From the sequence record MG592456.1: a stretch of DNA of 64,000 nucleotides. One strand, written 5' to 3'. Below, one piece after another: positions 1 to 64,000 of the stretch. Position 1 is the stretch's first letter; each line of letters begins with the position of its first letter. The notes beneath the pieces are model-generated. The model searched no databases, was not told the origin of the DNA, and worked only from the letters and a program-made list of their open reading frames with translations. Made by a program: the position numbers and the translations under genes.

Positions 1-7
1 CACTTAT

Positions 8-712
8 GTGCTCGATTTTAAAGAATTCGACCCGAAATCTGAGGGAATTACATCAGTTGAAGACTTACCCGTCTTCCAACGCGGATGTGATTCAAGCTAC
101 ACATGGGCTAAGAAGTATTCACATCTTGCAATGAAAACTGAAATCTCTGACGTGTGCGAAATGATGCTCGATAAATTGCCGAATCGCAAATGGGGTAAAG
201 TGCATTGGGTTATCACGGGCGGTGAGCCGATGATGAATCAGCCTCAAATCGTAGCTATGATGGAATACTTCCAGTCAATTGGTAATATGCCCGCGGGTGT
301 GACAATAGAAACAAACGGCACTCAGCCTCTGAAAATGGATTGGTTGTATGTATTCCCAGAGCTGAATTTCAGTGTATCGTTCAAGCTGTTTAATGTCACA
401 GGTGAGTTGAACGAAAAGGCAATTAAGCCTGAAATTGTCAATTCATATGCTCAAGTGGGTAACGTGTGGTTAAAGCCAGTTGTCGTTGATACAGAAGCGT
501 GCTGGAATGAGCTTGATATGTTGCTTGCTCAATATACATCACAACGAAGACTCGGCAACGTTGACGTTTATGTGATGCCGTGTGGGGCGACTCAAGAAGA
601 ACAAGAGCAAGACGGTTACATGAAATCAATTGCTAACAAAGCATTGGCTCGTGGGTATAATGTTTCTGCACGTATGCATGTGTGGATTTACGGGAATGCA
701 GTCGGCACGTAG
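8..712 (+). CDS. queE: 7-carboxy-7-deazaguanine synthase QueE (radical SAM), 5' part lies outside the window
   Basis: RGCDSSYTW (end of the CxxxCxxC cluster motif), ITGGEPMM, TIETNGT, SxSFKL and the C-terminal RMHVWIYGN match QueE. The frame is open to the window edge. Confidence 0.8.
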   Translation: MLDFKEFDPKSEGITSVEDLPVFQRGCDSSYTWAKKYSHLAMKTEISDVCEMMLDKLPNRKWGKVHWVITGGEPMMNQPQIVAMMEYFQSIGNMPAGVTIETNGTQPLKMDWLYVFPELNFSVSFKLFNVTGELNEKAIKPEIVNSYAQVGNVWLKPVVVDTEACWNELDMLLAQYTSQRRLGNVDVYVMPCGATQEEQEQDGYMKSIANKALARGYNVSARMHVWIYGNAVGT

Positions 713-738
713 TGTGCCATTTTATAAGTGAGGGTTAA

Positions 739-990
739 ATGATTATATTTGGACACGTTGTTGGTATGTTAGGTATGATTCTGATCTGCCTAGCCTTCTG
801 GTTTGTCACAACCGAACGTTACGGGCCGAAGCACAACACATACTTGTGGACAAACATGACTGGTGCGATTCTGTTGACGATTAGCTTGCTAATCAACTTC
901 AATTTAGGTAGCTTTATGATTGAGTTATTCTGGATTTGGATCAGCGGCACCGCGTTGTGGAAGAACTACAGATTGAAAAAAACTTCATAA
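739..990 (+). CDS. small multi-pass membrane protein
   Basis: GAGG RBS upstream; three hydrophobic segments. Confidence 0.7.
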   Translation: MIIFGHVVGMLGMILICLAFWFVTTERYGPKHNTYLWTNMTGAILLTISLLINFNLGSFMIELFWIWISGTALWKNYRLKKTS

Positions 991-1058
991 AGTAGTTGAA
1001 GTAGTCATGAGTTCGTGTATAATTACACATGAATTCAATGACTACTACGGATAACATA

Positions 1059-1229
1059 ATGGCTAAATCTAAAAAATCGAAAAAGGTGAAAAAAGTCGCA
1101 GCGCCTAACTTCGTTGCTAAACACATGAACACTTTCAATCATGCTACAGTTGAGGATGACCGAAAGAAACAATCCAAACGCTTAACTAATCGCAAAATGA
1201 AACATAAAGGTAAGAAATATGAGTTTTGA
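1059..1229 (+). CDS. small Lys-rich hypothetical protein
   Basis: MAKSKK start; stop overlaps the next ORF. Confidence 0.55.
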   Translation: MAKSKKSKKVKKVAAPNFVAKHMNTFNHATVEDDRKKQSKRLTNRKMKHKGKKYEF

Positions 1230-1518
1230 TTTATTTTCAGGCATCCCGGGTGGCATTGCCAAGCCGAAGTTCATCCCTGAGTGTGATGATCATCAATTTT
1301 TCGATGATTGTCGAAAATTAGACTGGTTGTATTACTTCTCAGATGACGGTCGTGTTTTTAGCGCGGGTGAACGTGCAAAGTCTGCGCTGAAGCAACGAAT
1401 CTGTAATGAACGTCGTCATGCAATATTCACAGCGTGGGGTGATTACATGACTAGCGGTCGTGGGTTCATGCGTGAGCAACTACCACTTCCAAAGTGGGAA
1501 GACTTTAAAGATGCATAA
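1219..1518 (+). CDS. hypothetical protein
   Basis: 99-aa ORF in a tightly coupled operon. Confidence 0.7.
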   Translation: MSFDLFSGIPGGIAKPKFIPECDDHQFFDDCRKLDWLYYFSDDGRVFSAGERAKSALKQRICNERRHAIFTAWGDYMTSGRGFMREQLPLPKWEDFKDA

Positions 1519-1795
1519 AGATGTACTGGGAAACGTTATTGAAATGAAAGACATTGTTTTTCGTCTTTCAAAAGAGCGTTTGTGCGTCGAGCCTTGCATC
1601 GTTACGGGATTTACCCAGTACAAAGTTTTATTAAATGACGGTTTGCAGTGCGATCCAAATCGAATCGTTGTAGTGACTGAGCAAATTCAGCATAACAAGG
1701 TCGACAACTGGTCTAATATTTTAGAATTCAAATATAGACTAAACATAATACAGGGCAATATTCGCCTCAGAAAACAAAGTGAGCAAAACAAATGA
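1511..1795 (+). CDS. hypothetical protein
   Basis: ATG at 1511 overlaps the previous stop; ATGA-coupled to the next ORF. Confidence 0.65.
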   Translation: MHKDVLGNVIEMKDIVFRLSKERLCVEPCIVTGFTQYKVLLNDGLQCDPNRIVVVTEQIQHNKVDNWSNILEFKYRLNIIQGNIRLRKQSEQNK

Positions 1796-2064
1796 CATTT
1801 TTTAAGAAGCTACTAGCACTATTCTCAAGCAAGCCACGTGAAACGTCGGCAATCCTTGACGACATGAACGAACGCGCTGCGGAATTACGCGCCCGGGCAG
1901 TTCTAGATCAAGCCAAAGTTGATGAAAACATCGCTGAAGAAACTCGCATTCGCGAAGAACTTGAAGCGAAGGTGAAAGAACTTGAACACAAAAATTGTGC
2001 TCACAAAGCGTGTATCGCACATGCAAATCGCGTCGCAGAACGTTTCGACGAATTCGTTGCCTAA
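1792..2064 (+). CDS. coiled-coil hypothetical protein
   Basis: heptad-like A/E/L-rich sequence, followed by a terminator. Confidence 0.7.
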   Translation: MTFFKKLLALFSSKPRETSAILDDMNERAAELRARAVLDQAKVDENIAEETRIREELEAKVKELEHKNCAHKACIAHANRVAERFDEFVA

Positions 2065-2093
2065 TGTAACGAATATCGCATATTAAGTTGTAA

Positions 2094-2121
2094 AAGCCTC
2101 GACTAGATTCGAGGCTTTTTT
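2094..2121 (+). terminator. intrinsic terminator
   Basis: AAGCCTCGA-loop-TCGAGGCTT followed by a T tract. Confidence 0.8.
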
Positions 2122-2156
2122 AGGTCTGTACTAAATATAGTAAACAAGGGGTACAC

Positions 2157-3284
2157 ATGAAAAACTTAAATCAATTTATGGAAGAACTTCAATTAAATGA
2201 AGTTCACGTTCGTGGTGCTAAACCGCGCAACGGGTCAAAAGTTCTTGCTAATGGTAAGAACATTTGGGTGTGGAATAACGCCCGCGAATTTCAACGACTT
2301 GCTCCGTTCATCAACCGAGAACTTGGTACTGATTTCGAAGAAGAATACGACGTTGATGACTGGTACGAAGAGGGTGCTCAAGCGGTATATGGTGAAGTTG
2401 AAAACAACAAGCTCACTCTGAACGGGTCTAGCGCATACAGACCGTCGAATACATCAGATACATTCAGAAAAACAATCAAAGCATTGAACTTGAATGGATC
2501 AAGTCGCCGAAGTCAGTCATATGACGCGAATAGCGGCGATGAAGTCGAAAACGATTTTGAAACAAGTCGATATGAGTTCAATCAAAAGCTAAGTCAAAAA
2601 CGTTTTTATCACGGGACGTCATCGAAGTATATTGAACAGACATTGAAGATGGGCTTGCGTCCATCACCCGATAAAACTCAGTTCAATGATATTGAGCACC
2701 AAGACAAAGTCTTCATTACGACTGAACTTGAAAAGGCGATGTTTCACGCGACAACCGCAGCCGAAAATACAGGTACGTTCCCTCTGATTCTTGAACTTGA
2801 ATTGCCAGATGCAGCAAAACTTGTTTCGGATTACGACGTTGTTATTGATACCATGGGTGCTGATTCTGAAGAAGCTCAAGCACTAGGCTACGATGATATT
2901 TTCTATCACGCGACTCGAAACGGGAATCACGGTAATGGTCAAAAATATGACGACATGCAGAAGAGATTCGGCAAGCGTCTTGGGCAATTGTCAACTAAAT
3001 TAGGTATATTTGGTTACAAAGGTCGAATCCCAGCAACGTTTTTCACCAAAGTGCTTGCAGATAATGACGCGATGGAAGATTCCATGCCGGATTATTACTT
3101 CAACACTAACAACGAAGAACTTGACTTCGACGAATTCGAAAAAGGTGAGGCAGCGGGGTTACGCTCGTATGATTACTGGAATGAAAATCGACCGAAAGAT
3201 TTCGTGCAAGATATAAAAGACATCTACAGCAACGTCTACGACGAATTCCAAGAGGAAGACGAAGAAGACGACTGGGACGACTAA
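2157..3284 (+). CDS. ADP-ribosyltransferase-fold protein with an internal-head-protein-like N-terminus
   Basis: FYHGTS...GLRP...KVFITT motif (HYx-type ART / KptA-like fold); N-terminus MKNLNQFMEELQLNE resembles the T4 capsid-targeting sequence; late-promoter-like CTAAATA upstream. Confidence 0.6.
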   Translation: MKNLNQFMEELQLNEVHVRGAKPRNGSKVLANGKNIWVWNNAREFQRLAPFINRELGTDFEEEYDVDDWYEEGAQAVYGEVENNKLTLNGSSAYRPSNTSDTFRKTIKALNLNGSSRRSQSYDANSGDEVENDFETSRYEFNQKLSQKRFYHGTSSKYIEQTLKMGLRPSPDKTQFNDIEHQDKVFITTELEKAMFHATTAAENTGTFPLILELELPDAAKLVSDYDVVIDTMGADSEEAQALGYDDIFYHATRNGNHGNGQKYDDMQKRFGKRLGQLSTKLGIFGYKGRIPATFFTKVLADNDAMEDSMPDYYFNTNNEELDFDEFEKGEAAGLRSYDYWNENRPKDFVQDIKDIYSNVYDEFQEEDEEDDWDD

Positions 3285-3327
3285 ATAACAGGGAGCACTT
3301 TTGCTCCCTTTTTTAGGACTCAAAATC

Positions 3328-3810
3328 ATGTATAAATGCAAACATTTTAAAATTCAAGAAATCGTAACGCCACAAATGTACGCTGCATGGGGTGATCGGT
3401 GCTGGTCATTGTTCGACGAGCGCTTGCTAATCACGCTAGACGCGCTCAGAGAACGATTCGGTTCATGTACTATCAATGACTGGATGTGGGGCGGAAACTT
3501 CAAATACAGCGGTATGAGAGACGAACACTTCTATAGTTCAGTTCAGGCGTATCTGAATTCTCGCTCACAGCACAAATATGGTCGGGCAGCAGATTGTAAA
3601 TTTTCAGCAATCGTTGCCGCCGAAGTGCGTGCATACATCCTAGAGAACCCATCTGAATTCCCACATGTCAAGTTCATTGAAACGGGACCGTTGGCGAATG
3701 GCAAGACAATGACATGGGTTCACATCGACGTACGCAATGGAGATGTGACATGCTGGTCGCCGGTTGAAGGTGTTATCTCTGCATCTGAAGTAATTCGCAG
3801 AAAACTTTAG
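3328..3810 (+). CDS. peptidase M15 family cell-wall hydrolase (endolysin candidate)
   Basis: SQHKYGRAAD (HxxxxxxD) and WVHID zinc-ligand motifs. Confidence 0.8.
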   Translation: MYKCKHFKIQEIVTPQMYAAWGDRCWSLFDERLLITLDALRERFGSCTINDWMWGGNFKYSGMRDEHFYSSVQAYLNSRSQHKYGRAADCKFSAIVAAEVRAYILENPSEFPHVKFIETGPLANGKTMTWVHIDVRNGDVTCWSPVEGVISASEVIRRKL

Positions 3811-3872
3811 TTTAGAACAGTTGTTTTTGACGCTATTATATATCCGTACTCACACAATAAAAGGTCTAATAT

Positions 3873-4583
3873 ATGGGCAAGAAAAAGCTTACTGGCGACG
3901 CAACAACATTCCGTCACGTCGAACTCATGACGCAGAATCAAGAAACGTATGCAACTGCATTGAAAGCGGCGGTTCAGCCTGACGGTAGCGATGCATTCGT
4001 ATTTGCGATTGGGTCAGCCGGTACGGGTAAAACGTGGTTGGCGACAACACTGGGTGCGGATATGTATTCTGCATTCGATTATACTCAGTTTATCATTATC
4101 AAGCCAACGATTTCATGTGGTGAAGATGTGGGGTTCTTACCGGGTACGCTTGAAGAAAAGATGGCACCTTGGATTCAAACAGTTGTTCAGCCGCTGAAGG
4201 ATCGATTGGGCACTGACAAATTCGAATGTGATTGGAATAAACGTATTCATGCTGAGCCGGTTCAATTCGTTCGTGGTAAGACATTTGATAATTGTTTTAT
4301 TGTTGTTGATGAAGCGCAGAACTTAACAAAAACTGAAGTTCAGACTATTATGACTCGTATCGGTAAAAATACGAAGATGGTATTTTGTGGTGACTTGAAG
4401 CAAAACGATCACAAGATGATTTACCGAACAGGTCAGAAAGAACTCAGTGGGCTTGCATGGGTAGTCAATGAAATTCGCACGCAACGTCGTCCGGGTATTG
4501 AAATCATCGAATTCACTAGTAAAGATGTTGTACGTTCTGGTGCGTGTAAGATGGCGCTTGAAATTTTTGAGGCGGCTCAGTAA
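3873..4583 (+). CDS. phoH: PhoH-family ATPase
   Basis: GSAGTGKT Walker A, GFLPGTLEEKM, RGKTF, VDEAQN, GDLKQ. Confidence 0.95.
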   Translation: MGKKKLTGDATTFRHVELMTQNQETYATALKAAVQPDGSDAFVFAIGSAGTGKTWLATTLGADMYSAFDYTQFIIIKPTISCGEDVGFLPGTLEEKMAPWIQTVVQPLKDRLGTDKFECDWNKRIHAEPVQFVRGKTFDNCFIVVDEAQNLTKTEVQTIMTRIGKNTKMVFCGDLKQNDHKMIYRTGQKELSGLAWVVNEIRTQRRPGIEIIEFTSKDVVRSGACKMALEIFEAAQ

Positions 4584-4894
4584 TGGCTAAATTAATCGAA
4601 AATAAAACAGTCAAGATCACAGATGTCGGCAACTTCAATCTCGTTGTGAAATTCTGGTATGAAGATGAAGACGACACGACGTGTGATACCGAAATGACTC
4701 TCGATGTCGGTGATATCGTCAATTTGAAAGTGTTTGAAGACCCGACAGTCCCGGGTGGGGTGTATTCGAGAGTTTTAAAAACGACGAAGCAATACACAAC
4801 CACGCTCGGTAATGTTGTACAAGATCGAACCTCGAAAGACTACGTGATGAAAAACGATAAGCATCGAATACAGTTCACGACTGCAATACGATGA
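4583..4894 (+). CDS. hypothetical protein
   Basis: TAATG-coupled to phoH; terminator follows. Confidence 0.7.
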   Translation: MAKLIENKTVKITDVGNFNLVVKFWYEDEDDTTCDTEMTLDVGDIVNLKVFEDPTVPGGVYSRVLKTTKQYTTTLGNVVQDRTSKDYVMKNDKHRIQFTTAIR

Positions 4895-5047
4895 AAAGAG
4901 GCCCCGATTTAGGGGCTTTTTTGTATATAATCGAGGGACATCGTGTTACTATTTTTTGATAGGGGGTGATAATGAAAGTAAATCAACCAGTCAAAACACG
5001 ATGTTCAAGTCACATCGCTGAACAACTACAGCACGCCGAGGCGATTA

Positions 5048-5776
5048 ATGAACAGAACGGAAATCATAATTCCTACAACGCAGGTTAGGAACGCAGGTTA
5101 TGAATTCGAAGTCATCGACACCAACAGATTAGACCATTTCCACGTACGCTGCGTAACAAACACGCTATATGATAACAACATAAAAGGATCACAATTAGAC
5201 GGATATCGTGTTGAGATCACATTAATGGATGCCGAATCACTTATCTTCTTGAACTCGATGAATCTCTATGCTAACTTCACGGAATCAAATAGAGCTAACA
5301 ACGGAATGAAACGTATCAAATCGGCTAGATTTGATAATCATCTGTATTATTCGGAGCAAGAATCATGGTTTAAATCAATACTAAAACAAAATAAAATCCA
5401 AGTTACATACCCTGACGGAGTGAGTCGTGCGAAGCTGCCGACGTATTATACGTGTGGCTTACGACTATCAAACGTTAGGAGATCCGCAGACAAAGCCTGT
5501 GGAATGCTATTGTTAGACGAGAATAAAAAGCCGAAAATATACGCATTTGCAATCGGTAAGCTCCGATATGTGATTTCCGCGTATGACAAGAAATTAAATC
5601 AGAATTGTCCTGCTCAAATTGGGCGAAAAACAGTTGACGTGATTGAATGTATTGATTACAATGATGAAGACGATTGGTCTGACGAACATGACCTAGAGAA
5701 CGCGCATCAGAATATGACAATCCCGGACGTCTCTGATTTGGACAAAGTATTAATGTCGCTCGACGACGAATTATGA
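5048..5776 (+). CDS. hypothetical protein
   Basis: 242-aa ORF with GAGG RBS. Confidence 0.75.
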   Translation: MNRTEIIIPTTQVRNAGYEFEVIDTNRLDHFHVRCVTNTLYDNNIKGSQLDGYRVEITLMDAESLIFLNSMNLYANFTESNRANNGMKRIKSARFDNHLYYSEQESWFKSILKQNKIQVTYPDGVSRAKLPTYYTCGLRLSNVRRSADKACGMLLLDENKKPKIYAFAIGKLRYVISAYDKKLNQNCPAQIGRKTVDVIECIDYNDEDDWSDEHDLENAHQNMTIPDVSDLDKVLMSLDDEL

Positions 5777-5785
5777 GACTTTATA

Positions 5786-6070
5786 ATGATTGAATCAAAA
5801 AACACTACAAATGAAATTGCTCTTGAAATTGCCGCTTTCGCATCACTTTTAGTAAAACTCGGCTTCGATGAATGTGTTGAAAATCAGAAATTATTTGTGG
5901 AAATGTGTAACGAAACGGGAATTAGAACATCAACAGGCAAAGAATTCACGCAGATGTCATTTAGACAAATGTTTGCCAGACTCCCCGCTAAAACAGCGCG
6001 TGAAGTTCGTGAAATATTTTCGTGGGGTGTTGATCACCAAAACGAATCAATATTAGAAACCATAAATTAA
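5786..6070 (+). CDS. asiA: anti-sigma70 factor AsiA
   Basis: EIAAFASLLVK..VEN..F...NE.G....SFR aligns by eye with T4 AsiA (EIITVASILIK..VEN..F..NEIG...SFR); converges on the holin-position gene as in T4. Confidence 0.8.
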   Translation: MIESKNTTNEIALEIAAFASLLVKLGFDECVENQKLFVEMCNETGIRTSTGKEFTQMSFRQMFARLPAKTAREVREIFSWGVDHQNESILETIN

Positions 6071-6078
6071 GGAATCAC

Positions 6079-6390
6079 ATGGAATTTGGAGATTTTGGAT
6101 ACGCATTGAGTCACCTTAGAAAAGGTACTCGATTAGGTAGAAAAGGGTGGGAAAGTTCATTACACGGACCTATGTTCATCGTACTGATGCCAGAGTTATA
6201 TCTACCTGCATTCAACACACAAGACACGTTTATAAAGGTGAATGATCGAACGGCAAAACATATCGGTGAAGACACTGCACTTGACAGTCAGCCATACATC
6301 GCAATGTTCACAGTCGATGGGAAATGGCAACCGGGATTTATCCCATCAATTGCAGATATACTAGCACACGACTGGTATATCCTCGAATAA
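6079..6390 (+). CDS. DUF2829 protein, Tad2-like cyclic-nucleotide sponge candidate
   Basis: FGYAL..LRKG.RLGRKGW ... PYIAM...G.WQP..PS.ADILA.DW pattern of DUF2829. Confidence 0.75.
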   Translation: MEFGDFGYALSHLRKGTRLGRKGWESSLHGPMFIVLMPELYLPAFNTQDTFIKVNDRTAKHIGEDTALDSQPYIAMFTVDGKWQPGFIPSIADILAHDWYILE

Positions 6391-6397
6391 CGCCCAC

Positions 6398-6429
6398 AAA
6401 AAAGGGAACACTTTAGATGTTCCCTTTTT
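6398..6429. terminator. bidirectional intrinsic terminator
   Basis: A6-GGGAACA-loop-TGTTCCC-T5 between convergent genes. Confidence 0.85.
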
Positions 6430-6438
6430 AATTCGGTC

Positions 6439-7014
6439 TTATTGGTTCCCGCTTCTAGCTGAAAGTTTGTCTACTTTCGCGTCGAGTCGATCAACTCTAT
6501 CAATCAAATGTCTACCATCCGCGCCAGTGAATTTATCTTCACCTTCATCGTGTCTGATATGCATTTCCACTCTAGCTAAATCACTCATCACTTCAGAATA
6601 TCGTTCGTTACTCAAATCGAGTTTCACCCCAAGCTCTCGCTGAGACTTCTTTAGGTCATCATACGAAACCATAAGATTCGAGTCGCCTACATCTGAAGAG
6701 ACTTGCAACGCAGTGAGATTGGCTTCAAGTCGCCCGTACTGCTTCAGCATTTCATCTTGTTTCATTACCATCAGAGAATTAGAACCCTCTAGTGAAATAA
6801 GCTGCTGTGCTTGCGTAGCACCAGTCAATTTAATGGCTGTGATCTCTTGCATTATCATGGTGTTTTGTTCAACGACGGACTTCCCTTGCTCTTGCACAAC
6901 CTGCAAAGCCTCACGCATCCCGCCGTAATTTGTTGCTACACTCATTGATGATATAGCCAGAGGAATAAGAATTGTACCCACGACGGCTAATGCTATCTGC
7001 CATAGTTTTGTCAT
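6439..7014 (-). CDS. single-TM coiled-coil protein at the T4 holin (t) locus
   Basis: N-terminal hydrophobic helix then coiled coil; TATAAATA late promoter at 7065-7072; lies between the distal tail fibre gene and asiA. Confidence 0.55.
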   Translation of the reverse strand: MTKLWQIALAVVGTILIPLAISSMSVATNYGGMREALQVVQEQGKSVVEQNTMIMQEITAIKLTGATQAQQLISLEGSNSLMVMKQDEMLKQYGRLEANLTALQVSSDVGDSNLMVSYDDLKKSQRELGVKLDLSNERYSEVMSDLARVEMHIRHDEGEDKFTGADGRHLIDRVDRLDAKVDKLSARSGNQ

Positions 7015-7064
7015 AGTATTGGTCCTATGAAGTTAGGTGATTATTTCTTATCTCTGCTCAGTAG

Positions 7065-7072
7065 TATTTATA
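7065..7072 (-). promoter_or_regulatory. T4-type late promoter TATAAATA
   Basis: exact consensus upstream of 6439-7014. Confidence 0.75.
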
Positions 7073-10000
7073 AACGAAAAATTCTCTTCCACCAAGGGCG
7101 TCTAAGCTCTTGTACGTCGCTCTGAAGAGACTTAATCATTTCTTGCTGCTCTTTGACACCTTCGATCAATAAACCCACGAGATTGCCGTATGCGACTGAA
7201 TAATGCCCATCTGGGTCGGCTTCAGTCGGGCCACCGGTCACTGCCTCGGGTAAAATCTCAAGAATCTCTTGAGCAATCACCCCAGTTTGACGACTTGTCG
7301 GGTTGTGAGCATCAGGGATAACCTCTGGGCTCATGTCAGTACGAGTATACGTATATCCACTCACTCGACAAATTTTATCAAGACTGTTACTGATTGGCTT
7401 GATGTCGGTCTTAACGCGAATATCGGAATATGCAGTTACGTTACCACTAGTCCACAATCCATCACCCATTGCCGATTTACCTGAGCCATTAGCACAGAAA
7501 ACGACTTGATGTCCACCAGCCATTGAGCCGCCAGTGCCGTTGTTAGTGTGCTTGTAAGCAAGGCCATAGAGATTGCCGAAGTTCGACCCATCTGCCAAGA
7601 TAGCGTAGCTGTTGCCCATCGACCAGATATGCCCAACTTTGGTAGAGTCATAAATGCCGTACATACCCGCTCTGCGATAACTTGTGCTATTCGCTCTAAT
7701 CTTGCCGTCACTATCAACTGTTAGACGATTGCCTAGTGCCGTAACAGTGTGGCCACTATGGTTGTGTGAGTTATCCCCAACAACTGCGCTGATTGACACA
7801 TTCGCAGAGCCATTGAATGAAACCGAGCCAGTAACGTCGCCTGTTAAGGAGATAGTTCTTGCTGTGGTTAACTTAGCAGCACTAGAGGCAGTAGAAGCAT
7901 TGCCGCTCAATGACGCCGTAATAGTTGTGCCTGAAAACTGAATGTAATTAGCGTTATTCGTGTACCAACGTTGGGTACCGCCAGTGCCACCCAACGTTTG
8001 CAGCTTAAAGCCATTATCAGTATTAACGCGCAAGATATTGTAAGCGCTGCCACTAGATGTAGCGTTCACAAGCAAGCCGCCATGACTGTTATGATCCCAA
8101 CTGCTGCCAATAGGGGTGTGCGAATAGAAGTAATCCCCCGCAGATTGAGCCGTGGCATACAAGTTTCCCGCTCTAAGCGTGTTTGTTGAGCCTTGGATCT
8201 CTACACCTGTTGACGAATACAGCGTATCGCCAGAATGCCACACAACATCATAGTAAGTGGAAGACGCATTAGATCCATTTACATCAACCGTATCAGCCCA
8301 AGTAGCTGTAGAAGCATTACCAGCTAGAGCCCCATTAAAAGTAGTAGCCCACATAGAAGTGAATTTCCATGAACTAGTACCAATCGCGCCAACACCATTA
8401 GATTGTGGTAAAAATCCAGATGATGGAGCTCGCAACCATGTACCTTGAGTCGGCAATACCTGATCATAAGAACCAGACGTTGACAGCCATGCGAATTGCG
8501 TTGCTTGCCTGCCATCTAGCAAGTCTGCATCTAAGCCAGATCCACTACCATCGTTCCCCGCGCTGTAAACTCTATTGCCCCCGTCATAAAGACCAGCGTT
8601 TGCGTTAATCGCTCCACTGGCGTTAATCGCTCCGCTAGTCAATGTGTTTGTTGCGAAATTCTGACTGCCACTACCTGCTTTATATGCAAATCTCGCATTG
8701 CTTTCAGTTTCAGTGAAATAACGCCCATCGTGAGTATGCGAGTCATTAGCCACAGTCGTGCTAATCGTAACCGTTTTATTACCAGATCCGTCGACTGACA
8801 TGCTTGCAGATCCAGTAACATCGCCTGTTAAAGTCGTTGTTAACGTTCTTGCAGTTGTCCATTTATCTGCATTCGGGTGATAATTGTCCGCAAACACGCG
8901 CTGATTGCTGTTGGCATACATGTTGCCGGCAGCGTATGTATTGCCTGTATGCCCGAGAACCCAAAACGATCTTTTGTTAATGACATGTCCACTGGTGGCA
9001 GAACCCGTGCTTGATAATACGTTGAAACTATCGTTGGAATCATTGGCATAAATGACATTATAAATGTGACCATTTTCAGTGCTGTCAAATATTGCACCCC
9101 CAGCAGTGCCTGGAACTAAACTACTATAACTGCCCGTTTTATATGACGTGTTGACAGTAACCGTTTTGTTCGCAGACCCGTCGACTGACATGCTAGCTGT
9201 ACCTGTAACATCACCAGTTAAAGTCGTCGTTAACGTTCTTGCAGTTGTCCATTTATCTGCATTCGGGTGATATCCCTCATTGAATAGACGATACCACCTC
9301 TGCCACTTGCCCGCACCATTAGGAGAGCTGGGGTTATCAGAGGCACCTCGTATATAAAACGAATTGTCGGACGAACTATACGACGATGAGATCTGCAATC
9401 CCTTTTGACTATCCTGAGACACCGAGAAAATATAAGAATACTGTACAGGATCATTAGTGCCCGGAGGGTTTCCAACCGTATAGTGTCGTAGTCGATTCCC
9501 CCCTGGACCATCCGGAGTCGACCCTCCGAGTTCGATGCCAATCCCCCCGTTAAATAAATTTAGACCAGTCCATGTGTTATTGCCGGTTAGTGGCCCATAT
9601 CGAGTGTCATGAGTATGCGAGTCATTAGCAACAGTCGTGTTGACAGTAACCGTTTTATTACCAGACCCATCAACGCTCATGCTTGCAGAACCCGATACGT
9701 CACCGGTTAAAGTCGTTGTTAAAGTTCTAGCAGTCGTCCATTTATCCGCATTCGGATGATATGCATCATGAAATACGTTATTGCCGTTGTATGTAATCGC
9801 TGACGACGCTACTCTGAATGTGCCACCCGACGTCCCAACATGAAATTCCCCATCAGTTCTTACTAATGAACTACCGAAATACACCCCGCTAGTGTGCGTG
9901 TTCTGATCGTTTATTCGCAACCATGAATCCGTCGAACGAATAGCGATCTTTGATTTCATTGAAAAATTGTCAACTGACGAATTCAACGTCGACGAATCCA

Positions 10001-10409
10001 ATGTCAATCGAGTTGTAGCTGTGTCGTTTTCACGAAGTGAAAAGGTATTACTATCGACAATCATGAACCATTTCTTGGATGTGTCAGTTTCAGTCAGAGT
10101 CAATCGAGGTGAAGTACCCTTAATCTCAATGTCGTTTCCCGTTGTTGTTAACTTCCCCGTCATTGTATCGCCAGCTCGGCTCACATAACCCGCAGCTAAG
10201 AACGGTGCGAAGTTTGCGTTGGATTCTGTTTTCGTATACGCAGAAGTCGTCCCACCATTACCCAATTCACTTGGCAGTGGCGTATCGTGTTCTGTAAAAA
10301 TTTTATATCCTTGGTAGAGAATCGTTTCACCTTGAGGATCAAAACGAAGATTCCCACCATGCCATACTATGTTACCGCCAATTGCAGTAGTCGCGCGTAG
10401 TTCTGCCAT
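7068..10409 (-). CDS. distal long tail fibre / receptor-binding protein with C-terminal S74 chaperone (paralogue A)
   Basis: G/S/T-rich fibre repeats, YSDIRVKTDI S74 autocleavage motif, GVIAQE; start MAELR has a GAGAG RBS. Confidence 0.85.
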   Translation of the reverse strand: MAELRATTAIGGNIVWHGGNLRFDPQGETILYQGYKIFTEHDTPLPSELGNGGTTSAYTKTESNANFAPFLAAGYVSRAGDTMTGKLTTTGNDIEIKGTSPRLTLTETDTSKKWFMIVDSNTFSLRENDTATTRLTLDSSTLNSSVDNFSMKSKIAIRSTDSWLRINDQNTHTSGVYFGSSLVRTDGEFHVGTSGGTFRVASSAITYNGNNVFHDAYHPNADKWTTARTLTTTLTGDVSGSASMSVDGSGNKTVTVNTTVANDSHTHDTRYGPLTGNNTWTGLNLFNGGIGIELGGSTPDGPGGNRLRHYTVGNPPGTNDPVQYSYIFSVSQDSQKGLQISSSYSSSDNSFYIRGASDNPSSPNGAGKWQRWYRLFNEGYHPNADKWTTARTLTTTLTGDVTGTASMSVDGSANKTVTVNTSYKTGSYSSLVPGTAGGAIFDSTENGHIYNVIYANDSNDSFNVLSSTGSATSGHVINKRSFWVLGHTGNTYAAGNMYANSNQRVFADNYHPNADKWTTARTLTTTLTGDVTGSASMSVDGSGNKTVTISTTVANDSHTHDGRYFTETESNARFAYKAGSGSQNFATNTLTSGAINASGAINANAGLYDGGNRVYSAGNDGSGSGLDADLLDGRQATQFAWLSTSGSYDQVLPTQGTWLRAPSSGFLPQSNGVGAIGTSSWKFTSMWATTFNGALAGNASTATWADTVDVNGSNASSTYYDVVWHSGDTLYSSTGVEIQGSTNTLRAGNLYATAQSAGDYFYSHTPIGSSWDHNSHGGLLVNATSSGSAYNILRVNTDNGFKLQTLGGTGGTQRWYTNNANYIQFSGTTITASLSGNASTASSAAKLTTARTISLTGDVTGSVSFNGSANVSISAVVGDNSHNHSGHTVTALGNRLTVDSDGKIRANSTSYRRAGMYGIYDSTKVGHIWSMGNSYAILADGSNFGNLYGLAYKHTNNGTGGSMAGGHQVVFCANGSGKSAMGDGLWTSGNVTAYSDIRVKTDIKPISNSLDKICRVSGYTYTRTDMSPEVIPDAHNPTSRQTGVIAQEILEILPEAVTGGPTEADPDGHYSVAYGNLVGLLIEGVKEQQEMIKSLQSDVQELRRPWWKRIFRL
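8730..9770 (-). repeat. three ~150-bp copies of the YHPNADKWTTARTLTTTLTGDV..NDSHTHD fibre module (a fourth copy at ~12430-12590)
   Basis: visible nucleotide and peptide repeats, differing mostly at synonymous sites. Confidence 0.85.
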
Positions 10410-10492
10410 GTTATATTCTCTCGTGTGCATTTATTATATATTTATGGTGTATTTATCAGACATAAAAAAAGCTCCCGAAGGAGCTTAATTAA

Positions 10493-13400
10493 TTAGCTAA
10501 ACAAACGTTTCCACCACGGTCGTTCAAGTCGTTCAAGTCGAGCTTCAAGTTGTTCGCGACACGCGCGTTCTTCTTTGATGCCTTCTATCAATAACCCAAC
10601 CATGTTACCGTATGCGACTGATAATGTTTCTTCGCCTGTATCTTCGTCGGTATGCGTGACTACTACTTCAGGAAGAACTTTCTGAACTTCTTGAGCAATA
10701 ACCCCCGATTGTCTCGGTCTGCCTTCGACGTCATTACGTGTGTATGTCACACCACGCAGTTGAACGATCTTGTCAAGCGAATTTTCGATCGCTTCGATAT
10801 CGTCTTTCAACTTGATATCTGAGTAAGCAGATACGTTACCCGTAGCCGAGAGGTTTCCAACAATATCACCGCCAGTGCTATGAATAATCATTTTATGAGA
10901 AGTTGTTGAACCAGCGCCTAAGCGCAATGATCCAGCGTATGATGCGTCACTATTGCCGTAAGCGATTGCCCACGCACCACCTCCATGCGAGCTACCGCCA
11001 TAAAGATTAAGCGATTGTCTACCCGTACTATTATTAGTAACAATTGTTGAGATATTGGCAGTAGTTGTGCTGTTATTTAAGATTATCGAACCATCTGTCT
11101 TAAAATCTCCTGCCGTAATATTACCCGTAGCGGTAAAGTGGCCTGCATCATCAAATGTAAATCGAGTCGTCGTACCATCACGAATATACCAATTGCCTAT
11201 ACCCGAGTTTAAATCAGTATACATGTGAGAGCCGTTGCAGAAAAACTCAACGTCATCACCAGAACCAAATCGTAGTATATCATTATCAGCTAAGTCAATT
11301 GCGGTTCTTACACTTAACGTACCATTTACAGTCAAGTTACTAGTTACTGTACCGCCAGTTAATGGCAAGTAACTATGTGTATGTGAACTAGCAGCAGCGC
11401 CAATCCACGTTCTAATGGCGGTCGTGTCGCTACAGAACCGAACAAAGTTATCGCTGCTGTTGTTGATCCTAAAAGCCATAGCTCCGCTAATAGTGGTCTG
11501 GTTGCCGTAGCTAGGGCGTAACAAGCGCACGTTAATATCACCTGAACCATCACGAACAGCAACAGTGTTAGCCGTAGCCGCTGTGGTATGAACCGTATTC
11601 GGCACGTTACTCAACCCAACTTGCGATGGAGTGTGCGTATGCGAACCCGCAGCATAATTAGTAGAACCTGTGCCGATGTTTGTATTGGCCGCACTGTATA
11701 CGCGATTACCGTTTTCATACAATAGCGAACTAAATCGTTGAGAACTGAAATTCCAAGTATTTGAATACGATGGTTGTGTGGTAACTACCGCAGATTCAGC
11801 ACCAATATCCGCGTGGTCTGCCATTATCATCACTGGAACCATCGCATTAGCAGTATTGGAGTTCACGTATACTGCGTATACTGGACGCTGATATTGATTA
11901 ACATTTCTAACAACAACTGCTAAATGCTCAACGTTTTGATACATCACTCGAACGATTTCCATGGATATATTAGATTGCGCCGCGTCCCATTTCAGATGAT
12001 ACGACCCGTTATCACCAGCAGTCGTTGTATTTACTGCCTGAACGTCAATTTTGTATCGTTGAGTGTTGCCGCTCTTTCGATTTGTCCAAATTGTCCCACT
12101 AAATCCATTTGAAGCATACGTGTTTAGTATAATATACAAATCACGAGTGCCAGCGTTGTCAACAACCTTACTGATAACGCTTCCTGTATGGCCAATTCCC
12201 ATTTCTGACAAAGACCAACTAACATTTCCCGATCCGTTTACTGATTTGCCAGTATTGCCTATTGTTAAAGTTCTAGCAGTACCCCAGTTAGCAGTAGTGA
12301 TATTAGCAGTGCCGTTAAAGCTAGTCCCGTTAATCGTTCTTGCTGTTACTAATTTAGTTGCAGAAACTGCGTTTGCACTAATCCCCAAGAATCTTGCATT
12401 ACTTTCAGTTTCAGTGTAATAACGACCATCGTGCGTATGCGAGTCATTAGCAACAGTCGTGTTGACAGTCACAGTAGTATTGCCAGCACCTGTTACAGAC
12501 ATACTTGCAGAGCCAGTAACATCGCCCGTTAATGTAGTTGTTAAAGTTCTTGCAGTCGTCCATCGATCTGCATTTGGGTGATAGTTATCAGCAAATACAC
12601 GGGATGTATTGTTAGCGAATATATTGCCTGCAACCTGAACATTACTATCACTTCTGTTACCATACATGACAATCGAGTCGACCGTGGCATTACGTCTTTT
12701 AATCTGCCATTGGTTTATTGTCCCCTCGTACCCAAATGCAGCCCCATGATTTGAACTGTCTTCGGTCATTCTAATAAATGCATCAGTGTTTGCTGAAGAT
12801 GATATATGAATGTCGCCATTTGATTTGGCGATTACCAAGTCACCTGTCATTGTATCGCCCGTTTTATTGACATAAATCGGGTTTAACGTTGTTGAGTAAT
12901 TCCCCGCGTGCAAATAAGAATATCCACCCGTGTTGGTAGTCAAATCCTTATAAGTTTTCAACCCACGAGTTGTGTTGCCTAAAAGAACATTAGTCCCATC
13001 ATTATGAATAACCTGATGCGCGCCACCGAATCCACCACCGATTGAAATCTGCTCACCTGAACGTATCTGCCCAGTGATTGAAGCAGCCCCCGCCGCAATC
13101 GATCCTGAGACTGAAGCACTTGTTGCAATCAGAGCACCTACAGATACGGATGCAAACGCACTCGCATCTTGGTCATATATGTCTAGGCGATTTGTTGACC
13201 CATTATGATTCACGCGAATGCTATTTTTACCCGAATATTGAAACCACAGCCAATCACCAGCATTCAATCTAACATGAGAGTTATGCGTCACTTCGCCATT
13301 AAACGTCCACGCACCCGTAATCGACTCTGCTTGATTCACACGAGTTAAACGAGCGCCGTCATATACGGGTACATTGTTCGTAATACCAAGATAGTGCGCC

Positions 13401-14044
13401 CCGTAATGAGTTCCATTACGAATGTAAACGTTAGCCCCAGCGCTATTACTATAAATCGACGCATACTTAGTGGAGTCAGTGCCAGATCCTAGATCCACGC
13501 CTTCTGATGAGGAAGTAGTGTTTGCAACATCCCCTGACATCAGAGGCGCAGACGTGAACAGCCAAGGGGCCGTTACAGTTTCTGGCGATGCCTTTCTGGT
13601 ATAACGATCGTCTAGAGTGTTATAACTGGCTGCTGTGAAAACTTCGCTGCCTGAGTATTTCAGAGACGTCCCGCTAAGATTCAACACGCCAGTGCCCGTA
13701 GTAGAAGTGCTAACAGCACTCGAAATTGACAAGGATGTACTAGACGAGTTCCATATGCGCCCTTGTTGTGTCGCACCGTTATACCATGTGATGTCACCGG
13801 ATGCGGAGGCAATCCCGGTAAATTGCAAATTATTTTCACCTAGAGTCAGGCTGCCGCTCATTGTATCACCAGCACGCTTCACTACCGATTCGGTTAAATC
13901 AGTATGGGGATCTGGCTTGTCGTGTTCTGTAAAAATTTTATGATCGAGATAGCGGATTGTTTCACCTTGCGGATCAAAACGCAAGTTTCCTCCGTGCCAT
14001 ACTAGATTGCCGCCGATCGCGGTTGTTGCTCTTAATTCTGCCAT
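10493..14044 (-). CDS. distal long tail fibre / receptor-binding protein with C-terminal S74 chaperone (paralogue B)
   Basis: same MAELRATTAIGGN..WHGGNLRFDPQGETI N-terminus as paralogue A; YSDIKLKDDI S74 motif; late-promoter-like CTAAATA upstream of 14044. Confidence 0.85.
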   Translation of the reverse strand: MAELRATTAIGGNLVWHGGNLRFDPQGETIRYLDHKIFTEHDKPDPHTDLTESVVKRAGDTMSGSLTLGENNLQFTGIASASGDITWYNGATQQGRIWNSSSTSLSISSAVSTSTTGTGVLNLSGTSLKYSGSEVFTAASYNTLDDRYTRKASPETVTAPWLFTSAPLMSGDVANTTSSSEGVDLGSGTDSTKYASIYSNSAGANVYIRNGTHYGAHYLGITNNVPVYDGARLTRVNQAESITGAWTFNGEVTHNSHVRLNAGDWLWFQYSGKNSIRVNHNGSTNRLDIYDQDASAFASVSVGALIATSASVSGSIAAGAASITGQIRSGEQISIGGGFGGAHQVIHNDGTNVLLGNTTRGLKTYKDLTTNTGGYSYLHAGNYSTTLNPIYVNKTGDTMTGDLVIAKSNGDIHISSSANTDAFIRMTEDSSNHGAAFGYEGTINQWQIKRRNATVDSIVMYGNRSDSNVQVAGNIFANNTSRVFADNYHPNADRWTTARTLTTTLTGDVTGSASMSVTGAGNTTVTVNTTVANDSHTHDGRYYTETESNARFLGISANAVSATKLVTARTINGTSFNGTANITTANWGTARTLTIGNTGKSVNGSGNVSWSLSEMGIGHTGSVISKVVDNAGTRDLYIILNTYASNGFSGTIWTNRKSGNTQRYKIDVQAVNTTTAGDNGSYHLKWDAAQSNISMEIVRVMYQNVEHLAVVVRNVNQYQRPVYAVYVNSNTANAMVPVMIMADHADIGAESAVVTTQPSYSNTWNFSSQRFSSLLYENGNRVYSAANTNIGTGSTNYAAGSHTHTPSQVGLSNVPNTVHTTAATANTVAVRDGSGDINVRLLRPSYGNQTTISGAMAFRINNSSDNFVRFCSDTTAIRTWIGAAASSHTHSYLPLTGGTVTSNLTVNGTLSVRTAIDLADNDILRFGSGDDVEFFCNGSHMYTDLNSGIGNWYIRDGTTTRFTFDDAGHFTATGNITAGDFKTDGSIILNNSTTTANISTIVTNNSTGRQSLNLYGGSSHGGGAWAIAYGNSDASYAGSLRLGAGSTTSHKMIIHSTGGDIVGNLSATGNVSAYSDIKLKDDIEAIENSLDKIVQLRGVTYTRNDVEGRPRQSGVIAQEVQKVLPEVVVTHTDEDTGEETLSVAYGNMVGLLIEGIKEERACREQLEARLERLERPWWKRLFS

Positions 14045-14133
14045 TAGCGTAGTTCCATAATGAAAACGTGAATATATAGCAGTATTTAGTATGGCCAAAA
14101 AAAAGGGACTCGCTAGAGTCCCTTTTGATTTCG

Positions 14134-14652
14134 TTATTTAGAATTTCGATGTCGTCGAGATTTGCGCTTGGCTTTTCTCAATTCTTTTCGCTTCGCAACT
14201 TTATCTGCTCGACGAACTGCGTCGTAATCCGCAGCACAAGACGCAGCAAACGCATCTGGTTTGAAAACGGGCTCTTGACCCACATACCCGAAGATCGTCC
14301 CTTTAGCCTCGTTATACGCAACGTGAGACTTATGTGCGGGGTCTGGGTTGATATCAACGTGAACTTCAAACCCACGAGTACCACACATTGGCTTGACTTT
14401 CATAGCAGCTTCACCGGCTTTATATACTTCCGTCATGAGTCGACTACGTATGCCGTCTTTACACGACATATATGCTGGTTCAGTCTCAACAACTTTAAAC
14501 ACTTGAGCACCTTTGTTGCCCTCGAAATGAATAATAATTACAGTTGCGTAACTAATCATGTCGCTTTTACGTTTGCTATCGCACCCGACGTACACAGTAC
14601 TGCTCGGATGGCTGTTATTGATAGCAACTTCTATGGATTCCCAATCGAACAT
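14134..14652 (-). CDS. DUF458 RNase-H-like protein
   Basis: VYVGCDS, YATVIIIH, RLMTEV, EVHVDIN, KPDAFAAS..AD motifs; GAGGA RBS before MFDWES. Confidence 0.8.
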   Translation of the reverse strand: MFDWESIEVAINNSHPSSTVYVGCDSKRKSDMISYATVIIIHFEGNKGAQVFKVVETEPAYMSCKDGIRSRLMTEVYKAGEAAMKVKPMCGTRGFEVHVDINPDPAHKSHVAYNEAKGTIFGYVGQEPVFKPDAFAASCAADYDAVRRADKVAKRKELRKAKRKSRRHRNSK

Positions 14653-14668
14653 ATCAATTTCCTCATAC

Positions 14669-14696
14669 AAAAAAGGGTGGCTGATTGCCACCCTTT
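14669..14696 (-). terminator. intrinsic terminator between DUF2828 and DUF458
   Basis: AAAGGGTGGC-AATCA-GCCACCCTTT plus T tract on the minus strand. Confidence 0.75.
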
Positions 14697-14700
14697 ATAT

Positions 14701-16134
14701 TTAAACGTCGTAGCGCTCAACATTAACTGTTTTTAACATGATCTTGACTGGCTCAAGTTCACCGCCCAACAACGAGGTCAGGATTGACGGACTACAGCCT
14801 GATACAAGTGCAGTACCCGCAGTTCCTGTTTTAACAGGGACGTTGCCCGCTCTTGCGTGAATATTCCAGAACACTAGCTGTGGCATGTCGTAACCATGAC
14901 GAGCATAATTCGACTTAATTTCGTCGAAATTGGTTTTATTAGAGGAGCGCCACCCCGCGCTATTCGCCGTGTCGAATTCCATGTCGCTCAAGATTAGCAT
15001 CTTAGTCGGCATTTCACTCTGAGGCAAGTTAGCGCTTGTTGCTCGTTCAAGCAACACATTAAAGCAGCCGCTAATGTTAGTACTCATGTCTTCACCAGCA
15101 CGTGACATGTTGGCTAAACGAGTTTGCAAATTATCACCGATTAACTTGTGAAAGTTAGGGCGACTTGAGAATGTAACGAACTGGTCTTGGAAGACGCCTT
15201 CGTTGCGCTCTGCAATGTAGATACCAAGACTCATAGCGACGTCTTTGCAAGATACACCATCGCCATATGAGTCAGCGCCGTTAATACCACAACCCATAGA
15301 GCCTGATACATCAACTACGGGTAGAATGCGCTCGTCTGAGCCTTCCATGTAGTTCGGAAGTGCTTTCCATTGCTCATTCGCAACAACGGCATTGCCGCGA
15401 CTAACACTACGCACGACATCATATGGGTATACAGCACCCGCATTAATCTTCGCTTCGCCCTTCACAAGTGATTCGATGTAGCTAGAATACTTATCAGTTG
15501 CATTGCGACCGAACGATTTTTGATAGCGTGCTGAAGCTACAGACGGCAACTTACCAAAGTCGATCGCATCCCATTCACGCGCACACATTTTCTGCTCGAC
15601 GGTGTCTGACAATGTACTAAGAATCTTGCGCCATTGCTTTGACTTAATACCAAGAGACTTGATAGTTTTCTTAAACACATGACCGTTTGCGCTACCTTCA
15701 CGAGGGAACCACTTTGCAGCTAACGAGTTTTTATCGTTGACGATTGCATGAGTCCACAATGTGATTGCATCAGCCTCAAGATCTGTACCAAATGCACACA
15801 TCAAGTCATCGAAACGACCCAATTCTGGCACTTTAGACATCACAACACGTGCAATATCAGGGCGATTGACACACAAGCGAGTAAAGATCTTACGGAAAGT
15901 TTGACGTTCCCCAGCTCCACCGCGTACATCACGTGCCCATAGCAAGATTCGAGTTGCCAGCTCAGGATTTTCACCGAATGCTCGATCGAACATACCAAGT
16001 GACTCGTTATTACCACGCATCGCGCCAATAGTAAAAAACAAGTTTAGACACTCGTTGCCTGAAGTGCTGTGAGTCACTGCACCATTTGCGGTACGTGCAT
16101 CGTTTGTTTGCATTGCGTTTAAAAAAGCTGACAT
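14701..16134 (-). CDS. DUF2828 family protein (TROVE-like helical region plus vWA domain; Ro60-like architecture)
   Basis: RDVRGGAGER, KWFPRE, KINAGAVYPYDVV, vWA MIDAS DVSGSM, ILSDMEFD, VFWN. Confidence 0.85.
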   Translation of the reverse strand: MSAFLNAMQTNDARTANGAVTHSTSGNECLNLFFTIGAMRGNNESLGMFDRAFGENPELATRILLWARDVRGGAGERQTFRKIFTRLCVNRPDIARVVMSKVPELGRFDDLMCAFGTDLEADAITLWTHAIVNDKNSLAAKWFPREGSANGHVFKKTIKSLGIKSKQWRKILSTLSDTVEQKMCAREWDAIDFGKLPSVASARYQKSFGRNATDKYSSYIESLVKGEAKINAGAVYPYDVVRSVSRGNAVVANEQWKALPNYMEGSDERILPVVDVSGSMGCGINGADSYGDGVSCKDVAMSLGIYIAERNEGVFQDQFVTFSSRPNFHKLIGDNLQTRLANMSRAGEDMSTNISGCFNVLLERATSANLPQSEMPTKMLILSDMEFDTANSAGWRSSNKTNFDEIKSNYARHGYDMPQLVFWNIHARAGNVPVKTGTAGTALVSGCSPSILTSLLGGELEPVKIMLKTVNVERYDV

Positions 16135-16169
16135 TTTATAATTCCCTAATTTGTTTGCTGTTTAATGTC
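16130..16169 (-). promoter_or_regulatory. CAGCAA-motif leader hairpin sequestering the DUF2828 RBS and start codon
   Basis: GACAUU-AAA-CAGCAAAC-AAAUU-AGGGA(SD)-AUUAUAA-AAUGUC; the closing strand contains the AUG. Confidence 0.7.
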
Positions 16170-16181
16170 GTTAATGAAGTG

Positions 16182-16210
16182 ATTATACATGAATTATCAT
16201 GCGTGTAAAC
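16182..16210 (-). promoter_or_regulatory. T4-type early promoter
   Basis: GTTTAC-N17-TATAAT. Confidence 0.85.
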
Positions 16211-16217
16211 AACTTTA

Positions 16218-16547
16218 TCAACACGAAAGACTATTTCCTCTAGTTTTCATTGTCCCGTTTTTGTCAATAACGATCAAGTAAGACCCGTTAGTGGTTCGAT
16301 TAACATGAACACTTAAATATCCGTGGTCGTTGAGATATTTCCGTATGATATTCATTGCCATTGAAGTCCCATCGTCTTTACTGTGAATACTCACTTTAAG
16401 CTTTATGGGGAAATCGATGGTCGGATTATGAGCAATTTCTGATGCCATTGCATTTTCAACTTCCGCAGTGTAATGTTCTTGCATCGTCGAGCGCAGCGAT
16501 TCGACGCGCTGTTCAATTTGTAATTTTAATTCGCCGTGTTTAATCAT
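16218..16547 (-). CDS. hypothetical protein
   Basis: 109-aa ORF overlapping the upstream stop. Confidence 0.7.
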   Translation of the reverse strand: MIKHGELKLQIEQRVESLRSTMQEHYTAEVENAMASEIAHNPTIDFPIKLKVSIHSKDDGTSMAMNIIRKYLNDHGYLSVHVNRTTNGSYLIVIDKNGTMKTRGNSLSC

Positions 16548-16788
16548 GTAACGTCCCTTGAAATTTCTTTAACATTCGATTACTAAAGTCATCTGCGTGT
16601 TCATTACCGAGCACATCGACACTTTCCCAAATATATGCATTACGGAGATCTTGCCCAACTGTGTGATGATAATCGATAACATCACACGTTTTAAAATGCT
16701 CGGCGGTTTCGGCGTCGGCATAAGTAAACGCCTTGCGCAAGAAGCTCATGCACAGTTCTTCTAAATTTTCAATTGATTTCGCGCTCAT
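16540..16788 (-). CDS. hypothetical protein
   Basis: 82-aa ORF in an operon. Confidence 0.7.
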   Translation of the reverse strand: MSAKSIENLEELCMSFLRKAFTYADAETAEHFKTCDVIDYHHTVGQDLRNAYIWESVDVLGNEHADDFSNRMLKKFQGTLHD

Positions 16789-16913
16789 GTATAACCCATC
16801 AAGTTAAGTTTCATTCGAATATATTAATCGAATACTCACGAAAACACAAGCATTATTTTCAATCAGACACAAAAAAGCCCCTTTCGGGGCTAATTTAGGC
16901 ATTTATTATTGTG

Positions 16914-18335
16914 TTACAGTGCAGCTACGGTCAAGACAACTGCATCAGATGTCACAGAACCTTCGCTGTTGGTGTAAACAACGCGATATTCGTTAGCATC
17001 AAGACCAACATCAGTCGGATCGATAACAAGTGAATCACCAGTCTCACCATCGATGTCTGCAAAACCACTACCATCATCTACTTGCCATTGCGCATCAGGG
17101 ATTGGATATCCAGTAGCTGATGCAGTGAATGTGGCAATATCGGGTTCAGTAACAGATTCTGCAACTGGCTGCGTGTCAATGGCAGGCAATTCTAGTGCAG
17201 GATCAACGGTCAATACAACTGCATCAGATGTCACAGAGCCTTCACTGTTGGTGTAAACAACACGATATTCGTTACCATCAAGACCAACATCAGTCGGATC
17301 GATAAATAACGCATCACTAGTCTCACCATCGATGTCTGCAAAACCACTACCTTCATCTACTTGCCATTGACTAGTAGGAATCGGATATCCCGTAGCTGAT
17401 GCAGTGAATGTAGCAGCATCAGGGGCATTAACAGATTCTGCTACTGGCTGTGTGTCAATGACCGGCAATTCTAGTGCAGGATCAACTTCTAGTTCAACTG
17501 CGTCAGAGAATACTTCACCTGCATCATTGAACCATCGAGCAGCAACTAAGTAGCCATCCATTGATTCTTCTGCAACGAATGTCAATTCAGGCTCGCGATG
17601 ATCATCTAATGGGTGAGACGTTGACCCGCCATCATCAGAGTAATACCAGCGAACTTCTGGAGTTGGTCGACCGGTTGCGGCACTAGTGAACGTTACTGTT
17701 TCACCCGCATTTGTGTTAACTTCAGCCGGCTGTAGCGTAACGACAGGCAACAACTGAACTGTTAATACAGCGTCTTCGCTCGTTACAACGCCCTCACTGT
17801 TAGTCCATGTCATTGTATACACGTTTCCGTCGTCAGCATCCGCCGCAGTAAACGAATAAGCGGTATTAACCTCACCGATGATGTCAACACCATCTACTTG
17901 CCATTGACCGGTTGGCTCAGGATTGCCATACGCTTCACAAGTGAAACTCACGTTCTCGCCGTCAACGACAGTCATTGAGACTGGCTGTTCGGTGATGATA
18001 GGTAGCGATGGTGCCGCAGTTGGCACAACGTCAATACGAAAGAATCGACTGTTGTGGGACTCGCGCACTAGCAGTGAACTAACTTCACCTTCCAATGCCC
18101 CACCAATCACCTCTTTAACCCACTCAGGGCTACCCGCTTCTGTAATCCCGACTGCAATCATCTTGTCAGAAATTTCTCGATACGGCTGTTGAATGTTTTT
18201 ATACGCAACTACTTGACCATAGTTGAATCGTGTTTTTGATAATGGATACTTAGGATATTCTACCTTGATTGCTGCCAATTCAGCATCATCGATGACAATT
18301 GCCATCCCTAGGTTATCATCAATAGGTGTACTCAT
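16914..18335 (-). CDS. Ig-like (I-set) repeat virion surface protein, Hoc-like
   Basis: four repeats of P.I..QP....V..G..ATF...A.G.P.P..QW...Y.....N..G; the last two are near-identical at DNA level. Confidence 0.8.
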   Translation of the reverse strand: MSTPIDDNLGMAIVIDDAELAAIKVEYPKYPLSKTRFNYGQVVAYKNIQQPYREISDKMIAVGITEAGSPEWVKEVIGGALEGEVSSLLVRESHNSRFFRIDVVPTAAPSLPIITEQPVSMTVVDGENVSFTCEAYGNPEPTGQWQVDGVDIIGEVNTAYSFTAADADDGNVYTMTWTNSEGVVTSEDAVLTVQLLPVVTLQPAEVNTNAGETVTFTSAATGRPTPEVRWYYSDDGGSTSHPLDDHREPELTFVAEESMDGYLVAARWFNDAGEVFSDAVELEVDPALELPVIDTQPVAESVNAPDAATFTASATGYPIPTSQWQVDEGSGFADIDGETSDALFIDPTDVGLDGNEYRVVYTNSEGSVTSDAVVLTVDPALELPAIDTQPVAESVTEPDIATFTASATGYPIPDAQWQVDDGSGFADIDGETGDSLVIDPTDVGLDANEYRVVYTNSEGSVTSDAVVLTVAAL

Positions 18336-18431
18336 TGTCTTTCCTTTTTTTCATGAATGTACTATATTTAGATTAACTGATCCATTGACCGTCAATAAAC
18401 TAACAGTTTATCCGTAAAAAGAAGGGATGTA

Positions 18432-18776
18432 TCAGCCCAATGGCTCAAAAAAGTGACGAATACAGCTACTATCTAGCTCTGGTCCATTTCGACCGGGCAG
18501 TGTATACTCATCATTGAACGGCTGACCACTAGCCTTTGCAATTTTGTATGCTTCAGCACGATTGTGGAAGTGACCTGATTCATCAACAAATCCCTGAGTC
18601 GTTGACTTCACGCGAAAATTCTCACCTAATGCTTTCATGACAGCAGACATGTTTCGACCGAAGTGACAGTTGTCAACAACTACAAGTGTGTCAACAAGGT
18701 TGTTATTTTCGTCATACAATTCGACTTTGTTTGCCGCAGCAGCTATCATTTTTACCATTTTACTCATATCAGGCAT
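18432..18776 (-). CDS. conserved phage hypothetical protein
   Basis: QGFVDESGHFHNRAEAYKIAKASGQ motif recognised from phage hypotheticals. Confidence 0.7.
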   Translation of the reverse strand: MPDMSKMVKMIAAAANKVELYDENNNLVDTLVVVDNCHFGRNMSAVMKALGENFRVKSTTQGFVDESGHFHNRAEAYKIAKASGQPFNDEYTLPGRNGPELDSSCIRHFFEPLG

Positions 18777-18782
18777 TTTGTA

Positions 18783-19022
18783 TTATTCCAACCAATAGTT
18801 TAAATCAAATGCAGACTCTAGGATCGGGTTACATGATAACCAGTACTTTAGAGGCTGCCCTTTACTTTCGAGTGTGACTACACCGTCTCGCTCCGTCACT
18901 TGATAAATCAATTGACCGTCGATGGATGCATCAATAAACCCCGAGCGTGGGTGTACACTAACAGTGAATCCATGTTCTTTAAACAGAGATTGCACGACGT
19001 GACTTTCCTTTTTAAGATTCAT
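18783..19022 (-). CDS. hypothetical protein
   Basis: AGAG RBS before MNLKK; the longer annotated N-terminus overlaps the opposite-strand gene. Confidence 0.65.
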   Translation of the reverse strand: MNLKKESHVVQSLFKEHGFTVSVHPRSGFIDASIDGQLIYQVTERDGVVTLESKGQPLKYWLSCNPILESAFDLNYWLE

Positions 19023-19083
19023 ATTATTCTCTATAATGTGTCTGATAAATACAAAGATACAGTAATAACGAGTGAGTGTCAAC

Positions 19084-19455
19084 ATGAAAAGCGAAAGAAT
19101 ACCATCATTTGATGAATATCTCAATGAAGGGTGGTTTGAACGACAATGGAGTCGATATAAAGCGGGTGCTGACTCGCGCATGATCAAGAAACTTGCAAAG
19201 ATGCATACTAAGCTACTGCATATTGAACAGAAAGCCAAACAGAACAAGTACAGATATGAAGTCGTTAGATTTAATTACGAGCATATTAAGCTGAATGTCC
19301 TAGACGCGAAACGTTTGGTGAATAAGCTGCGATACAAGAAAGGACTTGGCGAAGAGCTATTGCTGGCCATGGATAAACTTGATAAGGATCTAGATCGCCT
19401 GAATGACGTTGCGGTTGAAGGGTTAAATGAATTGATGATACACCATAAAATATAA
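19084..19455 (+). CDS. putative internal head protein
   Basis: MKSERIPSFDEYLNE/G capsid-targeting-like leader; GATAAATA late-promoter-like site upstream. Confidence 0.55.
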   Translation: MKSERIPSFDEYLNEGWFERQWSRYKAGADSRMIKKLAKMHTKLLHIEQKAKQNKYRYEVVRFNYEHIKLNVLDAKRLVNKLRYKKGLGEELLLAMDKLDKDLDRLNDVAVEGLNELMIHHKI

Positions 19456-19477
19456 AAGCCCCTTTCGGGGCCTTTTT

Positions 19478-19690
19478 TTATGCAGAGTGGCGTAACTTAT
19501 GATTAATGTGTTGATCGACAACCGTGGAGTACCATAGGTGCTTCTTATAGTACTTTTCATCTACTTTATTGCATTGATATTTTCTAAATTCTCTACGAAG
19601 GCGAGCAATGAATTTATTGAGCGCCTTACGTATTTTACAGATTTCAGCTAATTCTAAACGTTTAAGTACTTCTTCAGAAAGTATTTCCAT
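19478..19690 (-). CDS. basic hypothetical protein
   Basis: GAGG RBS before MEILSEE. Confidence 0.65.
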   Translation of the reverse strand: MEILSEEVLKRLELAEICKIRKALNKFIARLRREFRKYQCNKVDEKYYKKHLWYSTVVDQHINHKLRHSA

Positions 19691-19785
19691 GATTGTGTTA
19701 CCTCTTAGTTTATTAGAACAAGGCGGGCTAGGGAATTGAACCCCAAACAAACACCATTCCCACCATAGAAGTCACACCGTCTAGT

Positions 19786-19992
19786 TTAGTAGGCTAGACT
19801 CTGAGCGAGCCGCAATTTCTCGCGATCTGATAATTCTGTTTTTATTTCAACTACCTCCTCATCTTTTTCATCTACACTAACCGAAACCTTCTTTTTCGCA
19901 TCTGGGCCAATATTATCCCACAATGGACTTGAATACCATGCATCACTGCATTGATTACCCTTTCCGCGCCCAGCGCGTGCGTCACTACTCAT
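19786..19992 (-). CDS. hypothetical protein
   Basis: ORF overlapping the stop of 19985-20254; start uncertain. Confidence 0.45.
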   Translation of the reverse strand: MSSDARAGRGKGNQCSDAWYSSPLWDNIGPDAKKKVSVSVDEKDEEVVEIKTELSDREKLRLAQSLAY

Positions 19993-20254
19993 CAGATTTC
20001 TTCGTTGCTTGGCGTGCCAAAGCCGCAGTTCCAGCAATAGCCGCTACTTTAGCACCCGTCTTAGCAGCACTGCCCACCTTTTTTGCCTTGTCACGAAGCG
20101 AAGACTTCTTCGACTGTGGCTTGTCTTTCGACTGTGGCTTGTCTTTCGACTGTGGCTTGTCTTTCGACTGTGGCTTGTTATTTGACTTAGGCTTTTTATT
20201 CGGCTTAGCCTCTTGAAGTTGTCCCATGAACTCTTCAAAAGTTTTTTCACTCAT
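19985..20254 (-). CDS. Lys-rich putative internal head protein with KDKPQS repeats
   Basis: MSEKTFEEFMGQLQE/A leader; GGAG RBS; CTAAATA upstream. Confidence 0.7.
   Translation of the reverse strand: MSEKTFEEFMGQLQEAKPNKKPKSNNKPQSKDKPQSKDKPQSKDKPQSKKSSLRDKAKKVGSAAKTGAKVAAIAGTAALARQATKKSDE
20109..20180 (-). repeat. 18-bp coding tandem repeat, about 4 copies (KDKPQS)
   Basis: TTCGACTGTGGCTTGTCT repeated on the + strand. Confidence 0.9.
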
Positions 20255-20291
20255 TGTGATTCTCCATAGTTGAATATGATAGTATTTAGAA

Positions 20292-20666
20292 CTATAAAAA
20301 GCTTTCTGTTATGCATAGCTTAGTTTTAATCTCAATCTTGGACGGTTCACGACTCATTAGCGCATCATCAAGGGTGAATGATTCGTTGAACCCTCGAAAT
20401 TTCCGCAATGCCGCGTCTGTATGAAACTCTAAGCGCTCACATCGCGTAATAGGTGTCTTTGTTCGGTCATTGTTAGGATATACCTTGACAGCTCGATACA
20501 CGAACAATCCGTGAATTACATTAGCTGCAATTGAAATGTGACTTTGGTAGGTGTCTCCACGGAAACTGCTATGCGTATACGGGACGAATTTGATTTCTGC
20601 ATCATGGAGGGAGGCAATGCGTTTTAGCTTGCCCATTGATACGAATTTGTTATGGATCGGGAACAT
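20292..20666 (-). CDS. hypothetical protein
   Basis: 124-aa ORF downstream of a GTTTAC-type early promoter. Confidence 0.7.
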   Translation of the reverse strand: MFPIHNKFVSMGKLKRIASLHDAEIKFVPYTHSSFRGDTYQSHISIAANVIHGLFVYRAVKVYPNNDRTKTPITRCERLEFHTDAALRKFRGFNESFTLDDALMSREPSKIEIKTKLCITESFL

Positions 20667-20765
20667 GATATTTCTCGTTTAATGAATGATAGTTCAATTT
20701 ACATCATTTCTCAAACGCTGTAAACAAAAAAACCCGCCATAGGCAGGTTTATTGTGTAAATCAAC

Positions 20766-20914
20766 AGACATCGGTGCAAGTTTTCGATACATTGCAATCG
20801 GATCCGAGTCATTTCCTACTCATCACACCGAGGGCGAACATTATCGCTGAGAAAGCAGCTAGTTGCCCATATTACTTTTATAGTTTAGTTTTTATTAGTT
20901 GCTGAAAAATGTCT
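20766..20914 (-). ncRNA. CAGCAA-motif RNA, long form
   Basis: AGACAUU-UUU-CAGCAACU ... GAUGUCU closing helix; follows tRNA-Ser and precedes a terminator. Confidence 0.5.
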
Positions 20915-20927
20915 TATTTACGTAATC

Positions 20928-21016
20928 TGGCAGAGATAGTGGGAGTCGAACCCACACAGCGCTATTAACACCGGACGCCTTAGCAGGGCGTTGACATACC
21001 GTTAGTCCATATCTCT
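20928..21016 (-). tRNA. trnS: tRNA-Ser(GCT)
   Basis: cloverleaf, ACGCC-CTGCTAA-GGCGT, long variable arm, CCA. Confidence 0.95.
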
Positions 21017-21225
21017 GTAATTTTCCACCATTGTGGTTGACACACTGCCCAATCCCAAGTGCCGTGACTAAACCATGTAGCTTTCCTTGCTGGCATGTCT
21101 AGTTCCCTTGCTGGCTCACGGTCTACATACGAATACCTTTTCGCTTTACGCCGATACCATTGCAATTTAAAGACCCCGCATTCAGGTCTATTCACCATCT
21201 TTCGATTCGCATTGCTAGGTGAATT

Positions 21226-21302
21226 TGGTGCGTGTAGAGAGATTCGAACTCTCACATTCTAGCGTTTGAAGCTAGCGACTCTGCCAATTGGCCTATACAC
21301 GC
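21226..21302 (-). tRNA. trnL: tRNA-Leu(CAA), short variable loop
   Basis: CTAGC-TTCAAAC-GCTAG, A73, CCA. Confidence 0.9.
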
Positions 21303-21384
21303 TTTGTCTTACTTGCATTCACTATACTATGCTTTATACAAGTGTTAAACAATTTATTTGAATTAAATTCAAATCTTTCTAAAT

Positions 21385-21461
21385 TGGTGCGCGTAAGCGG
21401 AGTCGAACCGCTATCAAAGAGATTTTAAATCTCCCACCTCTGCCAATTGGATCATACGCGC
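21385..21461 (-). tRNA. trnL: tRNA-Leu(TAA), short variable loop
   Basis: GGAGA-TTTAAAA-TCTCT, A73, CCA. Confidence 0.9.
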
Positions 21462-21512
21462 AAAGTTTGTTCTGTCATTAGTACTTATAACTATACTTTT
21501 GACGTTTGAATT

Positions 21513-21588
21513 TGGAGCTGGTACGCAGAATCGAACTGCGACCTAAGGATTTGCAATCCCCTATCCTACCTGATTAGACCATAGGAGC
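21513..21588 (-). tRNA. trnC: tRNA-Cys(GCA) with two C:C mismatches in the acceptor stem
   Basis: GGGGA-TTGCAAA-TCCTT, U73, CCA; the 5' end overlaps the endonuclease ORF. Confidence 0.75.
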
Positions 21589-22197
21589 ATGTTTACAATT
21601 ATCAAAGTGCCACCGTTTCATAACACCGCCCTTGCCAACTTTACCACAATGAGGACACGTGACTTCATCAATCGAGTGTTCTTCATAATGCCTCTTCAAA
21701 CTCTCTGAAATTTTTTGCTTTTGTGATTCAGTCTTATCTTGTTTGCCAATCTTTATACCATGTTCGACCGCCGCAGCATAACGCTCTTCGCCACGTTTTA
21801 CCCAATAATTATCAGCGTACTTCTCTCTGATTTTATCACTCACCGCACGACCAGACAACGTTTTAGAAATTTTCGCCTTAGATTCATCAGTGTGTGGTAT
21901 CCCACTACGATTAAGATGGTCGAACCCACCTTCACCACCCAACTTCAGATTATATGTCATGGAGTTTTCTACAAACTCACGATCAACATACACAGCCTCA
22001 CGCTCGTACATTTCATCAGAACTGTCACATTGTTCTAGAATTTCACACTCGAAGCTATCAACGCCATACTTGTTAATTGCACGTTTCAGAAGCTTACCGG
22101 ATCCGATATACCCATCTTCTAGGTCTTCGGTTTTGTGTGCTCCGATGTAGATCTTACCATTGGTTTTATTAGTGGTTTTATAAACAATATAATACAT
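21574..22197 (-). mobile_element. free-standing Seg-like GIY-YIG homing endonuclease gene with NUMOD3 and C-terminal CPHC..RWHFDNC domain
   Basis: IVY-KTTN..NGKIYIG..K...GYIGSG..L..AI.KYG..F..EIL; inserted in the tRNA cluster as T4 segB is. Confidence 0.85.
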
Positions 22198-22203
22198 ATC
22201 AAA

Positions 22204-22252
22204 CTCCTATACTATTATTTATAATAGTAGTATAAGAGTTTAACAATGTCAA
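22204..22252 (-). promoter_or_regulatory. homing-endonuclease control region: late promoter inside an SD-sequestering hairpin plus a sigma70 promoter
   Basis: TATAAATA at 22216-22223 within the stem ACTATTAT/ATAATAGT, which extends into AGG of the SD; TTGACA-N17-TACTAT at 22224-22252. Confidence 0.65.
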
Positions 22253-22267
22253 TAAAAAAAGAATACC

Positions 22268-22385
22268 TAGGTTGAGCGGAACAGCGTGCAATAATCAATA
22301 GAATTCAAGTATGACTCTACCTATGCGCATCACCGTCTACTATGTCGGGCTATCCATTATGCCCCGTGATGCAATTCCAAACCTA
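22268..22385 (-). ncRNA. unidentified structured RNA
   Basis: nested helices UAGGUU/AACCUA, GGAA/UUCC, GCAUCAC/GUGAUGC, GGGC/GCCC; no ORF; U tract after it. Confidence 0.5.
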
Positions 22386-22563
22386 ATTAGCTCTGTTTAG
22401 TCGTTTTAGTCCTCGACGATATCCAGTCTCGCTTTATCGAATCTCTTCGATATAACTACTATACATCTTGATACAACGACAATAAACAACTATTTTCATT
22501 TAATTTCACTTTTCAGAATAAAATTAAAAAAAAAGGATAATCTTTCGATTATCCTTAAATGAT

Positions 22564-22655
22564 GTGCATTGCTCGGCTTACTGGCGATCTTAATGGGTAT
22601 TTCAAGCATACAGAATTTCCGAGCGCTACTACAATGCTTTTTTCGCTAAATGCAC
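22564..22655 (-). ncRNA. unidentified structured RNA directly 3' of tRNA-His
   Basis: GUGCAUU/AAUGCAC and GCUCGG/CCGAGC helices. Confidence 0.45.
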
Positions 22656-22657
22656 TT

Positions 22658-22734
22658 TGGGGTGACCGACGGGACTCGAACCCGCAACCGCCATCTTCAC
22701 AGGATGGAGCTCTCCCAGTTGAGCTACGGCCACA
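22658..22734 (-). tRNA. trnH: tRNA-His(GTG)
   Basis: CCATC-CTGTGAA-GATGG, C73, CCA; the genomic -1 base is T, not G. Confidence 0.93.
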
Positions 22735-22747
22735 CCAAAGTACACTT

Positions 22748-22822
22748 TGGTAGTTCTGGAGAATTTCGAAATCTCGACTTCTTCCTTGTAAGGGAAGCAC
22801 TCTGCCTCTGAGTTACAGAACT
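22748..22822 (-). tRNA. trnV: tRNA-Val(TAC)
   Basis: CTTCC-CTTACAA-GGAAG, CCA. Confidence 0.95.
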
Positions 22823-22986
22823 ATTCTTTTAGAATAAAATATAGGATAAATCCAGAACACACGAATCATTTTAACTTCGTAAGTTGGCGCATGACGATTG
22901 TCACAATTATACAGTGTCAATACATTGAAAAACTGCCACCACTTATCAGGCTTAACGTATTTCTTCGAATTATCATAAAGATTCAT
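22813..22986 (-). CDS. small hypothetical protein (57 aa)
   Basis: GAGA RBS, MNLYDNSKK...; the stop falls in the 5' end of tRNA-Val. Confidence 0.55.
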   Translation of the reverse strand: MNLYDNSKKYVKPDKWWQFFNVLTLYNCDNRHAPTYEVKMIRVFWIYPIFYSKRIVL

Positions 22987-23002
22987 ATTATATTCTCAAT
23001 TA

Positions 23003-23190
23003 AATTGAAGTGATGTGCCGAGTTAGCGGAGTACTGTTTCAACCCTCTGGGTCTCGCCTGCACATCATTATCCCACACGTTACTTTACTTCAAAAACATC
23101 GCTCATCGTCGCGTGTATACTTCAATTCAGCATAAGCCTCTCTTCCGATATACAAGCGGAAGTTACATTTGATTCTCCACGACATTGAGC
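23003..23190 (-). ncRNA. unidentified structured, possibly pseudoknotted RNA
   Basis: helices AAUUGAAGU/ACUUCAAUU, GAUGUGC/GCACAUC, CUUCCG/CGGAAG, GCUCA/UGAGC. Confidence 0.55.
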
Positions 23191-23195
23191 AAATT

Positions 23196-23271
23196 TGGAG
23201 CAGGAGACGAGATTCGAACTCGCGGCTTCCGACGTGGAAGGACGGCACTCTACCAATTGAGTTACACCTGC
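23196..23271 (-). tRNA. trnG: tRNA-Gly(TCC)
   Basis: CCGTC-CTTCCAC-GTCGG, U73, CCA. Confidence 0.93.
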
Positions 23272-23497
23272 TTTAAAACTTTAGAATTAAGTATTTTATA
23301 CACGAATATCAGGTTCGTGTCAATCTGAAGCATTAAACAAATCTTGAATTGCTTTCAAGTTTGCTAGCTCTACTTTAAGTGCTCTTATAAAGAACGGGTT
23401 TGACTCATAAAAAAGTCTGTCTTCAACATCACGTATTTGCACACGAATGTTGCCCTTGCTTAGTGTAAAGTAATCATGCTTCTTTTCCTTTAGAATT

Positions 23498-23573
23498 TGG
23501 TAGTGCCACTGACAATCGAAGTCAGAACTGAACCGTTATGAGCGGTCCGCTATGCCACTTTAGCTACAGCACC
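23498..23573 (-). tRNA. tRNA(CAT), elongator Met or Ile2
   Basis: GACCG-CTCATAA-CGGTT, A73, CCA. Confidence 0.85.
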
Positions 23574-23876
23574 ATTGTAGCAACTATTAGTTGCTATGGA
23601 TATCAAGATACAGATAATCACGAAGTGTTTTATCGTCTTTTGCTTTAATCGCGGTTGACTATTCACTTTATTCGCTAGTGAAAGCTATCGCCTGATTCAG
23701 TGACGCACCTATTCTCATGTTTCCATAAGAAGATATCTTTCTCTTGAGACAATGCAAGCACTATCCGAGTTAAGATGATCACTTTGAGTATGATTATTTT
23801 TTGCGGTACATTATCTTACTCAACATATGCGCCATGCCGAAGCAGAGGGATCACAGTATGATGAGCTTCTTAATTT

Positions 23877-23952
23877 TGGTACGCCTACTAGGATTCGAAC
23901 CTAGACTTCAACCTTAGAAGGGTCGAGTGCTCGTCCATTACACCATAAGCGC
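23877..23952 (-). tRNA. trnR: tRNA-Arg(TCT)
   Basis: CGACC-CTTCTAA-GGTTG, CCA. Confidence 0.93.
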
Positions 23953-24032
23953 TTTGTAAAAAACTATTCCATAAGCTGTCATCGAAGATGATAGTAAGTG
24001 AAAATTCGATACTCATGTGAATAGTGTTAAAT

Positions 24033-24108
24033 TGGTGGAGACGGTCGGAGTCGAACCGACAACAGTCTGCGTGCAAGGCAAACTCGCTCCCTCAGTACAT
24101 GCGTCCCC
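24033..24108 (-). tRNA. trnA: tRNA-Ala(TGC), irregular D arm
   Basis: G3:U70, A73, TTTGC-CTTGCAC-GCAGA, CCA. Confidence 0.9.
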
Positions 24109-24115
24109 AATTTGT

Positions 24116-24337
24116 TTATGATAGATTAGCGACTACTGCTTCACTCCAGCCATATAGCTCATCAAGTTCGTCTGCATCGTCAATGCCAGTATCTTTTAAC
24201 AGACTAGATATGACCATCTGCTCGATTTCGTCAGACGTTGCGTCCGCTGCCACTGAATATACTTCTTCGTTGTTATTGCCACCGAATTGACCACCGAAGT
24301 CATATTCACACCAAACTTGGATATATTTTAAGCTCAT
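24116..24337 (-). CDS. small acidic hypothetical protein
   Basis: 73-aa ORF with GAGA RBS between tRNAs. Confidence 0.7.
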   Translation of the reverse strand: MSLKYIQVWCEYDFGGQFGGNNNEEVYSVAADATSDEIEQMVISSLLKDTGIDDADELDELYGWSEAVVANLS

Positions 24338-24359
24338 ATATTTCTCACATAATTAAAAA

Positions 24360-24433
24360 TGGTGCTTCTAGGCGGACTCGAACTGCCACGACTTGATTAC
24401 AAAACAAGCATACTGCCATTATATTATAGAAGC
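24360..24433 (-). tRNA. trnT: tRNA-Thr(TGT)
   Basis: CTTGT-TTTGTAA-TCAAG, CCA. Confidence 0.9.
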
Positions 24434-24438
24434 GAATC

Positions 24439-24543
24439 TGAGTGTGTATTTACCAGCGCACCAGCGTGCATACCAAGCACTGCGAGAATCGAACTCGCGC
24501 CGTTCGTGTAAAAGACGAATTTGTTGTTTGCTGTAAACACTCA
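24439..24543 (-). ncRNA. circularly permuted tRNA mimic (YrlA-like) with CAGCAA motif and Lys anticodon loop
   Basis: terminal helix UGAGUGU/ACACUCA, UUA-CAGCAAAC, UUCGU-CUUUUAC-ACGAA, GCGAG-UUCGAUU-CUCGC T arm, loop-closed GUGC/GCAC acceptor-like stem, D-like arm; no CCA. Confidence 0.8.
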
Positions 24544-24551
24544 ATAGTATT

Positions 24552-24625
24552 TGGCAGGTCTAATAGGGTTCGAACCTATACCACGTCTGTCAAAGAGACG
24601 GGTGCTTCCATTACACCATAGACCT
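24552..24625 (-). tRNA. trnQ: tRNA-Gln(TTG)
   Basis: CGTCT-CTTTGAC-AGACG, G73, CCA. Confidence 0.95.
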
Positions 24626-24647
24626 AAATTTATTCATAAATGATTTT

Positions 24648-24723
24648 TGGCAGAGCCGACGGGTTTCGATCCCGCTACCTTCGCTGTGACAGAGCGATGT
24701 TCTACCGATTGAACTACGGCTCT
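24648..24723 (-). tRNA. trnD: tRNA-Asp(GTC)
   Basis: TCGCT-CTGTCAC-AGCGA, G73, CCA; T loop ATCGAAA; the leader pairs with CCA and trailer. Confidence 0.93.
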
Positions 24724-24766
24724 CCAAAAATCACTTTGGGATGCTTAACTGTGCATCAACAGAATT

Positions 24767-24841
24767 TGGCAGGGGTACAAGGACTCGAACCCTGACGAGC
24801 GGATTTGGAATCCGCCATGCTACCATTGACATCACACCCCT
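24767..24841 (-). tRNA. trnW: tRNA-Trp(CCA)
   Basis: GCGGA-TTCCAAA-TCCGC, G73, CCA. Confidence 0.95.
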
Positions 24842-24855
24842 ATGTACTTTAAAAC

Positions 24856-24929
24856 TGGTAGTCTCACAGAGACTTGAACTCTGACCGTTCGGTTATCAGC
24901 CGAGTGCTCTACCATTGAGCTATGAGACT
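24856..24929 (-). tRNA. trnI: tRNA-Ile(GAT)
   Basis: CTCGG-CTGATAA-CCGAA, CCA. Confidence 0.93.
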
Positions 24930-24933
24930 AAAT

Positions 24934-25020
24934 TGGCGGAAGAATAGAGATTCGAACTCTAATGCCCATTTCTGAACGTCGGTTTTCAAGACCGGTGCAA
25001 TACCATTATGCGATTCTTCC
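24934..25020 (-). tRNA. trnS: tRNA-Ser(TGA)
   Basis: CCGGT-CTTGAAA-ACCGA, long variable arm, G73, CCA. Confidence 0.95.
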
Positions 25021-25026
25021 ATTGTT

Positions 25027-25103
25027 TGGTTGCGTGAGGGTAGATTCGAACTACCGACCTTTAGCTTATGAGGCTAACGAGCTGACCACTGCTCTACTCC
25101 GCA
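25027..25103 (-). tRNA. trnM: tRNA-Met(CAT), initiator-like D arm, bulged acceptor stem
   Basis: TTAGC-CTCATAA-GCTAA, CCA; acceptor 3' strand is 8 nt. Confidence 0.85.
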
Positions 25104-25119
25104 TTTGTATCTTAATTTG

Positions 25120-25308
25120 TTACTTTTCGAACTGAACTTTACATGCGTCTGACTCAAAAACAAACTTACCAGTCGCATTTTCTTGAATCTCGACTGTACA
25201 TCGTTTAGTATCAAGCTCACCACTTGTTGTTACATCTTTAACTGTGATGCCAGATGCAGCACATGCAGTCAATGATAATGCCATTACAATTGCAGCAATA
25301 AATTTCAT
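25120..25308 (-). CDS. small lipoprotein
   Basis: MKFIAAIVMALSLTAC lipobox. Confidence 0.8.
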   Translation of the reverse strand: MKFIAAIVMALSLTACAASGITVKDVTTSGELDTKRCTVEIQENATGKFVFESDACKVQFEK

Positions 25309-25327
25309 GTAAAACCTTTTCTGAATT

Positions 25328-25413
25328 TGGTGGTTCACCTAGGACTCGAACCTAGAATACCCGTTAGGGTGGAGGATTTACAATCCCCTGACTTACCATT
25401 AGTCTAATGAACC
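25328..25413 (-). tRNA. trnY: tRNA-Tyr(GTA)
   Basis: GGGGA-TTGTAAA-TCCTC, long variable arm, CCA. Confidence 0.95.
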
Positions 25414-25418
25414 GAATG

Positions 25419-25492
25419 TGGTGCTCTATACGGGAGTCGAACCCGTCTCTTCACATTGAAAGTGTGATGACCTACCGATAGTCGAATAGAGC
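25419..25492 (-). tRNA. trnE: tRNA-Glu(TTC)
   Basis: TCACA-CTTTCAA-TGTGA, CCA. Confidence 0.95.
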
Positions 25493-25586
25493 AAAAAAAA
25501 TATTTTTTAATGAAACAAGCAAGTCATTTGATTTTCATCGAATTGATCATTTAACGGGCCCAGCTTCTTTCACTAAAAGATATTTT

Positions 25587-25721
25587 CTAATATCCCTTTA
25601 ATCTTTGTCTCTGTCTAGCAGCCTTTAACTTAGCACGCTGACCGTATTGCTTTTCTAGTTTAGCACCATGATAACTATGATACTGATAATGACAAGATAA
25701 TTTCTTATAAAGACCTTTCAT
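25587..25721 (-). CDS. small basic hypothetical protein
   Basis: GGGGG RBS before MKGLYKK. Confidence 0.55.
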   Translation of the reverse strand: MKGLYKKLSCHYQYHSYHGAKLEKQYGQRAKLKAARQRQRLKGY

Positions 25722-25747
25722 ATACCCCCCTAGATTTTGATTATAAC

Positions 25748-25805
25748 AGAATGCGTTTTGCTTGAAAGCCAATTTTCAAATTTTGTTGTTTGCTGAATAC
25801 ATTCT
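25748..25805 (-). ncRNA. minimal CAGCAA-motif RNA with Glu-type anticodon loop
   Basis: AGAAUGU-AUU-CAGCAAAC...UUGG-CUUUCAA-GCAA...GCAUUCU. Confidence 0.7.
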
Positions 25806-25836
25806 TAATCTATCACAAGACTCACGCCTTGAAATT

Positions 25837-25911
25837 TGGTGCACCCTCGCAGACTCGAACTGCGTACCTCGGGACTTCAATCCGATGCTTTTCCTGTTAA
25901 GCTAAAGGTGC
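25837..25911 (-). tRNA. trnF: tRNA-Phe(GAA), atypical anticodon arm
   Basis: TCGGA-TTGAAGT-CCCGA (A31:C39, G37), short variable loop, CCA. Confidence 0.8.
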
Positions 25912-25912
25912 T

Positions 25913-25987
25913 TGGTGCGTCGCCTGAGATTTGAACTCAGACCAACTTGGTTAAAAGCCAAGTGTACTACCATTATACTAACGACGC
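25913..25987 (-). tRNA. trnK: tRNA-Lys(TTT)
   Basis: CTTGG-CTTTTAA-CCAAG, CCA. Confidence 0.95.
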
Positions 25988-26003
25988 ATTTGTTACTTTA
26001 ATA

Positions 26004-26078
26004 TGGCGCTGATGGAGAATTTCGAAATCTCGACCTGAGAGTTAACAGCTCCCTGCTCTGCCTCTGAGCTACATCAGC
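26004..26078 (-). tRNA. trnN: tRNA-Asn(GTT)
   Basis: GGGAG-CTGTTAA-CTCTC, G73, CCA. Confidence 0.95.
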
Positions 26079-26084
26079 TAAATT

Positions 26085-26161
26085 TGGTGCGCATGGAGAG
26101 ACTCGAACTCTCAACTTCTGGTTTCTAAAACCAGTGACTCTGCCAATTGGCCTACACGCGC
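26085..26161 (-). tRNA. trnL: tRNA-Leu(TAG), short variable loop
   Basis: CTGGT-TTTAGAA-ACCAG, A73, CCA. Confidence 0.9.
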
Positions 26162-26423
26162 TTTGTTCTTTGTGTTAGTTTCGAACGTTTCATCGTTCTT
26201 AGCTATTGTACACGTTGTTTTCGTTAATGTAAACATCTTTTTTACTTTTATTTGAAGTAGTTAATGTTTTCATTTTCGAGTGTTTATATTAACACTGATT
26301 AAGAACGTATTAAACAAATCATTTAATAAACTGTTAAATTCTATCTCACGACAGTAGATAACATGATACGGTCCTAAGCGTATCAAAACTACAAGTGACA
26401 GTCAATGACTATCGCTTTAAAAT

Positions 26424-26501
26424 TGGTACACCATATAAGATTCGAACTTATAACCTTTCCCTTCGTAGGGGAGTGCTCTATTCCAGTTGAGCTAATGGTG
26501 C
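26424..26501 (-). tRNA. trnR: tRNA-Arg(ACG)
   Basis: CTCCC-CTACGAA-GGGAA, CCA. Confidence 0.93.
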
Positions 26502-26602
26502 ATTGACGACTTTACGGCACTATGAATAGTGAGTCGTCACCGTAAACTTCGGGAGAAGTTATTCTTATCTGACTCGATTAAACTAATCAAATCAACTGTA
26601 TA

Positions 26603-26680
26603 TGGTCCGGATAGAAGGATTCGAACTTTCGACTTCATCGTCCCAAACGATGCGCTCTGGCCTGACTGAGCTATACCCGG
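26603..26680 (-). tRNA. trnP: tRNA-Pro(TGG)
   Basis: CATCG-TTTGGGA-CGATG, A73, CCA. Confidence 0.95.
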
Positions 26681-27089
26681 ATTATCTTGTAACTTAGTTT
26701 ATTATACTCAACTTTCGAATACATTAAACTAAATTTTAGACATAAAAAAAGACGCTAATTAGCGTCCTAGAGTATTGGAAATATACTTTCGGACTATTTG
26801 TGGATATCCCACTTCTGTTCATTAATCGGATTCGCTAGATACACGGATTCTAGGCGCATAAACGTGCCGCGATGTCCTTTAAATGTATTTGCAATCGAAT
26901 CTTTCATGATTTCTCTCTGAACGTAATTAAAATGTTTTGTTTCTATAATAGTACTTATAACACTAAAATCGACGATTCGTGTTATTTTAGCAATAAACCG
27001 CAAATAAATTGCATTTATTTTAAAAAAATTGTGCTCCGTGTGGACTTTAACCACTCCAACCGTCGAAGCTAACGGTTATTCAAACTGAA

Positions 27090-27419
27090 CTAGCCGTATG
27101 TTCTATCAGCAATGATTAGCAAATTACCAGGCATAATACCCATAGTTGACTCTTTATATGGCTTAACTCTATCTAACCAGCGAGTTTTCGCTAATATATG
27201 ACCACCAAGAACTGACAAAATTGCATAACCACTATCAAACCCATCAGGTTGTATTCGCAATTGCTCAATCTGTTTCATCAAGTCAGTGACCCAATGTACT
27301 TGGTCTCCTTCCGTAACGACGTACACACCGGGCGGTAAGAAACGTTTAGTCTTGATACCATATTCTCTTGAAACACGAAGCAAGCTTTCATGAAGCGCTA
27401 CATTGTTAAATTCAATCAT
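27090..27419 (-). CDS. hypothetical protein
   Basis: 109-aa ORF with AGAG RBS. Confidence 0.7.
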   Translation of the reverse strand: MIEFNNVALHESLLRVSREYGIKTKRFLPPGVYVVTEGDQVHWVTDLMKQIEQLRIQPDGFDSGYAILSVLGGHILAKTRWLDRVKPYKESTMGIMPGNLLIIADRTYG

Positions 27420-27459
27420 GTAATATACTCTACCGTAAAAACATATTTATACTGATAAA

Positions 27460-27990
27460 CTATCGCAATTTGAACGCGAGATTTCGATACTGAGAGCTGC
27501 GTTTATTCTTGATTGAATGGAACTTAGCCCAGTCAATCTTAATCGGGCAATTTTTGCTGCCGATACGTGCTAAAAACACATTTTCGCGCGGATACTTTTC
27601 TTGATATTCAGAAATTCTCTTCTGCAACCCAGCCGCATACTTACCACAAGCTCTGTTATAGTCAGTCTTTGAAAACTTACCATCACGAGTTTTGTTTACG
27701 TCATAGTTAACTGACGGTCTATAAACCCGCGCTTCAGTCGATGACCAGCCCATATTGAAGCTATATTCAACTTCAGCACGAAGAACACCTGTATCTCGAT
27801 TTCGTGCTAACACGACCCATCCACGAGTTCTAGTGAAGTCTTTAAACGTATGCGTCTTGTCATAATTCTGATGACGGTTGTTATACAAGTTACGAAGAAC
27901 TGTTTTAACATCACTCGACATAGAGTCACGCTGTTCTTTAGTGAACGCAATTCCAAATCGTTGTAACTTTATCTGTAGTTTAGGTTTCAT
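27460..27990 (-). CDS. basic hypothetical protein
   Basis: GAGA RBS before MKPKLQ; the annotated upstream extension overlaps an RNA element. Confidence 0.7.
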   Translation of the reverse strand: MKPKLQIKLQRFGIAFTKEQRDSMSSDVKTVLRNLYNNRHQNYDKTHTFKDFTRTRGWVVLARNRDTGVLRAEVEYSFNMGWSSTEARVYRPSVNYDVNKTRDGKFSKTDYNRACGKYAAGLQKRISEYQEKYPRENVFLARIGSKNCPIKIDWAKFHSIKNKRSSQYRNLAFKLR

Positions 27991-28006
27991 AATAATATTC
28001 TCTTGT

Positions 28007-28242
28007 CGCCCACAAGAGGACTCGAACCTCTTTCTAACACAACACATCATCAACCCGATCAGGGTTTCGAAGTAAGAACTAATCAGCATATCAGATCATA
28101 AAGAGCATTATTTACGTCCGCAGATTCGACTCCACTCGCGATTTTTGACTCTAGGCTCGGTGATTCATCACGAAACGAGATAATTAATCAAGCTTTGTGG
28201 TAATGTCGAGCAAACACTGCGTATAGTACACCTGTTGCGGGC
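28007..28242 (-). ncRNA. ~236-nt tRNA-like RNA (acceptor stem and T arm around a large insert)
   Basis: GCCCGCA/UGUGGGC acceptor-like stem, AAGAGG-UUCGAGU-CCUCUU T arm, no encoded CCA. Confidence 0.6.
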
Positions 28243-28406
28243 ATTGTTAAGTTATCAAGTCTGTCTCGACTTGAACTTCATTATTTCATACTTGAATCTT
28301 AAATACAAGCTTTATTTTAAAAAAAATCAGGATTAATGTGAGACTTCTGCGTGTATTAAGCATCTTCCCGATGCACCTGAACACTATTTACATTCTCACT
28401 TTAAAT

Positions 28407-28482
28407 TGGTGGCCCACGATCGGATTCGAACCGATAACCCTACAGTTATGAGCTGTGCGCACTACCATTGTGCTACGGGGCC
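28407..28482 (-). tRNA. tRNA(CAT), Ile2-like acceptor (GGCCCC), bulged acceptor stem
   Basis: CACAG-CTCATAA-CTGTA, A73, CCA. Confidence 0.85.
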
Positions 28483-28488
28483 GTTATG

Positions 28489-28659
28489 TTAATCGATTGT
28501 CGGTTCAACTCGTGGCTTAGTGCCATGATAAGCGTGACCTTGGTCTTCAACGCGATATGTTGATGGGTTAAACTTGTTCGGGCGTTTTTGCACACCACGA
28601 ACGACAATCCATATAGCCGACAAAACGCTAGCTGCGATTATTAATAATCCTAAATCCAT
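28489..28659 (-). CDS. small membrane protein
   Basis: MDLGLLIIAASVLSAIWIVVR TM helix, GAGG RBS. Confidence 0.6.
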   Translation of the reverse strand: MDLGLLIIAASVLSAIWIVVRGVQKRPNKFNPSTYRVEDQGHAYHGTKPRVEPTID

Positions 28660-28671
28660 GTTCATTTCCTC

Positions 28672-29064
28672 TTATTTTCTCAACCATTCACCGAAATGAT
28701 TACCGAACATATGACATTCAAATGTAATCACATCGACTGTTTTACGTGAAGATTCTACATCATGTTTATGCAGCGTGTCAAGACGATATGCACATTTTAA
28801 AAGTTCTTTTGTTGTTCTTAAAATATCGTGATAGTCAGGTGCAATCAATTGCGGATGACTACTTAAATTTTCAAGTGCATATTCGATCTTACTGTAAGCA
28901 CCTAATGCAATGAAATTCACGATTAATCTATAGTGCATTTCTATCGCAAACCCAGAATGTTCTCGTAAATTACGTTTTACAATCTGACTTCTTGCTAGAA
29001 TCTCATCAAGTTCAGCGCAAATAGCGTTGAACTCGTGATTATACGGGTTGAAAATGTTTTCCAT
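28672..29064 (-). CDS. hypothetical protein
   Basis: 130-aa ORF with GGGGA RBS. Confidence 0.7.
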   Translation of the reverse strand: MENIFNPYNHEFNAICAELDEILARSQIVKRNLREHSGFAIEMHYRLIVNFIALGAYSKIEYALENLSSHPQLIAPDYHDILRTTKELLKCAYRLDTLHKHDVESSRKTVDVITFECHMFGNHFGEWLRK

Positions 29065-29077
29065 TTGATCCCCTATA

Positions 29078-29221
29078 TTTCATTATGGCAGATCGCACTC
29101 GTTCGAACGTCCCCAGTTAGCTCTTTCGAAGTTTCGCGAATTTCGAGCGTGAGCGGCGTGGAGTTGCTTCTGTGCTTATTCATGACTTATCACCACGAAC
29201 AAATGCGTTCCCATAATGAAA
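29078..29221 (-). ncRNA. unidentified structured RNA
   Basis: 11-bp UUUCAUUAUGG/CCAUAAUGAAA helix plus a 12-bp inner helix containing G:U pairs. Confidence 0.55.
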
Positions 29222-29230
29222 CATTAAAAT

Positions 29231-29354
29231 TGGTGGAGAGAGCGGGATTCGAACCACGCGACCGAAAGATTTACTTAGTTAAAAGTTTGCAGTAGGCATT
29301 CTTGTCAGAATACACATAACATTCTTTTGCTCTACCAGACTGAGCTATCTCTCC
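29231..29354 (-). ncRNA. tRNA body with CAGCAA-type insert in the anticodon arm
   Basis: GGAGAGA/UCUCUCC-A-CCA, D arm, bulged T arm; insert GUAUUCU-GACA-AGAAUGC-CUA-CUGCAAAC. Confidence 0.75.
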
Positions 29355-29402
29355 ATTTGCAGCGCTGTGTTTACTGCATGAACACAGCGCCAATACTTCT
29401 CA

Positions 29403-29533
29403 TATGCCTAACCAACTATACACAACCCAAAATCGTGCGCTGGAAGCATCGATACATCAAACATCGACACGTAAGCAGTTGGTGCGATATACGCGCACAC
29501 CCATTCTTCCAAAAGTTCTGAGGCATACAGAAC
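29403..29533 (-). ncRNA. pseudoknotted structured RNA
   Basis: the hairpin loop UAUGCCU is complementary to AGGCAUA ~110 nt downstream; ACCAACU/AGUUGGU helix. Confidence 0.55.
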
Positions 29534-29588
29534 GATATTCATGAGTGCGAGTAAAAATTCAAACATTTTCACCCCACTTAGTATTAGT

Positions 29589-29732
29589 GAGAGTGCATTG
29601 AGCGGGGTGCAGGAATCGAACCTGCGTCACGATCTTTGAAGGATATGCGTTTTGGTTGCTGAATACAAGCTTGTCAGCTTGCGTTTAGCTACGTGTGTTA
29701 TCCACTACACCAACCCCGCTCAATGCACTCTC
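29589..29732 (-). ncRNA. tRNA body with CAGCAA insert, UCA anticodon-like loop and 20-bp extended acceptor helix
   Basis: GCGGGGU/ACCCCGC, D and T arms; GCAAGCU-GACA-AGCUUGU-AUU-CAGCAACC; AUC-CUUCAAA-GAU; no CCA. Confidence 0.75.
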
Positions 29733-29733
29733 T

Positions 29734-29887
29734 AATATTTTTTATGTACGCTATTGCGCTGACCATCATGCGAATATCTAACATGACTAGCCTTTGATTA
29801 CAACCTACCCCGCTAAGAGTGATTGTCGCGCGTCAGGGCTTAACTGACATTATGTATTTCATTAGTCTAACGTACATAAAAAATATT
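29734..29887 (-). ncRNA. unidentified structured RNA closed by a perfect 17-bp helix
   Basis: AATATTTTTTATGTACG / CGTACATAAAAAATATT, with internal hairpins GUCAG/CUGAC and UCAUG/CAUGA. Confidence 0.55.
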
Positions 29888-30035
29888 GTTCATCTTCAGC
29901 GAAGAGACAGAAACGATGAACCTAGTCTGCTTAATCTGTATGAATGATATCAACTTTTCAGTAGAAGTCAAACACTTTTAAAATATTTATTCATCAAATC
30001 AAGAGTTTATTTCGTCTCTCGACTTGATGAATTAC

Positions 30036-30064
30036 ATTCTACACCCATTTTGAAGATAGTCAAC
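30036..30064 (-). promoter_or_regulatory. early/sigma70 promoter driving the RNA cluster
   Basis: GTTGAC-N17-TAGAAT; similar promoters recur at ~29950, 26700, 26200, 23300, 22460 and 21320. Confidence 0.7.
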
Positions 30065-30080
30065 AACTATCTTCAAATAA

Positions 30081-30332
30081 TTACGTTTGAATGATAATGC
30101 CGCTTTCAGTTTCACCTGCTTCTAGGCATTGATGCTTGATCTGTAGCTGCGTAACGGCAGCTTGCAATTCGTTAATTGCACGATCATACAGCTTCATGTT
30201 TCGCCCTTGCGAGGCAATTTGGTCAGCTTGCATGCCGATGATATATGTCAACAGTACAATGTTTTCATCCGTTGTAAGTTCTTCACCGGCATCATACTTG
30301 TCAACAACGGCTTTAGTAGATAGATCACTCAT
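30081..30332 (-). CDS. hypothetical coiled-coil protein
   Basis: ORF overlapping the gp57B stop. Confidence 0.65.
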   Translation of the reverse strand: MSDLSTKAVVDKYDAGEELTTDENIVLLTYIIGMQADQIASQGRNMKLYDRAINELQAAVTQLQIKHQCLEAGETESGIIIQT

Positions 30333-30780
30333 TGTTTTCAATCCAATTCAAATCTAGTGGCTCAACGTACTCATCTACTAGACGAATATCGAGATTAACA
30401 AATAGTGGAGTTATTTTGTCATCGTATGACAGCGTAACGTGCGGGGAGTAATCAGGGTAGTCATGTGTCCCACCAGCAGATATCAAGTCATCATGACGCT
30501 CTGAGAGCGCATCACAACTAAGTTTAGCAACGACAGCGTATTTGCCGTCTTGCGTCTTCCAGCAGTCCACATAATTAACCTTTGCTTGATAAGTGTTATC
30601 AGTCGCAGGTACATCTAGTTGTTTACGACTATACAATATAGTCGCGTGGAATTGCTTTGAATCTAATGGATTAGTTAGACGAAGAACTCGTTGCAGAGTG
30701 ATTAACTCTTGTTGACTCGCTTCGTCTAACTTAACACCGACATAAGTTCCCTGAGTCTCATTGTACTCAGAAAGATTCAT
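30325..30780 (-). CDS. 57B: gp57B, 2H phosphoesterase-like
   Basis: two HxT/S motifs (FHATILYS, PHVTLSY); T4 gene order. Confidence 0.9.
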   Translation of the reverse strand: MNLSEYNETQGTYVGVKLDEASQQELITLQRVLRLTNPLDSKQFHATILYSRKQLDVPATDNTYQAKVNYVDCWKTQDGKYAVVAKLSCDALSERHDDLISAGGTHDYPDYSPHVTLSYDDKITPLFVNLDIRLVDEYVEPLDLNWIENNE

Positions 30781-30789
30781 GCGTGTTCC

Positions 30790-31071
30790 TTAATCTACAA
30801 GTTCAGCTTCAGCAGCTTCAGCAGCTTCTTCAGCAGCTTCAGGGCGTTCCGCTTTGCCAGTCAAGTATGCAACTTCATCAACATAGTTCTGAAGACTAGC
30901 AGCCTTTTCTTGGTCGAAATCTAAAAGTTGTGCCAGAATGTTGACAAATTGGCCGAATGAACCGCGTTCTGCTTCAAGTGCTTCTTGTAAGTCGAATACT
31001 CGAACCTTCAAGCCCTTTGCAGTTTCAGTTAGTTGTTCGATTTGCTTTTCTGGAGTTTGTTCTTGTGACAT
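30790..31071 (-). CDS. 57A: gp57A tail fibre assembly chaperone
   Basis: acidic coiled coil LKVRVFDLQE, located between gene 1 and 57B. Confidence 0.75.
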   Translation of the reverse strand: MSQEQTPEKQIEQLTETAKGLKVRVFDLQEALEAERGSFGQFVNILAQLLDFDQEKAASLQNYVDEVAYLTGKAERPEAAEEAAEAAEAELVD

Positions 31072-31076
31072 GAGTA

Positions 31077-31721
31077 TTACCTTAAATTTAAGTTTTTAAT
31101 TTTTTCATAAAGATCGCCAATCGACCCATCATTTTGTATTTGAATTGCGCTTTCAATAAATTGCAATTCGGTATCGCTGATGTGATTCGATGCAAGTGAA
31201 CCAGCTCGATTAACTTGCAACACAGTTCCACCTAGCTCGTGAACTAATGCTAATTCATTTTCGAATCGAACGTCCGTTATTATAAATGTTAATTCGGGGT
31301 TGTTAAACATCATTTTGTTATATTTATTACGAGCATAATTGACCCAATGTTGATCATCAAGTGATCGTGCAACGTCAGTGCCTGTAAGTTGGAGTAAGTC
31401 GCGTATACTGAATAGACCTTGATGGTCTAGCAATGTGTAATATACATAGTCGTAATCTGCGGCAACGTCTGCGTATTCGCAGCACTTTAAAACTATTTCA
31501 ATAGCCTCATCCAAATTGAACGTAGGGACTTCCCTATCGAATCCATCTTGTCCGTCAACGTCTGCATATTCGTAGCCGTATTTACTAAGCTCGATCATCA
31601 GACCCTCTTTAATTGGATCTGCAAATTTATACACACACGTTTCGCCAGCCCCCATTTCTTGTATAGCACAAGCGACGGTATCTTTACCCGAACGCTTCAT
31701 GCCATTAATTCCTACTATCAT
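31077..31721 (-). CDS. 1: deoxynucleoside monophosphate kinase
   Basis: GMKRSGKDT P-loop, FADPIK, RDLLQLTGTDVAR, ITDVRFENE. Confidence 0.93.
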   Translation of the reverse strand: MIVGINGMKRSGKDTVACAIQEMGAGETCVYKFADPIKEGLMIELSKYGYEYADVDGQDGFDREVPTFNLDEAIEIVLKCCEYADVAADYDYVYYTLLDHQGLFSIRDLLQLTGTDVARSLDDQHWVNYARNKYNKMMFNNPELTFIITDVRFENELALVHELGGTVLQVNRAGSLASNHISDTELQFIESAIQIQNDGSIGDLYEKIKNLNLR

Positions 31722-31800
31722 AGCTGTACCATGTTATTGTTGTTTGTGTATGTGTAATTATACAATAAGAATCAAGCACTCTAAACAGTAGCAAGTCATG

Positions 31801-32081
31801 TCATTCTCTAATATTTCTAATTTCTCTAAGAACACTAAAATCACTAATTCTACTAAGATGAGACGGAATTTTTCCACCACAGCCAAATCCTTTCGCTTCG
31901 CTTGATTTCTTCAGACACAAGAGTAATTGATCTTCAATTCATCATTGGGTCATGTTCATTCTCTAATTTCTCTAATATTTCTAATTTCTCTAAGAACACT
32001 AAAATCACTAATTCTACTAAGATGAGACGGAATTTTTCCGCCTCGCCAAATCCTTTCGCTTCGCTTGGTTTCTTCTAGACA
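31801..32081 (+). repeat. two tandem copies of a ~110-bp non-coding repeat (third copy, inverted, at 58355-58485)
   Basis: CTAATTTCTCTAAGAACACTAAAATCACTAATTCTACTAAGATGAGACGGAATTTTTCC...CTTCGCTTG..TTCTTC at ~31801-31917 and ~31950-32081. Confidence 0.95.
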
Positions 32082-32101
32082 TAAAAAAAGCCCTTTCGGG
32101 C

Positions 32102-32635
32102 TTAATTCATTTGTGGAGTAATCACAGTAGCTACTTCATCAACTATGCTTATCATTTCAAAGTAAGAATATTCGAAATCGACATCACATGTAACTGTCTC
32201 AACGTCTCCAGCTTCGGTGTAGTTGAATTCGACTACACCGAGACTTTTAGGAAACGGGTTCATGAATCGAAATGTTGCAACAACCTTGTCTTTGTTGTTA
32301 TCGAGAACATGAAGCAGCATTGAAGCAGGTGTACAACCATCACTATTGCTAGGTCCTGTTGGGTTGTTCATTGTCATCATCCAACGATACAGTTCGGCAT
32401 ACGTTATCATGTTCTCATCAACAAGAAATTGAATTGTCAAGTCATCATAACTTGTACCTGTACCTGCAATGTTGTTGTTAGATAGTTTAGAGTACTTTGG
32501 GCCTCTTGCTATAGATGCAACTTCCATAGTAACCGAAGGTATCTGAGCAGATTGAATCTGCCATTGAAACGTGTCAGTATTCCCATTGTCTGGTATATCA
32601 AGTCGGAAGCCATTCTTCGCTAATAGATTAATCAT
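32102..32635 (-). CDS. 3: tail completion / sheath stabiliser gp3
   Basis: NLLAKNGFRL..P, GT..YDDLTIQFLVDENM..Y.ELYRWM tube-like fold; gene order. Confidence 0.85.
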   Translation of the reverse strand: MINLLAKNGFRLDIPDNGNTDTFQWQIQSAQIPSVTMEVASIARGPKYSKLSNNNIAGTGTSYDDLTIQFLVDENMITYAELYRWMMTMNNPTGPSNSDGCTPASMLLHVLDNNKDKVVATFRFMNPFPKSLGVVEFNYTEAGDVETVTCDVDFEYSYFEMISIVDEVATVITPQMN

Positions 32636-34605
32636 TAGTTGTAATTCCTTCTAAAACCAGTGTTCTTAGCATCGCTATTGACTGTGACTGGGGTGTTGAA
32701 GCTAGTATGATTTTGCACCGAACTAACTGAATTTTGAATTGCAGTTTGAGCTTGTGTAACGCCACGTTTGCTAGCCTCTAACAAGTCATTCGCTTTAGCT
32801 TCTGCTGTAATTATTGCAGCTTGTCCCTTAGCCTTGAGTGCTTCTAACTGTTCAGCTCTTGCTTTCTCTTTTGCCGCTTGCAGTGCAATCGCATTCATTT
32901 CTTTCTTTTCAGCCACACCGTTAATAAGTTCTTTGTCGAGATCTTCCAATCCAGTTGCAAGAGAACCTACCGCATCTTTAAGACCATTTCCCATAGCCAC
33001 ATATGCACCTACATATGCTTTAGCGCCTTTGACGATCCCATCAGTAACAGCGTCACCTGCATTTTTAACGTAATTGGTGTCAAAACGTTCATCGATTCTA
33101 CCTTGTGTGGATGCTTTTCTTGCATCTAGCGTTGCGCGTTCATCGTCAATGTTCGAATTATCTATGAACTTATTCATCCCATCAGATCTAGCCCAATCTG
33201 GTAGCATTTTCAGTGTGTTGACTGCAAATTCTTTAATTCCTAGCATCATTTCGTCAATAGCAATCATCAACAATTCAAATGCATCTGGTATTGAAGCAAA
33301 TCCCGCAATAACGTTGTTAACTGCATTCACATACATGTTGAACGCGGTTGTGATCATCCGTTTCATTGTATTGAATCTCGACATCAAGCCATCGAACAGT
33401 CCGACGGGCATAGAGTCTTTGATGTCATCACCCACCATCCCAAACCATGATCCGATTGTATCAATCATGCCTGTGAACGCTGCACCGATCTTGTCCATCA
33501 GCAACGCCCGTTTTTCGGGATCACTGAAAATGCTCGTTAACGACGCCCAGATGCGATCAAGTTCCTCTTCGAATAATTTGTATATGCCGTAACCCGCAAT
33601 CATAGCCGCTAACCCGACGGGCGACATCATCAAGGTTACCATGCGACCTAATCCTAAGAATAAGCGCTTGACGACAAACAACATCCACCCTTTGACGGTC
33701 CCACCTAGATCTTGTGCTAGTTTCTGAATTACACCACCACCAGTTTGCCCAAATTTACCGAATCCTAATAATATATTTGATACAACCTTGCCCAATTTGC
33801 CGAATTTGCCCCCAGCAGCAGTAGCACTCATCATTGTGGTTGCAAATGTTGCTAGTTTTCCGCCTGCAAACGCAATACCTACCCCTAAATATTGAAACAG
33901 TTTTGCTATCCACCCGAGTTGTTTACCCGCAAGATGATCTGCAACACGTTTAATATCCGACGCAATATTACGTTGAACTTTCATGTTCTCTTTGTTATAC
34001 TTCTGAAGTGTCTTGCGATTACGATTTTCCGTAAGGAGTTGATACGCGAAGATCTTCTTGTACAAGTTGCTGATATAGCCCACAGTCAACGGAGAGTTCT
34101 GTCCCGCGCCATTCTTCAAGAAATCGTTTAAGTCGTCGGATGCGTTCGCTTGGAGCCCGATAGTACGCTTTAAGTCGTTCACTCTGAAGATAAGTCGTTC
34201 AGCCCAGCGTGTAAATCCCTCCTGAGCACGTGCGAACTGCATTTTTGCAGTTAAGTGCATTCCCTCGACCCCGTTTTGGATTCGAGCTAGATGCCCCTTG
34301 AAATCAAGGGATGTTCTCATGATATCCGCGAGTGAAACTATAGCCGCGCGAATTTTATTTGATGACGATTCGAAGTTACCCATCACACGTTGAAATAACG
34401 TTTTTTGTTTTTCAACGGCTTCTGTGTTAACTTTAAAGACAGCATTGAAAGTGTCAAGCAGAGTCGCAGTCGTAATATCGATGTTTCCGATGTTACGAGC
34501 AATACGCTGCATGGTATACACTTCAGGACGGTCTTCTTGTTGCAGAATCATCATATCCAATCGTCCGATTATCTCGTTGATCTTCTTTGTGTTATCTGCT
34601 GACAT
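32635..34605 (-). CDS. tape-measure / baseplate hub protein (gp29-like)
   Basis: long helical protein with a Gly/Ala-rich hydrophobic centre, next to hub assembly genes. Confidence 0.6.
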   Translation of the reverse strand: MSADNTKKINEIIGRLDMMILQQEDRPEVYTMQRIARNIGNIDITTATLLDTFNAVFKVNTEAVEKQKTLFQRVMGNFESSSNKIRAAIVSLADIMRTSLDFKGHLARIQNGVEGMHLTAKMQFARAQEGFTRWAERLIFRVNDLKRTIGLQANASDDLNDFLKNGAGQNSPLTVGYISNLYKKIFAYQLLTENRNRKTLQKYNKENMKVQRNIASDIKRVADHLAGKQLGWIAKLFQYLGVGIAFAGGKLATFATTMMSATAAGGKFGKLGKVVSNILLGFGKFGQTGGGVIQKLAQDLGGTVKGWMLFVVKRLFLGLGRMVTLMMSPVGLAAMIAGYGIYKLFEEELDRIWASLTSIFSDPEKRALLMDKIGAAFTGMIDTIGSWFGMVGDDIKDSMPVGLFDGLMSRFNTMKRMITTAFNMYVNAVNNVIAGFASIPDAFELLMIAIDEMMLGIKEFAVNTLKMLPDWARSDGMNKFIDNSNIDDERATLDARKASTQGRIDERFDTNYVKNAGDAVTDGIVKGAKAYVGAYVAMGNGLKDAVGSLATGLEDLDKELINGVAEKKEMNAIALQAAKEKARAEQLEALKAKGQAAIITAEAKANDLLEASKRGVTQAQTAIQNSVSSVQNHTSFNTPVTVNSDAKNTGFRRNYN

Positions 34606-34772
34606 TATTTGGATTCCTCATTCTTTTGTTTAATGTGGTGTATTAGTTGCGCAGCGTAAATCTCCCGCTCGAATAGAACCATCGTTTCGAGGTCGTACAA
34701 AGTGAAAGAGCCATGAGTGATCATGGCGAAATTCTCCTTGTAATACTCTTCTAGTGAGTATCTACCGAGCAT
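34605..34772 (-). CDS. baseplate hub assembly catalyst (gp51-like)
   Basis: YYKENFAM..H...L..LETM...EREIY motif; TAATG-coupled to gp26. Confidence 0.7.
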   Translation of the reverse strand: MLGRYSLEEYYKENFAMITHGSFTLYDLETMVLFEREIYAAQLIHHIKQKNEESK

Positions 34773-35620
34773 TAAACGAAAAAATCTTCGATTCCTCTCA
34801 ATACGACCTTTTCTGTGTTGCCACACTTTGGACATTTAACGTCAATTACCGACGTCACTCGCGGAACGCTGTCCACGAATGTTTGAACTTTCTTGAATGC
34901 TGCCGTATCAAGTTCACCCATTATGTCAACTAATTGATTCTGAGCCTCAAGCTCTTCTTTGGTATATGTTGCATCACCAACGTGAACGCTTTTGATTGAC
35001 TCGACTGCAATATCAAATAACCCCTGTGGAGTATTTGGATCGTTGTTCTCATACACGCGAATGCCGGGATGTTGAAGATCAATAACAACGTGTGCATTTA
35101 CCTGAACGGATGTTTCACCACTAAATGATGGAACAAAAGCGCTACGTAAATCAATATTTGCTACGATTTTGGTTCCACATAATTCAGAGCTTGGGGCAAA
35201 TACTGCTTCAATTGCTTCGTGGTCTGACTGTGCGACAATTTCTGCAAACAAATCGTCGGCTGTTTTTTCAGGTAGTTCAGCTTCAGCAGCACGCATTTCT
35301 TCAAGTTCTTCTGCTGGACGTTCAGCGCAGCAATTGTATTCAGCTTGTATGCTGTTAACACCATTGCTGTTCATGTACATGTGTACAAATAGATATTCAG
35401 CATCACCGACCGTAAGGTCTTCAATGTTAATGTCTGACACGATGCAGTTTTTAAGGCACTGTTCAATTGCATCAACCTTTTCTTCAGATTCATTTGCAAT
35501 CAATAGTGCCTTGTGCTCTTTTGCTAACATTGCTCGAAGTTTAACTTCAGCCCCAGATGATGGTAGTTTTACAGAATATTGTGGCGCAGCTAGTACGCTT
35601 ATATCAAATGCTTTTGTCAT
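34772..35620 (-). CDS. 26: baseplate hub assembly protein gp26
   Basis: P.YSVKLPSSGAEV..RAML.KE.K.LL, C..CPKC, LRGIEDFF. Confidence 0.85.
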   Translation of the reverse strand: MTKAFDISVLAAPQYSVKLPSSGAEVKLRAMLAKEHKALLIANESEEKVDAIEQCLKNCIVSDINIEDLTVGDAEYLFVHMYMNSNGVNSIQAEYNCCAERPAEELEEMRAAEAELPEKTADDLFAEIVAQSDHEAIEAVFAPSSELCGTKIVANIDLRSAFVPSFSGETSVQVNAHVVIDLQHPGIRVYENNDPNTPQGLFDIAVESIKSVHVGDATYTKEELEAQNQLVDIMGELDTAAFKKVQTFVDSVPRVTSVIDVKCPKCGNTEKVVLRGIEDFFV

Positions 35621-35632
35621 AATATTTTTACC

Positions 35633-36370
35633 TTAAATTAACCCACTAAGGGCTTCCGATCCAGTGTTGAAAAATGAGTTGTATGTCTTTTCGAACTCAC
35701 CCGTGATTCCTAGCGCGTCTGATAGTTCACTTGATAAATCTTCCGACATGTATGTTGCGCTTTCGTATACAAATTCGACTTCGAATTCTGCGATTGCGTT
35801 GTTGTTTTCATAGCCCAGTTGAACACCACCCACTCTTGTAGGGAATGCGTTTCTTAAACTAGTCATTGTTACCATGTTAGCATCGCGATTGTAAGTGTAG
35901 ATTTCAATCGTTCTAACGTAGTTTGCGAAGAACCCGACTTGCGCTGAGTCGTTCTTGTAAATTTGTTTGAACCACCCGAGCATCATCTTCCTCTCTGGGT
36001 GTGTGCTTGACAAGTACATAGTCATCGTCACAGGTTCATCCGTTTTTGTTTTGACGACGTGATGTGGCTTTCTGCGCGTCTTGTCGACGTCAGTTTCATA
36101 TGATGAACCCGGGATGTTGACAGACTTAACCATCATTCCCATATTTCGTTCATATTCAAATCCAGCGCCGAATAAATCGGCGGTTGCCACTAGCGCATCA
36201 GTCACCCCGATGCCCTTTACCGTATCAGTTGCCGTGTCAAATACCGTTAGACCCGTATTCAAAACCTGCTTCGCTGTGTCTTGCAGCGATGCGAATCGCA
36301 CCGCGTACAAGTTTTGACGAGCAAGATCATCACCGTTCATTTTTGACAGGAATTTTCCTACATCCATCAT
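35633..36370 (-). CDS. 54: baseplate tail-tube initiator gp54
   Basis: LARQNLYAV, VKSVNIPG, NAFPTRVGGVQLGYENNNAIAEFEVEF. Confidence 0.85.
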   Translation of the reverse strand: MMDVGKFLSKMNGDDLARQNLYAVRFASLQDTAKQVLNTGLTVFDTATDTVKGIGVTDALVATADLFGAGFEYERNMGMMVKSVNIPGSSYETDVDKTRRKPHHVVKTKTDEPVTMTMYLSSTHPERKMMLGWFKQIYKNDSAQVGFFANYVRTIEIYTYNRDANMVTMTSLRNAFPTRVGGVQLGYENNNAIAEFEVEFVYESATYMSEDLSSELSDALGITGEFEKTYNSFFNTGSEALSGLI

Positions 36371-36372
36371 TG

Positions 36373-36975
36373 CTATTTGCCTCTTCTATATCGATCATCG
36401 TAAGCACGAACAGCAGAAATATTACGACCATTTTTAGCAACAAATTGCTGAATTGGCATATAGATCACATTGAACCAGTCCATCGGCTTCACTTCTTCAA
36501 GTGACCCTTTGACTCGTCCTAAAATGTATAATTTCACCATGTGTTTACTAAATTTTACGTTCTTGACTCTACCCCAGTCGACTATCAATCTAGTGTTATT
36601 ACTAACGACTTTCGTATTCGAGTATCGGATTACCTTGGTTAAGAATTTTTCACGTTCTTTCGGTGGGATATAGTGCAAGTTCAATCCGAGCATATATCCC
36701 TTCGAAACACCTAGACAGAGTACGCAAGGGAATTTATCCCAATATGGCAGTTCTGCCTTTGTCTTAGCATCATACGCAAACACATACATGTTGCCTTTGT
36801 GAGGCATTTGCACTTTTTTGCTTCGAATTGCGTCGTGAACACGCTTCTTGAACCACGAGATTGATTTTCGTTGATTCTTCGCTACTGGTGTCCTACCAAG
36901 TTCATGCATCTGAGCTTGAAAGCTACTCAGAAGACTTGGTTTCTTCTTTTTCGCACCATCAACTGGTCTAGCCAT
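36373..36975 (-). CDS. 2: DNA end protector gp2
   Basis: FAYDAKTK..LPYWDKFP, GLNLHYIPP..R. Confidence 0.93.
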   Translation of the reverse strand: MARPVDGAKKKKPSLLSSFQAQMHELGRTPVAKNQRKSISWFKKRVHDAIRSKKVQMPHKGNMYVFAYDAKTKAELPYWDKFPCVLCLGVSKGYMLGLNLHYIPPKEREKFLTKVIRYSNTKVVSNNTRLIVDWGRVKNVKFSKHMVKLYILGRVKGSLEEVKPMDWFNVIYMPIQQFVAKNGRNISAVRAYDDRYRRGK

Positions 36976-37447
36976 TCTCCACCTCTTTGCGTTTGCAATT
37001 GTCGAAGTGATATCGTTTCATTGCACTACCCCTTCCTGTTTTATTACAGTGTGGGCAGGTAGATTCAACTCTCATTCGCTCTTTGGTTTCATCAGACAGC
37101 TTTCTTGCTGACAATGATTCTGATATTCGTTTCTTAGTTTCTTCTGATTTTGGTTTGCCGTAACAGTTATGATTTACGCCGCTATTCTTTTTATTCTTTT
37201 CAGAAATAATAGCTTTAGTTTCATCACTATGGCGATTTCCGTAATTAGAAGCACTCTCGCCTGTTCTTTTTGATGCAGCGATTGACATTTTCTCTTTAGC
37301 TTCTTTGCTATGAGATTTTCCCTTAAACGGGCTGGTAGCATGTGTTTTACACAATTTTGCCTCGTCTATAGTGCGTTTAATGTCGTCGATGAAATCATGA
37401 CAAATCAAGCTTTCATCGACCCACGATTGATCTGAGAAGTCTATCAT
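36968..37447 (-). CDS. NUMOD3-repeat DNA-binding protein without a recognisable nuclease domain
   Basis: repeated HS.E.K..IS motifs and CPHC..G...MKRYHFDNC end; ATGA-coupled to the gp4 stop. Confidence 0.7.
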   Translation of the reverse strand: MIDFSDQSWVDESLICHDFIDDIKRTIDEAKLCKTHATSPFKGKSHSKEAKEKMSIAASKRTGESASNYGNRHSDETKAIISEKNKKNSGVNHNCYGKPKSEETKKRISESLSARKLSDETKERMRVESTCPHCNKTGRGSAMKRYHFDNCKRKEVENG

Positions 37448-37899
37448 GTTCTTAACCCTATCAATTTTCTTAACGATATTTCGGTTAGCACGCGAAATTG
37501 CCATCCTTTTTGGTTGGCATACTTGATTGCTGCTGCCCACTTATCTTGATTCACTTGGTAAGTATATATCTCGTTCACTAAACGCTTTCTAGCCTTTTCC
37601 GTCAGACGTTGCGGCTTTTCTGGCGGCTGCGTCTCTTTATGCGGCTTGATCTCAAAAATAAATTCTCTGCCATCAATGAACTTCAAGTAAAAATCCATGA
37701 AGTATCTTCGTTTCTTACCGCCATCAGCCGAGCTAACATACGGTATTACTATTTCTTCACTGTTCCATCGAACGACGTTTGGGTTTGCGTCTGCCCATCG
37801 CATGAATGAGAGTTCCCAGCTACTGCGATACTCAATCTTTTGATAGTTCCCTTTGTATTTCGATTTGTTCGTTGGAACATACTTTCCAGAATATGCCAT
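37444..37899 (-). CDS. 4: head completion nuclease gp4
   Basis: YSGKYVP.N..KY.G, YRSSWE..F, YFMDFY, EIKP..T.PP. Confidence 0.95.
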   Translation of the reverse strand: MAYSGKYVPTNKSKYKGNYQKIEYRSSWELSFMRWADANPNVVRWNSEEIVIPYVSSADGGKKRRYFMDFYLKFIDGREFIFEIKPHKETQPPEKPQRLTEKARKRLVNEIYTYQVNQDKWAAAIKYANQKGWQFRVLTEISLRKLIGLRT

Positions 37900-37964
37900 A
37901 CACGTCTCCTTTCTTATATTTAGTAACCTTTCTAAATACAGTATATATTTTAGAGGAAAATGAA

Positions 37965-39104
37965 ATGGCAGATATCAGTATCGGTGGAGATCAAGGTGAT
38001 TCAATTGTCACTCAGACATCAAGCCAAACTAACAATAGTGGCGGTGCTAATTCGTCCGACTCGAATACCGTTGAAACTACGGGTGACAAAACGGGATACA
38101 GTAGTGAACTCGTATTTGTCAAACACGCTACGTTTCCACCCAACATCGGGGCGGAAACTGGACACCCGAATTTCTTTATGTTTCGAGCATATGATTTAAC
38201 AAGCACTACAAAGAAATTTTACACGGATATGCGAAGTTCGTTCACGTCAACTAATAATAGCTCAGGTGATACGACTACGGAAATCCCTAGTTCGTTGATG
38301 ACAACAATCGCACTTTATGCTCCTAACGTGGTAGAAGAAGTATCACATGAATATGACAAAACTACGTCAACAGTTCTGGGTGATTTTTTATCCGACGCAG
38401 CGGGAATTGTAGGTTCTAGTTCGATTCAAGATGGCGTAGATAAGGCTGGGAAAGCAGCGACAACTGGTGCTGGCGCGTTGACTGCGCAAGTTCAGCGTTC
38501 GTTGATTCAATCCAACGCAGCAGCACAGTTGAGAAAGAGCAGCACAGTCGTGACGGATAACGTTACTGTAACAGCGTATAAAGGGACGGCATGCCGTCAA
38601 CAGACGTTAATGTATCAGTTCCATCCAAAGTCGCTTGACGAGCTTAAAACAGTTGCTAGCATAATAAAAACATTCTACGGTCTGTCACTTGCAGTTAAGG
38701 GTCAAATTGGGGGAGTGTTAGGTGACGTGGGGTCGGAGAATTCATCATCATTCAAAAATGGGTTTTCGAAATATGCAACGTTGTTGAAAACCCCACCGGT
38801 GTGGATGATTGAAGAAATTTCAGATTCGGCATTAACGAGACACACGCCTAGATTCATTTTTGGGCCAGCTGGTATTACTTCGGTTAAGTTGAATCGAACG
38901 CCAGATCAGTATTGGAGAACATTCCGAGACACCGCGGGTGATCCCGCAGGGATTGAACTCGAATTGACATTTACTGAACTTATTCCACTCGATCGTGCAA
39001 TGTATCAATCTGATATGTTAAGCAGTGTAGGTGGTTACGTCAACAATTCCGGGGCGGCTCAATCAACTGATTCAGGCAGCATTTTTTCAGATATATTTTC
39101 ATAA
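37965..39104 (+). CDS. 48: baseplate tail-tube cap gp48
   Basis: F.FRAY, FHPKS..E...I..F, FGPA.ITSV, P..IELELTFTE; GAGG RBS. Confidence 0.85.
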   Translation: MADISIGGDQGDSIVTQTSSQTNNSGGANSSDSNTVETTGDKTGYSSELVFVKHATFPPNIGAETGHPNFFMFRAYDLTSTTKKFYTDMRSSFTSTNNSSGDTTTEIPSSLMTTIALYAPNVVEEVSHEYDKTTSTVLGDFLSDAAGIVGSSSIQDGVDKAGKAATTGAGALTAQVQRSLIQSNAAAQLRKSSTVVTDNVTVTAYKGTACRQQTLMYQFHPKSLDELKTVASIIKTFYGLSLAVKGQIGGVLGDVGSENSSSFKNGFSKYATLLKTPPVWMIEEISDSALTRHTPRFIFGPAGITSVKLNRTPDQYWRTFRDTAGDPAGIELELTFTELIPLDRAMYQSDMLSSVGGYVNNSGAAQSTDSGSIFSDIFS

Positions 39105-39114
39105 GGGAACATTC

Positions 39115-39693
39115 ATGATTTTTTCTATATTTGAGGCTACTGAATATCAAAATGTGGCAACCGCTGATATATTCAAAAATTTGAATTATTATCACAAACA
39201 AATCATCGGTGATTATACGACTATTCAGTACACAATTAAGGGCGATCTTCGCCCTGAGCAAGTCGCATATGAGATATACGGCGACTCATCACTATATTGG
39301 GTTATATTACTGCTGAACACTCGTGTTGACCCATTTTACGACTGGATTCTACCCAACGAAGCCGTATCGGGAAATGCGATTTATCGATATCAGTGGATCG
39401 GGACGAATGAACAAGTACATCATCACGTTGATGCTGAGGGTAAGTGGTGGTACAACATGATCGAAGACCCTGAAAATCCACGCACGTGGTACAACGAATT
39501 TGATTTTGTTGAGAATGCACCTGAAGAGGGACAAGAAGACTATCGCGAGATTTTATATAGTGGTGTCATGATTCCCGTTTCAGTTGATGAATATGAATTT
39601 AATAAAAATGAACGTGCTCGTACGATCTTGGTTTTAGACACTGACGATCTGAGTACATATATCAGTTCATTTATGTCACTAGCAGGGGTATAA
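39115..39693 (+). CDS. 53: baseplate wedge gp53 (LysM)
   Basis: RPEQVAYEIYGDSSLYWVILLLN...PFYDW. Confidence 0.9.
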   Translation: MIFSIFEATEYQNVATADIFKNLNYYHKQIIGDYTTIQYTIKGDLRPEQVAYEIYGDSSLYWVILLLNTRVDPFYDWILPNEAVSGNAIYRYQWIGTNEQVHHHVDAEGKWWYNMIEDPENPRTWYNEFDFVENAPEEGQEDYREILYSGVMIPVSVDEYEFNKNERARTILVLDTDDLSTYISSFMSLAGV

Positions 39694-39694
39694 C

Positions 39695-40966
39695 ATGTTT
39701 GAAATGCGCTCCGCCAATCCATCAGAGAACTTTTTGGTTAGTAATATTATCATTCGTGGTATTAATTATGCATCTACAATCGAAAATCAAATAACTCACA
39801 TGGAAATTTATGAAAGTCTTGAAGGATTGACGTCCGGTGTTGTTATGTTTACCGATAGCTCGGGCGTAGCTGATACACTAAGACTCACCGGATTCGAGGC
39901 AATTGACGTTGAATTTGCGTCACTTGTAGGGGCTGATGTGAATAAAGTCTATAAAAAGTCGTTTCGTTGTACTGGGATTTCTCGACATCCATCACGCACG
40001 GGCAATAGTGAAACGATATTACTTCGTTTCACCAACAACCTGCTAACGTTAAACGATTATACTAAGCGCCCATATGTGTTCAAAAAAACGAGCGTTTCCA
40101 ATATCATCAAATATATTTTAGATGATCTCGGTGATGAAGCACCTACGTATGAACTTGAGGCTACTTTATATCAACGCGATTTTGTTACTCACATCACCAA
40201 GCCGCTGGACGCCATTCGCAGCCTAATCGATTATGCAGCTACGGATGAAAGCAACAGTTGTAAATTCATGTTTTATGAAGACCGAGACGGAATTAAACTA
40301 TCCTCAGTTGGGGCGATTCGAAGTAAGGAATATGACTTCACTATTCGCAAAGGTGCCGATACAGGTGACGGGAAATGGACATCAGGTGAAGGGCAAGCCA
40401 TCACAGCGCGTCGCGTAGTTGGGAAAGAGTTATCCAATATGCATGAGATTTCTGCTGGGTTGTTTGGATCTCGTACGTATTCACATAGTCTAATTCGCAA
40501 GAAGTTGATAACTAAAGATGTTCGTCGTGGCGATTACATTGATCAGGTTGGTGTATTAAATGACATTGCTCATATGTACACATCCGAAGACGTATTTCCG
40601 AGTGAGGTATTAGAGGTTAATCAGCCATTAAACAGTATCCAACTAGTGTCTAACGATGGGTTTTACGAACATGATAACAAGCACCCGCTTGGGTCAATTC
40701 ATGGCGTATCATTGATGGAAGAAACGTACTTAGACGCAAAACAAATACTAGTCGAGATTCCCGGGAACACAAATATCACCGTAGGTGACGTCGTGTTCAT
40801 GGACTATCACTCAATTCGAGGTGAATCTATCGCCAGCCAAGACATTTCCGGCAGATGGATCGTTCGTGAATTAAAACATAGAGTTGAGCAGAGTCAATTC
40901 ATCACTACACTTGAGCTTACTAGCGACTCGTCGGTGAATATCGCGGTTGCGGGAGGGAAGTCATAA
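39695..40966 (+). CDS. 27: baseplate hub gp27
   Basis: IYESL, FMFYED.DG, IPGNTNITVGD, GRWIV..LKH; directly before gp5. Confidence 0.75.
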   Translation: MFEMRSANPSENFLVSNIIIRGINYASTIENQITHMEIYESLEGLTSGVVMFTDSSGVADTLRLTGFEAIDVEFASLVGADVNKVYKKSFRCTGISRHPSRTGNSETILLRFTNNLLTLNDYTKRPYVFKKTSVSNIIKYILDDLGDEAPTYELEATLYQRDFVTHITKPLDAIRSLIDYAATDESNSCKFMFYEDRDGIKLSSVGAIRSKEYDFTIRKGADTGDGKWTSGEGQAITARRVVGKELSNMHEISAGLFGSRTYSHSLIRKKLITKDVRRGDYIDQVGVLNDIAHMYTSEDVFPSEVLEVNQPLNSIQLVSNDGFYEHDNKHPLGSIHGVSLMEETYLDAKQILVEIPGNTNITVGDVVFMDYHSIRGESIASQDISGRWIVRELKHRVEQSQFITTLELTSDSSVNIAVAGGKS

Positions 40967-42207
40967 TGTTTATGGGATTAGATGGGTTTGAATGGTGGCA
41001 GGGTGTGGTTGAAGACCGCACGTCTGATCCACTCAAACTAGGTAGAATGAAAGTGCGAATGATCGGCTTGCACCCCGATAAGAAAAGTTCCGACTCGGGG
41101 ATTCGTACTGAGGAATTGTTGTGGGTTTTCCCGATGCAATCTCTTCAAAATGCAGCGATGAATGGTATTGGGTCAGCTCCGATTGGAGTTGTAGAGGGAA
41201 CATGGGTTTTTGGGTTTTTTCGTGACACATTACGTCAAGATCCAGTTGCAATCGGAGTACTACCCGGAATCCCTGAAGATCTCCCGAATGGTAGCGTTGG
41301 GTTCAACGACCCGAATGAGAAATACCCGCTTGCTGATAAATTAAACGAACCTGATACGAATCGTCTTGCGCGCAACGACGTCGATGCTGATGATTATGAT
41401 GAATCTACATCTAAGTCGGATTTCGATAGTGGCGCAACTGATTATATCTTTCGCCCACATGACATCATCACAGCGAAACGCGCTGCTGAAGAAAAGTCTA
41501 TTCCGACCGCGGGATATGATGCAGATGGGCCCACGTATGATGAATTAGAGACGCCGTATGCGGCTCAGTACCCATTTAATCATGTTCATGAGTCCGAATC
41601 AGGGCATATACATGAAGTTGATGACACAGAGGGTGCAGAGCGTCTCCATACGTATCACAGAATGGGAACATTTGAAGAAATTCACCCGGATGGTAGCAAA
41701 GTAACGAAAATTGTAGGTGATGATTTTGAAATAGTTGTCAACGATAAGAATGTACTCGTCAAGGGTAATCTAAACGTGACCGTCGTCGGGGATTCGACGT
41801 TTTATTGTCAAGGAAATACAACTCAACAAATCGACGGGGATCTTAAACAGCACGTTAAGGGTAATACCGAACTACATGTTGAGCAGAACGTCACACAGAC
41901 GATTGATGGTGATGTGACACAAACAGTGCATAAGAATGTGACACAAACAGTCGATCAGAACGTCACACAGACAGTAGACGGTAATGTTGAACAGACAGTG
42001 GGCGGAAATATCCAAAGCACTGTTAACGGTGATTACACGCAACATGTAGCGGGAAATTTCACTCTAACAGTGGGCGGTTCAATGTCAGAAAGCGTTAGCT
42101 CTTCGTTTTCAAGATCAGCAGCTAGTATCAGTGATGATGGTGGTGGTGCTACCTTGTTGTTAGCAGGCGCAGCAGCACTAGACGGCTCAACAGTAAGTTT
42201 GGGGTAA
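40966..42207 (+). CDS. 5: baseplate central spike gp5 (OB fold plus beta-helix, no lysozyme domain)
   Basis: WWQGVVEDR.DPLKLGR..VR, YPFNHV.ESESGH..E.DDT.G.ER, 8-residue V.QTVD/G repeats. Confidence 0.95.
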   Translation: MFMGLDGFEWWQGVVEDRTSDPLKLGRMKVRMIGLHPDKKSSDSGIRTEELLWVFPMQSLQNAAMNGIGSAPIGVVEGTWVFGFFRDTLRQDPVAIGVLPGIPEDLPNGSVGFNDPNEKYPLADKLNEPDTNRLARNDVDADDYDESTSKSDFDSGATDYIFRPHDIITAKRAAEEKSIPTAGYDADGPTYDELETPYAAQYPFNHVHESESGHIHEVDDTEGAERLHTYHRMGTFEEIHPDGSKVTKIVGDDFEIVVNDKNVLVKGNLNVTVVGDSTFYCQGNTTQQIDGDLKQHVKGNTELHVEQNVTQTIDGDVTQTVHKNVTQTVDQNVTQTVDGNVEQTVGGNIQSTVNGDYTQHVAGNFTLTVGGSMSESVSSSFSRSAASISDDGGGATLLLAGAAALDGSTVSLG

Positions 42208-42208
42208 T

Positions 42209-42688
42209 ATGGCAACTATTCTACCAGAAACGCTAGATGAAACGTCCGAGATTGTGAATGTCAATGTGACATTCACAGCTCAACTCGACATTGACGAAAC
42301 ACTAGTGGACATTAATATCACAGCTCACAGAGCTAATTCAGGTATCACGGTATCGGGTTCTAGTTTTAGCGGTGCGTACATTGATTCGTTTGATTTAGGT
42401 ACAGGTGCATTGAAATACAGAGACACACGCGATGATTCATATCACGTCGTTGATTCGTTTGACCAGCTACCTTCAAATCCACAACATGGTCATGTTTATG
42501 AATTTAATGCACCTAGTCCATTAACGACTGACTATGACTACACAGTAACATTGAATTATATTTTTACTGATCCAGTGACAATGTTACCAACGCCTATGCA
42601 ATTAGTCCGAACTATCGATCATACAGTAGTTGGGAATTATAGTGCTTGGGGTCAACAATTAAGAGATTACATAGCAGGGGGTGAATAA
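42209..42688 (+). CDS. gp5.1-like protein
   Basis: position between gp5 and PAAR; ILP..L pattern. Confidence 0.6.
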   Translation: MATILPETLDETSEIVNVNVTFTAQLDIDETLVDINITAHRANSGITVSGSSFSGAYIDSFDLGTGALKYRDTRDDSYHVVDSFDQLPSNPQHGHVYEFNAPSPLTTDYDYTVTLNYIFTDPVTMLPTPMQLVRTIDHTVVGNYSAWGQQLRDYIAGGE

Positions 42689-42984
42689 TGCCAGCATTAG
42701 CAAGAGCAGGGGATTCGACCACAGGACATGAAACGTACCCACCAACGACAGTGGTTGGCGGTAGTAGTAAAGTAACGGCAGAGGGTGTTGGGGTTTTATC
42801 GAAAGACAATTTAATTCACGTCACGCACTGTAATACGGTTGATCCGTATGATTGTCACGCAGGTAGCGCAGCAACATACAGTGATAAAGTCTTTATAGAG
42901 GGAAGTCCCGCGATTCGCATCGGTGACACTATAACGTGCGGCGATACAGTCGCGGGTGGTGCAGGGAAAGTAATCAGCGCTTAA
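42688..42984 (+). CDS. 5.4: PAAR spike-tip protein gp5.4
   Basis: PALARAGD.TTGH, H..H, EG.PA.RIGD...CG. Confidence 0.93.
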   Translation: MPALARAGDSTTGHETYPPTTVVGGSSKVTAEGVGVLSKDNLIHVTHCNTVDPYDCHAGSAATYSDKVFIEGSPAIRIGDTITCGDTVAGGAGKVISA

Positions 42985-43355
42985 TCTTTGAACTTTTCAG
43001 CCAACGATTTATCGATGATTTTAGTAGCTTCTGAATCGACTCCCGTGAGAAGATCTTCATCAGTTTTGCGAGTTTTATCAGTTAGGACGGGAACTTCGAT
43101 TTCTGTGAATTGATCAACTTTATATGCGGCGGTGTCATTTGTTATCGGAGTTACAGATGGTCGAGTGAGCGGAGATGTAGCAATTTTAACCGCGCCTAGA
43201 AGCACTGTAGCAATCAATATTCCCATAATGACACGAGCATATGGGAAAGCTAGTTTTTGCTTTGCTAGTTTAGCGACAATGAATATCACAAGTAGTGCAA
43301 GTAGTGCAAATGCGGCGATGCCAAAGATTGGTGCGAGTGCTAATACGAATTCCAT
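42981..43355 (-). CDS. two-TM membrane protein
   Basis: two hydrophobic helices; downstream of the SPFH gene. Confidence 0.75.
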   Translation of the reverse strand: MEFVLALAPIFGIAAFALLALLVIFIVAKLAKQKLAFPYARVIMGILIATVLLGAVKIATSPLTRPSVTPITNDTAAYKVDQFTEIEVPVLTDKTRKTDEDLLTGVDSEATKIIDKSLAEKFKD

Positions 43356-43408
43356 GATTTTTCCTTAATAAAAGAGCGACTAGATTAGTCGCTCTTATTG
43401 TTTTGAAT

Positions 43409-44281
43409 TTACTTAACTGGTGTTTGTAAAGCTAAACCGTCAAGCATTTTAACAGGGACGAACACTTTGTTTGTTGAACTTGCCATGATTCGTAGAGTTT
43501 TTTGCTCTTCGATGAAGCGGTAGTTATCAGTCATCAACGCATCAGCCACTTGAGATTTCGTTGCAGCTTCATAAAGTTCGATTGCTCGTTCCTTCTTGGC
43601 AACTTCTTCACGAGTCGCAATCTTGATTAAGTCAAGTTTACGGTCGGCTTTAACTGTGTTTTCTTGCTCACGACGTTCAGCCGCAGTTTCTTTCGCAGTT
43701 GTAATGATCGCTGGGTAGTCAACATTAGTTAGACCCGCAATTTTCAATACAAACGGGGTATCGCTAAGACGTTTGTTCAGCTCTTGTTGTAGATAAGTGT
43801 TAACTTTACCACGCTCTGACGCAATTTCATCAATCGAGAACTGGGTCAAGATATCAGGAATAATCGTATTCAGCTTAGGCTTTGCGTATGTTTTATATAC
43901 ACGTTCCTGTCCAATTCGTCCAATCTGATTGTGGCTACCTTGCTGAAACGGGACCTTTGTAAAAATGAAGTCATATTTCGCTGGGTCTACAGACATCGTC
44001 ATTTCAACTGAATACGATAAGACCAAGTCGTCTTGAGGAATCAATGTCTTGAACGACTCAGTATAGAATGTATCGGATACGTCAAGTAAGATTAGACGAT
44101 CCGGATAACGCCATGCGTAATCTAAACGAAACTTCGATGGTGTGCGAACCTCTGCACTGAACCCGTCTTTCGTTTGAATCTTACCAACATATCCCGTCGG
44201 GATTTCAGCAGGTGTGCCGCAACCAGTCAATCCGATTGCTAGTGCTGCAACAGCGGCGAATTTTAAAATGTTTTTGAACAT
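43409..44281 (-). CDS. SPFH/band-7 domain lipoprotein
   Basis: LTGC lipobox, IPTGYVG, IASERG.V, coiled-coil C-terminus. Confidence 0.8.
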   Translation of the reverse strand: MFKNILKFAAVAALAIGLTGCGTPAEIPTGYVGKIQTKDGFSAEVRTPSKFRLDYAWRYPDRLILLDVSDTFYTESFKTLIPQDDLVLSYSVEMTMSVDPAKYDFIFTKVPFQQGSHNQIGRIGQERVYKTYAKPKLNTIIPDILTQFSIDEIASERGKVNTYLQQELNKRLSDTPFVLKIAGLTNVDYPAIITTAKETAAERREQENTVKADRKLDLIKIATREEVAKKERAIELYEAATKSQVADALMTDNYRFIEEQKTLRIMASSTNKVFVPVKMLDGLALQTPVK

Positions 44282-44355
44282 GTTTTACTCTCTTAGTTAG
44301 AAGGTTACAATCACAAATTCTATTTTTTAATGCGCTTCGTTGCGCTGAGGACTGA

Positions 44356-44400
44356 ATAATACGACAGGTCGGCTAGCATGTCAAGCATTTTCTATAAATA
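44356..44400. promoter_or_regulatory. divergent promoters: sigma70 TTGACA-N17-TATTAT (minus, 44356-44384) and late TATAAATA (plus, 44393-44400)
   Basis: consensus matches. Confidence 0.8.
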
Positions 44401-44421
44401 AAGAGAAATAGGAGGCAGTAA

Positions 44422-44841
44422 ATGTCAATTTCAGAGTTAAACACACTAAAGCCCGGGAGTTATTACTTTAGTGACATCCCGTCGAACTTCAGTAAAAGCG
44501 TGATCAACAATGATCTGAGTGCGTCATATGACTTAAAGGCTATTCAAGAATCGATATTAGGTATTGTTAGTACAAATAGAGGCGAGCGACCGTTCGCGCC
44601 TGAGTTCGGGTGTGATATAAGCAATCAATTGTTTGAAAATATTTCACCTGCTAGCGCATATTCAATAAAGTACAGCATTGAGAACGCAGTTTCACAGTGG
44701 GAGCCACGTGTGTCGATTATACAAGTTGATGTTATTCCGGTGTATGATGCTAATACATACAATGTAGTCGTGCAGTATCATCTGAAGACCAACTTTGACC
44801 GGTCGTTTGCACTAAATACTCAACTAGTGAATCGATTGTAA
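44422..44841 (+). CDS. 25: baseplate wedge gp25
   Basis: AIQESI..I..TNRGERPF.PEFGC, WEPRV. Confidence 0.95.
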   Translation: MSISELNTLKPGSYYFSDIPSNFSKSVINNDLSASYDLKAIQESILGIVSTNRGERPFAPEFGCDISNQLFENISPASAYSIKYSIENAVSQWEPRVSIIQVDVIPVYDANTYNVVVQYHLKTNFDRSFALNTQLVNRL

Positions 44842-44925
44842 TACGAAGCCCGCGCATTGCGGGCTTTTTTGTGTATTAAATATAAGAAATGATATTTACA
44901 TAATTTACACCAATAGGGGAATGAC

Positions 44926-46884
44926 ATGACAACTAACACGAATTTGCCTGTTAGTTCTGGCTCGTTTGAAGAAATCAAGCAACGCCTTATTCAATATTTG
45001 AAAGGGCAGGACGAGTTCAAAGATTATGATTTCGCGGGAAGTCGTCTTAACGTACTAACAGATTTATTAGCATATAACACCATGTATATGCAGCACTACT
45101 CGAATGCTGCATTGTATGAAGGGTTTATTCGCACCGCTCAGAAACATAGTAGTGTTGTTCAGCACGCGCAAGACTTGGGTTACGCGCCAAGTTCAATGAC
45201 TGCATCAACACACACGATTGGAATCAAAGCATTTCATGCTGAAAACCCAGTCGAGATCACACTGGGCACAGGCACTCGTTTTTCAGCTAACGTTGACAAC
45301 GTGCATTATTATAACTACATCGTGTGGGAGCCGCACATCCTAATTGGTGCGAAAGTGGACCCGTTAACACCGACTTCGCCACTATACTATCAAGCCAATA
45401 TCGATCTCGTTCAGGGCACGTTGGGTAGACATGAAGAATACTTCACCGAATCTTCAACGATTACTATTCGAGATCCAGACTTAGATAGAAATTATGTGCG
45501 TGTGTTTATTGACAATGCCGAATGGACGAACTGGACGGACAAATCAATCGTGAACACGACGGGTGGGTCGAATGTATTCTATTTGCGTGAAAATGTCGAC
45601 GGATACACGGAAGTGTATTTCGGTGAAGGTGAATTAACGGATTTCACTGAGAGTTCTGGGGCATATAACCCAGGTTATATTGGTGGGTTGCGTCCTATTG
45701 CTGGGCAGCGAGTTAGAGTGCAATACTTGAAAACTCAAGGACCTATTGCTAACGGTGCAGAAGAGTTCACGTGGGCTGATGATATCCCGAACTTCCAGCT
45801 TGATGATAAGAACATCGACGATAACCCGTATGACGATGAAAACTTTTCGGGGTCAATCGGTGGTGGTTATGCAGAAGGGACAGAGCGTATTCGTGAACTT
45901 GCTCCGATCTTCAGAGAGTCACAACGTCGCTGTGTTACTAAGCTTGATTACGAGACATTCGTGTCGCAGAAGTTCGGTAACATTGTACAGGCAGTTCAGG
46001 TGTTTGGTGGGACGGATAAGCCGGGTTATGTTTTTATTGCGATTAAGCCCAAGAGCGGTTTGACATTGCCACAGGTGGTTCGAAATGACATCGAAGAATA
46101 TCTAAGTGAATTCAATATCGTTACTGTTACCGCTAAAGTAGTAGACCCTGATTACTTGTACATCAACCATGATTTGAGTATTAACTATCGTATTGGATCG
46201 CTGTCTGAAGGTGCGGATTACTTAAAATCGCAAATCATTGACTCAATTTCTAACTATTATTACAACGAAGTTGAGATTTTTAACGCATCGTACCATGTTT
46301 CGAAAATGCTTACGTATGTTGATGACGCTCACGAGTCAATTCTTGGGTCGCGCTGTGACATTTCACTGATTCGTGAAGTTGTCAATTTTGCACAGACTCC
46401 GATGTCTGGGTATAGTTTCTTAAACCCAGTTGTGACACGCTCTGTAAAATCTGCCGAAGTTACATACATACCTGGGGGGTATACAGTTTCTATCAAATCA
46501 ACTGACAATCGAACTGCGCCGACTGAGGAAGATATCGGTACATTATTGCTAGGTCCATTTGCTGCGGGTGATATCACAGATGCAATCGACCCCGAAACAG
46601 GCAATGTGGCGTACGAGTACACGGACGACGATTTCGACCGTGAGACGATTGATGGGCGTAGCTTATACTATCGTATCGGGACTGTCAACTACAGTTCGGG
46701 TTTGATGGATTACGACTTTCACAATTTGGGTGTGGACTCATCAGATTGGAATGTGGTTGGCAACTTAATTATTTCATCACTCCCAACACGTACAAACGTG
46801 TATACGGCAGATGGTAGTTTGATTGTATATGAGAACGCACTTCGCCCACAATACACAAATATTATTTTGGAAGGTATTTCTTAA
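44926..46884 (+). CDS. 6: baseplate wedge gp6
   Basis: F..IK..L..YL.GQ.EF.DYDFAGS.L..L.DLLAYNT, RCVT..DY. Confidence 0.95.
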   Translation: MTTNTNLPVSSGSFEEIKQRLIQYLKGQDEFKDYDFAGSRLNVLTDLLAYNTMYMQHYSNAALYEGFIRTAQKHSSVVQHAQDLGYAPSSMTASTHTIGIKAFHAENPVEITLGTGTRFSANVDNVHYYNYIVWEPHILIGAKVDPLTPTSPLYYQANIDLVQGTLGRHEEYFTESSTITIRDPDLDRNYVRVFIDNAEWTNWTDKSIVNTTGGSNVFYLRENVDGYTEVYFGEGELTDFTESSGAYNPGYIGGLRPIAGQRVRVQYLKTQGPIANGAEEFTWADDIPNFQLDDKNIDDNPYDDENFSGSIGGGYAEGTERIRELAPIFRESQRRCVTKLDYETFVSQKFGNIVQAVQVFGGTDKPGYVFIAIKPKSGLTLPQVVRNDIEEYLSEFNIVTVTAKVVDPDYLYINHDLSINYRIGSLSEGADYLKSQIIDSISNYYYNEVEIFNASYHVSKMLTYVDDAHESILGSRCDISLIREVVNFAQTPMSGYSFLNPVVTRSVKSAEVTYIPGGYTVSIKSTDNRTAPTEEDIGTLLLGPFAAGDITDAIDPETGNVAYEYTDDDFDRETIDGRSLYYRIGTVNYSSGLMDYDFHNLGVDSSDWNVVGNLIISSLPTRTNVYTADGSLIVYENALRPQYTNIILEGIS

Positions 46885-49800
46885 TGGCTGACTTACTGCA
46901 AGCGCCTCCGATTACGGAGGTTAACATCGACAAACTGACACGGAACTATGTTGAGCTTTCGTGGTCGCCTGTGGGTGAAAACTTTAGATATGAAATCCAG
47001 CTACGCTCGGCAGTTCTTGCCCCACTGATCGAACTACAGCAGTTCGCACCTATATACCCAAATACGTATACGGGTGAGACGAGTTTATTTGCAAATATCA
47101 ACTCATCGGTGCGCTACTATCAGTGGCGCATCCGATCAGTATATACAAATTTCGCCCCGGGTGAGTGGACTGAGTCTGATATTGGATACACGACTGAATC
47201 TAACGATTACATCGTATCCTCTCAACTTGAGTTTACACCCGCTGCCTCATTCATTGAAGCGCGTTTGAATGGTGACGATGACAAATACTTAAACGAGCGT
47301 AACACTCTACAGGCAACATTGGTGCGCCCGGGGTATGAATTCAACACGAATATGTCCAACGTTGAATCTGCGGCATATTGGTTCGTCACAAACCCTGAGT
47401 TTAGTGCAAACTACGGGCAGATTCCCACGGTCTGTCAAAATCGAAATCGCGTGATTCCATCCGTTATTGATGATGTGATCTACGCATTTGAGCGTTGGCA
47501 AGAAGTTTGTAAAATTTCGAATGATGGTGGTAAAACTTGGTTTACATATCGAGCAACGAACTCGCGCCTTGGCAATCCTGTGTATGACTGTATTTGTAAG
47601 CAATCTGATACATTCAGCTACCTTCTTGGGTACGACTATCTGATTCAAGGTGTTGCGTCGACGGATGTTGATTACTCGCATGATATTCAAACTGAGTACT
47701 CTCATGCATCGGTTGATTTGACGTTTGATAAATTAGATGTTGATTTAGGATTCGGATTTGTGGTTGAACGATTTAAAGATCTAGCAATACTGCCACCACA
47801 AGTACGACATACCGCGGATGCGTTTGGTGTAGATAACGTAATGACCGTCGTTAGTTCGGGTAACACTTATGTGTGGCACAACAACCGAATCCCGACCATT
47901 TACGATAATGTGTCATCTGATTTATACGGTGAGCGTATTTTTGAATACACATCAGTAGTTAATGACGAGCCTGTATTCTTTGAAGATTATATCGTGCGTG
48001 ATGATGTAAGTCGACCACTGTTTGACGAGACAACCGCTGACGTAGTGGTCTCTAAGATTGAATATTTCAAAGACCCCGATATTGGCGTTGATTATCAAGA
48101 CGGCTCTATGTATGCACTTGTTTTAGGTGAGTGGGAACATGATTCTTCAGGAAAGCGTATTGGGATATCAGATCCGAATGAAATTCGTGGTGTATATCAA
48201 CTGCAACGCGAAACGATCATGGATGAACTGATTGTTGTTGGCTACACAAACTTGAGTTGGGATCGTGTGTACGGGCTCAGTCAAGGTGAACGTAATTTGA
48301 TCAATGAGAGAACTGTTATGTCTCGTGACAACGATCACCTGATCGTAGGTCATGACTTAGCTGTCAATTATGGTGCTGAGGGTGAACCTGTCTATGACAA
48401 TCGCCAAGAATCTAGCGGAGCTCCGGGCAATTATCACTCAACACTCGGTAGTGAATACGGTACAATTGATGACCCATTACTTGTTATTGGCGACGATGGT
48501 GTTTCAGAAGCGGTGAGAATGTTCACCAAGCCATTCTTTACGACTCACAAACAGCCATTTAAGCAGATCATTGCGACGAAAGACGGTATTGCGTGGGATC
48601 ATAAGCCACAGGATTATTACGGTTCAGCGAATTTCAATTGGATGCATCGTGCTCAAACTCGCGACTGGAAATCGTGGGCAAATGATATCATGTACTACAA
48701 GACGACTTCTCTATTCCGTCGCGATTTTGTCGGCGACTGGCAAGAAACTTACGATCGTGGCGAGTACAAGTTAGAAGCACCTGATCTTAATGTATTTGGG
48801 TATAACGGATATGCCGATGGGGCAATCATTCATTCTGCGAATGACAACAAGGTAATCGGATATTACAAGTTCCCATATCGCGTAGCGGAAACCGCACCGA
48901 TAGTTTGGTCGCCATCACGTCGCGTAATCGAAGCTAGTATGACAAATTATGTCCCGGTTATTGTCGAGCCGGACGCGCCAGATCCGACTACTATGCTAGA
49001 CCCAACCCTTACGCCACTCATCTACAAGATGATGCCAGAAAACTATTTAGACGCGGATGGATTCTACCAATCTTTCGCAAAGCATTACTTAGATTTCATT
49101 AGTAAAGGTGACGGTACAGCGTACAGCAACGTATACAATTTACTGAACAGTCAGAACCCACTTGACGATCATTATACTGAATATTTTCACAAGTTGATTT
49201 ACGAGCGCAATAGAACGCTTGATGTTGAGAAAAAGGACGCAGTTGTTAAGTTTTTCTTAGCGCGTCGAGCCGACTTCTACAGCACAAAGGGTATCATAGA
49301 CTCGTACAAGTTCTTATTCAAATTGCTTTACAATGAAGATTTAGACGTTGAAATTGAATCTCTAAACGTATTTGAATACTCAGTTGTTGTTGCTTCAAAT
49401 GACGTGACATCTGACATCGTCGGGACTCGAATAAACTCGACTGACGGGCAAGCGGATGTGACGTATATATCCCGAACTTACATTGAAGGGAAGCGATATT
49501 GGAAATTGACGTTGAACAACCTAATTGGTGAATTTAATGTCGGTGATACTATTGAAAGTGAACACGATTCTGAGTTTTCCGCAACTGCATTGACTTCAGT
49601 TCAAGGGGTTCGCTCAGATTATGACTCAAATGAGTTTTTAGACCGCAGTAAGGCATATTATGTCATGAAACTCCGTTCAGAAATGCAATTAAGTCAGTAC
49701 AAAGACGACGTGATTCGATTTGTACACCCAGTCGGATTTGGATTCTTAGGTATTACTCTACTAACGGTATTGATCAATCAGGGTATTTCAGTAGAACATC

Positions 49801-50372
49801 ATGAAACCGTCATTGATACGTTTCGTTCGATTCGATATGATAATGGAATTGGGTTAGGATTTACTGAAGAAACCTCATTTTTAGATATATCTGATAATCG
49901 ACAGTATAATGAATTCAATGAATTATTATTGAAGCCGAACCCATCGAATGGCCTTGAGCCGCTAGATGTTGTAATTCATGACCGTGTTGCGGGTATCCCC
50001 GGTATCACAGAGACTGAATACAACGAGTACTGGGCAAATTCACGCCAAATTAGTGTCAATGAGTATGCGCCTGTAGATGCAGTGCGATACACAGAGATAA
50101 ATACAGGCGATATGAATGACGAATGGGGTGGGGTGCAGAGAGTGATAAACCCAGATTACAACCCAGTTGCCAAAATACAAAGCGCAGATATAAATGGATC
50201 AGTTCAATGGTCGATGACTGCATACGAACGAGCGCCATCATTCATGCTCGATATGTCAACTGCGGCAACGTCAATGTCTGAAATGTACAGAGACGAAGAA
50301 CTACGATTGAAAGACAATATTGGCAACCCATATGACCCTGAAGTGGCAAGCCAAAAACGAATAGGTGAATAA
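46884..50372 (+). CDS. 7: baseplate wedge initiator gp7
   Basis: FN3-like N-terminus, FYSTKG...SY.FLFKLLYNE, RFVHPVGFGF. Confidence 0.9.
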   Translation: MADLLQAPPITEVNIDKLTRNYVELSWSPVGENFRYEIQLRSAVLAPLIELQQFAPIYPNTYTGETSLFANINSSVRYYQWRIRSVYTNFAPGEWTESDIGYTTESNDYIVSSQLEFTPAASFIEARLNGDDDKYLNERNTLQATLVRPGYEFNTNMSNVESAAYWFVTNPEFSANYGQIPTVCQNRNRVIPSVIDDVIYAFERWQEVCKISNDGGKTWFTYRATNSRLGNPVYDCICKQSDTFSYLLGYDYLIQGVASTDVDYSHDIQTEYSHASVDLTFDKLDVDLGFGFVVERFKDLAILPPQVRHTADAFGVDNVMTVVSSGNTYVWHNNRIPTIYDNVSSDLYGERIFEYTSVVNDEPVFFEDYIVRDDVSRPLFDETTADVVVSKIEYFKDPDIGVDYQDGSMYALVLGEWEHDSSGKRIGISDPNEIRGVYQLQRETIMDELIVVGYTNLSWDRVYGLSQGERNLINERTVMSRDNDHLIVGHDLAVNYGAEGEPVYDNRQESSGAPGNYHSTLGSEYGTIDDPLLVIGDDGVSEAVRMFTKPFFTTHKQPFKQIIATKDGIAWDHKPQDYYGSANFNWMHRAQTRDWKSWANDIMYYKTTSLFRRDFVGDWQETYDRGEYKLEAPDLNVFGYNGYADGAIIHSANDNKVIGYYKFPYRVAETAPIVWSPSRRVIEASMTNYVPVIVEPDAPDPTTMLDPTLTPLIYKMMPENYLDADGFYQSFAKHYLDFISKGDGTAYSNVYNLLNSQNPLDDHYTEYFHKLIYERNRTLDVEKKDAVVKFFLARRADFYSTKGIIDSYKFLFKLLYNEDLDVEIESLNVFEYSVVVASNDVTSDIVGTRINSTDGQADVTYISRTYIEGKRYWKLTLNNLIGEFNVGDTIESEHDSEFSATALTSVQGVRSDYDSNEFLDRSKAYYVMKLRSEMQLSQYKDDVIRFVHPVGFGFLGITLLTVLINQGISVEHHETVIDTFRSIRYDNGIGLGFTEETSFLDISDNRQYNEFNELLLKPNPSNGLEPLDVVIHDRVAGIPGITETEYNEYWANSRQISVNEYAPVDAVRYTEINTGDMNDEWGGVQRVINPDYNPVAKIQSADINGSVQWSMTAYERAPSFMLDMSTAATSMSEMYRDEELRLKDNIGNPYDPEVASQKRIGE

Positions 50373-51396
50373 CGTGGCAAAAATTTATAGATCTACGATC
50401 ACAACTGAATATCGAGTGAATAACTTGATGAACTTTTATGACAAAATTGGTGACGCTGATGATCTGAACACGGTGTATCTCATGTTCGGGCGTCCACAGC
50501 CATGGTCAGACCGCGAGGACGAAATAAACTTCGCGCCTCCATACCCTAACGATACCCCAGATGGTCAAGCTGACGTCTGGGCTCGTCAGATGGGCATGAT
50601 TAAAATTCCAAAGGCGCAATTGCGCCCTGTTATACCGCGTAAGGATTGGGGAGATCCGGATCTGAATAATGCACTGAACTTCACGTTTGGAGACATTGTA
50701 ACGGTCAATACAATGTCTGTCAACCGCCACCCGAGTGCTTTGAATGGTTACATGGTATATCGATGCATTGATGTGCCTGAAACAGATCCGAACAACTCGA
50801 ATATCCGCGGTACATGTTCGGTCGGTTCAGTGACAGACAAGGGTGACTGTGTTGCAATTGGTGGGACGTGGTCAGCCCCGTCTTCACCCGGCAACATCGA
50901 GAATATCCCGCACGGTACGAGTAATGCCGTTGACACTCTAGATGGCTACGTATGGGAGTATTTGTACACCATACCACCCAGTGAAGTGTTGACGAACGTT
51001 ACTCGCGAATACATAGTCTGTCCATTCCCCGACGATGTTGTGAATGACCGTGCGGCATGGGGATTAGACCAAAACATCGTGTATAACGCGGACTATGACG
51101 ATACGATCTTCAGTGTAGGGGCTGTTAATCTGAGATTTCGAGCTAAATTGAGTGGGTCTGACTTTATTCACTTGTTTGGTCCCGGAAACACGGGATATCG
51201 ACAGATTTCTATTGTTCAAAACCCATTACTATTGCGCGAAGATAATTCCGTTATTGATGTTAAGGCAACTGGCAATTTATACTCGCCACATGAGATACAA
51301 GAAGGGGCTGGGCAGATGATTTACATGGAAAATCGACAGCCGATCCGAAAAACGTTGGATCAAGTGGAAGAGTTCAACATTATATACAGCTTTTAG
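50365..51396 (+). CDS. 8: baseplate wedge gp8
   Basis: FGR..PW...E, PPYP.D, VYRC, DGY.WEYLYTIP, YMENR.PI. Confidence 0.95.
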   Translation: MNNVAKIYRSTITTEYRVNNLMNFYDKIGDADDLNTVYLMFGRPQPWSDREDEINFAPPYPNDTPDGQADVWARQMGMIKIPKAQLRPVIPRKDWGDPDLNNALNFTFGDIVTVNTMSVNRHPSALNGYMVYRCIDVPETDPNNSNIRGTCSVGSVTDKGDCVAIGGTWSAPSSPGNIENIPHGTSNAVDTLDGYVWEYLYTIPPSEVLTNVTREYIVCPFPDDVVNDRAAWGLDQNIVYNADYDDTIFSVGAVNLRFRAKLSGSDFIHLFGPGNTGYRQISIVQNPLLLREDNSVIDVKATGNLYSPHEIQEGAGQMIYMENRQPIRKTLDQVEEFNIIYSF

Positions 51397-51446
51397 TTCA
51401 ACTAAATAAATAAATAAACTCACGGGGCTCGATTAGAACCCCTTTC

Positions 51447-52415
51447 TTGGAGATAGAAATGGGAAGAAGCAGACTAGAAACAGGTACTGCGGGTTCTGTT
51501 GGTACAGGTGACACGATTCACAATGGGGGTAACAAGCTACGTGACAACTCAGACGAGTTTTATCACATTGCAGCCGACTTCGAGCTAACTGACGCTGGCG
51601 AGGGTTATCTACCTGCGTACAACGACGTTGCCCCGCGACCTCACGCAGGTGGTTACTGGCAGAGAATTCCTGCAAGTTCAACCGCAGGTGGCTCAGGCGG
51701 TCCAAACTCGACGAACTTACTGTCATCAATTGTGACCGGTGGTAAGTATGATGTCGATACGTCATCATTAGGTGGTGGTGCAAGCATGGCTTTGTTATTG
51801 CCTAAGATCGGGACGGCGGCAGGTATGGCTAAACGCGGTGAGCAGATTCACTTCCAAAACACGACCGCGACACTTGACACAAATCCGGTCGTATTGACAC
51901 CCGCAGCGGGCGACGCATTAGTCGGCGCATCTGAGACGAACGGCACGACAATCGTACGGACCAATCGTAGTGTTATAACGTGTACTGTCATCGATGATGG
52001 GACTGGCATTGCGGGTACTCCTCAGTGGGGTGTTCGAATTGAAGCCGTAGTTGGCGACTTTGGCGCACCGGTTAATGATACGATTTACTCAATCCCAAAA
52101 ACAACAACTGTCACTCTCCCGCTATTCGATAGCAGTTCATATGCAGCAGTTAAGTTGATGGTGTACTGCGAAAACAGTGACCCATCCCTAGGTGGTGCGG
52201 TAACACGCAGAAGTACGTCGGAATTATTAGTGTTAAATAACATTACAAACGTTTATGTTGATGAATACTCAGTAATCAACACCGACAAAGATTTTGGGAA
52301 CTTAGTTTTGATTAGTCCACGCATTGATGCTGGTGAAGTTGTTATTGATATTACATCTAATGACGATAACGTATCAATTGCTGTTAAGTCAATCGAAACA
52401 ATCAGACTTTCGTAA
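51447..52415 (+). CDS. 9: baseplate tail-fibre connector gp9
   Basis: G..G..GTGD....GG.KL..N..E.Y N-terminal motif; start could be the ATG at 51459. Confidence 0.8.
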   Translation: MEIEMGRSRLETGTAGSVGTGDTIHNGGNKLRDNSDEFYHIAADFELTDAGEGYLPAYNDVAPRPHAGGYWQRIPASSTAGGSGGPNSTNLLSSIVTGGKYDVDTSSLGGGASMALLLPKIGTAAGMAKRGEQIHFQNTTATLDTNPVVLTPAAGDALVGASETNGTTIVRTNRSVITCTVIDDGTGIAGTPQWGVRIEAVVGDFGAPVNDTIYSIPKTTTVTLPLFDSSSYAAVKLMVYCENSDPSLGGAVTRRSTSELLVLNNITNVYVDEYSVINTDKDFGNLVLISPRIDAGEVVIDITSNDDNVSIAVKSIETIRLS

Positions 52416-52424
52416 GGGACAATA

Positions 52425-54674
52425 ATGAAACAGACGATCAACGTCGGGCAAATTGTCGATGATGGTACCGGTGACTACCTAAGACAAGGTGGCATTAAAA
52501 CTCGCGACAACTTCGATGAAATTTACGCACAATTAGGTGACGGTAGTAGAGTTTATGCTGCCGGTGCTTGGCGTGGGTGGAAATTCGCATCGACATTCCT
52601 TAACGGCGACACAGTATACACCCCAGCGAATGCTGAAAACTATTTTGATGAGAATGGGAACGGTCAGGGGCCCGAGCTACGAGTTGAGTTCGGTGAAGCA
52701 TGGACCGTCGATACCACATTAGGTGCATTGAACGTGTACTTACCCGCGGGGGTAGAAGAAGCCGACTACGGTAAAGCTATTCGAGTGCGAGACGTTAAAG
52801 GCACGTGGAATAAACAGCCAGTAACAGTGTATCCGAACACCAAAGATTCAATTAAACGAGTTGCAGGCAGTTCGAATTTAGAAATCGGTGCGGGTGCTGA
52901 ATTTAAAAACGATTATCAAGACTTGGAATTGGTGTTTACACCACCCCGTCACTGGGAATATGTGTCGCAGAAATACGTAAATGGGTTGACGTTCGGTGAC
53001 GTTCCCAGCGTTTTGCGTCGAGCTTCATTATCCCGAGATCAACAGCGCGATTTTAATATGTCGATGCTGCTTGGCGGTGGCGTTTATAACACAGCAGCGA
53101 TTGAACTTTATCGCAGAGGTAACTTGATGTACTTCGGTGAAGACTTAAATGACTTCAGCGATTACGGGTCAGTTCCTCTACACACAGTGCCATCATGGAT
53201 TTCAAATAACCCAGAGACATATTATGTCGGTGACTTAGTTCGTGGCGATTCGATAACGGGTCGTGATGACCGTGTTTGGCAGTGTTTGATAGAACACAAC
53301 AGTATCGGTGCATGGGAAGATCTCAAATGGAGTGAATTTGCCGAATACCCTGAGTTAGAAGATCATACGGGCTCCACTGCGTATGTGACATCAGATATCG
53401 TAACACAAGACCACGGTGGATTCTCTCAGGCATTTGAATGTTTAATTTCACATTCATCACCGGCTGGATACACTGATTTAACACTCGACACATTGAAATG
53501 GAAGCAGTTAACAAACGACGATCTTGCTCAATTAGATGGCAAAACGATTCGATTGCGTCTACCTGCGAATGTGAATGATCCTATCGCGATGGTGACGTAT
53601 CTATCAGACGTTTCGAGTTTCAGAAGTAGTTACGTATTGAACTCAGTCAAAGTCGTATCTGAGAACAACTACGCCATTGACCCATCAACCGGATCTGTTG
53701 TCAAGAAAGACCTAGTGCCTGAAATGTCAATGAAGTTAGTTGAATTTGGTCTACCTGAGTATACACAATATAATCCCGAAACACTAGAAGTTTTAGTGAA
53801 TGGTACGCAATTAACTCGCCCAAATACTGCGGGTATTGGGGATAGTTTTAGTGGCGACCCATATGATTACGATTACGTGCAAGATACCAGTGGTCGATGG
53901 AACACGATTATCTTCTCCGAAGCACTCGTAGACAGCGACATTGTTACCGTTCGTTGGTATGACAATGTAATCGGAACGTTATTGTCATGGGATGAAGGCG
54001 ACGACAATCTACAAGAACGAACTCGTGAACTGTTCGTTTCACGAGACGATTGGGCTGACGTACGTCGATTTAATAAAATTGCATATGGTGATGTTCTAAA
54101 CCCATCGGCTGCTAATACTGAAGTGTTGCCAGATCCAGAGACATTCGCACCGGGTGGCACTTTATCATCGCTATTCGAAAGTATCTATCCCGTTGGGACG
54201 ATTTACACAAATGCGAATAACCCAAATAACCCAGCGCAATATATGGGATTCGGGACGTGGGTGCGTATAGCTGAGGGTCAGGTTATAGTCGGGTGGAACC
54301 CAGAGGACGATGGTCAGTTCCATCGAAATAACAACAATAGTAACATAGCACAGGCTGGTGGCACAGGTGGCTCCATTGGTGTGACTCTTGTTACAGAGAA
54401 CATACCTGAGCTGATCAGTACAACTAATCCAGATTATAATGATGTATCTGAAAGAAATATTGGTAACATTACTGAACAGTACAGCTTAGTTGCGCGTTCG
54501 GCTACTGCTGGCGGAAACATAAATTTGAACGGTTGCTTAGGTGACCCTGAGAATACAACACCACTTGCGTACTATGCTGAAGAGCCGATCAAGGTAAACC
54601 ACGGTCAAATTGCTCAGGCTGTTAACGTTACTCAGCCGTTCATCACTGCATATACTTGGATAAGGACTGTATAA
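52425..54674 (+). CDS. 10: baseplate wedge / tail pin gp10 with inserted CBM-like repeats
   Basis: MKQTINVGQIVDDGTGDYLR.GG.K, YPVGTIY.N..NP.NP..YMGFGTW, QP.IT.Y.WIR. Confidence 0.95.
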   Translation: MKQTINVGQIVDDGTGDYLRQGGIKTRDNFDEIYAQLGDGSRVYAAGAWRGWKFASTFLNGDTVYTPANAENYFDENGNGQGPELRVEFGEAWTVDTTLGALNVYLPAGVEEADYGKAIRVRDVKGTWNKQPVTVYPNTKDSIKRVAGSSNLEIGAGAEFKNDYQDLELVFTPPRHWEYVSQKYVNGLTFGDVPSVLRRASLSRDQQRDFNMSMLLGGGVYNTAAIELYRRGNLMYFGEDLNDFSDYGSVPLHTVPSWISNNPETYYVGDLVRGDSITGRDDRVWQCLIEHNSIGAWEDLKWSEFAEYPELEDHTGSTAYVTSDIVTQDHGGFSQAFECLISHSSPAGYTDLTLDTLKWKQLTNDDLAQLDGKTIRLRLPANVNDPIAMVTYLSDVSSFRSSYVLNSVKVVSENNYAIDPSTGSVVKKDLVPEMSMKLVEFGLPEYTQYNPETLEVLVNGTQLTRPNTAGIGDSFSGDPYDYDYVQDTSGRWNTIIFSEALVDSDIVTVRWYDNVIGTLLSWDEGDDNLQERTRELFVSRDDWADVRRFNKIAYGDVLNPSAANTEVLPDPETFAPGGTLSSLFESIYPVGTIYTNANNPNNPAQYMGFGTWVRIAEGQVIVGWNPEDDGQFHRNNNNSNIAQAGGTGGSIGVTLVTENIPELISTTNPDYNDVSERNIGNITEQYSLVARSATAGGNINLNGCLGDPENTTPLAYYAEEPIKVNHGQIAQAVNVTQPFITAYTWIRTV

Positions 54675-55360
54675 TGACTACCAAAGCAAGAGACTCTTCA
54701 AGAGTGTTCAACAACTTGTCAAGTCACAAGACGTTTAATCAAAACGCGATTGACGATGCTGGGTTATTTCCCGGCAATCGTTTCAATTTTAGAGGGGCCG
54801 TGTTAGGCGACTCAACGATTGATGAAATGGACGAGGGAGCATGGGACCCTAACGTTCAATCGGCTGTAATGCAACTTGCTATGGCGGCTGTAATGCCGGT
54901 CGGTGCAATTATTATGTCAACTGATGGCTCAAACCCGTTTAGCACGAATCAGTTTAATGAAACGATCACGTTTGGTGGGGAATCAGACGTTGAGCATATT
55001 ACACTGTATCAAGTACCCGTGCAACTGGAAGTAGGTGATTCTAACAACGTTATTGCAGAAAAGGTATTTATTACCCTGCTTGAAACGGGTCTGTTCGATA
55101 TGACCCCATCAGATCACGTGGCTCCGTCGAACACATTCCTGCTGAAGCATCGCAGTTCTAGACCACATAACTCTGAGTATGAACCAACGCTCACTGACAT
55201 ACTAGACGAATTCGGTGCACCTACAGGTATACAAGCTCAAAGTGTCATCACAGGGTCGTCAGACGGTCAGAACAGCCTTGGATATGGGGAGTGGGAACTT
55301 TATTACACTGATTTGTTAACATTCCCAGACCCTGTGTATTATTACAGAAGGATTGCATAA
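54674..55360 (+). CDS. 11: baseplate wedge / tail pin gp11
   Basis: order after gp10; PVGAIIMS, YGEWE, YYYRRIA. Confidence 0.8.
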   Translation: MTTKARDSSRVFNNLSSHKTFNQNAIDDAGLFPGNRFNFRGAVLGDSTIDEMDEGAWDPNVQSAVMQLAMAAVMPVGAIIMSTDGSNPFSTNQFNETITFGGESDVEHITLYQVPVQLEVGDSNNVIAEKVFITLLETGLFDMTPSDHVAPSNTFLLKHRSSRPHNSEYEPTLTDILDEFGAPTGIQAQSVITGSSDGQNSLGYGEWELYYTDLLTFPDPVYYYRRIA

Positions 55361-56898
55361 TGTCAGGTACAAACATATTCACACACGCAAGTGATGCTGC
55401 TCAATATGTGTACCTACAACCATTTACTGCACCTGCTAAAGCATTCGAATCCGGTGGTGATGTTCAGAGTTTGTTGGAGCAAATTAATATAGCTGCACTT
55501 GCTCCGTTCCCCGTGCCGGAAATTGCAACGCAAACAGAATATGGGGCTGTTGGGTACGCAACACAAACAATCGCCAATGCACTGGATGACGTCGTTTTAG
55601 TGGTAACCCCGAAAAAGCTAGCAGGTGTCGATACATTTGTATCACCAGCAACTGCAACTCAACGGGGATTGATGAGAGAGATTTCAAGTCCCGAACTAAC
55701 TCGTGATTTTGCGACGTCAGAAGCAACAAAATTGATGTCATATAGACGCATTGAAGAAATGCTCTCTGTCCGAACCGCACTTACTGATGATGGACAAGAT
55801 TCATCTAGTGGATTCGCTCGTTTTTCGACACTTAGTGAAACACTAGCACTAAGTTCATCTACAATCGCTACGCCATTGCGTACGTGGAATCTTATTCAGG
55901 CTAACGTTCCAGAACCGTGGGCACAAGCGACAGAAACTAAAAACGGTGTTTTGCGTACGCTCGCTGAGAGTGATGCGCAGAAGTCGGATGCGTCGATTGC
56001 AATAAGCGTAGGGTCTATTGAATATCTAAACGCATCAACGTCGAAACGTGGGGTTTTTAAACTTGCTGACGTTGCATTAGATCGCACAATATCCACCGCA
56101 GATGAGTACATTGCCACTGCGGGTAATATAGATAGTTTCGGAGCCACGTCGACGTTAGCGGGGGTATTTAAGCTGCCTACTGGGTTTGTTGACGACTCGA
56201 CGCAAGCACTCAGTGCAGCGCGTGGGTTCGAACTTGATGATAAACTCGATGTTGATGGCGGCACAATAACCGGTATTTTGAAGTGTGACAACATCACTGC
56301 TGTCAATAAGGAACGAATCAGACAGACATGGTACAATGGTTCATACTACTATGACGTCGTGAATAATTATGAAATGTTCCCGAACAATCAACTGAATGCT
56401 AGAGTAGGGCTTGCGGGTCGACCAATAGGTAGTATATATCACTCGACCTCAAGTGTCAACCCATCAACGATATTTGGCGGCACGTGGACGAGAATATCAG
56501 GCGGTCAGACTATGATGGGGCAAGGTCAGGGCAGCGATGGGAACACAAGTCGTTATTTCTCGGCGGGCGCACAAGGCAATAATACGGTTGTAAAATTAGT
56601 TGAGTCTAATCTACACGTGCATAAACATTTCGGATGGGGTGAAGCTTACGGCACGACACAGGGTGATTGTATCAGGTATGACACATATCGTGGGCCATAC
56701 GGGCCATGGCTATACTGTGCTGAATACGAAGTCGATAAATATTGGCAATTCGGCACCAGCACCACGAAAAATCACGTCGGGTCACATAGCACCGATAAAG
56801 ATAATTACTTGTATTACAACGAGCCAGTCGGTGGGGATGAGTCACATGAGAATATGATGCCCTATTACACTGTGTATATTTGGAGACGAATCAAATGA
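55360..56898 (+). CDS. short tail fibre paralogue 1 (gp12-like)
   Basis: H.SD.AQYV N-terminus, AT....G repeats, PIGSIY..., HxHxH tip, MPYYTVYIWRR. Confidence 0.85.
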   Translation: MSGTNIFTHASDAAQYVYLQPFTAPAKAFESGGDVQSLLEQINIAALAPFPVPEIATQTEYGAVGYATQTIANALDDVVLVVTPKKLAGVDTFVSPATATQRGLMREISSPELTRDFATSEATKLMSYRRIEEMLSVRTALTDDGQDSSSGFARFSTLSETLALSSSTIATPLRTWNLIQANVPEPWAQATETKNGVLRTLAESDAQKSDASIAISVGSIEYLNASTSKRGVFKLADVALDRTISTADEYIATAGNIDSFGATSTLAGVFKLPTGFVDDSTQALSAARGFELDDKLDVDGGTITGILKCDNITAVNKERIRQTWYNGSYYYDVVNNYEMFPNNQLNARVGLAGRPIGSIYHSTSSVNPSTIFGGTWTRISGGQTMMGQGQGSDGNTSRYFSAGAQGNNTVVKLVESNLHVHKHFGWGEAYGTTQGDCIRYDTYRGPYGPWLYCAEYEVDKYWQFGTSTTKNHVGSHSTDKDNYLYYNEPVGGDESHENMMPYYTVYIWRRIK

Positions 56899-58328
56899 CG
56901 GAAAAGGGAACTCAAATCTTCAATCATGTTATTGATGATGCGAGTACAGTTACAGTCGAAGTTGCAGGTACTGCCTTCGAGGGTTTAACGGATGGATTTA
57001 ATGATGTGCAAACGTGTCTTGAATTGATTGACGCACATGCGCTGACTGATCTACCAGACATACCACATGCGTCTGAAACCGTTGCTGGTGTAACATTACT
57101 AGCAGGGAATACTCAAGTCGTAGATGCGTCGAATGATGCATCTGCGGTAACACCGGGCGCGCTCAATTATTGGATGGAAAATCATGCGACCGCGACTGAA
57201 TCTCAATTCGGTTACGTCAAGATAATCACAACAAACACGATCGATACAGTTGCACCGAGTTCGCCAGTTGAAGCGGCACAAAAGCACGCATTCACGTTAA
57301 AGACGCTGAATTATGCTATCAATACGCGCTTGTATGCGTCTGAGAGCAGCGCAGGAGCAGTTCGACTAGCAACACAAGCACAAGCTGTTTCAACGGGCAC
57401 TCTGAGCAATACAGTTGCAATGACGCCCCAACGTGTAAAGCAGATGATTGATGTCTGGGCCAACTCACCTGTATCAGATGCCACTGAGACGACAAAAGGT
57501 CTAATTCGTCTAGCAAATGGGACTGAAGTCAATTCAGTCGCTGCGGCAGAACAAAATCTTGCAATATCACCGTATAGATTTAACAGCCGAACAGCGACTA
57601 CTACACGTAAGGCTGGCTTCTTTGTTGCGGATTCTACTGTTGCAAATGCCAGAACATCTAACGAACACGCAGTAACAGCCGGGAATATTGATTTGTTTTC
57701 GGCAACGAGTACTCGTGTCGGTGTTGCGAAGTTAGCTAATAATCTCACAACGAATGACTCAAATCAAGCACTAAGTGCAGCAATGGGTTATAAATTGAAT
57801 AACGAGAAGATTGGTGTCTCAGGCGGAACAGTTACTGGTACATTAAAAATAAACACGATGCAATCAGTATCGGGTGTTTCTTTGATGAGTAACGGGTTAA
57901 TTGCAGCACGTGCAATGTTGAACATGTATCCAGTAGGTGCAATTTATATGTCACTGTTATCCTCGAATCCTTCGACATTGTTCGGTGGCGGTACTTGGTC
58001 AAGAATTGCACAAGGGCGTGTTTTAATATCACAGGGTACTAACGGGGGAGTGACATTCAACAATCGTCAAACTGGCGGTGAGTATGAAGTTACTCTGACT
58101 GAAAGTACAATGCCCACTCATAAACATGCTGGTTGGGGTGAAGCTTTCGACAATTCAGATAACGGTATTGGGTTTGGTATTGCTAAAGAATACGGCCGAA
58201 ACAATCCGGGCAGTAAGAGTACAGACAAGGACAATTACTTGTATTATAGCTCTCCTGTAGGTGGTGGATTACCCCACAACAACATTCAGCCATATTATAC
58301 TGTGTATATGTGGGAAAGAACTGCTTAA
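56895..58328 (+). CDS. 12: short tail fibre paralogue 2 (gp12)
   Basis: ASETVAG..., YPVGAIY, HKHAGWGE, QPYYTVYMWERTA. Confidence 0.85.
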   Translation: MTEKGTQIFNHVIDDASTVTVEVAGTAFEGLTDGFNDVQTCLELIDAHALTDLPDIPHASETVAGVTLLAGNTQVVDASNDASAVTPGALNYWMENHATATESQFGYVKIITTNTIDTVAPSSPVEAAQKHAFTLKTLNYAINTRLYASESSAGAVRLATQAQAVSTGTLSNTVAMTPQRVKQMIDVWANSPVSDATETTKGLIRLANGTEVNSVAAAEQNLAISPYRFNSRTATTTRKAGFFVADSTVANARTSNEHAVTAGNIDLFSATSTRVGVAKLANNLTTNDSNQALSAAMGYKLNNEKIGVSGGTVTGTLKINTMQSVSGVSLMSNGLIAARAMLNMYPVGAIYMSLLSSNPSTLFGGGTWSRIAQGRVLISQGTNGGVTFNNRQTGGEYEVTLTESTMPTHKHAGWGEAFDNSDNGIGFGIAKEYGRNNPGSKSTDKDNYLYYSSPVGGGLPHNNIQPYYTVYMWERTA

Positions 58329-58354
58329 AACTAAGGGTAAGACTTGTTCTTGCC

Positions 58355-58485
58355 CTTTTTTATGTCTAGAAGAAACCAAGCGAAGCGAAAGGATTTGGCG
58401 AGGCGGAAAAATTCCGTCTCATCTTAGTAGAATTAGTGATTTTAGTGTTCTTAGAGAAATTAGAGATCTTAGAGATATTAGTGTT
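58355..58485 (-). repeat. third (inverted) copy of the ~110-bp repeat
   Basis: reverse complement is identical to ~31981-32085 over about 105 bp. Confidence 0.95.
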
Positions 58486-58506
58486 ATTCAATACCCATTG
58501 CATTGC

Positions 58507-58514
58507 TATAAATA
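58507..58514 (+). promoter_or_regulatory. T4-type late promoter TATAAATA
   Basis: consensus upstream of wac. Confidence 0.8.
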
Positions 58515-58554
58515 GTAGTAAGCTATGTTCATTTAAAAATCAAAGGGAACAAAC

Positions 58555-60246
58555 ATGACAATTCAAAAGCCTATCATTGAAGAGCTTAGATACGTGAATG
58601 GTCAACCAGACCCATCACTCCGTCCCGACCAGACACGTCTGAATTGGGCAAAAAATGGGGAGTCGATGACTGGTGCATCTGGTGACACTGTATCTGACGG
58701 CGTTTTAAATCGCCCGGCAGTTCAAGTTCAAGAAAACGTAGTAAACTCTCATAACAATACAAAAGCACAGCAAGTTGCAATTGAAGAAGTGATCGACACG
58801 GTAAATGATCTGACAGGTGGTGGCTCCGCAGATCTTGGGTCACGTATAACACAAGCTGAATTCGATATTGACGTTCTTGACGGACAAGTTGATGACTTGA
58901 AGACGAGTGTGGGTGTTGCATCGACACAAACTGAACTTGCATCAGGTCTGCATTTGGGCGTTGAGAGCGTAACGAATGATGTGGGTGTGCGTAATACACA
59001 AGACGTACCTAACGAAGTTGAAAACAACGATACTGTTCGTAAAGATTTATTCTTTATCAAGCGACGCATCGGGAATGATTACAACTATGACGTGAATGGG
59101 AATCCTCAGACTGATAATCCAGCCAGTGGGATGAAATATCAGATTGATGACCTGTATAACAGAACGTCGACGATTAATGCTGAAATTGGTGAAGATGCAA
59201 TTCAAGGCACGATTAACGGACGAATCTATAATTTAGAACAAAATTCTCAATCTGGATCTGTTGCTCAATTGCGTCTTGAAATGGGGGAGACTGTAGACGC
59301 TGATGCGGGTAGACCTGTATATTTGCGTTTGGATGATGTTGAAAGCACCGTGGTTGAACATGATGCGGACATCACATTGTTGCAAGAAACTCTCGAAACC
59401 CCGACTACCGGAGTTGTGGCTCGCGTTACTGCGAACGAAACTGCGATTTCACTTATTGGCACCCAGACTAACGACAATACTTTGTCTATTCAGGGAACTA
59501 CAGTCGATATTGGTGTATATTTGGGCGGTGACACGTATACGGGTTCAATGAAAGGTCGTTTGTCATATCACGACGAACAAATTGATTCATTATGGGGTCG
59601 TCTAGGTACTACGGATGAAACTACTGGGACTATCTCATATCGAGTTAAAGAACTCGAAGACAGTCTTGGCGATTCAAACGACCCTGCGCAATTCACTGCA
59701 TGGTATTCAATTCGTGAAAGTGAAGGTGATATCACGACATTGCAAGCACAGACACAGGGGATTATTGCGGAAGTTGGGACATCCGACACTGAAGTTGGGA
59801 CTCTTCGCAATCGAGTTTCGGTGCTTGAGCAGCAAAGTTCACACGCATTGATTACATCAGAAGAGCCAGACACAGTTACGATCCCGACTACTCCGACTGA
59901 CATATTCTCATTAGTGGTCGAAGAAGCCGATTTAGATGGGTTCTCGTACAACAATGGTGTATTGACTCGCACAGGAACAACTGAATATCAAGATGTATTG
60001 ACTATCGCGTGGGTGGTGTATGAGCCTGATAGTGTAGCTGCAAACTTGCAATTTAGTGTTGAGATCGTTGATGTAGATACTAATATTACAATTCATGATT
60101 TTGATCGTAAGTTACGTGCAGATCTTGTATCAACGTTCGCAATTACCAAGGTGGTCTCGATGAAGCCGGGAAGTACGATGACGATTAAAGTTAGTTCTGA
60201 TGCAACAAGCGTGATTGAACATGATTCATTAACCGTCAAACTCTAA
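58555..60246 (+). CDS. wac: fibritin (whisker/collar)
   Basis: L.YV.G.P...Q.R.NW.KNGE...GA......G.LNR..VQ.Q.N followed by a segmented coiled coil. Confidence 0.9.
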   Translation: MTIQKPIIEELRYVNGQPDPSLRPDQTRLNWAKNGESMTGASGDTVSDGVLNRPAVQVQENVVNSHNNTKAQQVAIEEVIDTVNDLTGGGSADLGSRITQAEFDIDVLDGQVDDLKTSVGVASTQTELASGLHLGVESVTNDVGVRNTQDVPNEVENNDTVRKDLFFIKRRIGNDYNYDVNGNPQTDNPASGMKYQIDDLYNRTSTINAEIGEDAIQGTINGRIYNLEQNSQSGSVAQLRLEMGETVDADAGRPVYLRLDDVESTVVEHDADITLLQETLETPTTGVVARVTANETAISLIGTQTNDNTLSIQGTTVDIGVYLGGDTYTGSMKGRLSYHDEQIDSLWGRLGTTDETTGTISYRVKELEDSLGDSNDPAQFTAWYSIRESEGDITTLQAQTQGIIAEVGTSDTEVGTLRNRVSVLEQQSSHALITSEEPDTVTIPTTPTDIFSLVVEEADLDGFSYNNGVLTRTGTTEYQDVLTIAWVVYEPDSVAANLQFSVEIVDVDTNITIHDFDRKLRADLVSTFAITKVVSMKPGSTMTIKVSSDATSVIEHDSLTVKL

Positions 60247-60256
60247 GGGGTGATAT

Positions 60257-61183
60257 ATGCAAACTTATAATGCAACATCACCTCGCGAAATGAAAGATTT
60301 GATTTTAAGGCGCTTAGGTGCGCCTATCATCAACGTCGAAGTATCTGAAGATCAGATATATGATTGTATTTCACGTGCGTTGGAATTATTCATTGAATAT
60401 CACCCAGATGGGGTGAACAAAACATATTCTATCATTTCTCTTAATGAAGAGCAAGCAGCAACGGGTATTTTCACACTCGACATCCCAGCCACCGCAGTGA
60501 CTAAAATCCTGCGTAGTGAAAGTTCATTTTGGACTATGGACGGCAATGCTACATATTCATGGTTCAGTGATTTTTTGACTGGGTTAGCAGGGGGTGCAGG
60601 TAGTGGCGGGTGTAGTTCGTATCACAATGGTATGTTAGGTGGTAGTAGTGGTCTTAGTGATTATTATAACTTGATGAGTTATAAAAACACAATGATGGAT
60701 ATTCTATCGCCAGAGCACGATTACTGGTATAATGCAGTAAACAAGACAATTAAAATCAATGCGAACTTAGTTGCGGGTGAGTGTATCGTAATTGAAGCAT
60801 TCGTACCAACTACATTGCTTGTGCAAGAATCAGCAACGGGTATCATCGGTAACAGCGCAGCGACTATCGGGTCTTATGAAGACGTGACGACACAGCAAAG
60901 TTGGGATGATCCTTATAGCGTATTACGTCAGAATAACACGATTGGTAACCCAAATCAATATGCCGAGCAAAATGCTTATAGTGTTCGATGGGTGAAGGAC
61001 ATGGCAACTGCATTTGTTAAGCAGTTGAACGGTGTTATTCTGAAGAAGCAGCAAGGGTTACAACTACCGGGTGGTGTCATGGTTGATGGTCAGACAATGT
61101 TCGATGAAGCGAAAGACGAAATTGAACGTCTTCGCGAAGAATTGATGTCATTAACTCAGCCACTTGGCGTGTTTATGGGGTGA
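60257..61183 (+). CDS. 13: neck protein gp13
   Basis: LKDLILRRLGAPIINVEV..DQ..DCI.RALE, WVK..ATA..K, LPGGV..DG. Confidence 0.95.
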   Translation: MQTYNATSPREMKDLILRRLGAPIINVEVSEDQIYDCISRALELFIEYHPDGVNKTYSIISLNEEQAATGIFTLDIPATAVTKILRSESSFWTMDGNATYSWFSDFLTGLAGGAGSGGCSSYHNGMLGGSSGLSDYYNLMSYKNTMMDILSPEHDYWYNAVNKTIKINANLVAGECIVIEAFVPTTLLVQESATGIIGNSAATIGSYEDVTTQQSWDDPYSVLRQNNTIGNPNQYAEQNAYSVRWVKDMATAFVKQLNGVILKKQQGLQLPGGVMVDGQTMFDEAKDEIERLREELMSLTQPLGVFMG

Positions 61184-61187
61184 TTTC

Positions 61188-62024
61188 ATGGGTGCATACG
61201 ACGATAACACAGGTGGTATGTTTGCGAAGTTGGAAAATAACAAGGGTTTCGACAAGATCTACAATGATCATCTAATAAACCCTTATTTCAATTGGGTCAA
61301 TCATACAAACGAACAAAATTTAACTGATATGTTAGTTGCAGAGGCTGTGATTAACCGCGGAGTCGAGTGCGTGTACATTCGTCGCGAAATGACGAATGTC
61401 GACTTGATATTTGGCGAAGATCCGTTAAGTAAATTTACAAAGAATTTCAGAATGGCATTGTACGTTGAGTCATTTGAAGGGTGGGATGGCGATGGCGATT
61501 GGTTCAGTAAGTTCGGATTTCAAGTTAATGATGAAATGAACGTGTGCATCAACCCTAAACTATTCAATCAGCAAGGTGATGGCAAGCAACCGTTAATGGG
61601 TGATTTAATTTACTTCCCTATGGCAAATAGTCTGTTCGAGATTAGTTGGGTCGAGAAGGAAGACCCTTGGTATATGAACGGCGCGCTACCTATGCGTAAA
61701 ATGAAAATGGTTAAATTTGTGTACTCCGGTGAAGAAATTCAACTTGAGCGCCCCGAATCAGTCATCGACTCGATTTCAGATTTGATGTCATTCGGTAATG
61801 AGGAGACAGACGAAATGATTGACATTGGCAAAATCAATGCATTAGACGGTCGCTGGGACGATGGCATTACACAAGGGGAGGAGATGGATCAACTTGAAGA
61901 AGAAGTTGAGCAGTTTTATCAAAGCGAACAAGTCGTACCGCGCCCTAGTGATGTTCAGCCTGTTGACCCACGATCTCGTCCTGTTGGATTCAAGGCAAAC
62001 AATAACCCATTTAATGGGTTTTAA
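61188..62024 (+). CDS. 14: neck protein gp14
   Basis: EQ.L.D.LVAE....GV...YI.RE, FSKFG, GDLIYFP...LFEI..VE...P.Y. Confidence 0.95.
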   Translation: MGAYDDNTGGMFAKLENNKGFDKIYNDHLINPYFNWVNHTNEQNLTDMLVAEAVINRGVECVYIRREMTNVDLIFGEDPLSKFTKNFRMALYVESFEGWDGDGDWFSKFGFQVNDEMNVCINPKLFNQQGDGKQPLMGDLIYFPMANSLFEISWVEKEDPWYMNGALPMRKMKMVKFVYSGEEIQLERPESVIDSISDLMSFGNEETDEMIDIGKINALDGRWDDGITQGEEMDQLEEEVEQFYQSEQVVPRPSDVQPVDPRSRPVGFKANNNPFNGF

Positions 62025-62032
62025 GGAGCACC

Positions 62033-63268
62033 ATGAAAGGGTATTTCTATCACAATTCGATACGAAAATACGTACTTCTGATGGGAAACTTGTTCTCGAA
62101 TATATACGTCGCTAGAGGTGATGAATATAGAAAGGTGCCAATTACAGTGTCGTCAAAGGAGCAATTCGTTGCTGCTTTGAATAGTCAAGAACTGAATGGC
62201 GACAACTCAATTGCAAAAGTGGCGACGATGTTGCCACGCATTGGGTTAGACATGGTTTCGTGTACGTACGATTCGACTCGAAAAACAAACATTACAAATC
62301 GAAAATTGTCTCGCGACGTTACGGGAGACAGACCGAAGTCAAATACTCAATTTAATCCAGTGCCGTACGATTTTGAATTTGAGGTTAGTTTATATACGCG
62401 ACATCAAGACGATGCGTTTCAGATTATAGAACAGATTCTACCATACTTTCAGCCACAATTCAATGTAATGATCAAAGAATTGAACGAAAGTGAAGTTGTA
62501 GTTGATCAGCGCGATATTCCAATCATTCTGGAATCTGCTGTGCCTGAGACGACATTTGAAGGTGGTGCAGGTGAAATGCGTCACATCGAATGGACGCTGA
62601 ATATGCGTATGAAAGGCTGGTTATATCCACCTACAAGCTCACAATTCGGTGAAATTCGCACGATTTACTTGGATTTCAACGACGAAGAACAAGTGATCAT
62701 ACATGCTGAACGTGTTCCGGTCGAAAGTACATCTGAATTCACGTGGTTACGCCGCAGTGAAGTATCGCTTGATTATGAGGCATCATGGAGATCTTCCGTT
62801 GATTCGCTGTATGACGTAGAGTGGGATTATCAGCCAGTTGTAGAAGCAAGTTATTCTACTGATTGGTACCAACGTCCTCAAGTCGATGCTGAATATGAAC
62901 ATAGATTCAACGTGAGGTCAGAGATTGATTTGACTCTAGAATCTGCATGGGATTATCAAACAGTTGTCGACGGGGTTTATTCAGTCGAGTGGGATTATCA
63001 GTCAGTTGTAGATGCAAGTTATTCCATTGAGTGGGATTATCAGTCAGTTGTAGACGCAAGTTATTCCATTGAGTGGGATTATCAGTCAGTTGTAGATGCA
63101 GGTTATTCAACCGAATGGGATTATCAGTCAGTTGTAGATGCAAGTTATTCAACCGAATGGGATTATCCACCTTCGACAGTTGTAGATGCAAGTTATTCAA
63201 CCGAATGGTCTCGTCGTTCTGAAGTTAGTGCCTACTCCAATACGTTGTGGGAGAGCGAAGACTTCTAA
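62033..63268 (+). CDS. 15: tail terminator gp15 with C-terminal 14-aa repeat extension
   Basis: YFYH.SIRKY...G.LF, VPI....KE, LPR, QILPYFQP; followed by YSxEWDYQSVVDAS repeats. Confidence 0.93.
   Translation: MKGYFYHNSIRKYVLLMGNLFSNIYVARGDEYRKVPITVSSKEQFVAALNSQELNGDNSIAKVATMLPRIGLDMVSCTYDSTRKTNITNRKLSRDVTGDRPKSNTQFNPVPYDFEFEVSLYTRHQDDAFQIIEQILPYFQPQFNVMIKELNESEVVVDQRDIPIILESAVPETTFEGGAGEMRHIEWTLNMRMKGWLYPPTSSQFGEIRTIYLDFNDEEQVIIHAERVPVESTSEFTWLRRSEVSLDYEASWRSSVDSLYDVEWDYQPVVEASYSTDWYQRPQVDAEYEHRFNVRSEIDLTLESAWDYQTVVDGVYSVEWDYQSVVDASYSIEWDYQSVVDASYSIEWDYQSVVDAGYSTEWDYQSVVDASYSTEWDYPPSTVVDASYSTEWSRRSEVSAYSNTLWESEDF
62760..63240 (+). repeat. 42-bp coding tandem repeat (~10 degenerate copies, the last 5 near-perfect)
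   Basis: GAGTGGGATTATCAGTCAGTTGTAGATGCAAGTTATTCCATT unit. Confidence 0.9.
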
Positions 63269-63341
63269 ATCAATGTTTTGTACATAAACTCAACGGTCTT
63301 CTAAATAAGAAGACCGCACTATTTTTTACGGAGATCTATAA

Positions 63342-63890
63342 ATGGCTATTTTAACTAGTGATTTAAAATTTAACAAAAGCCTGCACGTCGTTGCAGCATC
63401 GGTGGGAAATGGAAACACTCATGACCTAGAAATAGATTCACTTGGTGGGGGTATTAGTGAGACTGAATTAATTTCAGGTGAGCTACATGGTCTGTTCGAC
63501 GCAGTCCCATCGTCAGAAGCGCTTTCAGGTCGCACTGAGTATCGTTTAATTTACGTGCGCAACAATCACGCCACGCAAACTTTATATGATGCGCGAGTAT
63601 TCATCACTGCGAATACAGTTTCCCTTGAGTCCACTATGGAAATCGGGCTTGATCCCGTTGCTGGAAATGCAGAAGATTCCGTTATTTTACTAGACGACGA
63701 AGTTGATTCTGGTGACGCTCTTCAGGCTGTTGTGTGGGCAGAACATGCTACATTTGCAGAGGGGTTATCGATTGGTAATTTGAATGCAGGTGAGCAACGC
63801 GCAATTTGGGCTCGTCGAATAATTGATGCAGGCGCAACACCCACTGCTGAATCGGCTACATTTGTCATTAGAGGCGACACTGACGCATAA
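63342..63890 (+). CDS. late, probably structural, hypothetical protein
   Basis: GGAG RBS, CTAAATA upstream; LFD.V...EA..G..EYR.IYVRN motif recognised from phage virion proteins. Confidence 0.7.
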   Translation: MAILTSDLKFNKSLHVVAASVGNGNTHDLEIDSLGGGISETELISGELHGLFDAVPSSEALSGRTEYRLIYVRNNHATQTLYDARVFITANTVSLESTMEIGLDPVAGNAEDSVILLDDEVDSGDALQAVVWAEHATFAEGLSIGNLNAGEQRAIWARRIIDAGATPTAESATFVIRGDTDA

Positions 63891-64000
63891 TCGCGTGATT
63901 AAAAGCTGTGTGCTTAACGTACGCAGCTTTTAATCGTCTCGACTAGTGCTTGTGTACAATTAACGCAAATACGCTTATGAGAGCGTTTAGAGAGGAAAAC

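What the first reader, a model, noticed from the sequence alone, without database searches (positions are those of the whole stretch)
14701..29732. Candidate phage Ro60/Y-RNA-like system: a DUF2828 protein plus a six-member family of CAGCAA-motif tRNA mimics
Seen in sequence: one motif recurs six times on the minus strand with the same geometry, a 6-7 bp helix, exactly 3 nt, then C(A/U)GCAA(A/C)(C/U), then an A-rich (once U-rich) linker. The copies are at 16130-16169 (DUF2828 leader), 20766-20914, 24439-24543, 25748-25805, 29231-29354 and 29589-29732. The helix sequence differs between copies but pairing is kept, which indicates selection on RNA structure. Three copies show anticodon-type loops (Lys UUU, Glu UUC, UCA) and three have tRNA D/T arms. 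Established knowledge: bacterial Ro60 (Rsr, TROVE plus vWA) binds Y RNAs; YrlA-class Y RNAs are permuted tRNA mimics; Rsr acts with PNPase in RNA decay and sits in the tRNA-damage-induced rsr-yrl-rtcBA operon. Inference: DUF2828 is a divergent Ro60-like ring that binds the CAGCAA module, and the RNAs present anticodon loops as decoys for host anticodon nucleases (PrrC/RloC/PARIS-type) or serve tRNA repair or quality control. I am not aware of a description of this pairing but could not search for one.
Basis: partly seen in the sequence, partly recalled or inferred. Interest (0 to 1): 0.93.

Follow-up and report, generated by a model that had tools for sequence, protein, structure and literature searches.

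The report
Phage Ro60-like protein with Y-RNA partners
This vibriophage encodes a ring-shaped Ro60-like RNA-binding protein and at least seven small structured RNAs sharing a "stem, three bases, CAGCAA" module, a pairing that recurs in very diverse phages and looks like an undescribed branch of the Ro60/Y-RNA system.

Summary
I found a seventh copy (23612-23816, CCGCAA variant).

The window is Vibrio phage 1.081.O (KVP40-like). Its DUF2828/DUF7788 protein has a Ro60 fold: the ten best PDB matches are all Ro60/TROVE proteins.

The RNA module is not a local curiosity. The consensus is a 7-bp stem (AG...CU), then N-U-W, then C-A-G-C-A-A, with an invariant G after the 3' strand. It lies beside DUF2828 genes, always on the gene strand, in many phage groups:
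- T4-like vibriophages, Felix O1-like coliphages and Campylobacter phages;
- Listeria, Enterococcus and Mycobacterium phages;
- most of 114 metagenomic or genome-bin loci.

The stems covary strongly. Some members carry permuted tRNA-like domains that score as weak YrlA matches. E5 and E6 are unpermuted tRNA scaffolds with the module in the anticodon position.

The most likely explanation is that these RNAs are Y-RNA-like partners of a divergent phage Ro60. The copy in the mRNA leader may allow autoregulation.

The anticodon-nuclease decoy idea has no support, because the loop sequences are not conserved. Binding and expression are untested.

I found no published description of the RNA family. 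One preprint had guessed that such RNAs exist.

The parts
14701..16134 (-). Gene for a 477-aa DUF2828 + DUF7788 protein, a Ro60-like HEAT-repeat ring plus vWA domain
   Evidence: Pfam DUF7788 E 5.9e-43 and DUF2828 E 6.2e-27. AlphaFold2 model with pLDDT 79.6 and pTM 0.79. Foldseek PDB ranks 1-10 are all Ro60/TROVE, E 1e-7 to 3e-6, TM 0.47-0.64. MIDAS residues D275-x-S277-x-S279, T352 and D384 are invariant in 46 homologues.
16182..16209 (-). Promoter-like site (TTTACA-16-TATAAT) upstream of the gene
   Evidence: Matches 11 of 12 consensus positions. This is a consensus match only.
16127..16169 (-). E1: partial copy of the module in the mRNA leader. GACAUU-aaa-CAGCAAAC-(Shine-Dalgarno region)-AAUGUC, with the start codon inside the 3' strand
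   Evidence: Sequence. The same arrangement is conserved in VH7D, D525 and VS1. It lacks two family invariants, the U in the spacer and the G after the 3' strand.
14672..14696 (-). Intrinsic-terminator-like hairpin just after the stop codon
   Evidence: 10-bp stem followed by a T run.
20766..20914 (-). E2: 149-nt module RNA, last element of the tRNA array
   Evidence: Stem AGACAUU/GAUGUCU, spacer uuu, CAGCAACU. Orthologues in VH7D, D525 and VS1 keep AGACAUU-gua-CAGCAA and the 3' strand AAUGUCU. A terminator-like site follows at 20730-20750.
23612..23816 (-). AGAUAAU-gua-CCGCAAAA ... AUUAUCU-g
   Evidence: Orthologous to the AGACAAUA-ua-CAGCAA RNA of CZ01, VS1, D525 and VH7D. C at motif position 2 occurs in 3 of 66 family members.
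24438..24544 (-). E3: module RNA with a T arm and a degenerate permuted tRNA-like body
   Evidence: Rfam tRNA scores 34.9 bits on 24474-24542. Orthologues keep the stem, the motif and a T arm of changed sequence.
25748..25805 (-). E4: minimal 58-nt module RNA (terminal stem, motif, A-rich loop, small hairpin)
   Evidence: Covariance model R1 scores 51.3 bits, E 2.5e-10, but E4 is a seed member. Orthologues have a different stem (AGUAAUC/GAUUACU) with pairing kept.
29231..29354 (-). E5: unpermuted tRNA-like RNA with the hairpin-plus-CUGCAAAC module inserted at the anticodon position; it ends in CCA
   Evidence: Rfam tRNA 52.1 bits. GenBank annotates a 'tRNA-Asn' of 121 nt, but ARAGORN does not call it. 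In the 5-sequence alignment 97% of cells pair and 4 pairs show double changes.
29589..29732 (-). E6: tRNA-like RNA with a 20-bp extended acceptor helix and the hairpin-plus-CAGCAACC module
   Evidence: Fold z-score -8.4. In 9 orthologues and paralogues the 20-bp helix pairs in 96.6% of cells (10 pairs with double changes), the module hairpin in 96.8% (5 pairs) and the T arm in 100% (4 pairs).
20928..28482 (-). Array of 26 tRNA genes in which E3, E4 and E7 are embedded. E2 lies at its 3' end, and E5 and E6 lie upstream of it
   Evidence: ARAGORN. E2, E3 and E4 begin 14-40 nt after a tRNA CCA end.
22564..22655 (-). E8: candidate only. GUGCAUU-ua-GCGAAAAA ... AAUGCAC, carrying a canonical-Y-RNA-like GCGAA motif instead of CAGCAA
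   Evidence: A terminator-like site follows at 22533-22556. It is conserved only in VS1 (91%), so membership is uncertain.

Best explanation
The 477-aa DUF2828/DUF7788 protein is a divergent phage Ro60: a HEAT-repeat ring closed by a vWA domain. The CAGCAA-module RNAs are its Y-RNA-like partners.

Shown:
- The protein has the Ro60 fold.
- The RNAs form a conserved family defined by a terminal or local 7-bp helix, a 3-nt spacer with a central U, and single-stranded C-A-G-C-A-A. In the long-range form, G:C is the second pair of the stem and a G follows the 3' strand.
- The family is encoded next to DUF2828 genes, on the same strand, in phages of Proteobacteria, Campylobacterota, Firmicutes and Actinobacteria.
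- The module sits on three scaffolds: a minimal hairpin of about 58 nt (E4), a permuted YrlA-like tRNA mimic (E3, and clearer in Felix O1-like, Enterococcus and Mycobacterium phages), and an unpermuted tRNA body with the module at the anticodon end (E5, E6).

Inferred:
- In this phage the RNAs are co-transcribed with the tRNA array and released by tRNA-processing enzymes.
- The protein binds the helix/CAGCAA junction on its outer surface, as Ro60 binds the 5' strand of the Y-RNA stem.
- The variable or tRNA-like part of each RNA tethers or gates the ring towards host RNA-metabolism or defence factors.
- The partial module in the gene's own leader, whose helix covers the start codon, lets excess protein repress its own translation.
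For: Fold:
- Foldseek ranks 1-10 are Ro60 from Xenopus, Deinococcus and Thermus phage phiLo. The next hits are isolated vWA domains with E > 0.01.
- The MIDAS motif is invariant.

Linkage:
- In 48 of 76 IMG/VR loci a stem-plus-motif element starts 0-700 nt after the stop codon, against 1-4 of 76 for six decoy cores.
- 60 elements fall in the first 500 nt after the gene, against 1-10 in any other 500-nt bin.
- Covariance model R1 finds 77 hits at E <= 0.05 in 1.43 Mb, all on the gene strand; 57 of them are not seed members.
- An independent set gives 34 hits in 245 kb, all on the gene strand and all within about 700 nt of the gene.

Reverse test:
- A gene-blind pattern scan of IMG/VR gave 63 matches whose free stem positions pair.
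- Of the 14 matches with at least 8 kb of upstream flank, 10 have DUF2828 in the held stretch, all on the same strand. An eleventh lies on a contig known to carry the gene.

Structure:
- 98.5% of stem cells pair and 153 cells have changes on both sides, against 26-50% pairing when the partner is slid.
- E5 and E6 helices covary.

Breadth:
- Felix O1-like phage momo, Campylobacter phage PC14 and Aeromonas phage phiWae14.
- Listeria phage AG20, Mycobacterium phage Tourach and Enterococcus phage EFDG1.

Kinship with Y RNA:
- The Rfam YrlA model scores 43-45 bits (E about 1e-7 to 1e-8) and 34 bits on the EFDG1 RNAs.
- Known phage and bacterial Y RNAs have a 5'/3' stem flanking a loop with a GNCGAA or CGAA motif (PMC4201824; PMC12135203).

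Leader mimics:
- Mini-hairpins carrying the motif abut the Shine-Dalgarno sequence in L025, L043, L044, L051, L080, L083 and L086.

Negative controls:
- The T4 and T5 tRNA regions have no R1 hit better than E 0.4 and no DUF2828.
Against: - There are no expression or binding data of any kind. Protein-RNA contact is inferred from genomic linkage alone.
- Sequence-level membership in TROVE fails.
- The motif differs from the canonical Ro60-binding GNCGAA/CGAA.
- Bas63 gp130, the likely Felix O1-type homologue, protected T7 from the Ppl defence when expressed alone, so at least that activity does not need the phage RNAs.
- The seed of R1 was chosen with a descriptor that demands pairing, and model-fitted alignments lean towards the structure.
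- Co-occurrence was measured only on the DNA stretches held, not on whole contigs.
- E1 lacks two family invariants, and its helix cannot covary because one strand is the start codon.
- The individual folds of E1-E4 are not more stable than shuffles.
Confidence: 0.72

Rival explanations
1. The RNAs present anticodon loops as decoys for host anticodon nucleases (PrrC, RloC or PARIS-type), or they serve tRNA repair.
For: - E3 and E6 carry 7-nt loops that read as UUU and UCA in this phage.
- RNA-repair genes lie near DUF2828 in some phages: RtcB 1.2 kb downstream in Listeria phage AG20, and a kinase-like gene plus an RNA ligase about 3.5 kb downstream in L206.
- LeBron, a mycobacteriophage with a Ro-like gene, also encodes an RNA ligase and a polynucleotide kinase.
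Against: - Loop sequences are not conserved. E6 orthologues show UUCAAA, UUCUAA, UUUCCAA, UUCAUAA, UUAGGA and UAGGGA.
- The E3 orthologue loops have no fixed triplet, and some lack U33.
- In the permuted layout the E3 hairpin is at the variable-arm position.
- Most family members are minimal hairpins with no tRNA-like part at all.
Confidence: 0.1
2. The elements are cis-acting parts of transcripts (3'-UTR stabilisers, processing sites or attenuators) and not trans-acting partners of the protein. The linkage to DUF2828 would then reflect regulation of that one mRNA.
For: - In most loci the element lies directly after the stop codon or in the leader next to the Shine-Dalgarno sequence.
- The leader copy E1 overlaps the start codon.
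Against: - In this phage six further copies lie 4.6-15 kb from the gene inside the tRNA array, and the gene has its own terminator.
- Elsewhere, two or three different copies stand in tandem, followed by a separate terminator.
- Members carry T arms, D arms and whole tRNA bodies.
- The 3' strand is followed by an invariant G, not a U tract.
Confidence: 0.1
3. E5 and E6 are ordinary tRNA genes with an intron-like insert, or decaying tRNA pseudogenes, and share the short motif with the other sites by chance.
For: - Rfam tRNA scores 52 bits on E5, and GenBank calls it tRNA-Asn(GTT).
- A GUU triplet in an anticodon-like context is invariant in five phages.
- E5 ends in CCA.
Against: - The insert itself is conserved, and its hairpin covaries.
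- The same hairpin-plus-motif insert occurs in a tRNA-like RNA of Aeromonas phage phiWae14, whose DUF2828 is only 48% identical.
- D525 has C33 and G37 around the GUU.
- The phage already has tRNA-Asn(GTT) at 26004-26078.
- No short non-group-I intron is known in bacterial or phage tRNAs (my own knowledge).
Confidence: 0.05
4. The motif is recognised by some other factor (a host RNA chaperone or RNase, or another phage protein), and DUF2828 is only a frequent neighbour.
For: - Binding is untested.
- gp130 acts without the RNAs in T7.
Against: The hosts span Gram-negative, Gram-positive and actinobacterial lineages. The flanking genes differ completely between T4-like, Felix O1-like, Herelleviridae and mycobacterial siphoviruses. 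DUF2828 is the only shared neighbour seen.
Confidence: 0.08

Closest known systems
Ro60 (Rsr) with Y RNAs YrlA/YrlB in bacteria and cluster C mycobacteriophages (Chen et al. 2014, PMC4201824)
   Same: - Ring-plus-vWA protein fold.
- RNAs encoded within a few hundred bases of the gene on the same strand, often two or three in tandem.
- A stem formed by the RNA ends, with a short conserved single-stranded motif on the 5' side.
- Some members carry a circularly permuted tRNA-like domain with T and D arms; others are minimal, like YrlB.
   Different: - The protein matches Pfam DUF2828/DUF7788, not TROVE.
- The motif is C-A-G-C-A-A at a fixed 3-nt distance from the stem, instead of GNCGAA.
- The Rfam YrlA model misses all window RNAs and reaches only 34-45 bits (gathering score 69) on the best relatives.
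- Unpermuted tRNA scaffolds (E5, E6) and copies scattered through a tRNA array are not described for YrlA.
Thermus phage phiLo phiRo60 with Yrl1/Yrl2 (PMC12135203; PDB 9kop, 9l5y)
   Same: - A phage-encoded Ro60-fold protein, and the top structural match to this one.
- Y-like RNAs lie next to the gene.
- Binding was shown there by EMSA, and the complex attenuates host PNPase.
   Different: phiRo60 is a recognisable TROVE protein, and its RNAs carry CGAA in a bulge. Nothing has been tested for the DUF2828 branch.
Bas63 gp130 (PhageMaP preprint, 10.1101/2024.10.10.617714)
   Same: - A Felix O1-type phage protein described as Ro60-like and sitting directly upstream of the tRNA genes, as in momo (L006).
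- The authors guessed that some 'tRNAs' are Y RNAs.
- Its deletion sensitises the phage to the Ppl defence.
   Different: No RNA was identified there. I infer from synteny, and have not verified by sequence, that gp130 is the DUF2828 homologue.
Stable RNAs of unknown function in phage tRNA clusters (T4 rnaC/rnaD; T5 RNA1, RNA2, RNAI, RNAIII and others)
   Same: Small stable RNAs, partly tRNA-like, embedded between phage tRNA genes.
   Different: None carries the stem-NUW-CAGCAA module, and R1 finds nothing there. No DUF2828 gene lies in those regions.
Translational autoregulation by mRNA mimicry of an RNA ligand (ribosomal proteins such as L1 and S8; T4 RegA and gp32)
   Same: A partial copy of the protein's presumed RNA site lies in its own leader and overlaps the ribosome-binding region or start codon (E1).
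   Different: The parallel is entirely inferred here. E1 lacks two family invariants.

Membership tests
Ro60 / TROVE proteins | HEAT-repeat toroid closed by a C-terminal vWA domain (three-dimensional fold) | tested here: met
   AlphaFold2 model with pTM 0.79. Foldseek ranks 1-10 are Ro60/TROVE structures aligned over the full length, TM 0.47-0.64, E 1e-7 to 3e-6.
Ro60 / TROVE proteins | Sequence match to the TROVE domain (Pfam PF05731) | tested here: not met
   Pfam reports only DUF7788 and DUF2828. A 46-sequence profile against PDB sequences reaches TROVE proteins only at E 0.13, and only over the MIDAS segment.
Ro60 / TROVE proteins | vWA MIDAS metal site (DxSxS ... T ... D) | tested here: met
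   D275, S277, S279, T352 and D384 are invariant in 46 homologues.
Ro60 / TROVE proteins | Binds Y RNA on the outer surface and misfolded RNA ends in the central hole | not testable with these tools
   This needs EMSA, CLIP or an experimental structure.
Y RNA / YrlA (Rfam RF02553) | Encoded within a few kb of the Ro60 gene on the same strand | tested here: met
   77 of 77 and 34 of 34 model hits are on the gene strand. 60 elements lie within 500 nt after the stop codon. In the window itself the RNAs are 4.6-15 kb away, in the tRNA array.
Y RNA / YrlA (Rfam RF02553) | Stem formed by the 5' and 3' ends | tested here: met
   The 7-bp terminal stem pairs in 98.5% of cells, and 6 of 7 pairs show compensatory changes. 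This is not the layout of E5 and E6, where the helix is a local hairpin.
Y RNA / YrlA (Rfam RF02553) | Conserved Ro60-binding motif GNCGAA(N)G or CGAA on the 5' strand | tested here: not met
   The invariant motif is C-A/u/c-G-C-A-A. Rare variants are CAGCGA (EFDG1) and possibly GCGAA (E8).
Y RNA / YrlA (Rfam RF02553) | Permuted tRNA-like domain (T arm, acceptor-like stem-loop, D arm) | tested here: inconclusive
   It is clear in momo 11401-11525, Tourach 5535-5656 and EFDG1 3437-3558. In the window, E3 has a T arm but only a degenerate D region. Most members lack the domain.
Y RNA / YrlA (Rfam RF02553) | Score at or above the Rfam gathering threshold (69 bits) | tested here: not met
   There is no hit on any window RNA. 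The best relatives score 34-45 bits.
tRNA (for E5 and E6) | Cloverleaf with a 7-nt anticodon loop that decodes a codon | tested here: not met
   The acceptor, D and T arms are present (Rfam 52 bits on E5). However, about 50 nt carrying the module replace the anticodon loop. ARAGORN does not call either RNA, and U33/A37 are not kept in D525.

The most novel reading that the evidence does not exclude
DUF2828 proteins and CAGCAA-module RNAs form a second, phage-specific branch of the Ro60/Y-RNA world. The branch is present in over a thousand sequenced phages across at least four bacterial phyla.

Its RNAs use three interchangeable scaffolds:
- a minimal hairpin;
- a permuted tRNA mimic;
- an unpermuted tRNA with the module at the anticodon end.

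The particle would act as an RNA-tethered counter-defence or RNA-turnover device (the Ppl phenotype of Bas63 gp130 is a first hint). It would set its own level through a mimic of its RNA site in the mRNA leader.
Probability: 0.35. Interest if true: 0.85.

Novelty: new variant of a known kind. Interest (0 to 1): 0.78.

Why it matters
Ro60 and Y RNAs have been studied for forty years without a settled function in bacteria. Phage versions have so far been examined in only one case, Thermus phage phiLo.

The DUF2828 family is large. It occurs in 711 of 50,697 phage records, and 7,992 of the 8,000 scored candidates matched in the protein collection. These include model and therapy-relevant phages: Felix O1-like phages, the BASEL phage Bas63, P100/A511-like Listeria phages, Enterococcus and Staphylococcus myoviruses, and cluster L mycobacteriophages.

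A defined RNA partner with a six-base invariant motif, a fixed geometry and a 58-nt minimal member turns 'Ro-like, function unknown' into something testable. It allows binding assays, structures, and separate deletions of the RNAs and the protein.

It would also explain some of the unexplained tRNA-like genes and 'tRNA-OTHER' calls in phage tRNA clusters. It would further show that tRNA mimicry by Y RNAs can use both circular permutations.

Tried and rejected
- Rfam at gathering and at permissive thresholds on the window gives no family except tRNA on any element. The only YrlA hit (23.6 bits) lies on real tRNAs.
- Single-sequence folding of E1-E4 is not distinguishable from shuffles, so the structure claims rest on comparison, not energy.
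- MAFFT on 40 minimal members misaligned the 3' strands (A4). I rebuilt the seed from 20 sequences that anchor at both ends (A5).
- My first descriptor (6-bp stem, one G-U) was far too permissive. The stricter one misses true members whose helix extends through extra G-U pairs (L017 and L022).
- In one search I placed the D stem of E6 one column off (0% paired). That helix should be ignored; the other three helices are valid.
- AcrIIIA1, a phage protein that co-purifies with tRNA fragments (PMC11662646), looked like a possible prior description. It is a 10-kDa unrelated protein.
- I considered a MotA-box or promoter reading of the reverse complement (GTTTGCTG). I dropped it because it mismatches the TGCTT core and lies on the non-coding strand (my own knowledge of the T4 consensus).
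- E8 (GCGAA variant) is conserved only in VS1, so I did not count it as a member.
- A sequence profile against PDB gave no significant Ro60 hit. Only the fold comparison shows the relationship.

Full report
**What the window is.** Bases 14701-21020 are 100% identical to Vibrio phage 1.081.O._10N.286.52.C2 (MG592456), a 239-kb KVP40-like member of Schizotequatrovirus. The minus strand carries 26 tRNA genes between 20928 and 28482. The region is syntenic with the T4 tRNA region, which is flanked by genes 57B, 57A and 1. The ORF at 14701-16134 (477 aa) matches Pfam DUF7788 (E 5.9e-43) and DUF2828 (E 6.2e-27).

**The observation.** All six copies are present as described.
- In E1-E4 the strand just 5' of the motif pairs with a partner 40-150 nt downstream.
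- In E5 and E6 the helix is a local hairpin with a GACA loop.
- In every copy three bases separate the helix from C(A/U)GCAA.
- The 8-mer alone is only mildly over-represented: 30 found against 18.3 +/- 3.7 expected.
- A descriptor that adds the stem gives 4 hits on the minus strand of 16.1-29.8 kb, against 0-1 for six permuted cores.
- Four related vibriophages (VH7D, D525, CZ01, VS1; about 75% identical in the protein) keep the elements, typically starting a few bases after a tRNA CCA end.
It lies at 23612-23816, with CCGCAA in place of CAGCAA, and is orthologous to an AGACAAUA-ua-CAGCAA RNA in the relatives.

**The protein.**
- A 46-sequence alignment gave an AlphaFold2 model with pLDDT 79.6 and pTM 0.79.
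- Against the PDB, ranks 1-10 are all Ro60/TROVE structures: Xenopus Ro60 (1yvr, 1yvp, 2i91, 9nfa, 9nep), Deinococcus Rsr (2nvo) and Thermus phage phiLo Ro60 (9kop, 9l5y).
- These are aligned over the whole length, with E 1e-7 to 3e-6 and TM 0.47-0.64. The next hits are isolated vWA domains at E > 0.01.
- The vWA metal site (D275xS277xS279, T352, D384) is invariant.
- At the sequence level the link is invisible. There is no TROVE hit in Pfam, and a profile reaches phiLo Ro60 only at E 0.13.
- The family is large: 711 of 50,697 phage records, and 7,992 of the 8,000 scored candidates matched in the protein collection.
- It is essentially confined to phages. Only 34 loci were found in 185,579 species genomes, almost all in metagenome bins.
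- Mycobacteriophage members are already annotated 'Ro-like RNA-binding protein'.

**The RNA family is general.** I looked next to DUF2828 genes in unrelated phages and found the same module each time.
- Felix O1-like phage momo has four copies in the tRNA array just downstream of the gene. One (11401-11525) has a T arm, an acceptor-like hairpin and a D arm in permuted order.
- Campylobacter phage PC14 has two copies between tRNA-Tyr and the gene.
- Aeromonas phage phiWae14 has three terminal-stem copies plus an E5-type tRNA-like copy.

In 80 IMG/VR loci found through the protein, the linkage to the gene is strong.
- 48 of 76 loci have a stem-plus-motif element starting 0-700 nt after the stop codon, against 1-4 of 76 for six decoy cores.
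- 60 elements fall in the first 500 nt after the gene, against 1-10 in any other 500-nt bin.
- Most of the 18 apparent negatives carry slightly relaxed versions.

A covariance model built from 20 minimal members (A5, R1) gave consistent results.
- It found 77 hits at E <= 0.05 in 1.43 Mb, every one on the gene strand. 57 of these were not in the seed.
- On that alignment 98.5% of stem cells pair and 153 cells have changes on both sides, against 26-50% pairing when the 3' partner is slid by 1-3 columns.
- An independent set (34 genome-bin loci plus four others, 245 kb) gave 34 hits, all on the gene strand and all within about 700 nt of the gene.

The consensus from 66 distinct sequences is a-A-[A-G-R-W-U-N-N]-n-U-w-C-a-G-C-A-A-w-y ... 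[N-N-A-W-Y-C-U]-G. The second stem pair (G:C), C1, G3, C4, A5 and A6 of the motif, and the G after the 3' strand are invariant. The spacer U is 97% conserved.

**Reverse test.** I scanned IMG/VR for AAGAAT-N3-T-N-CAGCAA-N28-58-ATTCTGA, without reference to any gene.
- The scan returned 116 stretches. In 63 of the 80 loci returned, the two unconstrained stem positions pair; chance would give about 14%.
- Many of these loci are short pieces of long contigs.
- Among the 14 with at least 8 kb upstream of the RNA, 10 contain DUF2828, always on the same strand. An eleventh is on a contig already known to carry it.
- The T4 and T5 tRNA regions hold their own stable RNAs of unknown function. They have no DUF2828, no convincing descriptor hit and no R1 hit better than E 0.4.
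- That the rest of the T4 and T5 genomes lack the gene is my own knowledge, not tested here.

**Gram-positive hosts and the link to YrlA.**
- Listeria phage AG20 has three tandem module RNAs just upstream of the gene, and an RtcB ligase 1.2 kb downstream.
- Mycobacteriophage Tourach has three just downstream; the middle one has T and D arms.
- Enterococcus phage EFDG1 has three upstream, two of them permuted tRNA mimics. One has CAGCGA instead of CAGCAA.
- The Rfam YrlA model scores 43-45 and 34 bits on the EFDG1 RNAs (E about 1e-7 to 1e-5). This is well below the gathering score of 69, but it covers the full model.
- Published Y RNAs of bacteria and phages have a terminal stem next to a GNCGAA or CGAA motif and are encoded beside Ro60 on the same strand (PMC4201824; PMC12135203).
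- The present family therefore has the same architecture and genomic logic, a different motif and a partner protein from a different Pfam family.

**The window's RNAs in that light.**
- E4 is a textbook minimal member (R1 51 bits, though it is in the seed). Its stem (AGAAUGU/GCAUUCU) differs from the orthologous stem in VH7D, CZ01 and VS1 (AGUAAUC/GAUUACU) with pairing kept.
- E2 and E7 are long members.
- E3 has the module, a hairpin, a T arm and a degenerate remainder. By the YrlA layout, its 'UUU' hairpin is the variable-arm stem-loop, not an anticodon arm.
- E5 and E6 are unpermuted tRNA bodies in which the module replaces the anticodon loop.
- Their helices covary. In E6 the 20-bp extended acceptor helix pairs in 96.6% of cells, the module hairpin in 96.8% and the T arm in 100%; in E5, 97% of cells pair overall.
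- In both permutations the module ends up at the anticodon end of the L shape.
- The loop that reads UCA in E6 differs in every orthologue. The E3-type loops vary and sometimes lack U33. Anticodon mimicry is therefore not conserved.

**Expression signals (consensus matches only).**
- A promoter-like site at 16182-16209 and a terminator-like hairpin at 14672-14696 bracket the gene.
- Another terminator-like site (20730-20750) follows E2 at the end of the tRNA array.

**The leader copy.** E1 places GACAUU-aaa-CAGCAAAC upstream of the Shine-Dalgarno region, and its pairing partner AAUGUC contains the start codon.
- The arrangement is kept in VH7D, D525 and VS1, although the rest of the leader varies.
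- In other lineages a 36-40-nt mini-hairpin with the motif abuts the Shine-Dalgarno sequence (L025, L043, L044, L051, L080, L083, L086). R1 detects four of these at E 2e-6 to 6e-3.
- This suggests autoregulation by mimicry, but the idea is inferred. E1 lacks the spacer U and the 3' G.

**Function.**
- Shown: the fold, the RNA family, the linkage and the covariation.
- Inferred: the protein binds the helix/CAGCAA junction, and the variable part of each RNA connects the ring to other factors.
- The only experimental hints come from homologues. Deleting Bas63 gp130 sensitises that phage to the Ppl defence. gp130 alone rescues T7 on a Ppl strain, so that activity does not need the phage RNAs.
- That gp130 is the DUF2828 homologue is inferred from its Ro60-like fold and its position directly upstream of the tRNA genes, as in momo.
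- LeBron gp53 (annotated Ro-like, 472 aa) is moderately toxic when overexpressed in M. smegmatis.
- phiLo Ro60 with its Y-like RNAs attenuates host PNPase.

**Novelty.** Full-text searches for DUF2828, Ro-like or Ro60-like with phage, and Y RNA with phage found no description of these RNAs. Rfam 15 has no model that reaches them. The concept of a phage Ro60 with Y RNAs is known, and the Ro60-like nature of this protein family is already in annotations and one preprint. The new elements are:
- the cognate RNA family and its CAGCAA motif and geometry;
- its breadth across phages;
- the unpermuted tRNA scaffolds;
- the leader mimics.

I rate it a new variant of a known kind.

**Caveats.**
- There are no wet-lab data for this family.
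- The seed was selected with a pairing-dependent descriptor.
- Model-fitted alignments favour the modelled helix.
- Co-occurrence was measured on partial contigs.
- There are only two negative-control phages, and only their tRNA regions were examined.

Noticed in passing
window 14134-14691 (-): An RNase H-like (YkuK, PF04308, E 1.8e-16) gene lies directly downstream of the Ro60-like gene. The same neighbour is present in CZ01 and D525. I did not check whether it travels with DUF2828 outside this genus.
   Followed up: partly
window 22564-22655 (-): After tRNA-His there is a 92-nt element: GUGCAUU-ua-GCGAAAAA ... AAUGCAC, followed by a terminator-like hairpin (22533-22556). Its motif resembles the canonical Y-RNA GNCGAA rather than CAGCAA. 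It is conserved only in VS1 (91%).
   Followed up: partly
window 22820-23198 (-) and 28330-28413 (-): Further gene-free stretches after tRNA-Gly and tRNA-Met contain long inverted repeats (for example GAUGUGC...GCACAUC and GUGAGA...UCUCAC) without the motif. They may be additional small RNAs.
   Followed up: no
window 21574-22197 (-): A GIY-YIG/NUMOD3 homing-endonuclease gene sits inside the tRNA array, like segB in the T4 tRNA cluster. In CZ01 (L004 2226-2819) another GIY-YIG gene is inserted just upstream of the Ro60-like gene and has displaced most of its leader.
   Followed up: no
window 16914-18335 (-): A 473-aa protein carries four immunoglobulin-type domains (Ig_3 E 4e-31).
   Followed up: no
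L045, L065, L067, L069, L073, L074, L076 (IMG/VR) and L211 107-457: Several DUF2828 loci carry a phage tmRNA gene 4-8 kb from the gene on the same strand (EFDG1: Rfam tmRNA 140 bits). In those loci, module RNAs also cluster near the tmRNA and tRNA-Met genes.
   Followed up: no
L209 6755-8062; L206 1-362 and 12929-14555: RNA-repair-type genes lie near DUF2828 in some phages: RtcB in Listeria phage AG20, and a CCA-adding-enzyme-family gene, a kinase-like AAA_33 gene and an RNA ligase in L206. This echoes the bacterial rsr-yrl-rtcBA arrangement, but I did not test it statistically.
   Followed up: no
L206 9445-9760: A typical operon layout outside this genus: gene, then a 60-nt minimal module RNA, then a module RNA of about 240 nt starting 3 nt later, then an intrinsic terminator. 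The short-plus-long pair recalls YrlB plus YrlA.
   Followed up: partly
window 25747-25804 and L006 10923-10977: Both minimal module RNAs give weak Rfam hits to Dictyostelium Class I RNA (24.7 and 26.7 bits; gathering score 41.5). That family also has a short terminal stem next to a conserved single-stranded motif. This is probably architectural coincidence.
   Followed up: no
L204 10909-11172; L205 10285-13950: The T4 rnaC/rnaD and T5 RNAI, RNAIII, RNA1, RNA2, RNA2H, RNAIV and RNA3 stable RNAs remain annotated 'unknown function'. They lack the module, so other phage tRNA clusters hold different unexplained RNAs.
   Followed up: partly

What the first reader, a model, noticed from the sequence alone, without database searches (positions are those of the whole stretch)
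16130..16210. The DUF2828 mRNA leader carries the same motif, with its own start codon in the helix
An early promoter (GTTTAC-N17-TATAAT) yields a leader GACAUU-AAA-CAGCAAAC-AAAUU-AGGGA-AUUAUAA-AAUGUC. The helix 3' strand contains the AUG and the SD lies inside the loop. This is the classic layout of translational autorepression by an RNA-binding protein whose operator mimics its ligand, and it is the best sequence-level link between the protein and the RNAs in the tRNA cluster.
Basis: partly seen in the sequence, partly recalled or inferred. Interest (0 to 1): 0.85.

Follow-up and report, generated by a model that had tools for sequence, protein, structure and literature searches.

The report
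Ro-like protein mRNA carries partner-RNA motif
The start of the messenger RNA for a phage Ro60-like RNA-binding protein folds into a small copy of a conserved RNA hairpin that sits next to this protein's gene in very different phages, so the protein probably shuts off its own synthesis by binding it; the hairpin also looks strikingly like the 'Class I' RNAs thought to be unique to Dictyostelium amoebae.

Summary
Observation confirmed. Minus strand, window 16210-16130: promoter, then GACAUU-AAA-CAGCAAAC-...AGGGA...-AAUGUC, with the SD in the loop and the AUG in the 3' arm. Alone the hairpin is weak and not above chance. Comparison makes it real. A covariance model built only from distant phages finds four sites in the window, all on the minus strand: three in the tRNA cluster and this leader (17.7 bits, E~0.04). 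It also finds the leaders of ten of eleven other KVP40-like relatives, which show compensatory arm changes.

The motif is a 6-9 bp terminal stem followed by single-stranded (U)UACAGCAA. It lies beside DUF2828 genes in phages of Proteobacteria, Firmicutes, Actinobacteria and Campylobacterota, always on the gene strand. There is a ~60-nt hairpin form and a ~100-130-nt form with a YrlA-like tRNA mimic.

The predicted protein structure has the Ro60 fold. Binding and repression are untested, and most distant homologues carry the RNA outside the leader.

The short form also matches Rfam's Dictyostelium Class I RNA model below threshold, with the same stem, core motif and AAG...CUGU ends.

Rating: new variant of a known kind; interest 0.8.

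The parts
16204..16210 (-). -35 element GTTTACA of a T4-early-type sigma-70 promoter
   Evidence: TTTACA-N16-TATAAT, 11/12. Conserved in KVP40, VS1, F86, K566, VH7D, L091 and L093.
16182..16187 (-). -10 element TATAAT. The predicted transcription start near 16175 is inferred, not mapped.
   Evidence: The hairpin starts 11-14 nt after the -10 in all relatives that have the promoter.
16164..16169 (-). 5' arm GACAUU of the leader hairpin
   Evidence: The arm co-varies with the 3' arm in L094, D479 and L093.
16153..16163 (-). Single-stranded core AAA-CAGCAAAC, the counterpart of the family's UUACAGCAA
   Evidence: R1 alignment. CAGCA is invariant in 11 KVP40-like leaders while its flanks vary.
16143..16147 (-). 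Shine-Dalgarno AGGGA inside the loop, 8 nt before the AUG
   Evidence: GAGGAA sits at the same place in relatives.
16130..16135 (-). 3' arm AAUGUC, containing the start codon (16134-16132)
   Evidence: The N-terminus MSxF is conserved.
14701..16134 (-). DUF2828/DUF7788 protein, 477 aa, Ro60 fold (HEAT-like ring plus vWA with an invariant DxSxS)
   Evidence: Pfam. PHROG 850 'RNA-binding protein'. AF2 pLDDT 86.8. Top 10 Foldseek hits are all Ro60, TM 0.47-0.65. D275/S277/S279 invariant.
25745..25808 (-). Copy b: free-standing 64-nt hairpin RNA, UUAAGAAUGU-AUU-CAGCAAAC...GCAUUCUGUU, between tRNA-Phe and a small ORF
   Evidence: R1 34.6 bits, E 1e-6. RF01414 24.7 bits, full length. The KVP40 and D479 orthologues have different complementary arms.
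24439..24543 (-). Copy a: about 105-nt RNA between tRNA-Gln and tRNA-Thr. Terminal stem UGAGUGU/ACACUCA, then UUA-CAGCAAAC, enclosing a tRNA-like part with a T-arm.
   Evidence: Rfam tRNA 34.9 bits at 24474-24542. R1 19.5 bits. Same architecture as the YrlA-like RNAs of L052 and LeBron.
20833..20917 (-). Copy c: element after the last tRNA (Ser). Arms GACAUU/AAUGUU are almost the same as the leader's, with UUU-CAGCAAC.
   Evidence: R1 24.9 bits, E 4.4e-4. Sequence.

Best explanation
The 40-nt hairpin at the 5' end of the DUF2828 mRNA is a shortened, cis-acting copy of a conserved phage small-RNA module. The module is a terminal helix of variable sequence followed, on its 5' side, by single-stranded (U)UACAGCAA. 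It accompanies DUF2828-type Ro60-like proteins.

The free copies in the tRNA cluster (a, b, c) are the protein's RNA partners, analogous to Y RNAs. When protein exceeds free RNA, it binds the look-alike on its own mRNA. There the SD lies in the loop and the AUG in the 3' arm, so binding blocks 30S entry. This would be autogenous translational repression by ligand mimicry.

Shown here: the motif, its covariation, its linkage to the gene, and the Ro60 fold. Inferred: that this protein binds the motif, and that binding represses translation.
For: 1. Same motif. R1, built without any sequence from this genus, finds copies b, c and a and then the leader as the four best hits in 64 kb, all on the minus strand.

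2. Leader conservation with covariation in 11 of 12 KVP40-like relatives (window included).
- Eight have GACAUU/AAUGUC. They include L091, where a full-size 62-nt element scoring 31.3 bits holds the AUG in its 3' arm.
- L094 has GACAUA/UAUGUC. D479 and L093 use a different arm pair that overlaps the SD.

3. The helix is real family-wide.
- Taking sites by sequence only, 43 of 190 CAGCAA sites on the gene strand have an in-register stem of 7 bp or more. The figures are 3 of 107 on the other strand and 13 of 435 for control hexamers.
- In A3, 6 of 7 pairs show double changes.

4. Linkage to the gene.
- Copies flank DUF2828 in 34 of 52 distinct IMG/VR loci.
- They also flank it in Listeria P100, Felixounavirus VpaE1, Campylobacter NCTC12673, Mycobacterium LeBron and Aeromonas 4_4572.
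- In an independent set of 44 genome loci there are 29 hits at E<0.01, all 29 on the gene strand.

5. Ro60 fold. YrlA-like tRNA mimics carry the motif as their terminal-stem module in L052 and LeBron.

6. The RBS is targeted repeatedly. In L044, L052, L098 and L102 the element ends ...CU(G) directly against GAA(A)GGAG.

7. The hairpin alone is too weak (-1 to -2 kcal/mol) to block ribosomes, as expected of an operator that needs a protein.
Against: - There is no binding or expression data.
- The leader copy is the weakest family member here: 17.7 bits, a rough E of 0.04, a 6-bp AU-rich stem, AAA instead of UUA, and no AAG...CUGU ends.
- Its 3' arm is also constrained by coding (AUG UCA).
- L092, phiAS5 and EniLVp02 lack a leader copy. 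In most lineages the RNA lies downstream of the gene, so autoregulation through the leader cannot be the family's general rule.
- The binder could be another factor.
- The A3 elements were chosen for having stems, so one search is biased; one search is the unbiased test.
Confidence: 0.5

Rival explanations
1. The leader copy does bind the Ro-like protein, but not to repress translation. It may recruit the protein co-translationally for RNP assembly. It may protect or mark the mRNA's 5' end. Or it may be the remnant of an sRNA gene processed out of the 5' UTR, as the full-size copies just upstream of the SD in other lineages may be.
For: - In many lineages, full-size elements are co-oriented and adjacent to the gene, in the 5' or 3' UTR. 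They look like co-transcribed sRNAs: LeBron has three RNAs followed by a terminator, and Aeromonas 4_4572 has an array of eight.
- The canonical phage phiLo Ro60 has its two Yrl RNAs just upstream of the gene (PMC12135203).
Against: - In the KVP40-like clade the element is shortened and its 3' arm is placed on the AUG or the SD. Excising it would destroy the mRNA.
- That placement is kept through arm swaps.
Confidence: 0.22
2. The motif is recognised by some other factor: a host or phage ribonuclease, another RNA-binding protein, or the PF04308 RNase H-like protein encoded downstream. It would then be a shared processing or stability signal of the tRNA-cluster transcript and this mRNA. On this view the DUF2828 protein is linked only by neighbourhood.
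For: - The copies lie between tRNAs, where processing must occur.
- A PF04308 gene follows DUF2828 in the window, KVP40, L092 and L094.
- In Dictyostelium the proven direct binder of the look-alike Class I RNA is an RRM protein.
Against: - The motif tracks DUF2828 across phages of four bacterial phyla, with or without tRNA clusters or PF04308 nearby.
- The only other constant is gene-strand orientation.
- Ro60-type proteins are known to pair with adjacent Y RNA genes (PMC4201824).
Confidence: 0.15
3. Chance resemblance. A 6-bp AU-rich inverted repeat and an A-rich hexamer happen to lie in a conserved leader, and their conservation reflects short divergence times plus the coding constraint on AAUGUC.
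For: The hairpin is not significant on its own. Six of the relatives share identical arms.
Against: - An independent CM hits every leader of the clade except L092.
- Arm swaps keep complementarity at 58-68% protein identity.
- The same layout occurs in unrelated lineages: L044, L052, L076, L098, L102.
Confidence: 0.05

Closest known systems
Ro60/Rsr with Y RNAs (bacterial YrlA, Rfam RF02553; Thermus phage phiLo Ro60 with Yrl1/Yrl2)
   Same: - The predicted protein has the Ro60 ring-plus-vWA fold.
- The RNA genes are adjacent and co-oriented.
- The long RNA form has paired 5'/3' ends enclosing a tRNA-like T-arm/D-arm domain. It hits YrlA over its full length in L052 (38.2 bits) and LeBron (39.8 bits).
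- phiLo Ro60 binds two Yrl RNAs encoded just upstream of its gene (PMC12135203).
   Different: - No Pfam TROVE hit; the family is DUF2828/DUF7788, with 12-16% identity to Ro60.
- YrlA scores are below the gathering score of 69.
- The conserved module is single-stranded UUACAGCAA beside the stem. It is not the bulged Ro-binding helix or the CGAA motif.
- There is also a minimal ~60-nt hairpin form.
- I know of no reported autoregulatory leader copy for Ro60 (my own knowledge).
Dictyostelium Class I RNAs (Rfam RF01414; Kjellin et al. 2021, PMC7919456)
   Same: - A short terminal stem of variable sequence.
- A conserved ~11-nt motif next to the 5' arm. The Rfam consensus CCUUACAGCAA matches the phage consensus ccUUACAGCAA.
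- Ends AAG...CUGU with G pairing C. Copy b reads UUAAGAAUGU...GCAUUCUGUU.
- About 60 nt long with an A/U-rich variable loop.
- The four RF01414 hits met in these searches fall exactly on phage elements: 24.7, 27.4 and 23.1 bits in about 92 kb of large-scale scans, plus 18.5 bits in a local scan.
   Different: - All scores are below the gathering score of 41.5.
- Phage rather than eukaryotic context, and no DUSE promoter.
- Class I RNAs are reported as unique to Dictyostelia, and their proven direct binder is the RRM protein CIBP/Rnp1A.
- Whether any dictyostelid DUF2828 protein exists or binds them was not testable here.
Autogenous translational operators that mimic the protein's main RNA ligand (MS2 coat protein hairpin holding the replicase AUG; E. 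coli ThrRS operator; ribosomal proteins S8, L1 and L20; T4 RegA, gp32 and gp43) - from established knowledge
   Same: - A weak hairpin at the RBS with the SD or AUG inside it.
- It resembles the protein's free RNA ligand.
- It is on the protein's own early mRNA in a T4-type phage.
   Different: Binding and repression are not demonstrated. The putative repressor is a Ro60-fold protein, and the ligands are Y-like small RNAs rather than rRNA, tRNA or genomic RNA.
Bas63 gp130 (PhageMaP preprint, 10.1101/2024.10.10.617714)
   Same: - A Felixounavirus protein noted as structurally Ro60-like.
- It lies directly upstream of the tRNA genes, and the authors speculate that some 'tRNAs' are Y RNAs.
- It is reported as a counter to the ppl defence system.
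- VpaE1, from the same genus, has four motif copies between its tRNAs.
   Different: The preprint defines no RNA motif and proposes no autoregulation. That gp130 is the DUF2828 orthologue is my inference from gene order; I did not check it.

Membership tests
Phage DUF2828-associated stem + UUACAGCAA RNA motif (defined here by CM R1) | Match to a CM built from independent elements | tested here: met
   Leader 17.7 bits, E 0.04 over 128 kb searched, 5 bits above the best background hit. Ten related leaders score 11.6-31.3 bits. E-values are rough.
Phage DUF2828-associated stem + UUACAGCAA RNA motif (defined here by CM R1) | Terminal helix supported by compensatory change | tested here: met
   Leader arms: GACAUU/AAUGUC, GACAUA/UAUGUC, AGAAAU/AUUUCU, GAAAUU/GAUUUC. 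Family-wide evidence.
Phage DUF2828-associated stem + UUACAGCAA RNA motif (defined here by CM R1) | Conserved ends AAG...CUG(U) and UUA before CAGCAA | tested here: not met
   The leader has UAAC-GACAUU-AAA-CAGCAA and ...AAUGUC-AGC. Copy b meets this feature.
Ro60 / TROVE proteins | Ring of helical repeats plus a vWA domain with MIDAS (fold) | tested here: met
   AF2 pLDDT 86.8, pTM 0.87. Foldseek top 10 are all Ro60: E 4e-8 to 2e-6, TM 0.47-0.65, full length. DxSxS invariant.
Ro60 / TROVE proteins | Sequence-level membership (Pfam TROVE, or a phmmer hit to solved Ro60) | tested here: not met
   Pfam gives only DUF2828 + DUF7788. phmmer against PDB finds no Ro60.
Ro60 / TROVE proteins | Binds Y RNA and misfolded RNA | not testable with these tools
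   Needs EMSA or RIP.
YrlA (Rfam RF02553) | Score at or above the gathering score of 69 bits | tested here: not met
   Window copy a gets no YrlA hit at E<=5, only tRNA at 34.9 bits. L052 scores 38.2 bits and LeBron 39.8 bits, full length but below GA.
Dictyostelium Class I RNA (Rfam RF01414) | Score at or above the gathering score of 41.5 bits | tested here: not met
   Copy b 24.7 bits; KVP40 27.4; P100 23.1; L052 leader 18.5. The window leader is not reported.
Dictyostelium Class I RNA (Rfam RF01414) | Short 5'/3' stem, 11-nt motif next to the 5' arm, AAG start and CUGU end, 42-65 nt | tested here: met
   Met by copy b and by most free-standing phage elements. Only partly met by the leader copy: stem and CAGCAA are present, the ends are not.
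Dictyostelium Class I RNA (Rfam RF01414) | DUSE promoter about 60 nt upstream; dictyostelid host | tested here: not met
   Phage context, with sigma-70-type or tRNA-cluster transcription.
Autogenous translational operator | The element overlaps the SD or start codon of the regulator's own mRNA | tested here: met
   Conserved in 11 of 12 KVP40-like relatives.
Autogenous translational operator | The regulator binds the element and represses translation | not testable with these tools
   Needs binding assays, toeprinting and reporter fusions.

The most novel reading that the evidence does not exclude
The phage stem-UUACAGCAA RNAs and the Dictyostelium Class I RNAs are the same RNA family, by descent or by transfer. 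Their conserved partner is the DUF2828-type Ro60-like protein, a family also annotated in eukaryotes (plant genes). This would define a second Ro/Y-like ribonucleoprotein shared by phages and eukaryotes. It would also give the unexplained Class I RNAs a candidate protein partner and function. The uncharacterised protein DDB_G0281243, pulled down with Class I RNA DdR-21, is the obvious candidate to check.
Probability: 0.3. Interest if true: 0.95.

Novelty: new variant of a known kind. Interest (0 to 1): 0.8.

Why it matters
DUF2828 proteins occur in at least 711 sequenced phages, including Felix O1-like, KVP40-like, P100/A511-like and cluster L mycobacteriophages. One probable orthologue has been reported to counter a bacterial defence system.

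- **A defined partner.** A conserved RNA partner motif turns a 'domain of unknown function' into a testable Ro/Y-like ribonucleoprotein.
- **Unannotated RNAs explained.** It accounts for several unannotated gaps and 'pseudo-tRNAs' in phage tRNA clusters.
- **A simple experiment.** The leader copy offers an easy test of protein-RNA recognition and of stoichiometric feedback between a Ro-like protein and its RNAs, which I have not seen described for Ro60.
- **A link to amoebae.** The near-identity in architecture with Dictyostelium Class I RNAs questions the claim that those RNAs are unique to social amoebae. It also makes their function approachable.

Tried and rejected
- Treating the hairpin as a thermodynamic structure. 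RNAfold gives z = 0.10 and the MFE ignores the helix; the literal pattern is within chance. Energy is not evidence here.
- The exact 8-mer CAGCAAAC as the motif. There are 5 sites against 2.5 expected, and KVP40 and F86 leaders do not keep it. It was replaced by stem + (U)UACAGCA(A).
- A DNA-level reading. The reverse complement, TTTGCTG, resembles a T4 MotA box, but it has no usable -10 and would face the wrong way. Variable but complementary arms also argue for RNA. Rejected by inspection.
- Rfam at gathering thresholds returns only tRNAs.
- Sequence search of the protein against PDB found nothing useful. Only the fold search showed Ro60.
- NCBIfam gave no hit.
- Literature searches for DUF2828, UCP015417 and the motif string found nothing relevant.
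- I could not establish whether DDB_G0281243 is a DUF2828 protein. Avesson 2011 is not in the library. The only paper naming the protein calls it 'unknown'. The homologue search lists only phage-like proteins.
- A regulon reading (other leaders in the window carrying the motif) fails: no further R1 hit below E = 1.
Full report
**What is in the sequence**

The window is Vibrio phage 1.081.O._10N.286.52.C2 (100% match). It is a KVP40-like T4-type phage; its nearest classified relative, VS1, is a Schizotequatrovirus. The gene in question runs 14701-16134 on the minus strand. It encodes 477 aa with Pfam DUF2828 + DUF7788 and PHROG 850 'RNA-binding protein'.

- GTTTAC, 16210-16205
- TATAAT, 16187-16182. 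The scan calls the pair TTTACA-N16-TATAAT, 11/12, the best in 5 kb.
- GACAUU, 16169-16164
- AAA, then CAGCAAAC, 16160-16153
- SD AGGGA, 16147-16143
- AAUGUC, 16135-16130, holding the AUG at 16134-16132

**Is the hairpin significant on its own? No.**

- The literal inverted repeat is within chance: expected 0.42 per window, and 6% of shuffles give two or more.
- The leader folds no better than shuffles (z = 0.10), and the MFE does not use the helix.
- The helix is worth only -1 to -2 kcal/mol.
- The 8-mer CAGCAAAC is not enriched: 5 sites against 2.5 expected.

**What makes it real is comparison**

Two of the other CAGCAAAC sites lie in gaps of the tRNA cluster, on the same strand. Each has a 6-7-nt arm 3-4 nt upstream of the motif and the complementary arm downstream:
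- GAGUGU-UUA-CAGCAAAC...ACACUC (copy a, 24439-24543)
- AGAAUG-UAUU-CAGCAAAC...CAUUCU (copy b, 25745-25808)

KVP40, F86, K566 and D479 have the same elements at the same places with different complementary arms. For copy b these are AGCAAU in KVP40 and UGGAUA in D479.

I then scanned 80 IMG/VR loci that encode DUF2828 relatives at 41-77% identity. Elements with 7-9-bp stems lie next to the gene in most lineages.

An unbiased count takes sites by sequence only. The measure is the share of sites with an in-register perfect stem of 7 bp or more:

| Sites | With stem |
|---|---|
| CAGCAA, gene strand | 43 of 190 |
| CAGCAA, opposite strand | 3 of 107 |
| Five control hexamers | 13 of 435 |
| TTACAGCAA | 18 of 27 |

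TACAGCAA itself occurs 63 times on the gene strand and 7 times on the other.

An alignment of 21 short elements gives 95.9% pairing and double changes at 6 of 7 pairs. These elements were picked for having stems, so one search is the fair test.

**Testing the leader with an independent model**

CM R1 was built from those 21 elements. None comes from this genus. With filters off, its four best hits in the whole 64-kb window are all on the minus strand:

| Hit | Coordinates | Bits | E-value |
|---|---|---|---|
| Copy b | 25745-25808 | 34.6 | 1e-6 |
| Copy c (new) | 20833-20917 | 24.9 | 4e-4 |
| Copy a | 24460-24546 (model hit; true 3' arm lies further downstream, element 24439-24543) | 19.5 | 0.013 |
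| Leader | 16126-16173 | 17.7 | 0.04 |
| Next best | - | 12.5 | 1 |

Copy c has arms GACAUU/AAUGUU, nearly the same as the leader's.

R1 also hits the DUF2828 leader in these relatives:

| Relative | Bits |
|---|---|
| L091 | 31.3 |
| VH7D | 26.6 |
| KVP40 | 22.3 |
| VS1 | 20.5 |
| K566 | 19.9 |
| L090 | 16.7 |
| F86 | 16.2 |
| D479 | 16.1 |
| L093 | 13.9 |
| L094 | 11.6 |

The arms behave like a helix:
- Eight leaders (window included) have GACAUU/AAUGUC.
- L094 has GACAUA/UAUGUC.
- D479 (AGAAAU/AUUUCU) and L093 (GAAAUU/GAUUUC) use another pair whose 3' arm overlaps the SD instead of the AUG.
- L092 has lost the motif.
- In L091 the leader element is full size (62 nt) and still holds the AUG in its 3' arm.

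In unrelated lineages the element ends right against the SD:
- L044: AAUUCU-GAAGGAG
- L052: GCAAACU-GAAAGGAGG
- Aeromonas phage 4_4572: ACAUUCU-GAAAGGAG
- L102: UUAACCUG-AAAGGA

**How general is the RNA-gene linkage?**

R1 finds copies beside the gene in these phages:
- Listeria phage P100: two copies upstream, 38.7 and 37.1 bits.
- Felixounavirus VpaE1: four copies between the tRNAs just downstream.
- Campylobacter phage NCTC12673: two copies between tRNA-Tyr and the ATG.
- Mycobacterium phage LeBron: two copies just after the stop codon.
- Aeromonas phage 4_4572: an array of eight.

In an independent set of 44 loci from GTDB genomes and MAGs there are 29 hits at E<0.01 in 24 loci. All 29 are on the gene strand.

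A strict scan finds a copy within 1.5 kb upstream or 0.8 kb downstream in 34 of 52 distinct IMG/VR loci. Most often it sits just downstream (24 loci). It lies on the RBS in only 2. The leader position is therefore a speciality of the KVP40-like clade and a few others, not the rule.

phiAS5 and EniLVp02 show no copy within 1.5 kb.

**Two size classes**

- A hairpin of about 52-70 nt.
- A form of about 95-135 nt in which the same terminal stem plus CAGCAA encloses a tRNA-like domain.

In L052 and LeBron the long form matches Rfam YrlA over its full length (38.2 and 39.8 bits, E 7e-5 and 1e-5, below the gathering score of 69). Both have T- and D-arms. Their terminal modules read AGAUUCAC-UA-CAGCAA...GUGAAUCU and GGACUC-UAG-CAGCAAUU...GAGUCC. 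Window copy a has the same plan: terminal stem, T-arm, Rfam tRNA 34.9 bits.

**The protein**

AlphaFold2 on a 32-sequence alignment gives pLDDT 86.8 and pTM 0.87. The ten best Foldseek matches in the PDB are all Ro60. They include Xenopus Ro, D. radiodurans Rsr and Thermus phage phiLo Ro60. All cover the full length, with E 4e-8 to 2e-6 and TM 0.47-0.65. The next hits are vWA domains only.

Sequence methods do not see this relationship. Some records already call homologues 'Ro-like RNA binding protein'.

Relevant literature:
- The PhageMaP preprint noted that Bas63 gp130 is Ro60-like and lies upstream of tRNAs. It speculated about Y RNAs and reported that the gene counters the ppl defence system.
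- Chen et al. 2014 searched only genomes annotated with TROVE proteins.
- phiLo Ro60 binds two Yrl RNAs encoded just upstream of its gene.

**Mechanism I favour (confidence about 0.5)**

Copies a, b and c are the protein's Y-like partners, released from the tRNA-cluster transcript. The stem plus UUACAGCAA is the protein-binding module. The leader is a miniature of it placed on the RBS. Excess protein binds there and blocks initiation, which keeps protein matched to RNA.

- Shown: the motif, covariation, linkage, fold and layout.
- Inferred: binding and repression.

Rivals are a non-repressive cis role or a processed 5'-UTR sRNA (0.22), recognition by another factor or RNase (0.15), and chance (0.05).

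**An unexpected resemblance**

Rfam's Dictyostelium Class I RNA model (RF01414) aligns full-length to:
- copy b (24.7 bits)
- the KVP40 orthologue (27.4)
- a P100 copy (23.1)
- the L052 leader (18.5)

The first three are its only hits in about 92 kb searched at E up to 3-10. The L052 leader hit came from a separate local scan.

The model consensus is a 6-bp stem, then CUUACAGCAAU, an A/U-rich loop, and the 3' stem followed by UG. Kjellin et al. describe Class I RNAs as follows:
- 42-65 nt long;
- a short stem of variable sequence;
- an 11-nt motif beside the 5' arm;
- ends AAG...CUGU, with G pairing C.

Copy b reads UUAAGAAUGU-AUU-CAGCAAAC...GCAUUCUGUU. The R1 consensus is aAAaGGuUcc-UUACAGCAA...ggAaCCuGgu.

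All scores are below the gathering score of 41.5, so this is not Rfam membership. But every descriptive feature of the class is met. Class I RNAs are reported as unique to Dictyostelia.

One of four proteins pulled down with Class I RNA DdR-21 is the uncharacterised DDB_G0281243. I could not find out whether it is a DUF2828 protein.

**Limits**

- E-values from R1 are rough.
- The transcription start is predicted, not mapped.
- MAG-labelled loci may be phage contigs.
- There are no expression or binding data.
- That Bas63 gp130 is the orthologue is inferred from gene order.

**Verdict**

This is a new variant of a known kind: a Ro/Y-like ribonucleoprotein with an operator-like copy of its RNA on the protein's own mRNA. 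Interest 0.8.

Noticed in passing
window 29234-29354 (minus): A 121-nt tRNA-like RNA. It has a good acceptor stem, D-arm, T-arm and CCA-like end, but about 65 nt inserted in the anticodon region. Rfam tRNA scores 52 bits; ARAGORN does not call it. The insert contains CUACUGCAAAC, a near-miss of the motif (R1 12.2 bits). KVP40, F86, K566, D479 and Cronobacter S13 annotate similar 110-124-nt 'pseudo' tRNAs.
   Followed up: partly
L089 1468-2019 (Listeria phage P100, upstream of gp165): ROOL RNA match: 86 bits, E 3e-16, just under the gathering score of 99. It lies about 650 nt upstream of the two stem-UUACAGCAA copies and about 1 kb upstream of the DUF2828 gene.
   Followed up: no
L088 4458-4711 (Mycobacterium phage LeBron): Directly after the stop of gp53 ('Ro-like RNA binding protein') come three tandem RNAs: a hairpin, a YrlA-like RNA (39.8 bits) and another hairpin. 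Each starts UGUG..., ends ...CAGU and carries CAGCAAU. A strong terminator follows.
   Followed up: partly
L104 1426-1484, L109 1430-1486, L077 leader: A variant of the core in which GUUCCGCA(A/C) replaces UUACAGCAA. The terminal stem and AGG...CCUG ends are the same, and the element ends 15-17 nt before the DUF2828 start codon.
   Followed up: no
window 14134-14691 (minus): An RNase H-like (PF04308, YkuK-type) gene directly downstream of DUF2828, after a terminator-like hairpin at 14696-14672. The same pairing occurs in KVP40 (KVP40.0299), L092 and L094. It could be a functional partner.
   Followed up: no
window 16914-18335 (minus): A 473-aa protein with four immunoglobulin-like repeats (Pfam Ig_3 and I-set, E 1e-28 to 1e-31), two genes upstream of DUF2828.
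   Followed up: no
window 21574-22197 (minus): A 207-aa ORF inside the tRNA cluster. Its N-terminus reads like a GIY-YIG homing endonuclease (YIVYKTTNKTNGKIYIGAH...). This is read from the sequence and was not checked with a family search. F86 and D479 carry HNH endonuclease genes in their tRNA clusters.
   Followed up: no
window 25600-25720 (minus): Copy b ends 27 nt before a small basic ORF of about 39 aa with a strong SD (AGGGGGG). This copy may therefore also sit in a 5' leader.
   Followed up: no
L098 493-701 and 1100-1466 (Aeromonas phage 4_4572): An array of eight tandem motif copies (19-41 bits) upstream of the DUF2828 gene. This is the largest cluster seen.
   Followed up: partly

What the first reader, a model, noticed from the sequence alone, without database searches (positions are those of the whole stretch)
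24439..24543. Circularly permuted tRNA-Lys mimic with YrlA architecture
The 5'-to-3' order is terminal helix, CAGCAA module, a perfect anticodon arm (UUCGU-CUUUUAC-ACGAA, UUU), a canonical T arm, an acceptor-like stem closed by a loop (GUGC-UUGGUAU-GCAC), a D-like arm (GUG..GCUGGUAAA..UAC), and then back to the terminal helix. The T arm, closed acceptor, D arm order is that of YrlA Y RNAs. It cannot be aminoacylated, and a normal tRNA-Lys exists at 25913, so a decoy or scaffold role is inferred. tRNA-Lys(UUU) is the target of PrrC and PARIS.
Basis: partly seen in the sequence, partly recalled or inferred. Interest (0 to 1): 0.85.

Follow-up and report, generated by a model that had tools for sequence, protein, structure and literature searches.

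The report
Phage Y RNA shaped like tRNA
This 105-base stretch in a marine Vibrio phage's tRNA gene cluster is a conserved, folded non-coding RNA that looks like a rearranged tRNA and most likely partners the phage's own Ro60-like protein; it is probably not a dedicated copy of lysine tRNA.

Summary
The window is Vibrio phage 1.081.O (a KVP40-like T4 relative). The element sits at the same spot in all KVP40-like phages, and 14 of 25 base pairs show compensatory changes.

A covariance model built only from the Vibrio copies finds full-length relatives in a Felixounavirus, a metagenomic T4-like phage and a mycobacteriophage. The last two also score, below threshold, against Rfam YrlA.

The tRNA-Lys reading does not hold. 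The "anticodon" loop is UUU only in this phage, and in relatives it is 6-8 nt with other triplets.

The phage encodes a DUF2828 protein (14701-16134) whose predicted fold matches only Ro60 structures. A module of a 7-bp helix, 3 nt, then CAGCAA lies beside DUF2828 genes on the same strand in 60 of 80 viral contigs and in five named phage groups. The finding is the tRNA-like member of this module family.

Best reading: it is a Y RNA for a Ro60-like phage protein, released by tRNA processing. Binding and function are inferred. It is a new variant of a known kind.

The parts
24439..24543 (-). Whole tRNA-like Y RNA candidate (105 nt between the two strands of the terminal helix)
   Evidence: It is conserved between tRNA-Gln and tRNA-Thr in all KVP40-like phages.
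24537..24543 (-). Terminal helix, 5' strand (UGAGUGU)
   Evidence: Pairs with 24439-24445. Compensatory variants are GAGUGAU/AUCACUC in L024 and AGACCGU/ACGGUCU in L016.
24439..24445 (-). Terminal helix, 3' strand (ACACUCA)
24520..24536 (-). UUA-CAGCAA-ACAACAAA: proposed binding motif for the DUF2828 protein
   Evidence: Invariant in A1. The same helix + 3 nt + CAGCAA module lies beside DUF2828 genes in many phages.
24503..24519 (-). Anticodon-like, or V-arm, hairpin UUCGU-CUUUUAC-ACGAA
   Evidence: The stem is kept with one compensatory change. The loop varies in sequence and length, 6-8 nt.
24482..24498 (-). T arm GCGAG-UUCGAUU-CUCGC
   Evidence: Aligned with high posterior to the Rfam tRNA T arm. 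Three of its 4 modelled pairs covary.
24466..24480 (-). Closed acceptor-like (AS) stem-loop GUGC-UUGGUAU-GCAC
   Evidence: Four of 5 modelled pairs covary. The loop UUGGUAU is nearly invariant among the Vibrio phages.
24446..24465 (-). Reduced D-like region: GC-UGGU-GC hairpin, a GC that may pair with the GC of CAGC, then UGGUAAAUAC
   Evidence: A GG is conserved in the small loop. The exact pairing in this phage is ambiguous.
14701..16134 (-). Gene for the DUF2828 + DUF7788 protein (477 aa), a Ro60-like ring plus vWA protein and the proposed partner
   Evidence: Pfam. AlphaFold model with pLDDT 81.8 and pTM 0.81. All top 10 PDB matches are Ro60, at probability 1.0 and TM about 0.6.
16130..16169 (-). 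Operator-like copy of the module in the 5' UTR of the DUF2828 gene: GACAUU-AAA-CAGCAA...AGGGAA...AAUGUC, with the start codon inside the helix
   Evidence: The same arrangement occurs in VH7D and KVP40.
25748..25805 (-). Short Y-like hairpin RNA (58 nt): AGAAUGU-AUU-CAGCAAACAACAAAA...GCAUUCU
   Evidence: Orthologues with different, still complementary helices occur in KVP40, VS2 and VH7D.
20766..20914 (-). Longer Y-type candidate (149 nt): AGACAUU-UUU-CAGCAAC...GAUGUCU, followed by a terminator-like hairpin at 20750-20730
   Evidence: This is the weakest candidate: fold z = -0.8.
24552..24625 (-). tRNA-Gln, 9 nt upstream of the element on the same strand
24360..24433 (-). tRNA-Thr, 6 nt downstream. 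RNase P cleavage at its 5' end would set the element's 3' end.
   Evidence: for the gene. The processing step is inferred.

Best explanation
The element is a phage Y RNA of the YrlA type. Its two ends pair into a helix that is followed on the 5' strand by UUA-CAGCAA. This helix-plus-motif module is the proposed docking site for the phage's Ro60-like DUF2828 protein.

The body of the RNA is a circularly permuted tRNA-like fold: a V or anticodon-like hairpin, a T arm, an acceptor-like stem closed by a loop, and a reduced D hairpin. By analogy with bacterial Ro60/YrlA particles, this fold would stabilise the RNA and tether or attract a tRNA-recognising factor such as a nuclease, a repair enzyme or a host defence protein.

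The RNA is probably transcribed as part of the tRNA operon and released by the enzymes that mature the flanking tRNA-Gln and tRNA-Thr. It is one of several CAGCAA-module RNAs in this phage. A copy of the module overlaps the start codon of the DUF2828 gene and may allow the protein to repress its own translation.

Shown here: the conserved, covarying structure; homology to YrlA-like RNAs; the Ro60 fold of the protein; and genomic coupling of the module to DUF2828 genes. Inferred: physical binding, processing, and biological role, most plausibly tRNA or RNA surveillance or counter-defence.
For: 1. The element is conserved at the same locus in all KVP40-like phages. Covariation is strong: 14 of 25 pairs compensatory, 0 of 500 shuffles as high.
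2. Model R1, built only from the Vibrio copies, finds full-length matches in Felixounavirus E9 (34.2 bits), the metagenomic T4-like locus L024 (29.5 bits) and mycobacteriophage Clautastrophe (23.7 bits). It finds more in IMG/VR loci. L024 and Clautastrophe also match Rfam YrlA across the full model, at 32.4 and 39.3 bits.
3. L024 has nearly the same 5' module (GAGUGAU-UACAGCAAACAA) with a canonical T arm, AS stem, UA and D arm.
4. The DUF2828 protein has a Ro60 fold.
5. In 80 IMG/VR loci encoding DUF2828 homologues there are 92 strict modules on the gene strand outside the gene, and 80 of them read CAGCAA. Seventy-two lie within 800 nt of the gene, in 60 loci, with 28 different helix sequences. 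The opposite strand has 23, and shuffles average 18.9.
6. Tandem modules sit next to the gene in a Listeria, a Campylobacter, a Felixouna- and a mycobacteriophage.
7. An RNA-first search of IMG/VR recovered L028, where four tandem modules lie immediately upstream of a DUF2828 gene.
8. An operator-like copy spans the gene's start codon in three phages.
9. A 2024 preprint reports that the Ro60-like gp130 of Bas63 counters the ppl defence and guesses that some neighbouring 'tRNA genes' are Y RNAs (PMC11482910).
Against: - There are no expression, binding or modification data.
- The window element itself gives no Rfam YrlA match at E <= 10, and its relatives score below YrlA's gathering score of 69.
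- The motif is CAGCAA, not the GNCGAA(N)G of described YrlA RNAs.
- The element is 8.3 kb from the DUF2828 gene, not within the 4 kb typical of YrlA.
- Single-sequence folding energies are unremarkable.
- Aeromonas phiWae14 and Pseudomonas Astolliot showed no strict Y-type module near the gene.
- Seventeen of the 80 loci had no strict module in the 3-kb flanks.
Confidence: 0.72

Rival explanations
1. tRNA-Lys anticodon-arm decoy. The UUCGU-CUUUUAC-ACGAA hairpin mimics the tRNA-Lys(UUU) anticodon stem-loop and soaks up or misdirects a host anticodon nuclease such as PrrC, RloC or PARIS AriB. This could be an added function of the Y RNA in this one phage.
For: - The loop here fits anticodon-loop rules: 7 nt, U33, UUU, A37.
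- A 5-bp stem with a loop of about 7 nt at this position recurs in the Vibrio and Felixounavirus versions.
- The loop is the most variable part of the RNA, which diversifying selection could produce.
Against: - UUU occurs only in this phage.
- Loops in relatives are 6-8 nt, often lack U33, and read GAU, AUG, UAC and others.
- Canonical relatives (L024, the mycobacteriophage) lack an anticodon-like hairpin altogether.
- Variability is equally explained by a lack of constraint.
- Anticodon nucleases such as PrrC are known, from the literature rather than from tests here, to depend on modified bases in real tRNA-Lys.
Confidence: 0.08
2. A stable tRNA-like RNA that acts independently of DUF2828. 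Possible roles are a processing or punctuation signal in the polycistronic tRNA transcript, or a sponge for tRNA-modifying or tRNA-processing enzymes, comparable to the long-known stable RNAs of unknown function in the T4 and T5 tRNA clusters.
For: - It lies inside a tRNA operon, 8.3 kb from the DUF2828 gene.
- T4 (rnaC, rnaD) and T5 (RNA1, RNA2, RNA3) carry tRNA-like stable RNAs in the fetched tRNA-region loci, where tblastn with the window's DUF2828 protein found no homologue.
Against: - The T4 and T5 RNAs lack the helix + CAGCAA module.
- The module that defines this element tracks DUF2828 genes across unrelated phage families.
- The module also occurs next to the gene in contigs with no tRNA genes nearby (L026 and L028).
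Confidence: 0.13
3. A permuted tRNA gene, or a decayed tRNA pseudogene. Either the transcript is cut in the closed loop and matured into a chargeable tRNA, or it is a functionless remnant.
For: - Rfam's tRNA model scores 34.9 bits, above its gathering score of 29.
- M. smegmatis YrlA is cleaved by RNase P in the equivalent loop and receives CCA (PMC4201824).
Against: - The closed stem is only 4 bp here and 5 bp in close relatives, against the 7 bp that RNase P needs.
- No CCA or discriminator base is encoded.
- ARAGORN finds nothing.
- Conservation with compensatory changes, and an invariant closing loop, argue against decay.
Confidence: 0.04

Closest known systems
YrlA (Rfam RF02553), the tRNA-like Y RNA bound by bacterial Ro60/Rsr (Chen et al. 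2014, PMC4201824)
   Same: - The 5' and 3' ends pair.
- A conserved protein-binding motif lies on the 5' strand.
- Then come V, T, closed acceptor-like (AS) and D stem-loops, in that order.
- It is encoded on the same strand as a Ro60-fold protein.
- Several Y RNAs occur per genome, one tRNA-like and others short hairpins.
- It is co-transcribed with tRNAs, as for D. radiodurans Yrn2-tRNA-Asp-Yrn1.
   Different: - The motif is (U/A)UA-CAGCAA, not GNCGAA(N)G.
- The partner belongs to Pfam DUF2828/DUF7788, not TROVE.
- The D arm is reduced in this phage.
- The V hairpin is anticodon-arm sized.
- It lies 8.3 kb from the gene, inside a tRNA cluster.
- It gives no Rfam YrlA hit.
Yrl1 and Yrl2 of Thermus phage phiLo, bound by phage Ro60 (PMC12135203)
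   Same: These are phage-encoded Y-like RNAs next to a phage Ro60-fold protein. phiLo Ro60 is the top structural match of the window's protein.
   Different: The phiLo RNAs use the CGAA motif in a stem-bulge-stem and, as described in that paper, have no tRNA-like domain. The protein is a recognisable Ro60 homologue rather than a DUF2828 protein.
Bas63 (Felixounavirus) gp130, a Ro60-like counter of the ppl defence (PhageMaP preprint, PMC11482910)
   Same: Felixounavirus phages such as E9, of the same genus as Bas63, encode a DUF2828 homologue of the window's protein at about 44% identity. That Bas63 gp130 is this homologue is inferred from the preprint's description and was not tested here. In E9 the gene sits directly upstream of a tRNA cluster that contains four CAGCAA-module RNAs, one with the same tRNA-like layout.
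   Different: The preprint only guessed that some tRNA genes might be Y RNAs. No RNA was identified there, and nothing is known for the Vibrio phage.
Stable RNAs of unknown function in the phage T4 (rnaC, rnaD) and T5 (RNA1, RNA2, RNA3) tRNA clusters
   Same: They are small stable RNAs, some tRNA-like, embedded in phage tRNA operons.
   Different: They have no helix + CAGCAA module, and the fetched T4 and T5 regions hold no DUF2828 homologue.
Circularly permuted tRNA genes (red alga Cyanidioschyzon; some archaea), from general knowledge
   Same: The 3' half (T arm, acceptor 3' strand) precedes the 5' half (acceptor 5' strand, D arm).
   Different: Those are processed through a circular intermediate into normal 7-bp-acceptor, CCA-tailed tRNAs. 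Here the stem is 4-5 bp, the closing loop is conserved, and extra Y-RNA modules are attached.

Membership tests
YrlA / bacterial Y RNA | The 5' and 3' ends pair into a terminal stem. | tested here: met
   A 7-bp helix, with compensatory variants in L024 and L016.
YrlA / bacterial Y RNA | T-like, closed AS, and D-like stem-loops in that order, often preceded by a V stem-loop. | tested here: met
   The D arm is reduced here but canonical in relatives L024, L018, L075 and L090.
YrlA / bacterial Y RNA | GNCGAA(N)G motif near the 5' end. | tested here: not met
   The sequence reads UUACAGCAAAC. CAGCAA is invariant in homologues.
YrlA / bacterial Y RNA | Rfam RF02553 score at or above the gathering score of 69 bits. 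| tested here: not met
   No hit at E <= 10 on the element. Relatives score 32.4 and 39.3 bits.
YrlA / bacterial Y RNA | Encoded within about 4 kb of a Ro60 (TROVE) gene, on the same strand. | tested here: inconclusive
   Same strand, but 8.3 kb away. The protein has a Ro60 fold but belongs to DUF2828, not TROVE. In other phages the module RNAs lie 20-800 nt from the gene.
YrlA / bacterial Y RNA | Bound by the Ro60 protein; carries Psi55 and D modifications. | not testable with these tools
   This needs immunoprecipitation, gel-shift assays and modification mapping.
Canonical tRNA | Cloverleaf with a 7-bp acceptor made of free 5' and 3' ends, a D arm, and an anticodon arm. | tested here: not met
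   ARAGORN finds none. The Rfam tRNA hit of 34.9 bits omits the D arm and has a mispaired acceptor.
tRNA-Lys mimic or decoy | A Lys-type anticodon loop conserved among homologues. | tested here: not met
   UUU occurs only in this phage. The loop is 6-8 nt and variable.
Circularly permuted tRNA gene | After processing it yields a 7-bp acceptor with a discriminator base and CCA. | tested here: not met
   The closed stem is 4 bp here and 5 bp in relatives, no CCA is encoded, and the loop UUGGUAU is conserved.
Ro60 family (for the partner protein) | HEAT-repeat ring plus a C-terminal vWA domain. | tested here: met
   The AlphaFold model matches Ro60 chains over the full length, E 1.6e-07 to 5e-06, and the next hits are vWA domains only. 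A sequence search of the PDB found no Ro60.

The most novel reading that the evidence does not exclude
DUF2828 proteins and their CAGCAA-module RNAs form a widespread phage ribonucleoprotein system that has not been described. It is found in T4-like vibriophages, in Felixounavirus, Campylobacter, Listeria and mycobacteriophages, and in many uncultured phages.

In this reading the protein docks on a helix + CAGCAA site that differs from the Ro60 CGAA site. The attached tRNA-shaped modules come in both circular permutations, and they present tRNA look-alikes to host tRNA-targeting defences or to repair enzymes. The hypervariable anticodon-like loop would track whichever host nuclease the phage meets. 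The protein would also repress its own mRNA through an operator copy of the site.
Probability: 0.2. Interest if true: 0.9.

Novelty: new variant of a known kind. Interest (0 to 1): 0.7.

Why it matters
Ro60/Y RNA particles are known in animals, bacteria and a few phages, but their function in phages is open. A recent screen found that a Ro60-like protein of a Felixounavirus counters a bacterial defence system, without knowing its RNA partner.

This analysis gives concrete, testable candidate partners and a candidate recognition motif (helix + 3 nt + CAGCAA). It shows they are coupled to DUF2828 genes in dozens of phage lineages. It also suggests that some "pseudo-tRNAs" and unexplained spacers in phage tRNA clusters are Y-like RNAs.

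For genome annotation, the element should be labelled a Y-like ncRNA, not a tRNA.

Tried and rejected
- **Rfam on the element.** At a permissive threshold only the tRNA model hit, with no YrlA match. No Rfam family covers the short module RNAs in other phages.
- **Sequence search of the PDB.** The DUF2828 protein found no Ro60. The fold comparison was needed.
- **First collection pattern.** It was too strict and returned only KVP40 and VH7D.
- **Second pattern (GAGTGNTTNCAGCAAACAA).** It gave two chance hits in coding-like sequence without a helix, L027 and L029, besides the informative L028.
- **A loose 6-bp helix scan.** It is dominated by noise, at about the chance rate. Only the strict version (7 bp, exactly 3 nt) was used for counts.
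- **T4 and T5 tRNA regions as controls.** Their stable RNAs are unrelated. There is one isolated T5 match of unknown meaning.
- **Aeromonas phiWae14 and Pseudomonas Astolliot.** No strict Y-type module lies near the gene. Aeromonas instead has the module as a hairpin inside tRNA-like RNAs.
- **Literature.** Searches for DUF2828 found nothing relevant. Two reviews could not be read, and the supplementary phage list of Chen et al. 2014 is not held. Prior description of some of these RNAs elsewhere therefore cannot be excluded.

Full report
**Source and setting.** The window is identical to the last 64 kb of Vibrio phage 1.081.O._10N.286.52.C2 (MG592456.1, Schizotequatrovirus, a KVP40-like relative of T4). 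ARAGORN finds 26 tRNA genes, all on the minus strand between 20.9 and 28.5 kb. The finding lies on that strand between tRNA-Gln (24552-24625) and tRNA-Thr (24360-24433). It has 9 nt of spacer on the 5' side and 6 nt on the 3' side.

**Checking the observation.**
- helix UGAGUGU/ACACUCA
- UUA-CAGCAA
- UUCGU-CUUUUAC-ACGAA
- GCGAG-UUCGAUU-CUCGC
- GUGC-UUGGUAU-GCAC
- a G-rich D-like region

ARAGORN calls nothing here. Rfam's tRNA model reaches 34.9 bits only by aligning the anticodon-like arm and the T arm while skipping the D arm. The single-sequence fold is not exceptional (z = -1.8), so the case rests on comparison with other phages.

**Conservation.** The same element occupies the Gln/Thr spacer in 6E35.1a, VS2, KVP40, V09, QD01, VH7D, TCU-VP03, ValKK3, phi-Grn1 and nt-1. 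RNAalifold recovers the terminal helix, a V hairpin, the T arm, the closed stem and a small D hairpin. On a 13-sequence alignment 97.4% of cells pair and 14 of 25 pairs carry compensatory changes. None of 500 shuffles reached this, and slid registers pair at only 42-57%. That alignment was fitted to the model, which inflates the figures somewhat.

Three parts are invariant or nearly so: the helix base, CAGCAA, and the closing loop UUGGUAU. The "anticodon" loop is the least conserved part. It reads CUUUUAC here and UCGAUAC, CUAUGAA, CUUACGA, CUGAUGAA, AUCGGA or CCGAUAA elsewhere. Lysine identity is therefore not a property of the family.

**Link to YrlA.** Chen et al. (PMC4201824) describe YrlA as paired ends, a 5' motif GNCGAA(N)G, then V, T, AS and D stem-loops. 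The element has that order. The window element itself gives no Rfam YrlA hit at E <= 10.

A covariance model built only from the Vibrio copies (R1) finds full-length matches in three places:
- Felixounavirus E9 (L016 9420-9566, 34.2 bits)
- a metagenomic T4-like contig (L024 869-1018, 29.5 bits)
- mycobacteriophage Clautastrophe (L018 6531-6681, 23.7 bits)

It finds six more matches in IMG/VR loci. L024 begins GAGUGAU-UACAGCAAACAA, almost the window's 5' end with a compensatory helix change. It continues with a canonical T arm, a long closed stem, UA and a canonical D arm. L024 and the mycobacteriophage RNA both match Rfam YrlA over the whole model at 32.4 and 39.3 bits, below the gathering score of 69. 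The element is therefore a diverged YrlA-type RNA with a reduced D arm and an anticodon-arm-sized V hairpin. The Felixounavirus version has the same V hairpin.

**The protein.** The phage encodes a 477-aa DUF2828 + DUF7788 protein at 14701-16134 on the same strand. Sequence search of the PDB finds no Ro60. An AlphaFold model built on 49 homologues (pLDDT 81.8, pTM 0.81) has ten top PDB matches, all of them Ro60. They are Thermus phage phiLo, Xenopus and Deinococcus Rsr, matched over the full length at probability 1.0 and TM about 0.6. The next matches are isolated vWA domains. tblastn finds homologues in 711 phage records. These cover Felixounavirus, Campylobacter, Listeria, Staphylococcus and Enterococcus phages, jumbo phages, and mycobacteriophages in which the gene is annotated "Ro-like RNA binding protein". 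In the loci I fetched, the gene usually sits in or beside a tRNA cluster.

**The module.** The motif recurs elsewhere in the window and in Aeromonas and Felixounavirus loci. I therefore scanned for a 7-bp helix strand, exactly 3 nt, then C-N-GCAA, with the complementary strand 10-170 nt downstream. Tandem copies lie on the gene's strand immediately beside the DUF2828 gene in four fetched phages:
- mycobacteriophage Clautastrophe: 3 copies, the middle one being the YrlA-like RNA
- Listeria AG20: 3 copies
- Campylobacter F374: 2 copies
- Felixounavirus E9: 4 copies

A single copy lies 16 nt after the stop codon in contig L026, which has no tRNA genes within 10 kb. The chance expectation is about one per 15-kb locus.

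Searching IMG/VR with the RNA motif alone recovered L028, where four tandem UGAG...CUCA modules end just before a DUF2828 homologue.

In 80 IMG/VR loci fetched with the protein there are 92 modules on the gene strand outside the gene, and 80 of them read CAGCAA. Seventy-two lie within 800 nt of the gene, in 60 loci, with 28 distinct helix sequences. The opposite strand has 23 modules (7 CAGCAA), and shuffles give a mean of 18.9 and a maximum of 29. The T4 and T5 tRNA regions lack such tandem modules. This is strong genomic evidence that helix + CAGCAA RNAs and DUF2828 belong together. Binding itself is inferred.

**Other copies in the window.**
- A 58-nt hairpin RNA at 25748-25805 shares CAGCAAACAACAAA with the element.
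- Weaker candidates lie at 23747-23816 and 20766-20914.
- Two tRNA-like RNAs at 29234-29354 and 29589-29732 carry the module as a GACA-looped hairpin + C(U/A)GCAA(A/C)C in place of the anticodon loop. That is the opposite circular permutation of the same two parts.
- In the 5' UTR of the DUF2828 gene, GACAUU-AAA-CAGCAA...AGGGAA...AAUGUC puts the start codon inside the helix. The same arrangement occurs in VH7D and KVP40. It looks like an autoregulatory operator, which is what one would expect if the module is the protein's binding site.

**Mechanism.** The most likely account is a Y RNA.
- The RNA is transcribed with the tRNAs. Promoter-like sites lie upstream, and a terminator-like hairpin at 20750-20730 closes the cluster (consensus matches only).
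- It is freed by RNase P at tRNA-Thr and by 3' maturation of tRNA-Gln.
- It is bound through its helix + CAGCAA end by the Ro60-like protein.
- Its tRNA-like body then serves as a stabiliser and as a handle for a tRNA-recognising factor.

In bacteria that factor is PNPase. In phage phiLo a Ro60/Y RNA/host PNPase complex was assembled in vitro (PMC12135203). For Bas63 the Ro60-like protein counters the ppl defence (PMC11482910). Which of these applies here is unknown.

**Rivals.**
- A tRNA-Lys decoy is not excluded for this one phage, but it lacks comparative support.
- A DUF2828-independent stable RNA is contradicted by the module's distribution.
- A permuted functional tRNA or a pseudogene is contradicted by the 4-5 bp closed stem, the absence of CCA, and the covariation.

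**Novelty.** Y RNAs and YrlA are known, including in some phages. I found no description of CAGCAA-type RNAs partnered with DUF2828 proteins in Rfam 15 or in the searchable literature. One preprint speculated that such RNAs exist. I classify the finding as a new variant of a known kind. Two reviews and the supplementary tables of Chen et al. 2014 could not be read.

Noticed in passing
window 29234-29354 (-): A 121-nt tRNA-like RNA (Rfam tRNA 52 bits) with normal acceptor, D and T arms and an encoded CCA. About 50 nt replace the anticodon loop: a hairpin GUAUUCU-GACA-AGAAUGC followed by CUACUGCAAAC. GenBank calls it tRNA-Asn. KVP40 'tRNA-Pseudo-3' and two Aeromonas phiWae14 RNAs have the same design.
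   Followed up: partly
window 29589-29732 (-): A second tRNA-like RNA with a 19-bp extended terminal stem (GAGAGUGCAUUGAGCGGGG / CCCCGCUCAAUGCACUCUC). In the anticodon position it carries the same insert type: CAAGCU-GACA-AGCUUG + UAUUCAGCAAC. GenBank calls it 'tRNA-OTHER'.
   Followed up: partly
window 25748-25805 (-); also 23747-23816 (-) and 20766-20914 (-): Further helix + C-N-GCAA RNAs in the tRNA cluster. The 58-nt one has orthologues with covarying helices in KVP40, VS2 and VH7D. The other two are weaker candidates.
   Followed up: partly
window 16130-16169 (-): An operator-like copy of the module in the 5' UTR of the DUF2828 gene, with the AUG inside the helix and the Shine-Dalgarno sequence in the loop. 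It is conserved in VH7D and KVP40 and suggests translational autoregulation.
   Followed up: partly
window 14134-14652 (-): An RNaseH_like (PF04308) gene lies immediately downstream of the DUF2828 gene. The same neighbour follows the DUF2828 gene in metagenomic locus L024 (11747-12289). It may be a functional partner.
   Followed up: no
window 30325-30780 (-): The gene annotated in GenBank as 'RNA ligase/cyclic nucleotide phosphodiesterase' matches Pfam Acb1 (anti-CBASS) at E 7e-44. It is therefore more likely a counter-defence phosphodiesterase than an RNA repair enzyme.
   Followed up: partly
window 21574-22197 (-): A GIY-YIG/NUMOD3 homing-endonuclease-like gene sits inside the tRNA cluster, as segB does in T4.
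   Followed up: no
window 20113-20174 (+): The heptamer CTGTGGC recurs four times at 18-nt spacing, which indicates a short tandem repeat. It turned up as noise in the helix scan.
   Followed up: no
window about 62997-63190 (+): The GenBank record annotates 'CRISPR spacers' inside the tail sheath stabiliser gene. This is probably a repeat-finder artefact in coding sequence.
   Followed up: no
L017 10761-10878 (+) (Aeromonas phage phiWae14): A 118-nt tRNA-like RNA that appears to contain two T-arm-like hairpins (GGUUCGAAUCC twice). It overlaps an annotated tRNA-Ala.
   Followed up: no
L023 about 11576-11650 (-) (phage T5): A single isolated match to the strict module (ACUCUUA-UUA-CAGCAAC...UAAGAGU) next to a bidirectional terminator. 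No DUF2828 homologue lies in the fetched region, so it is probably chance.
   Followed up: no
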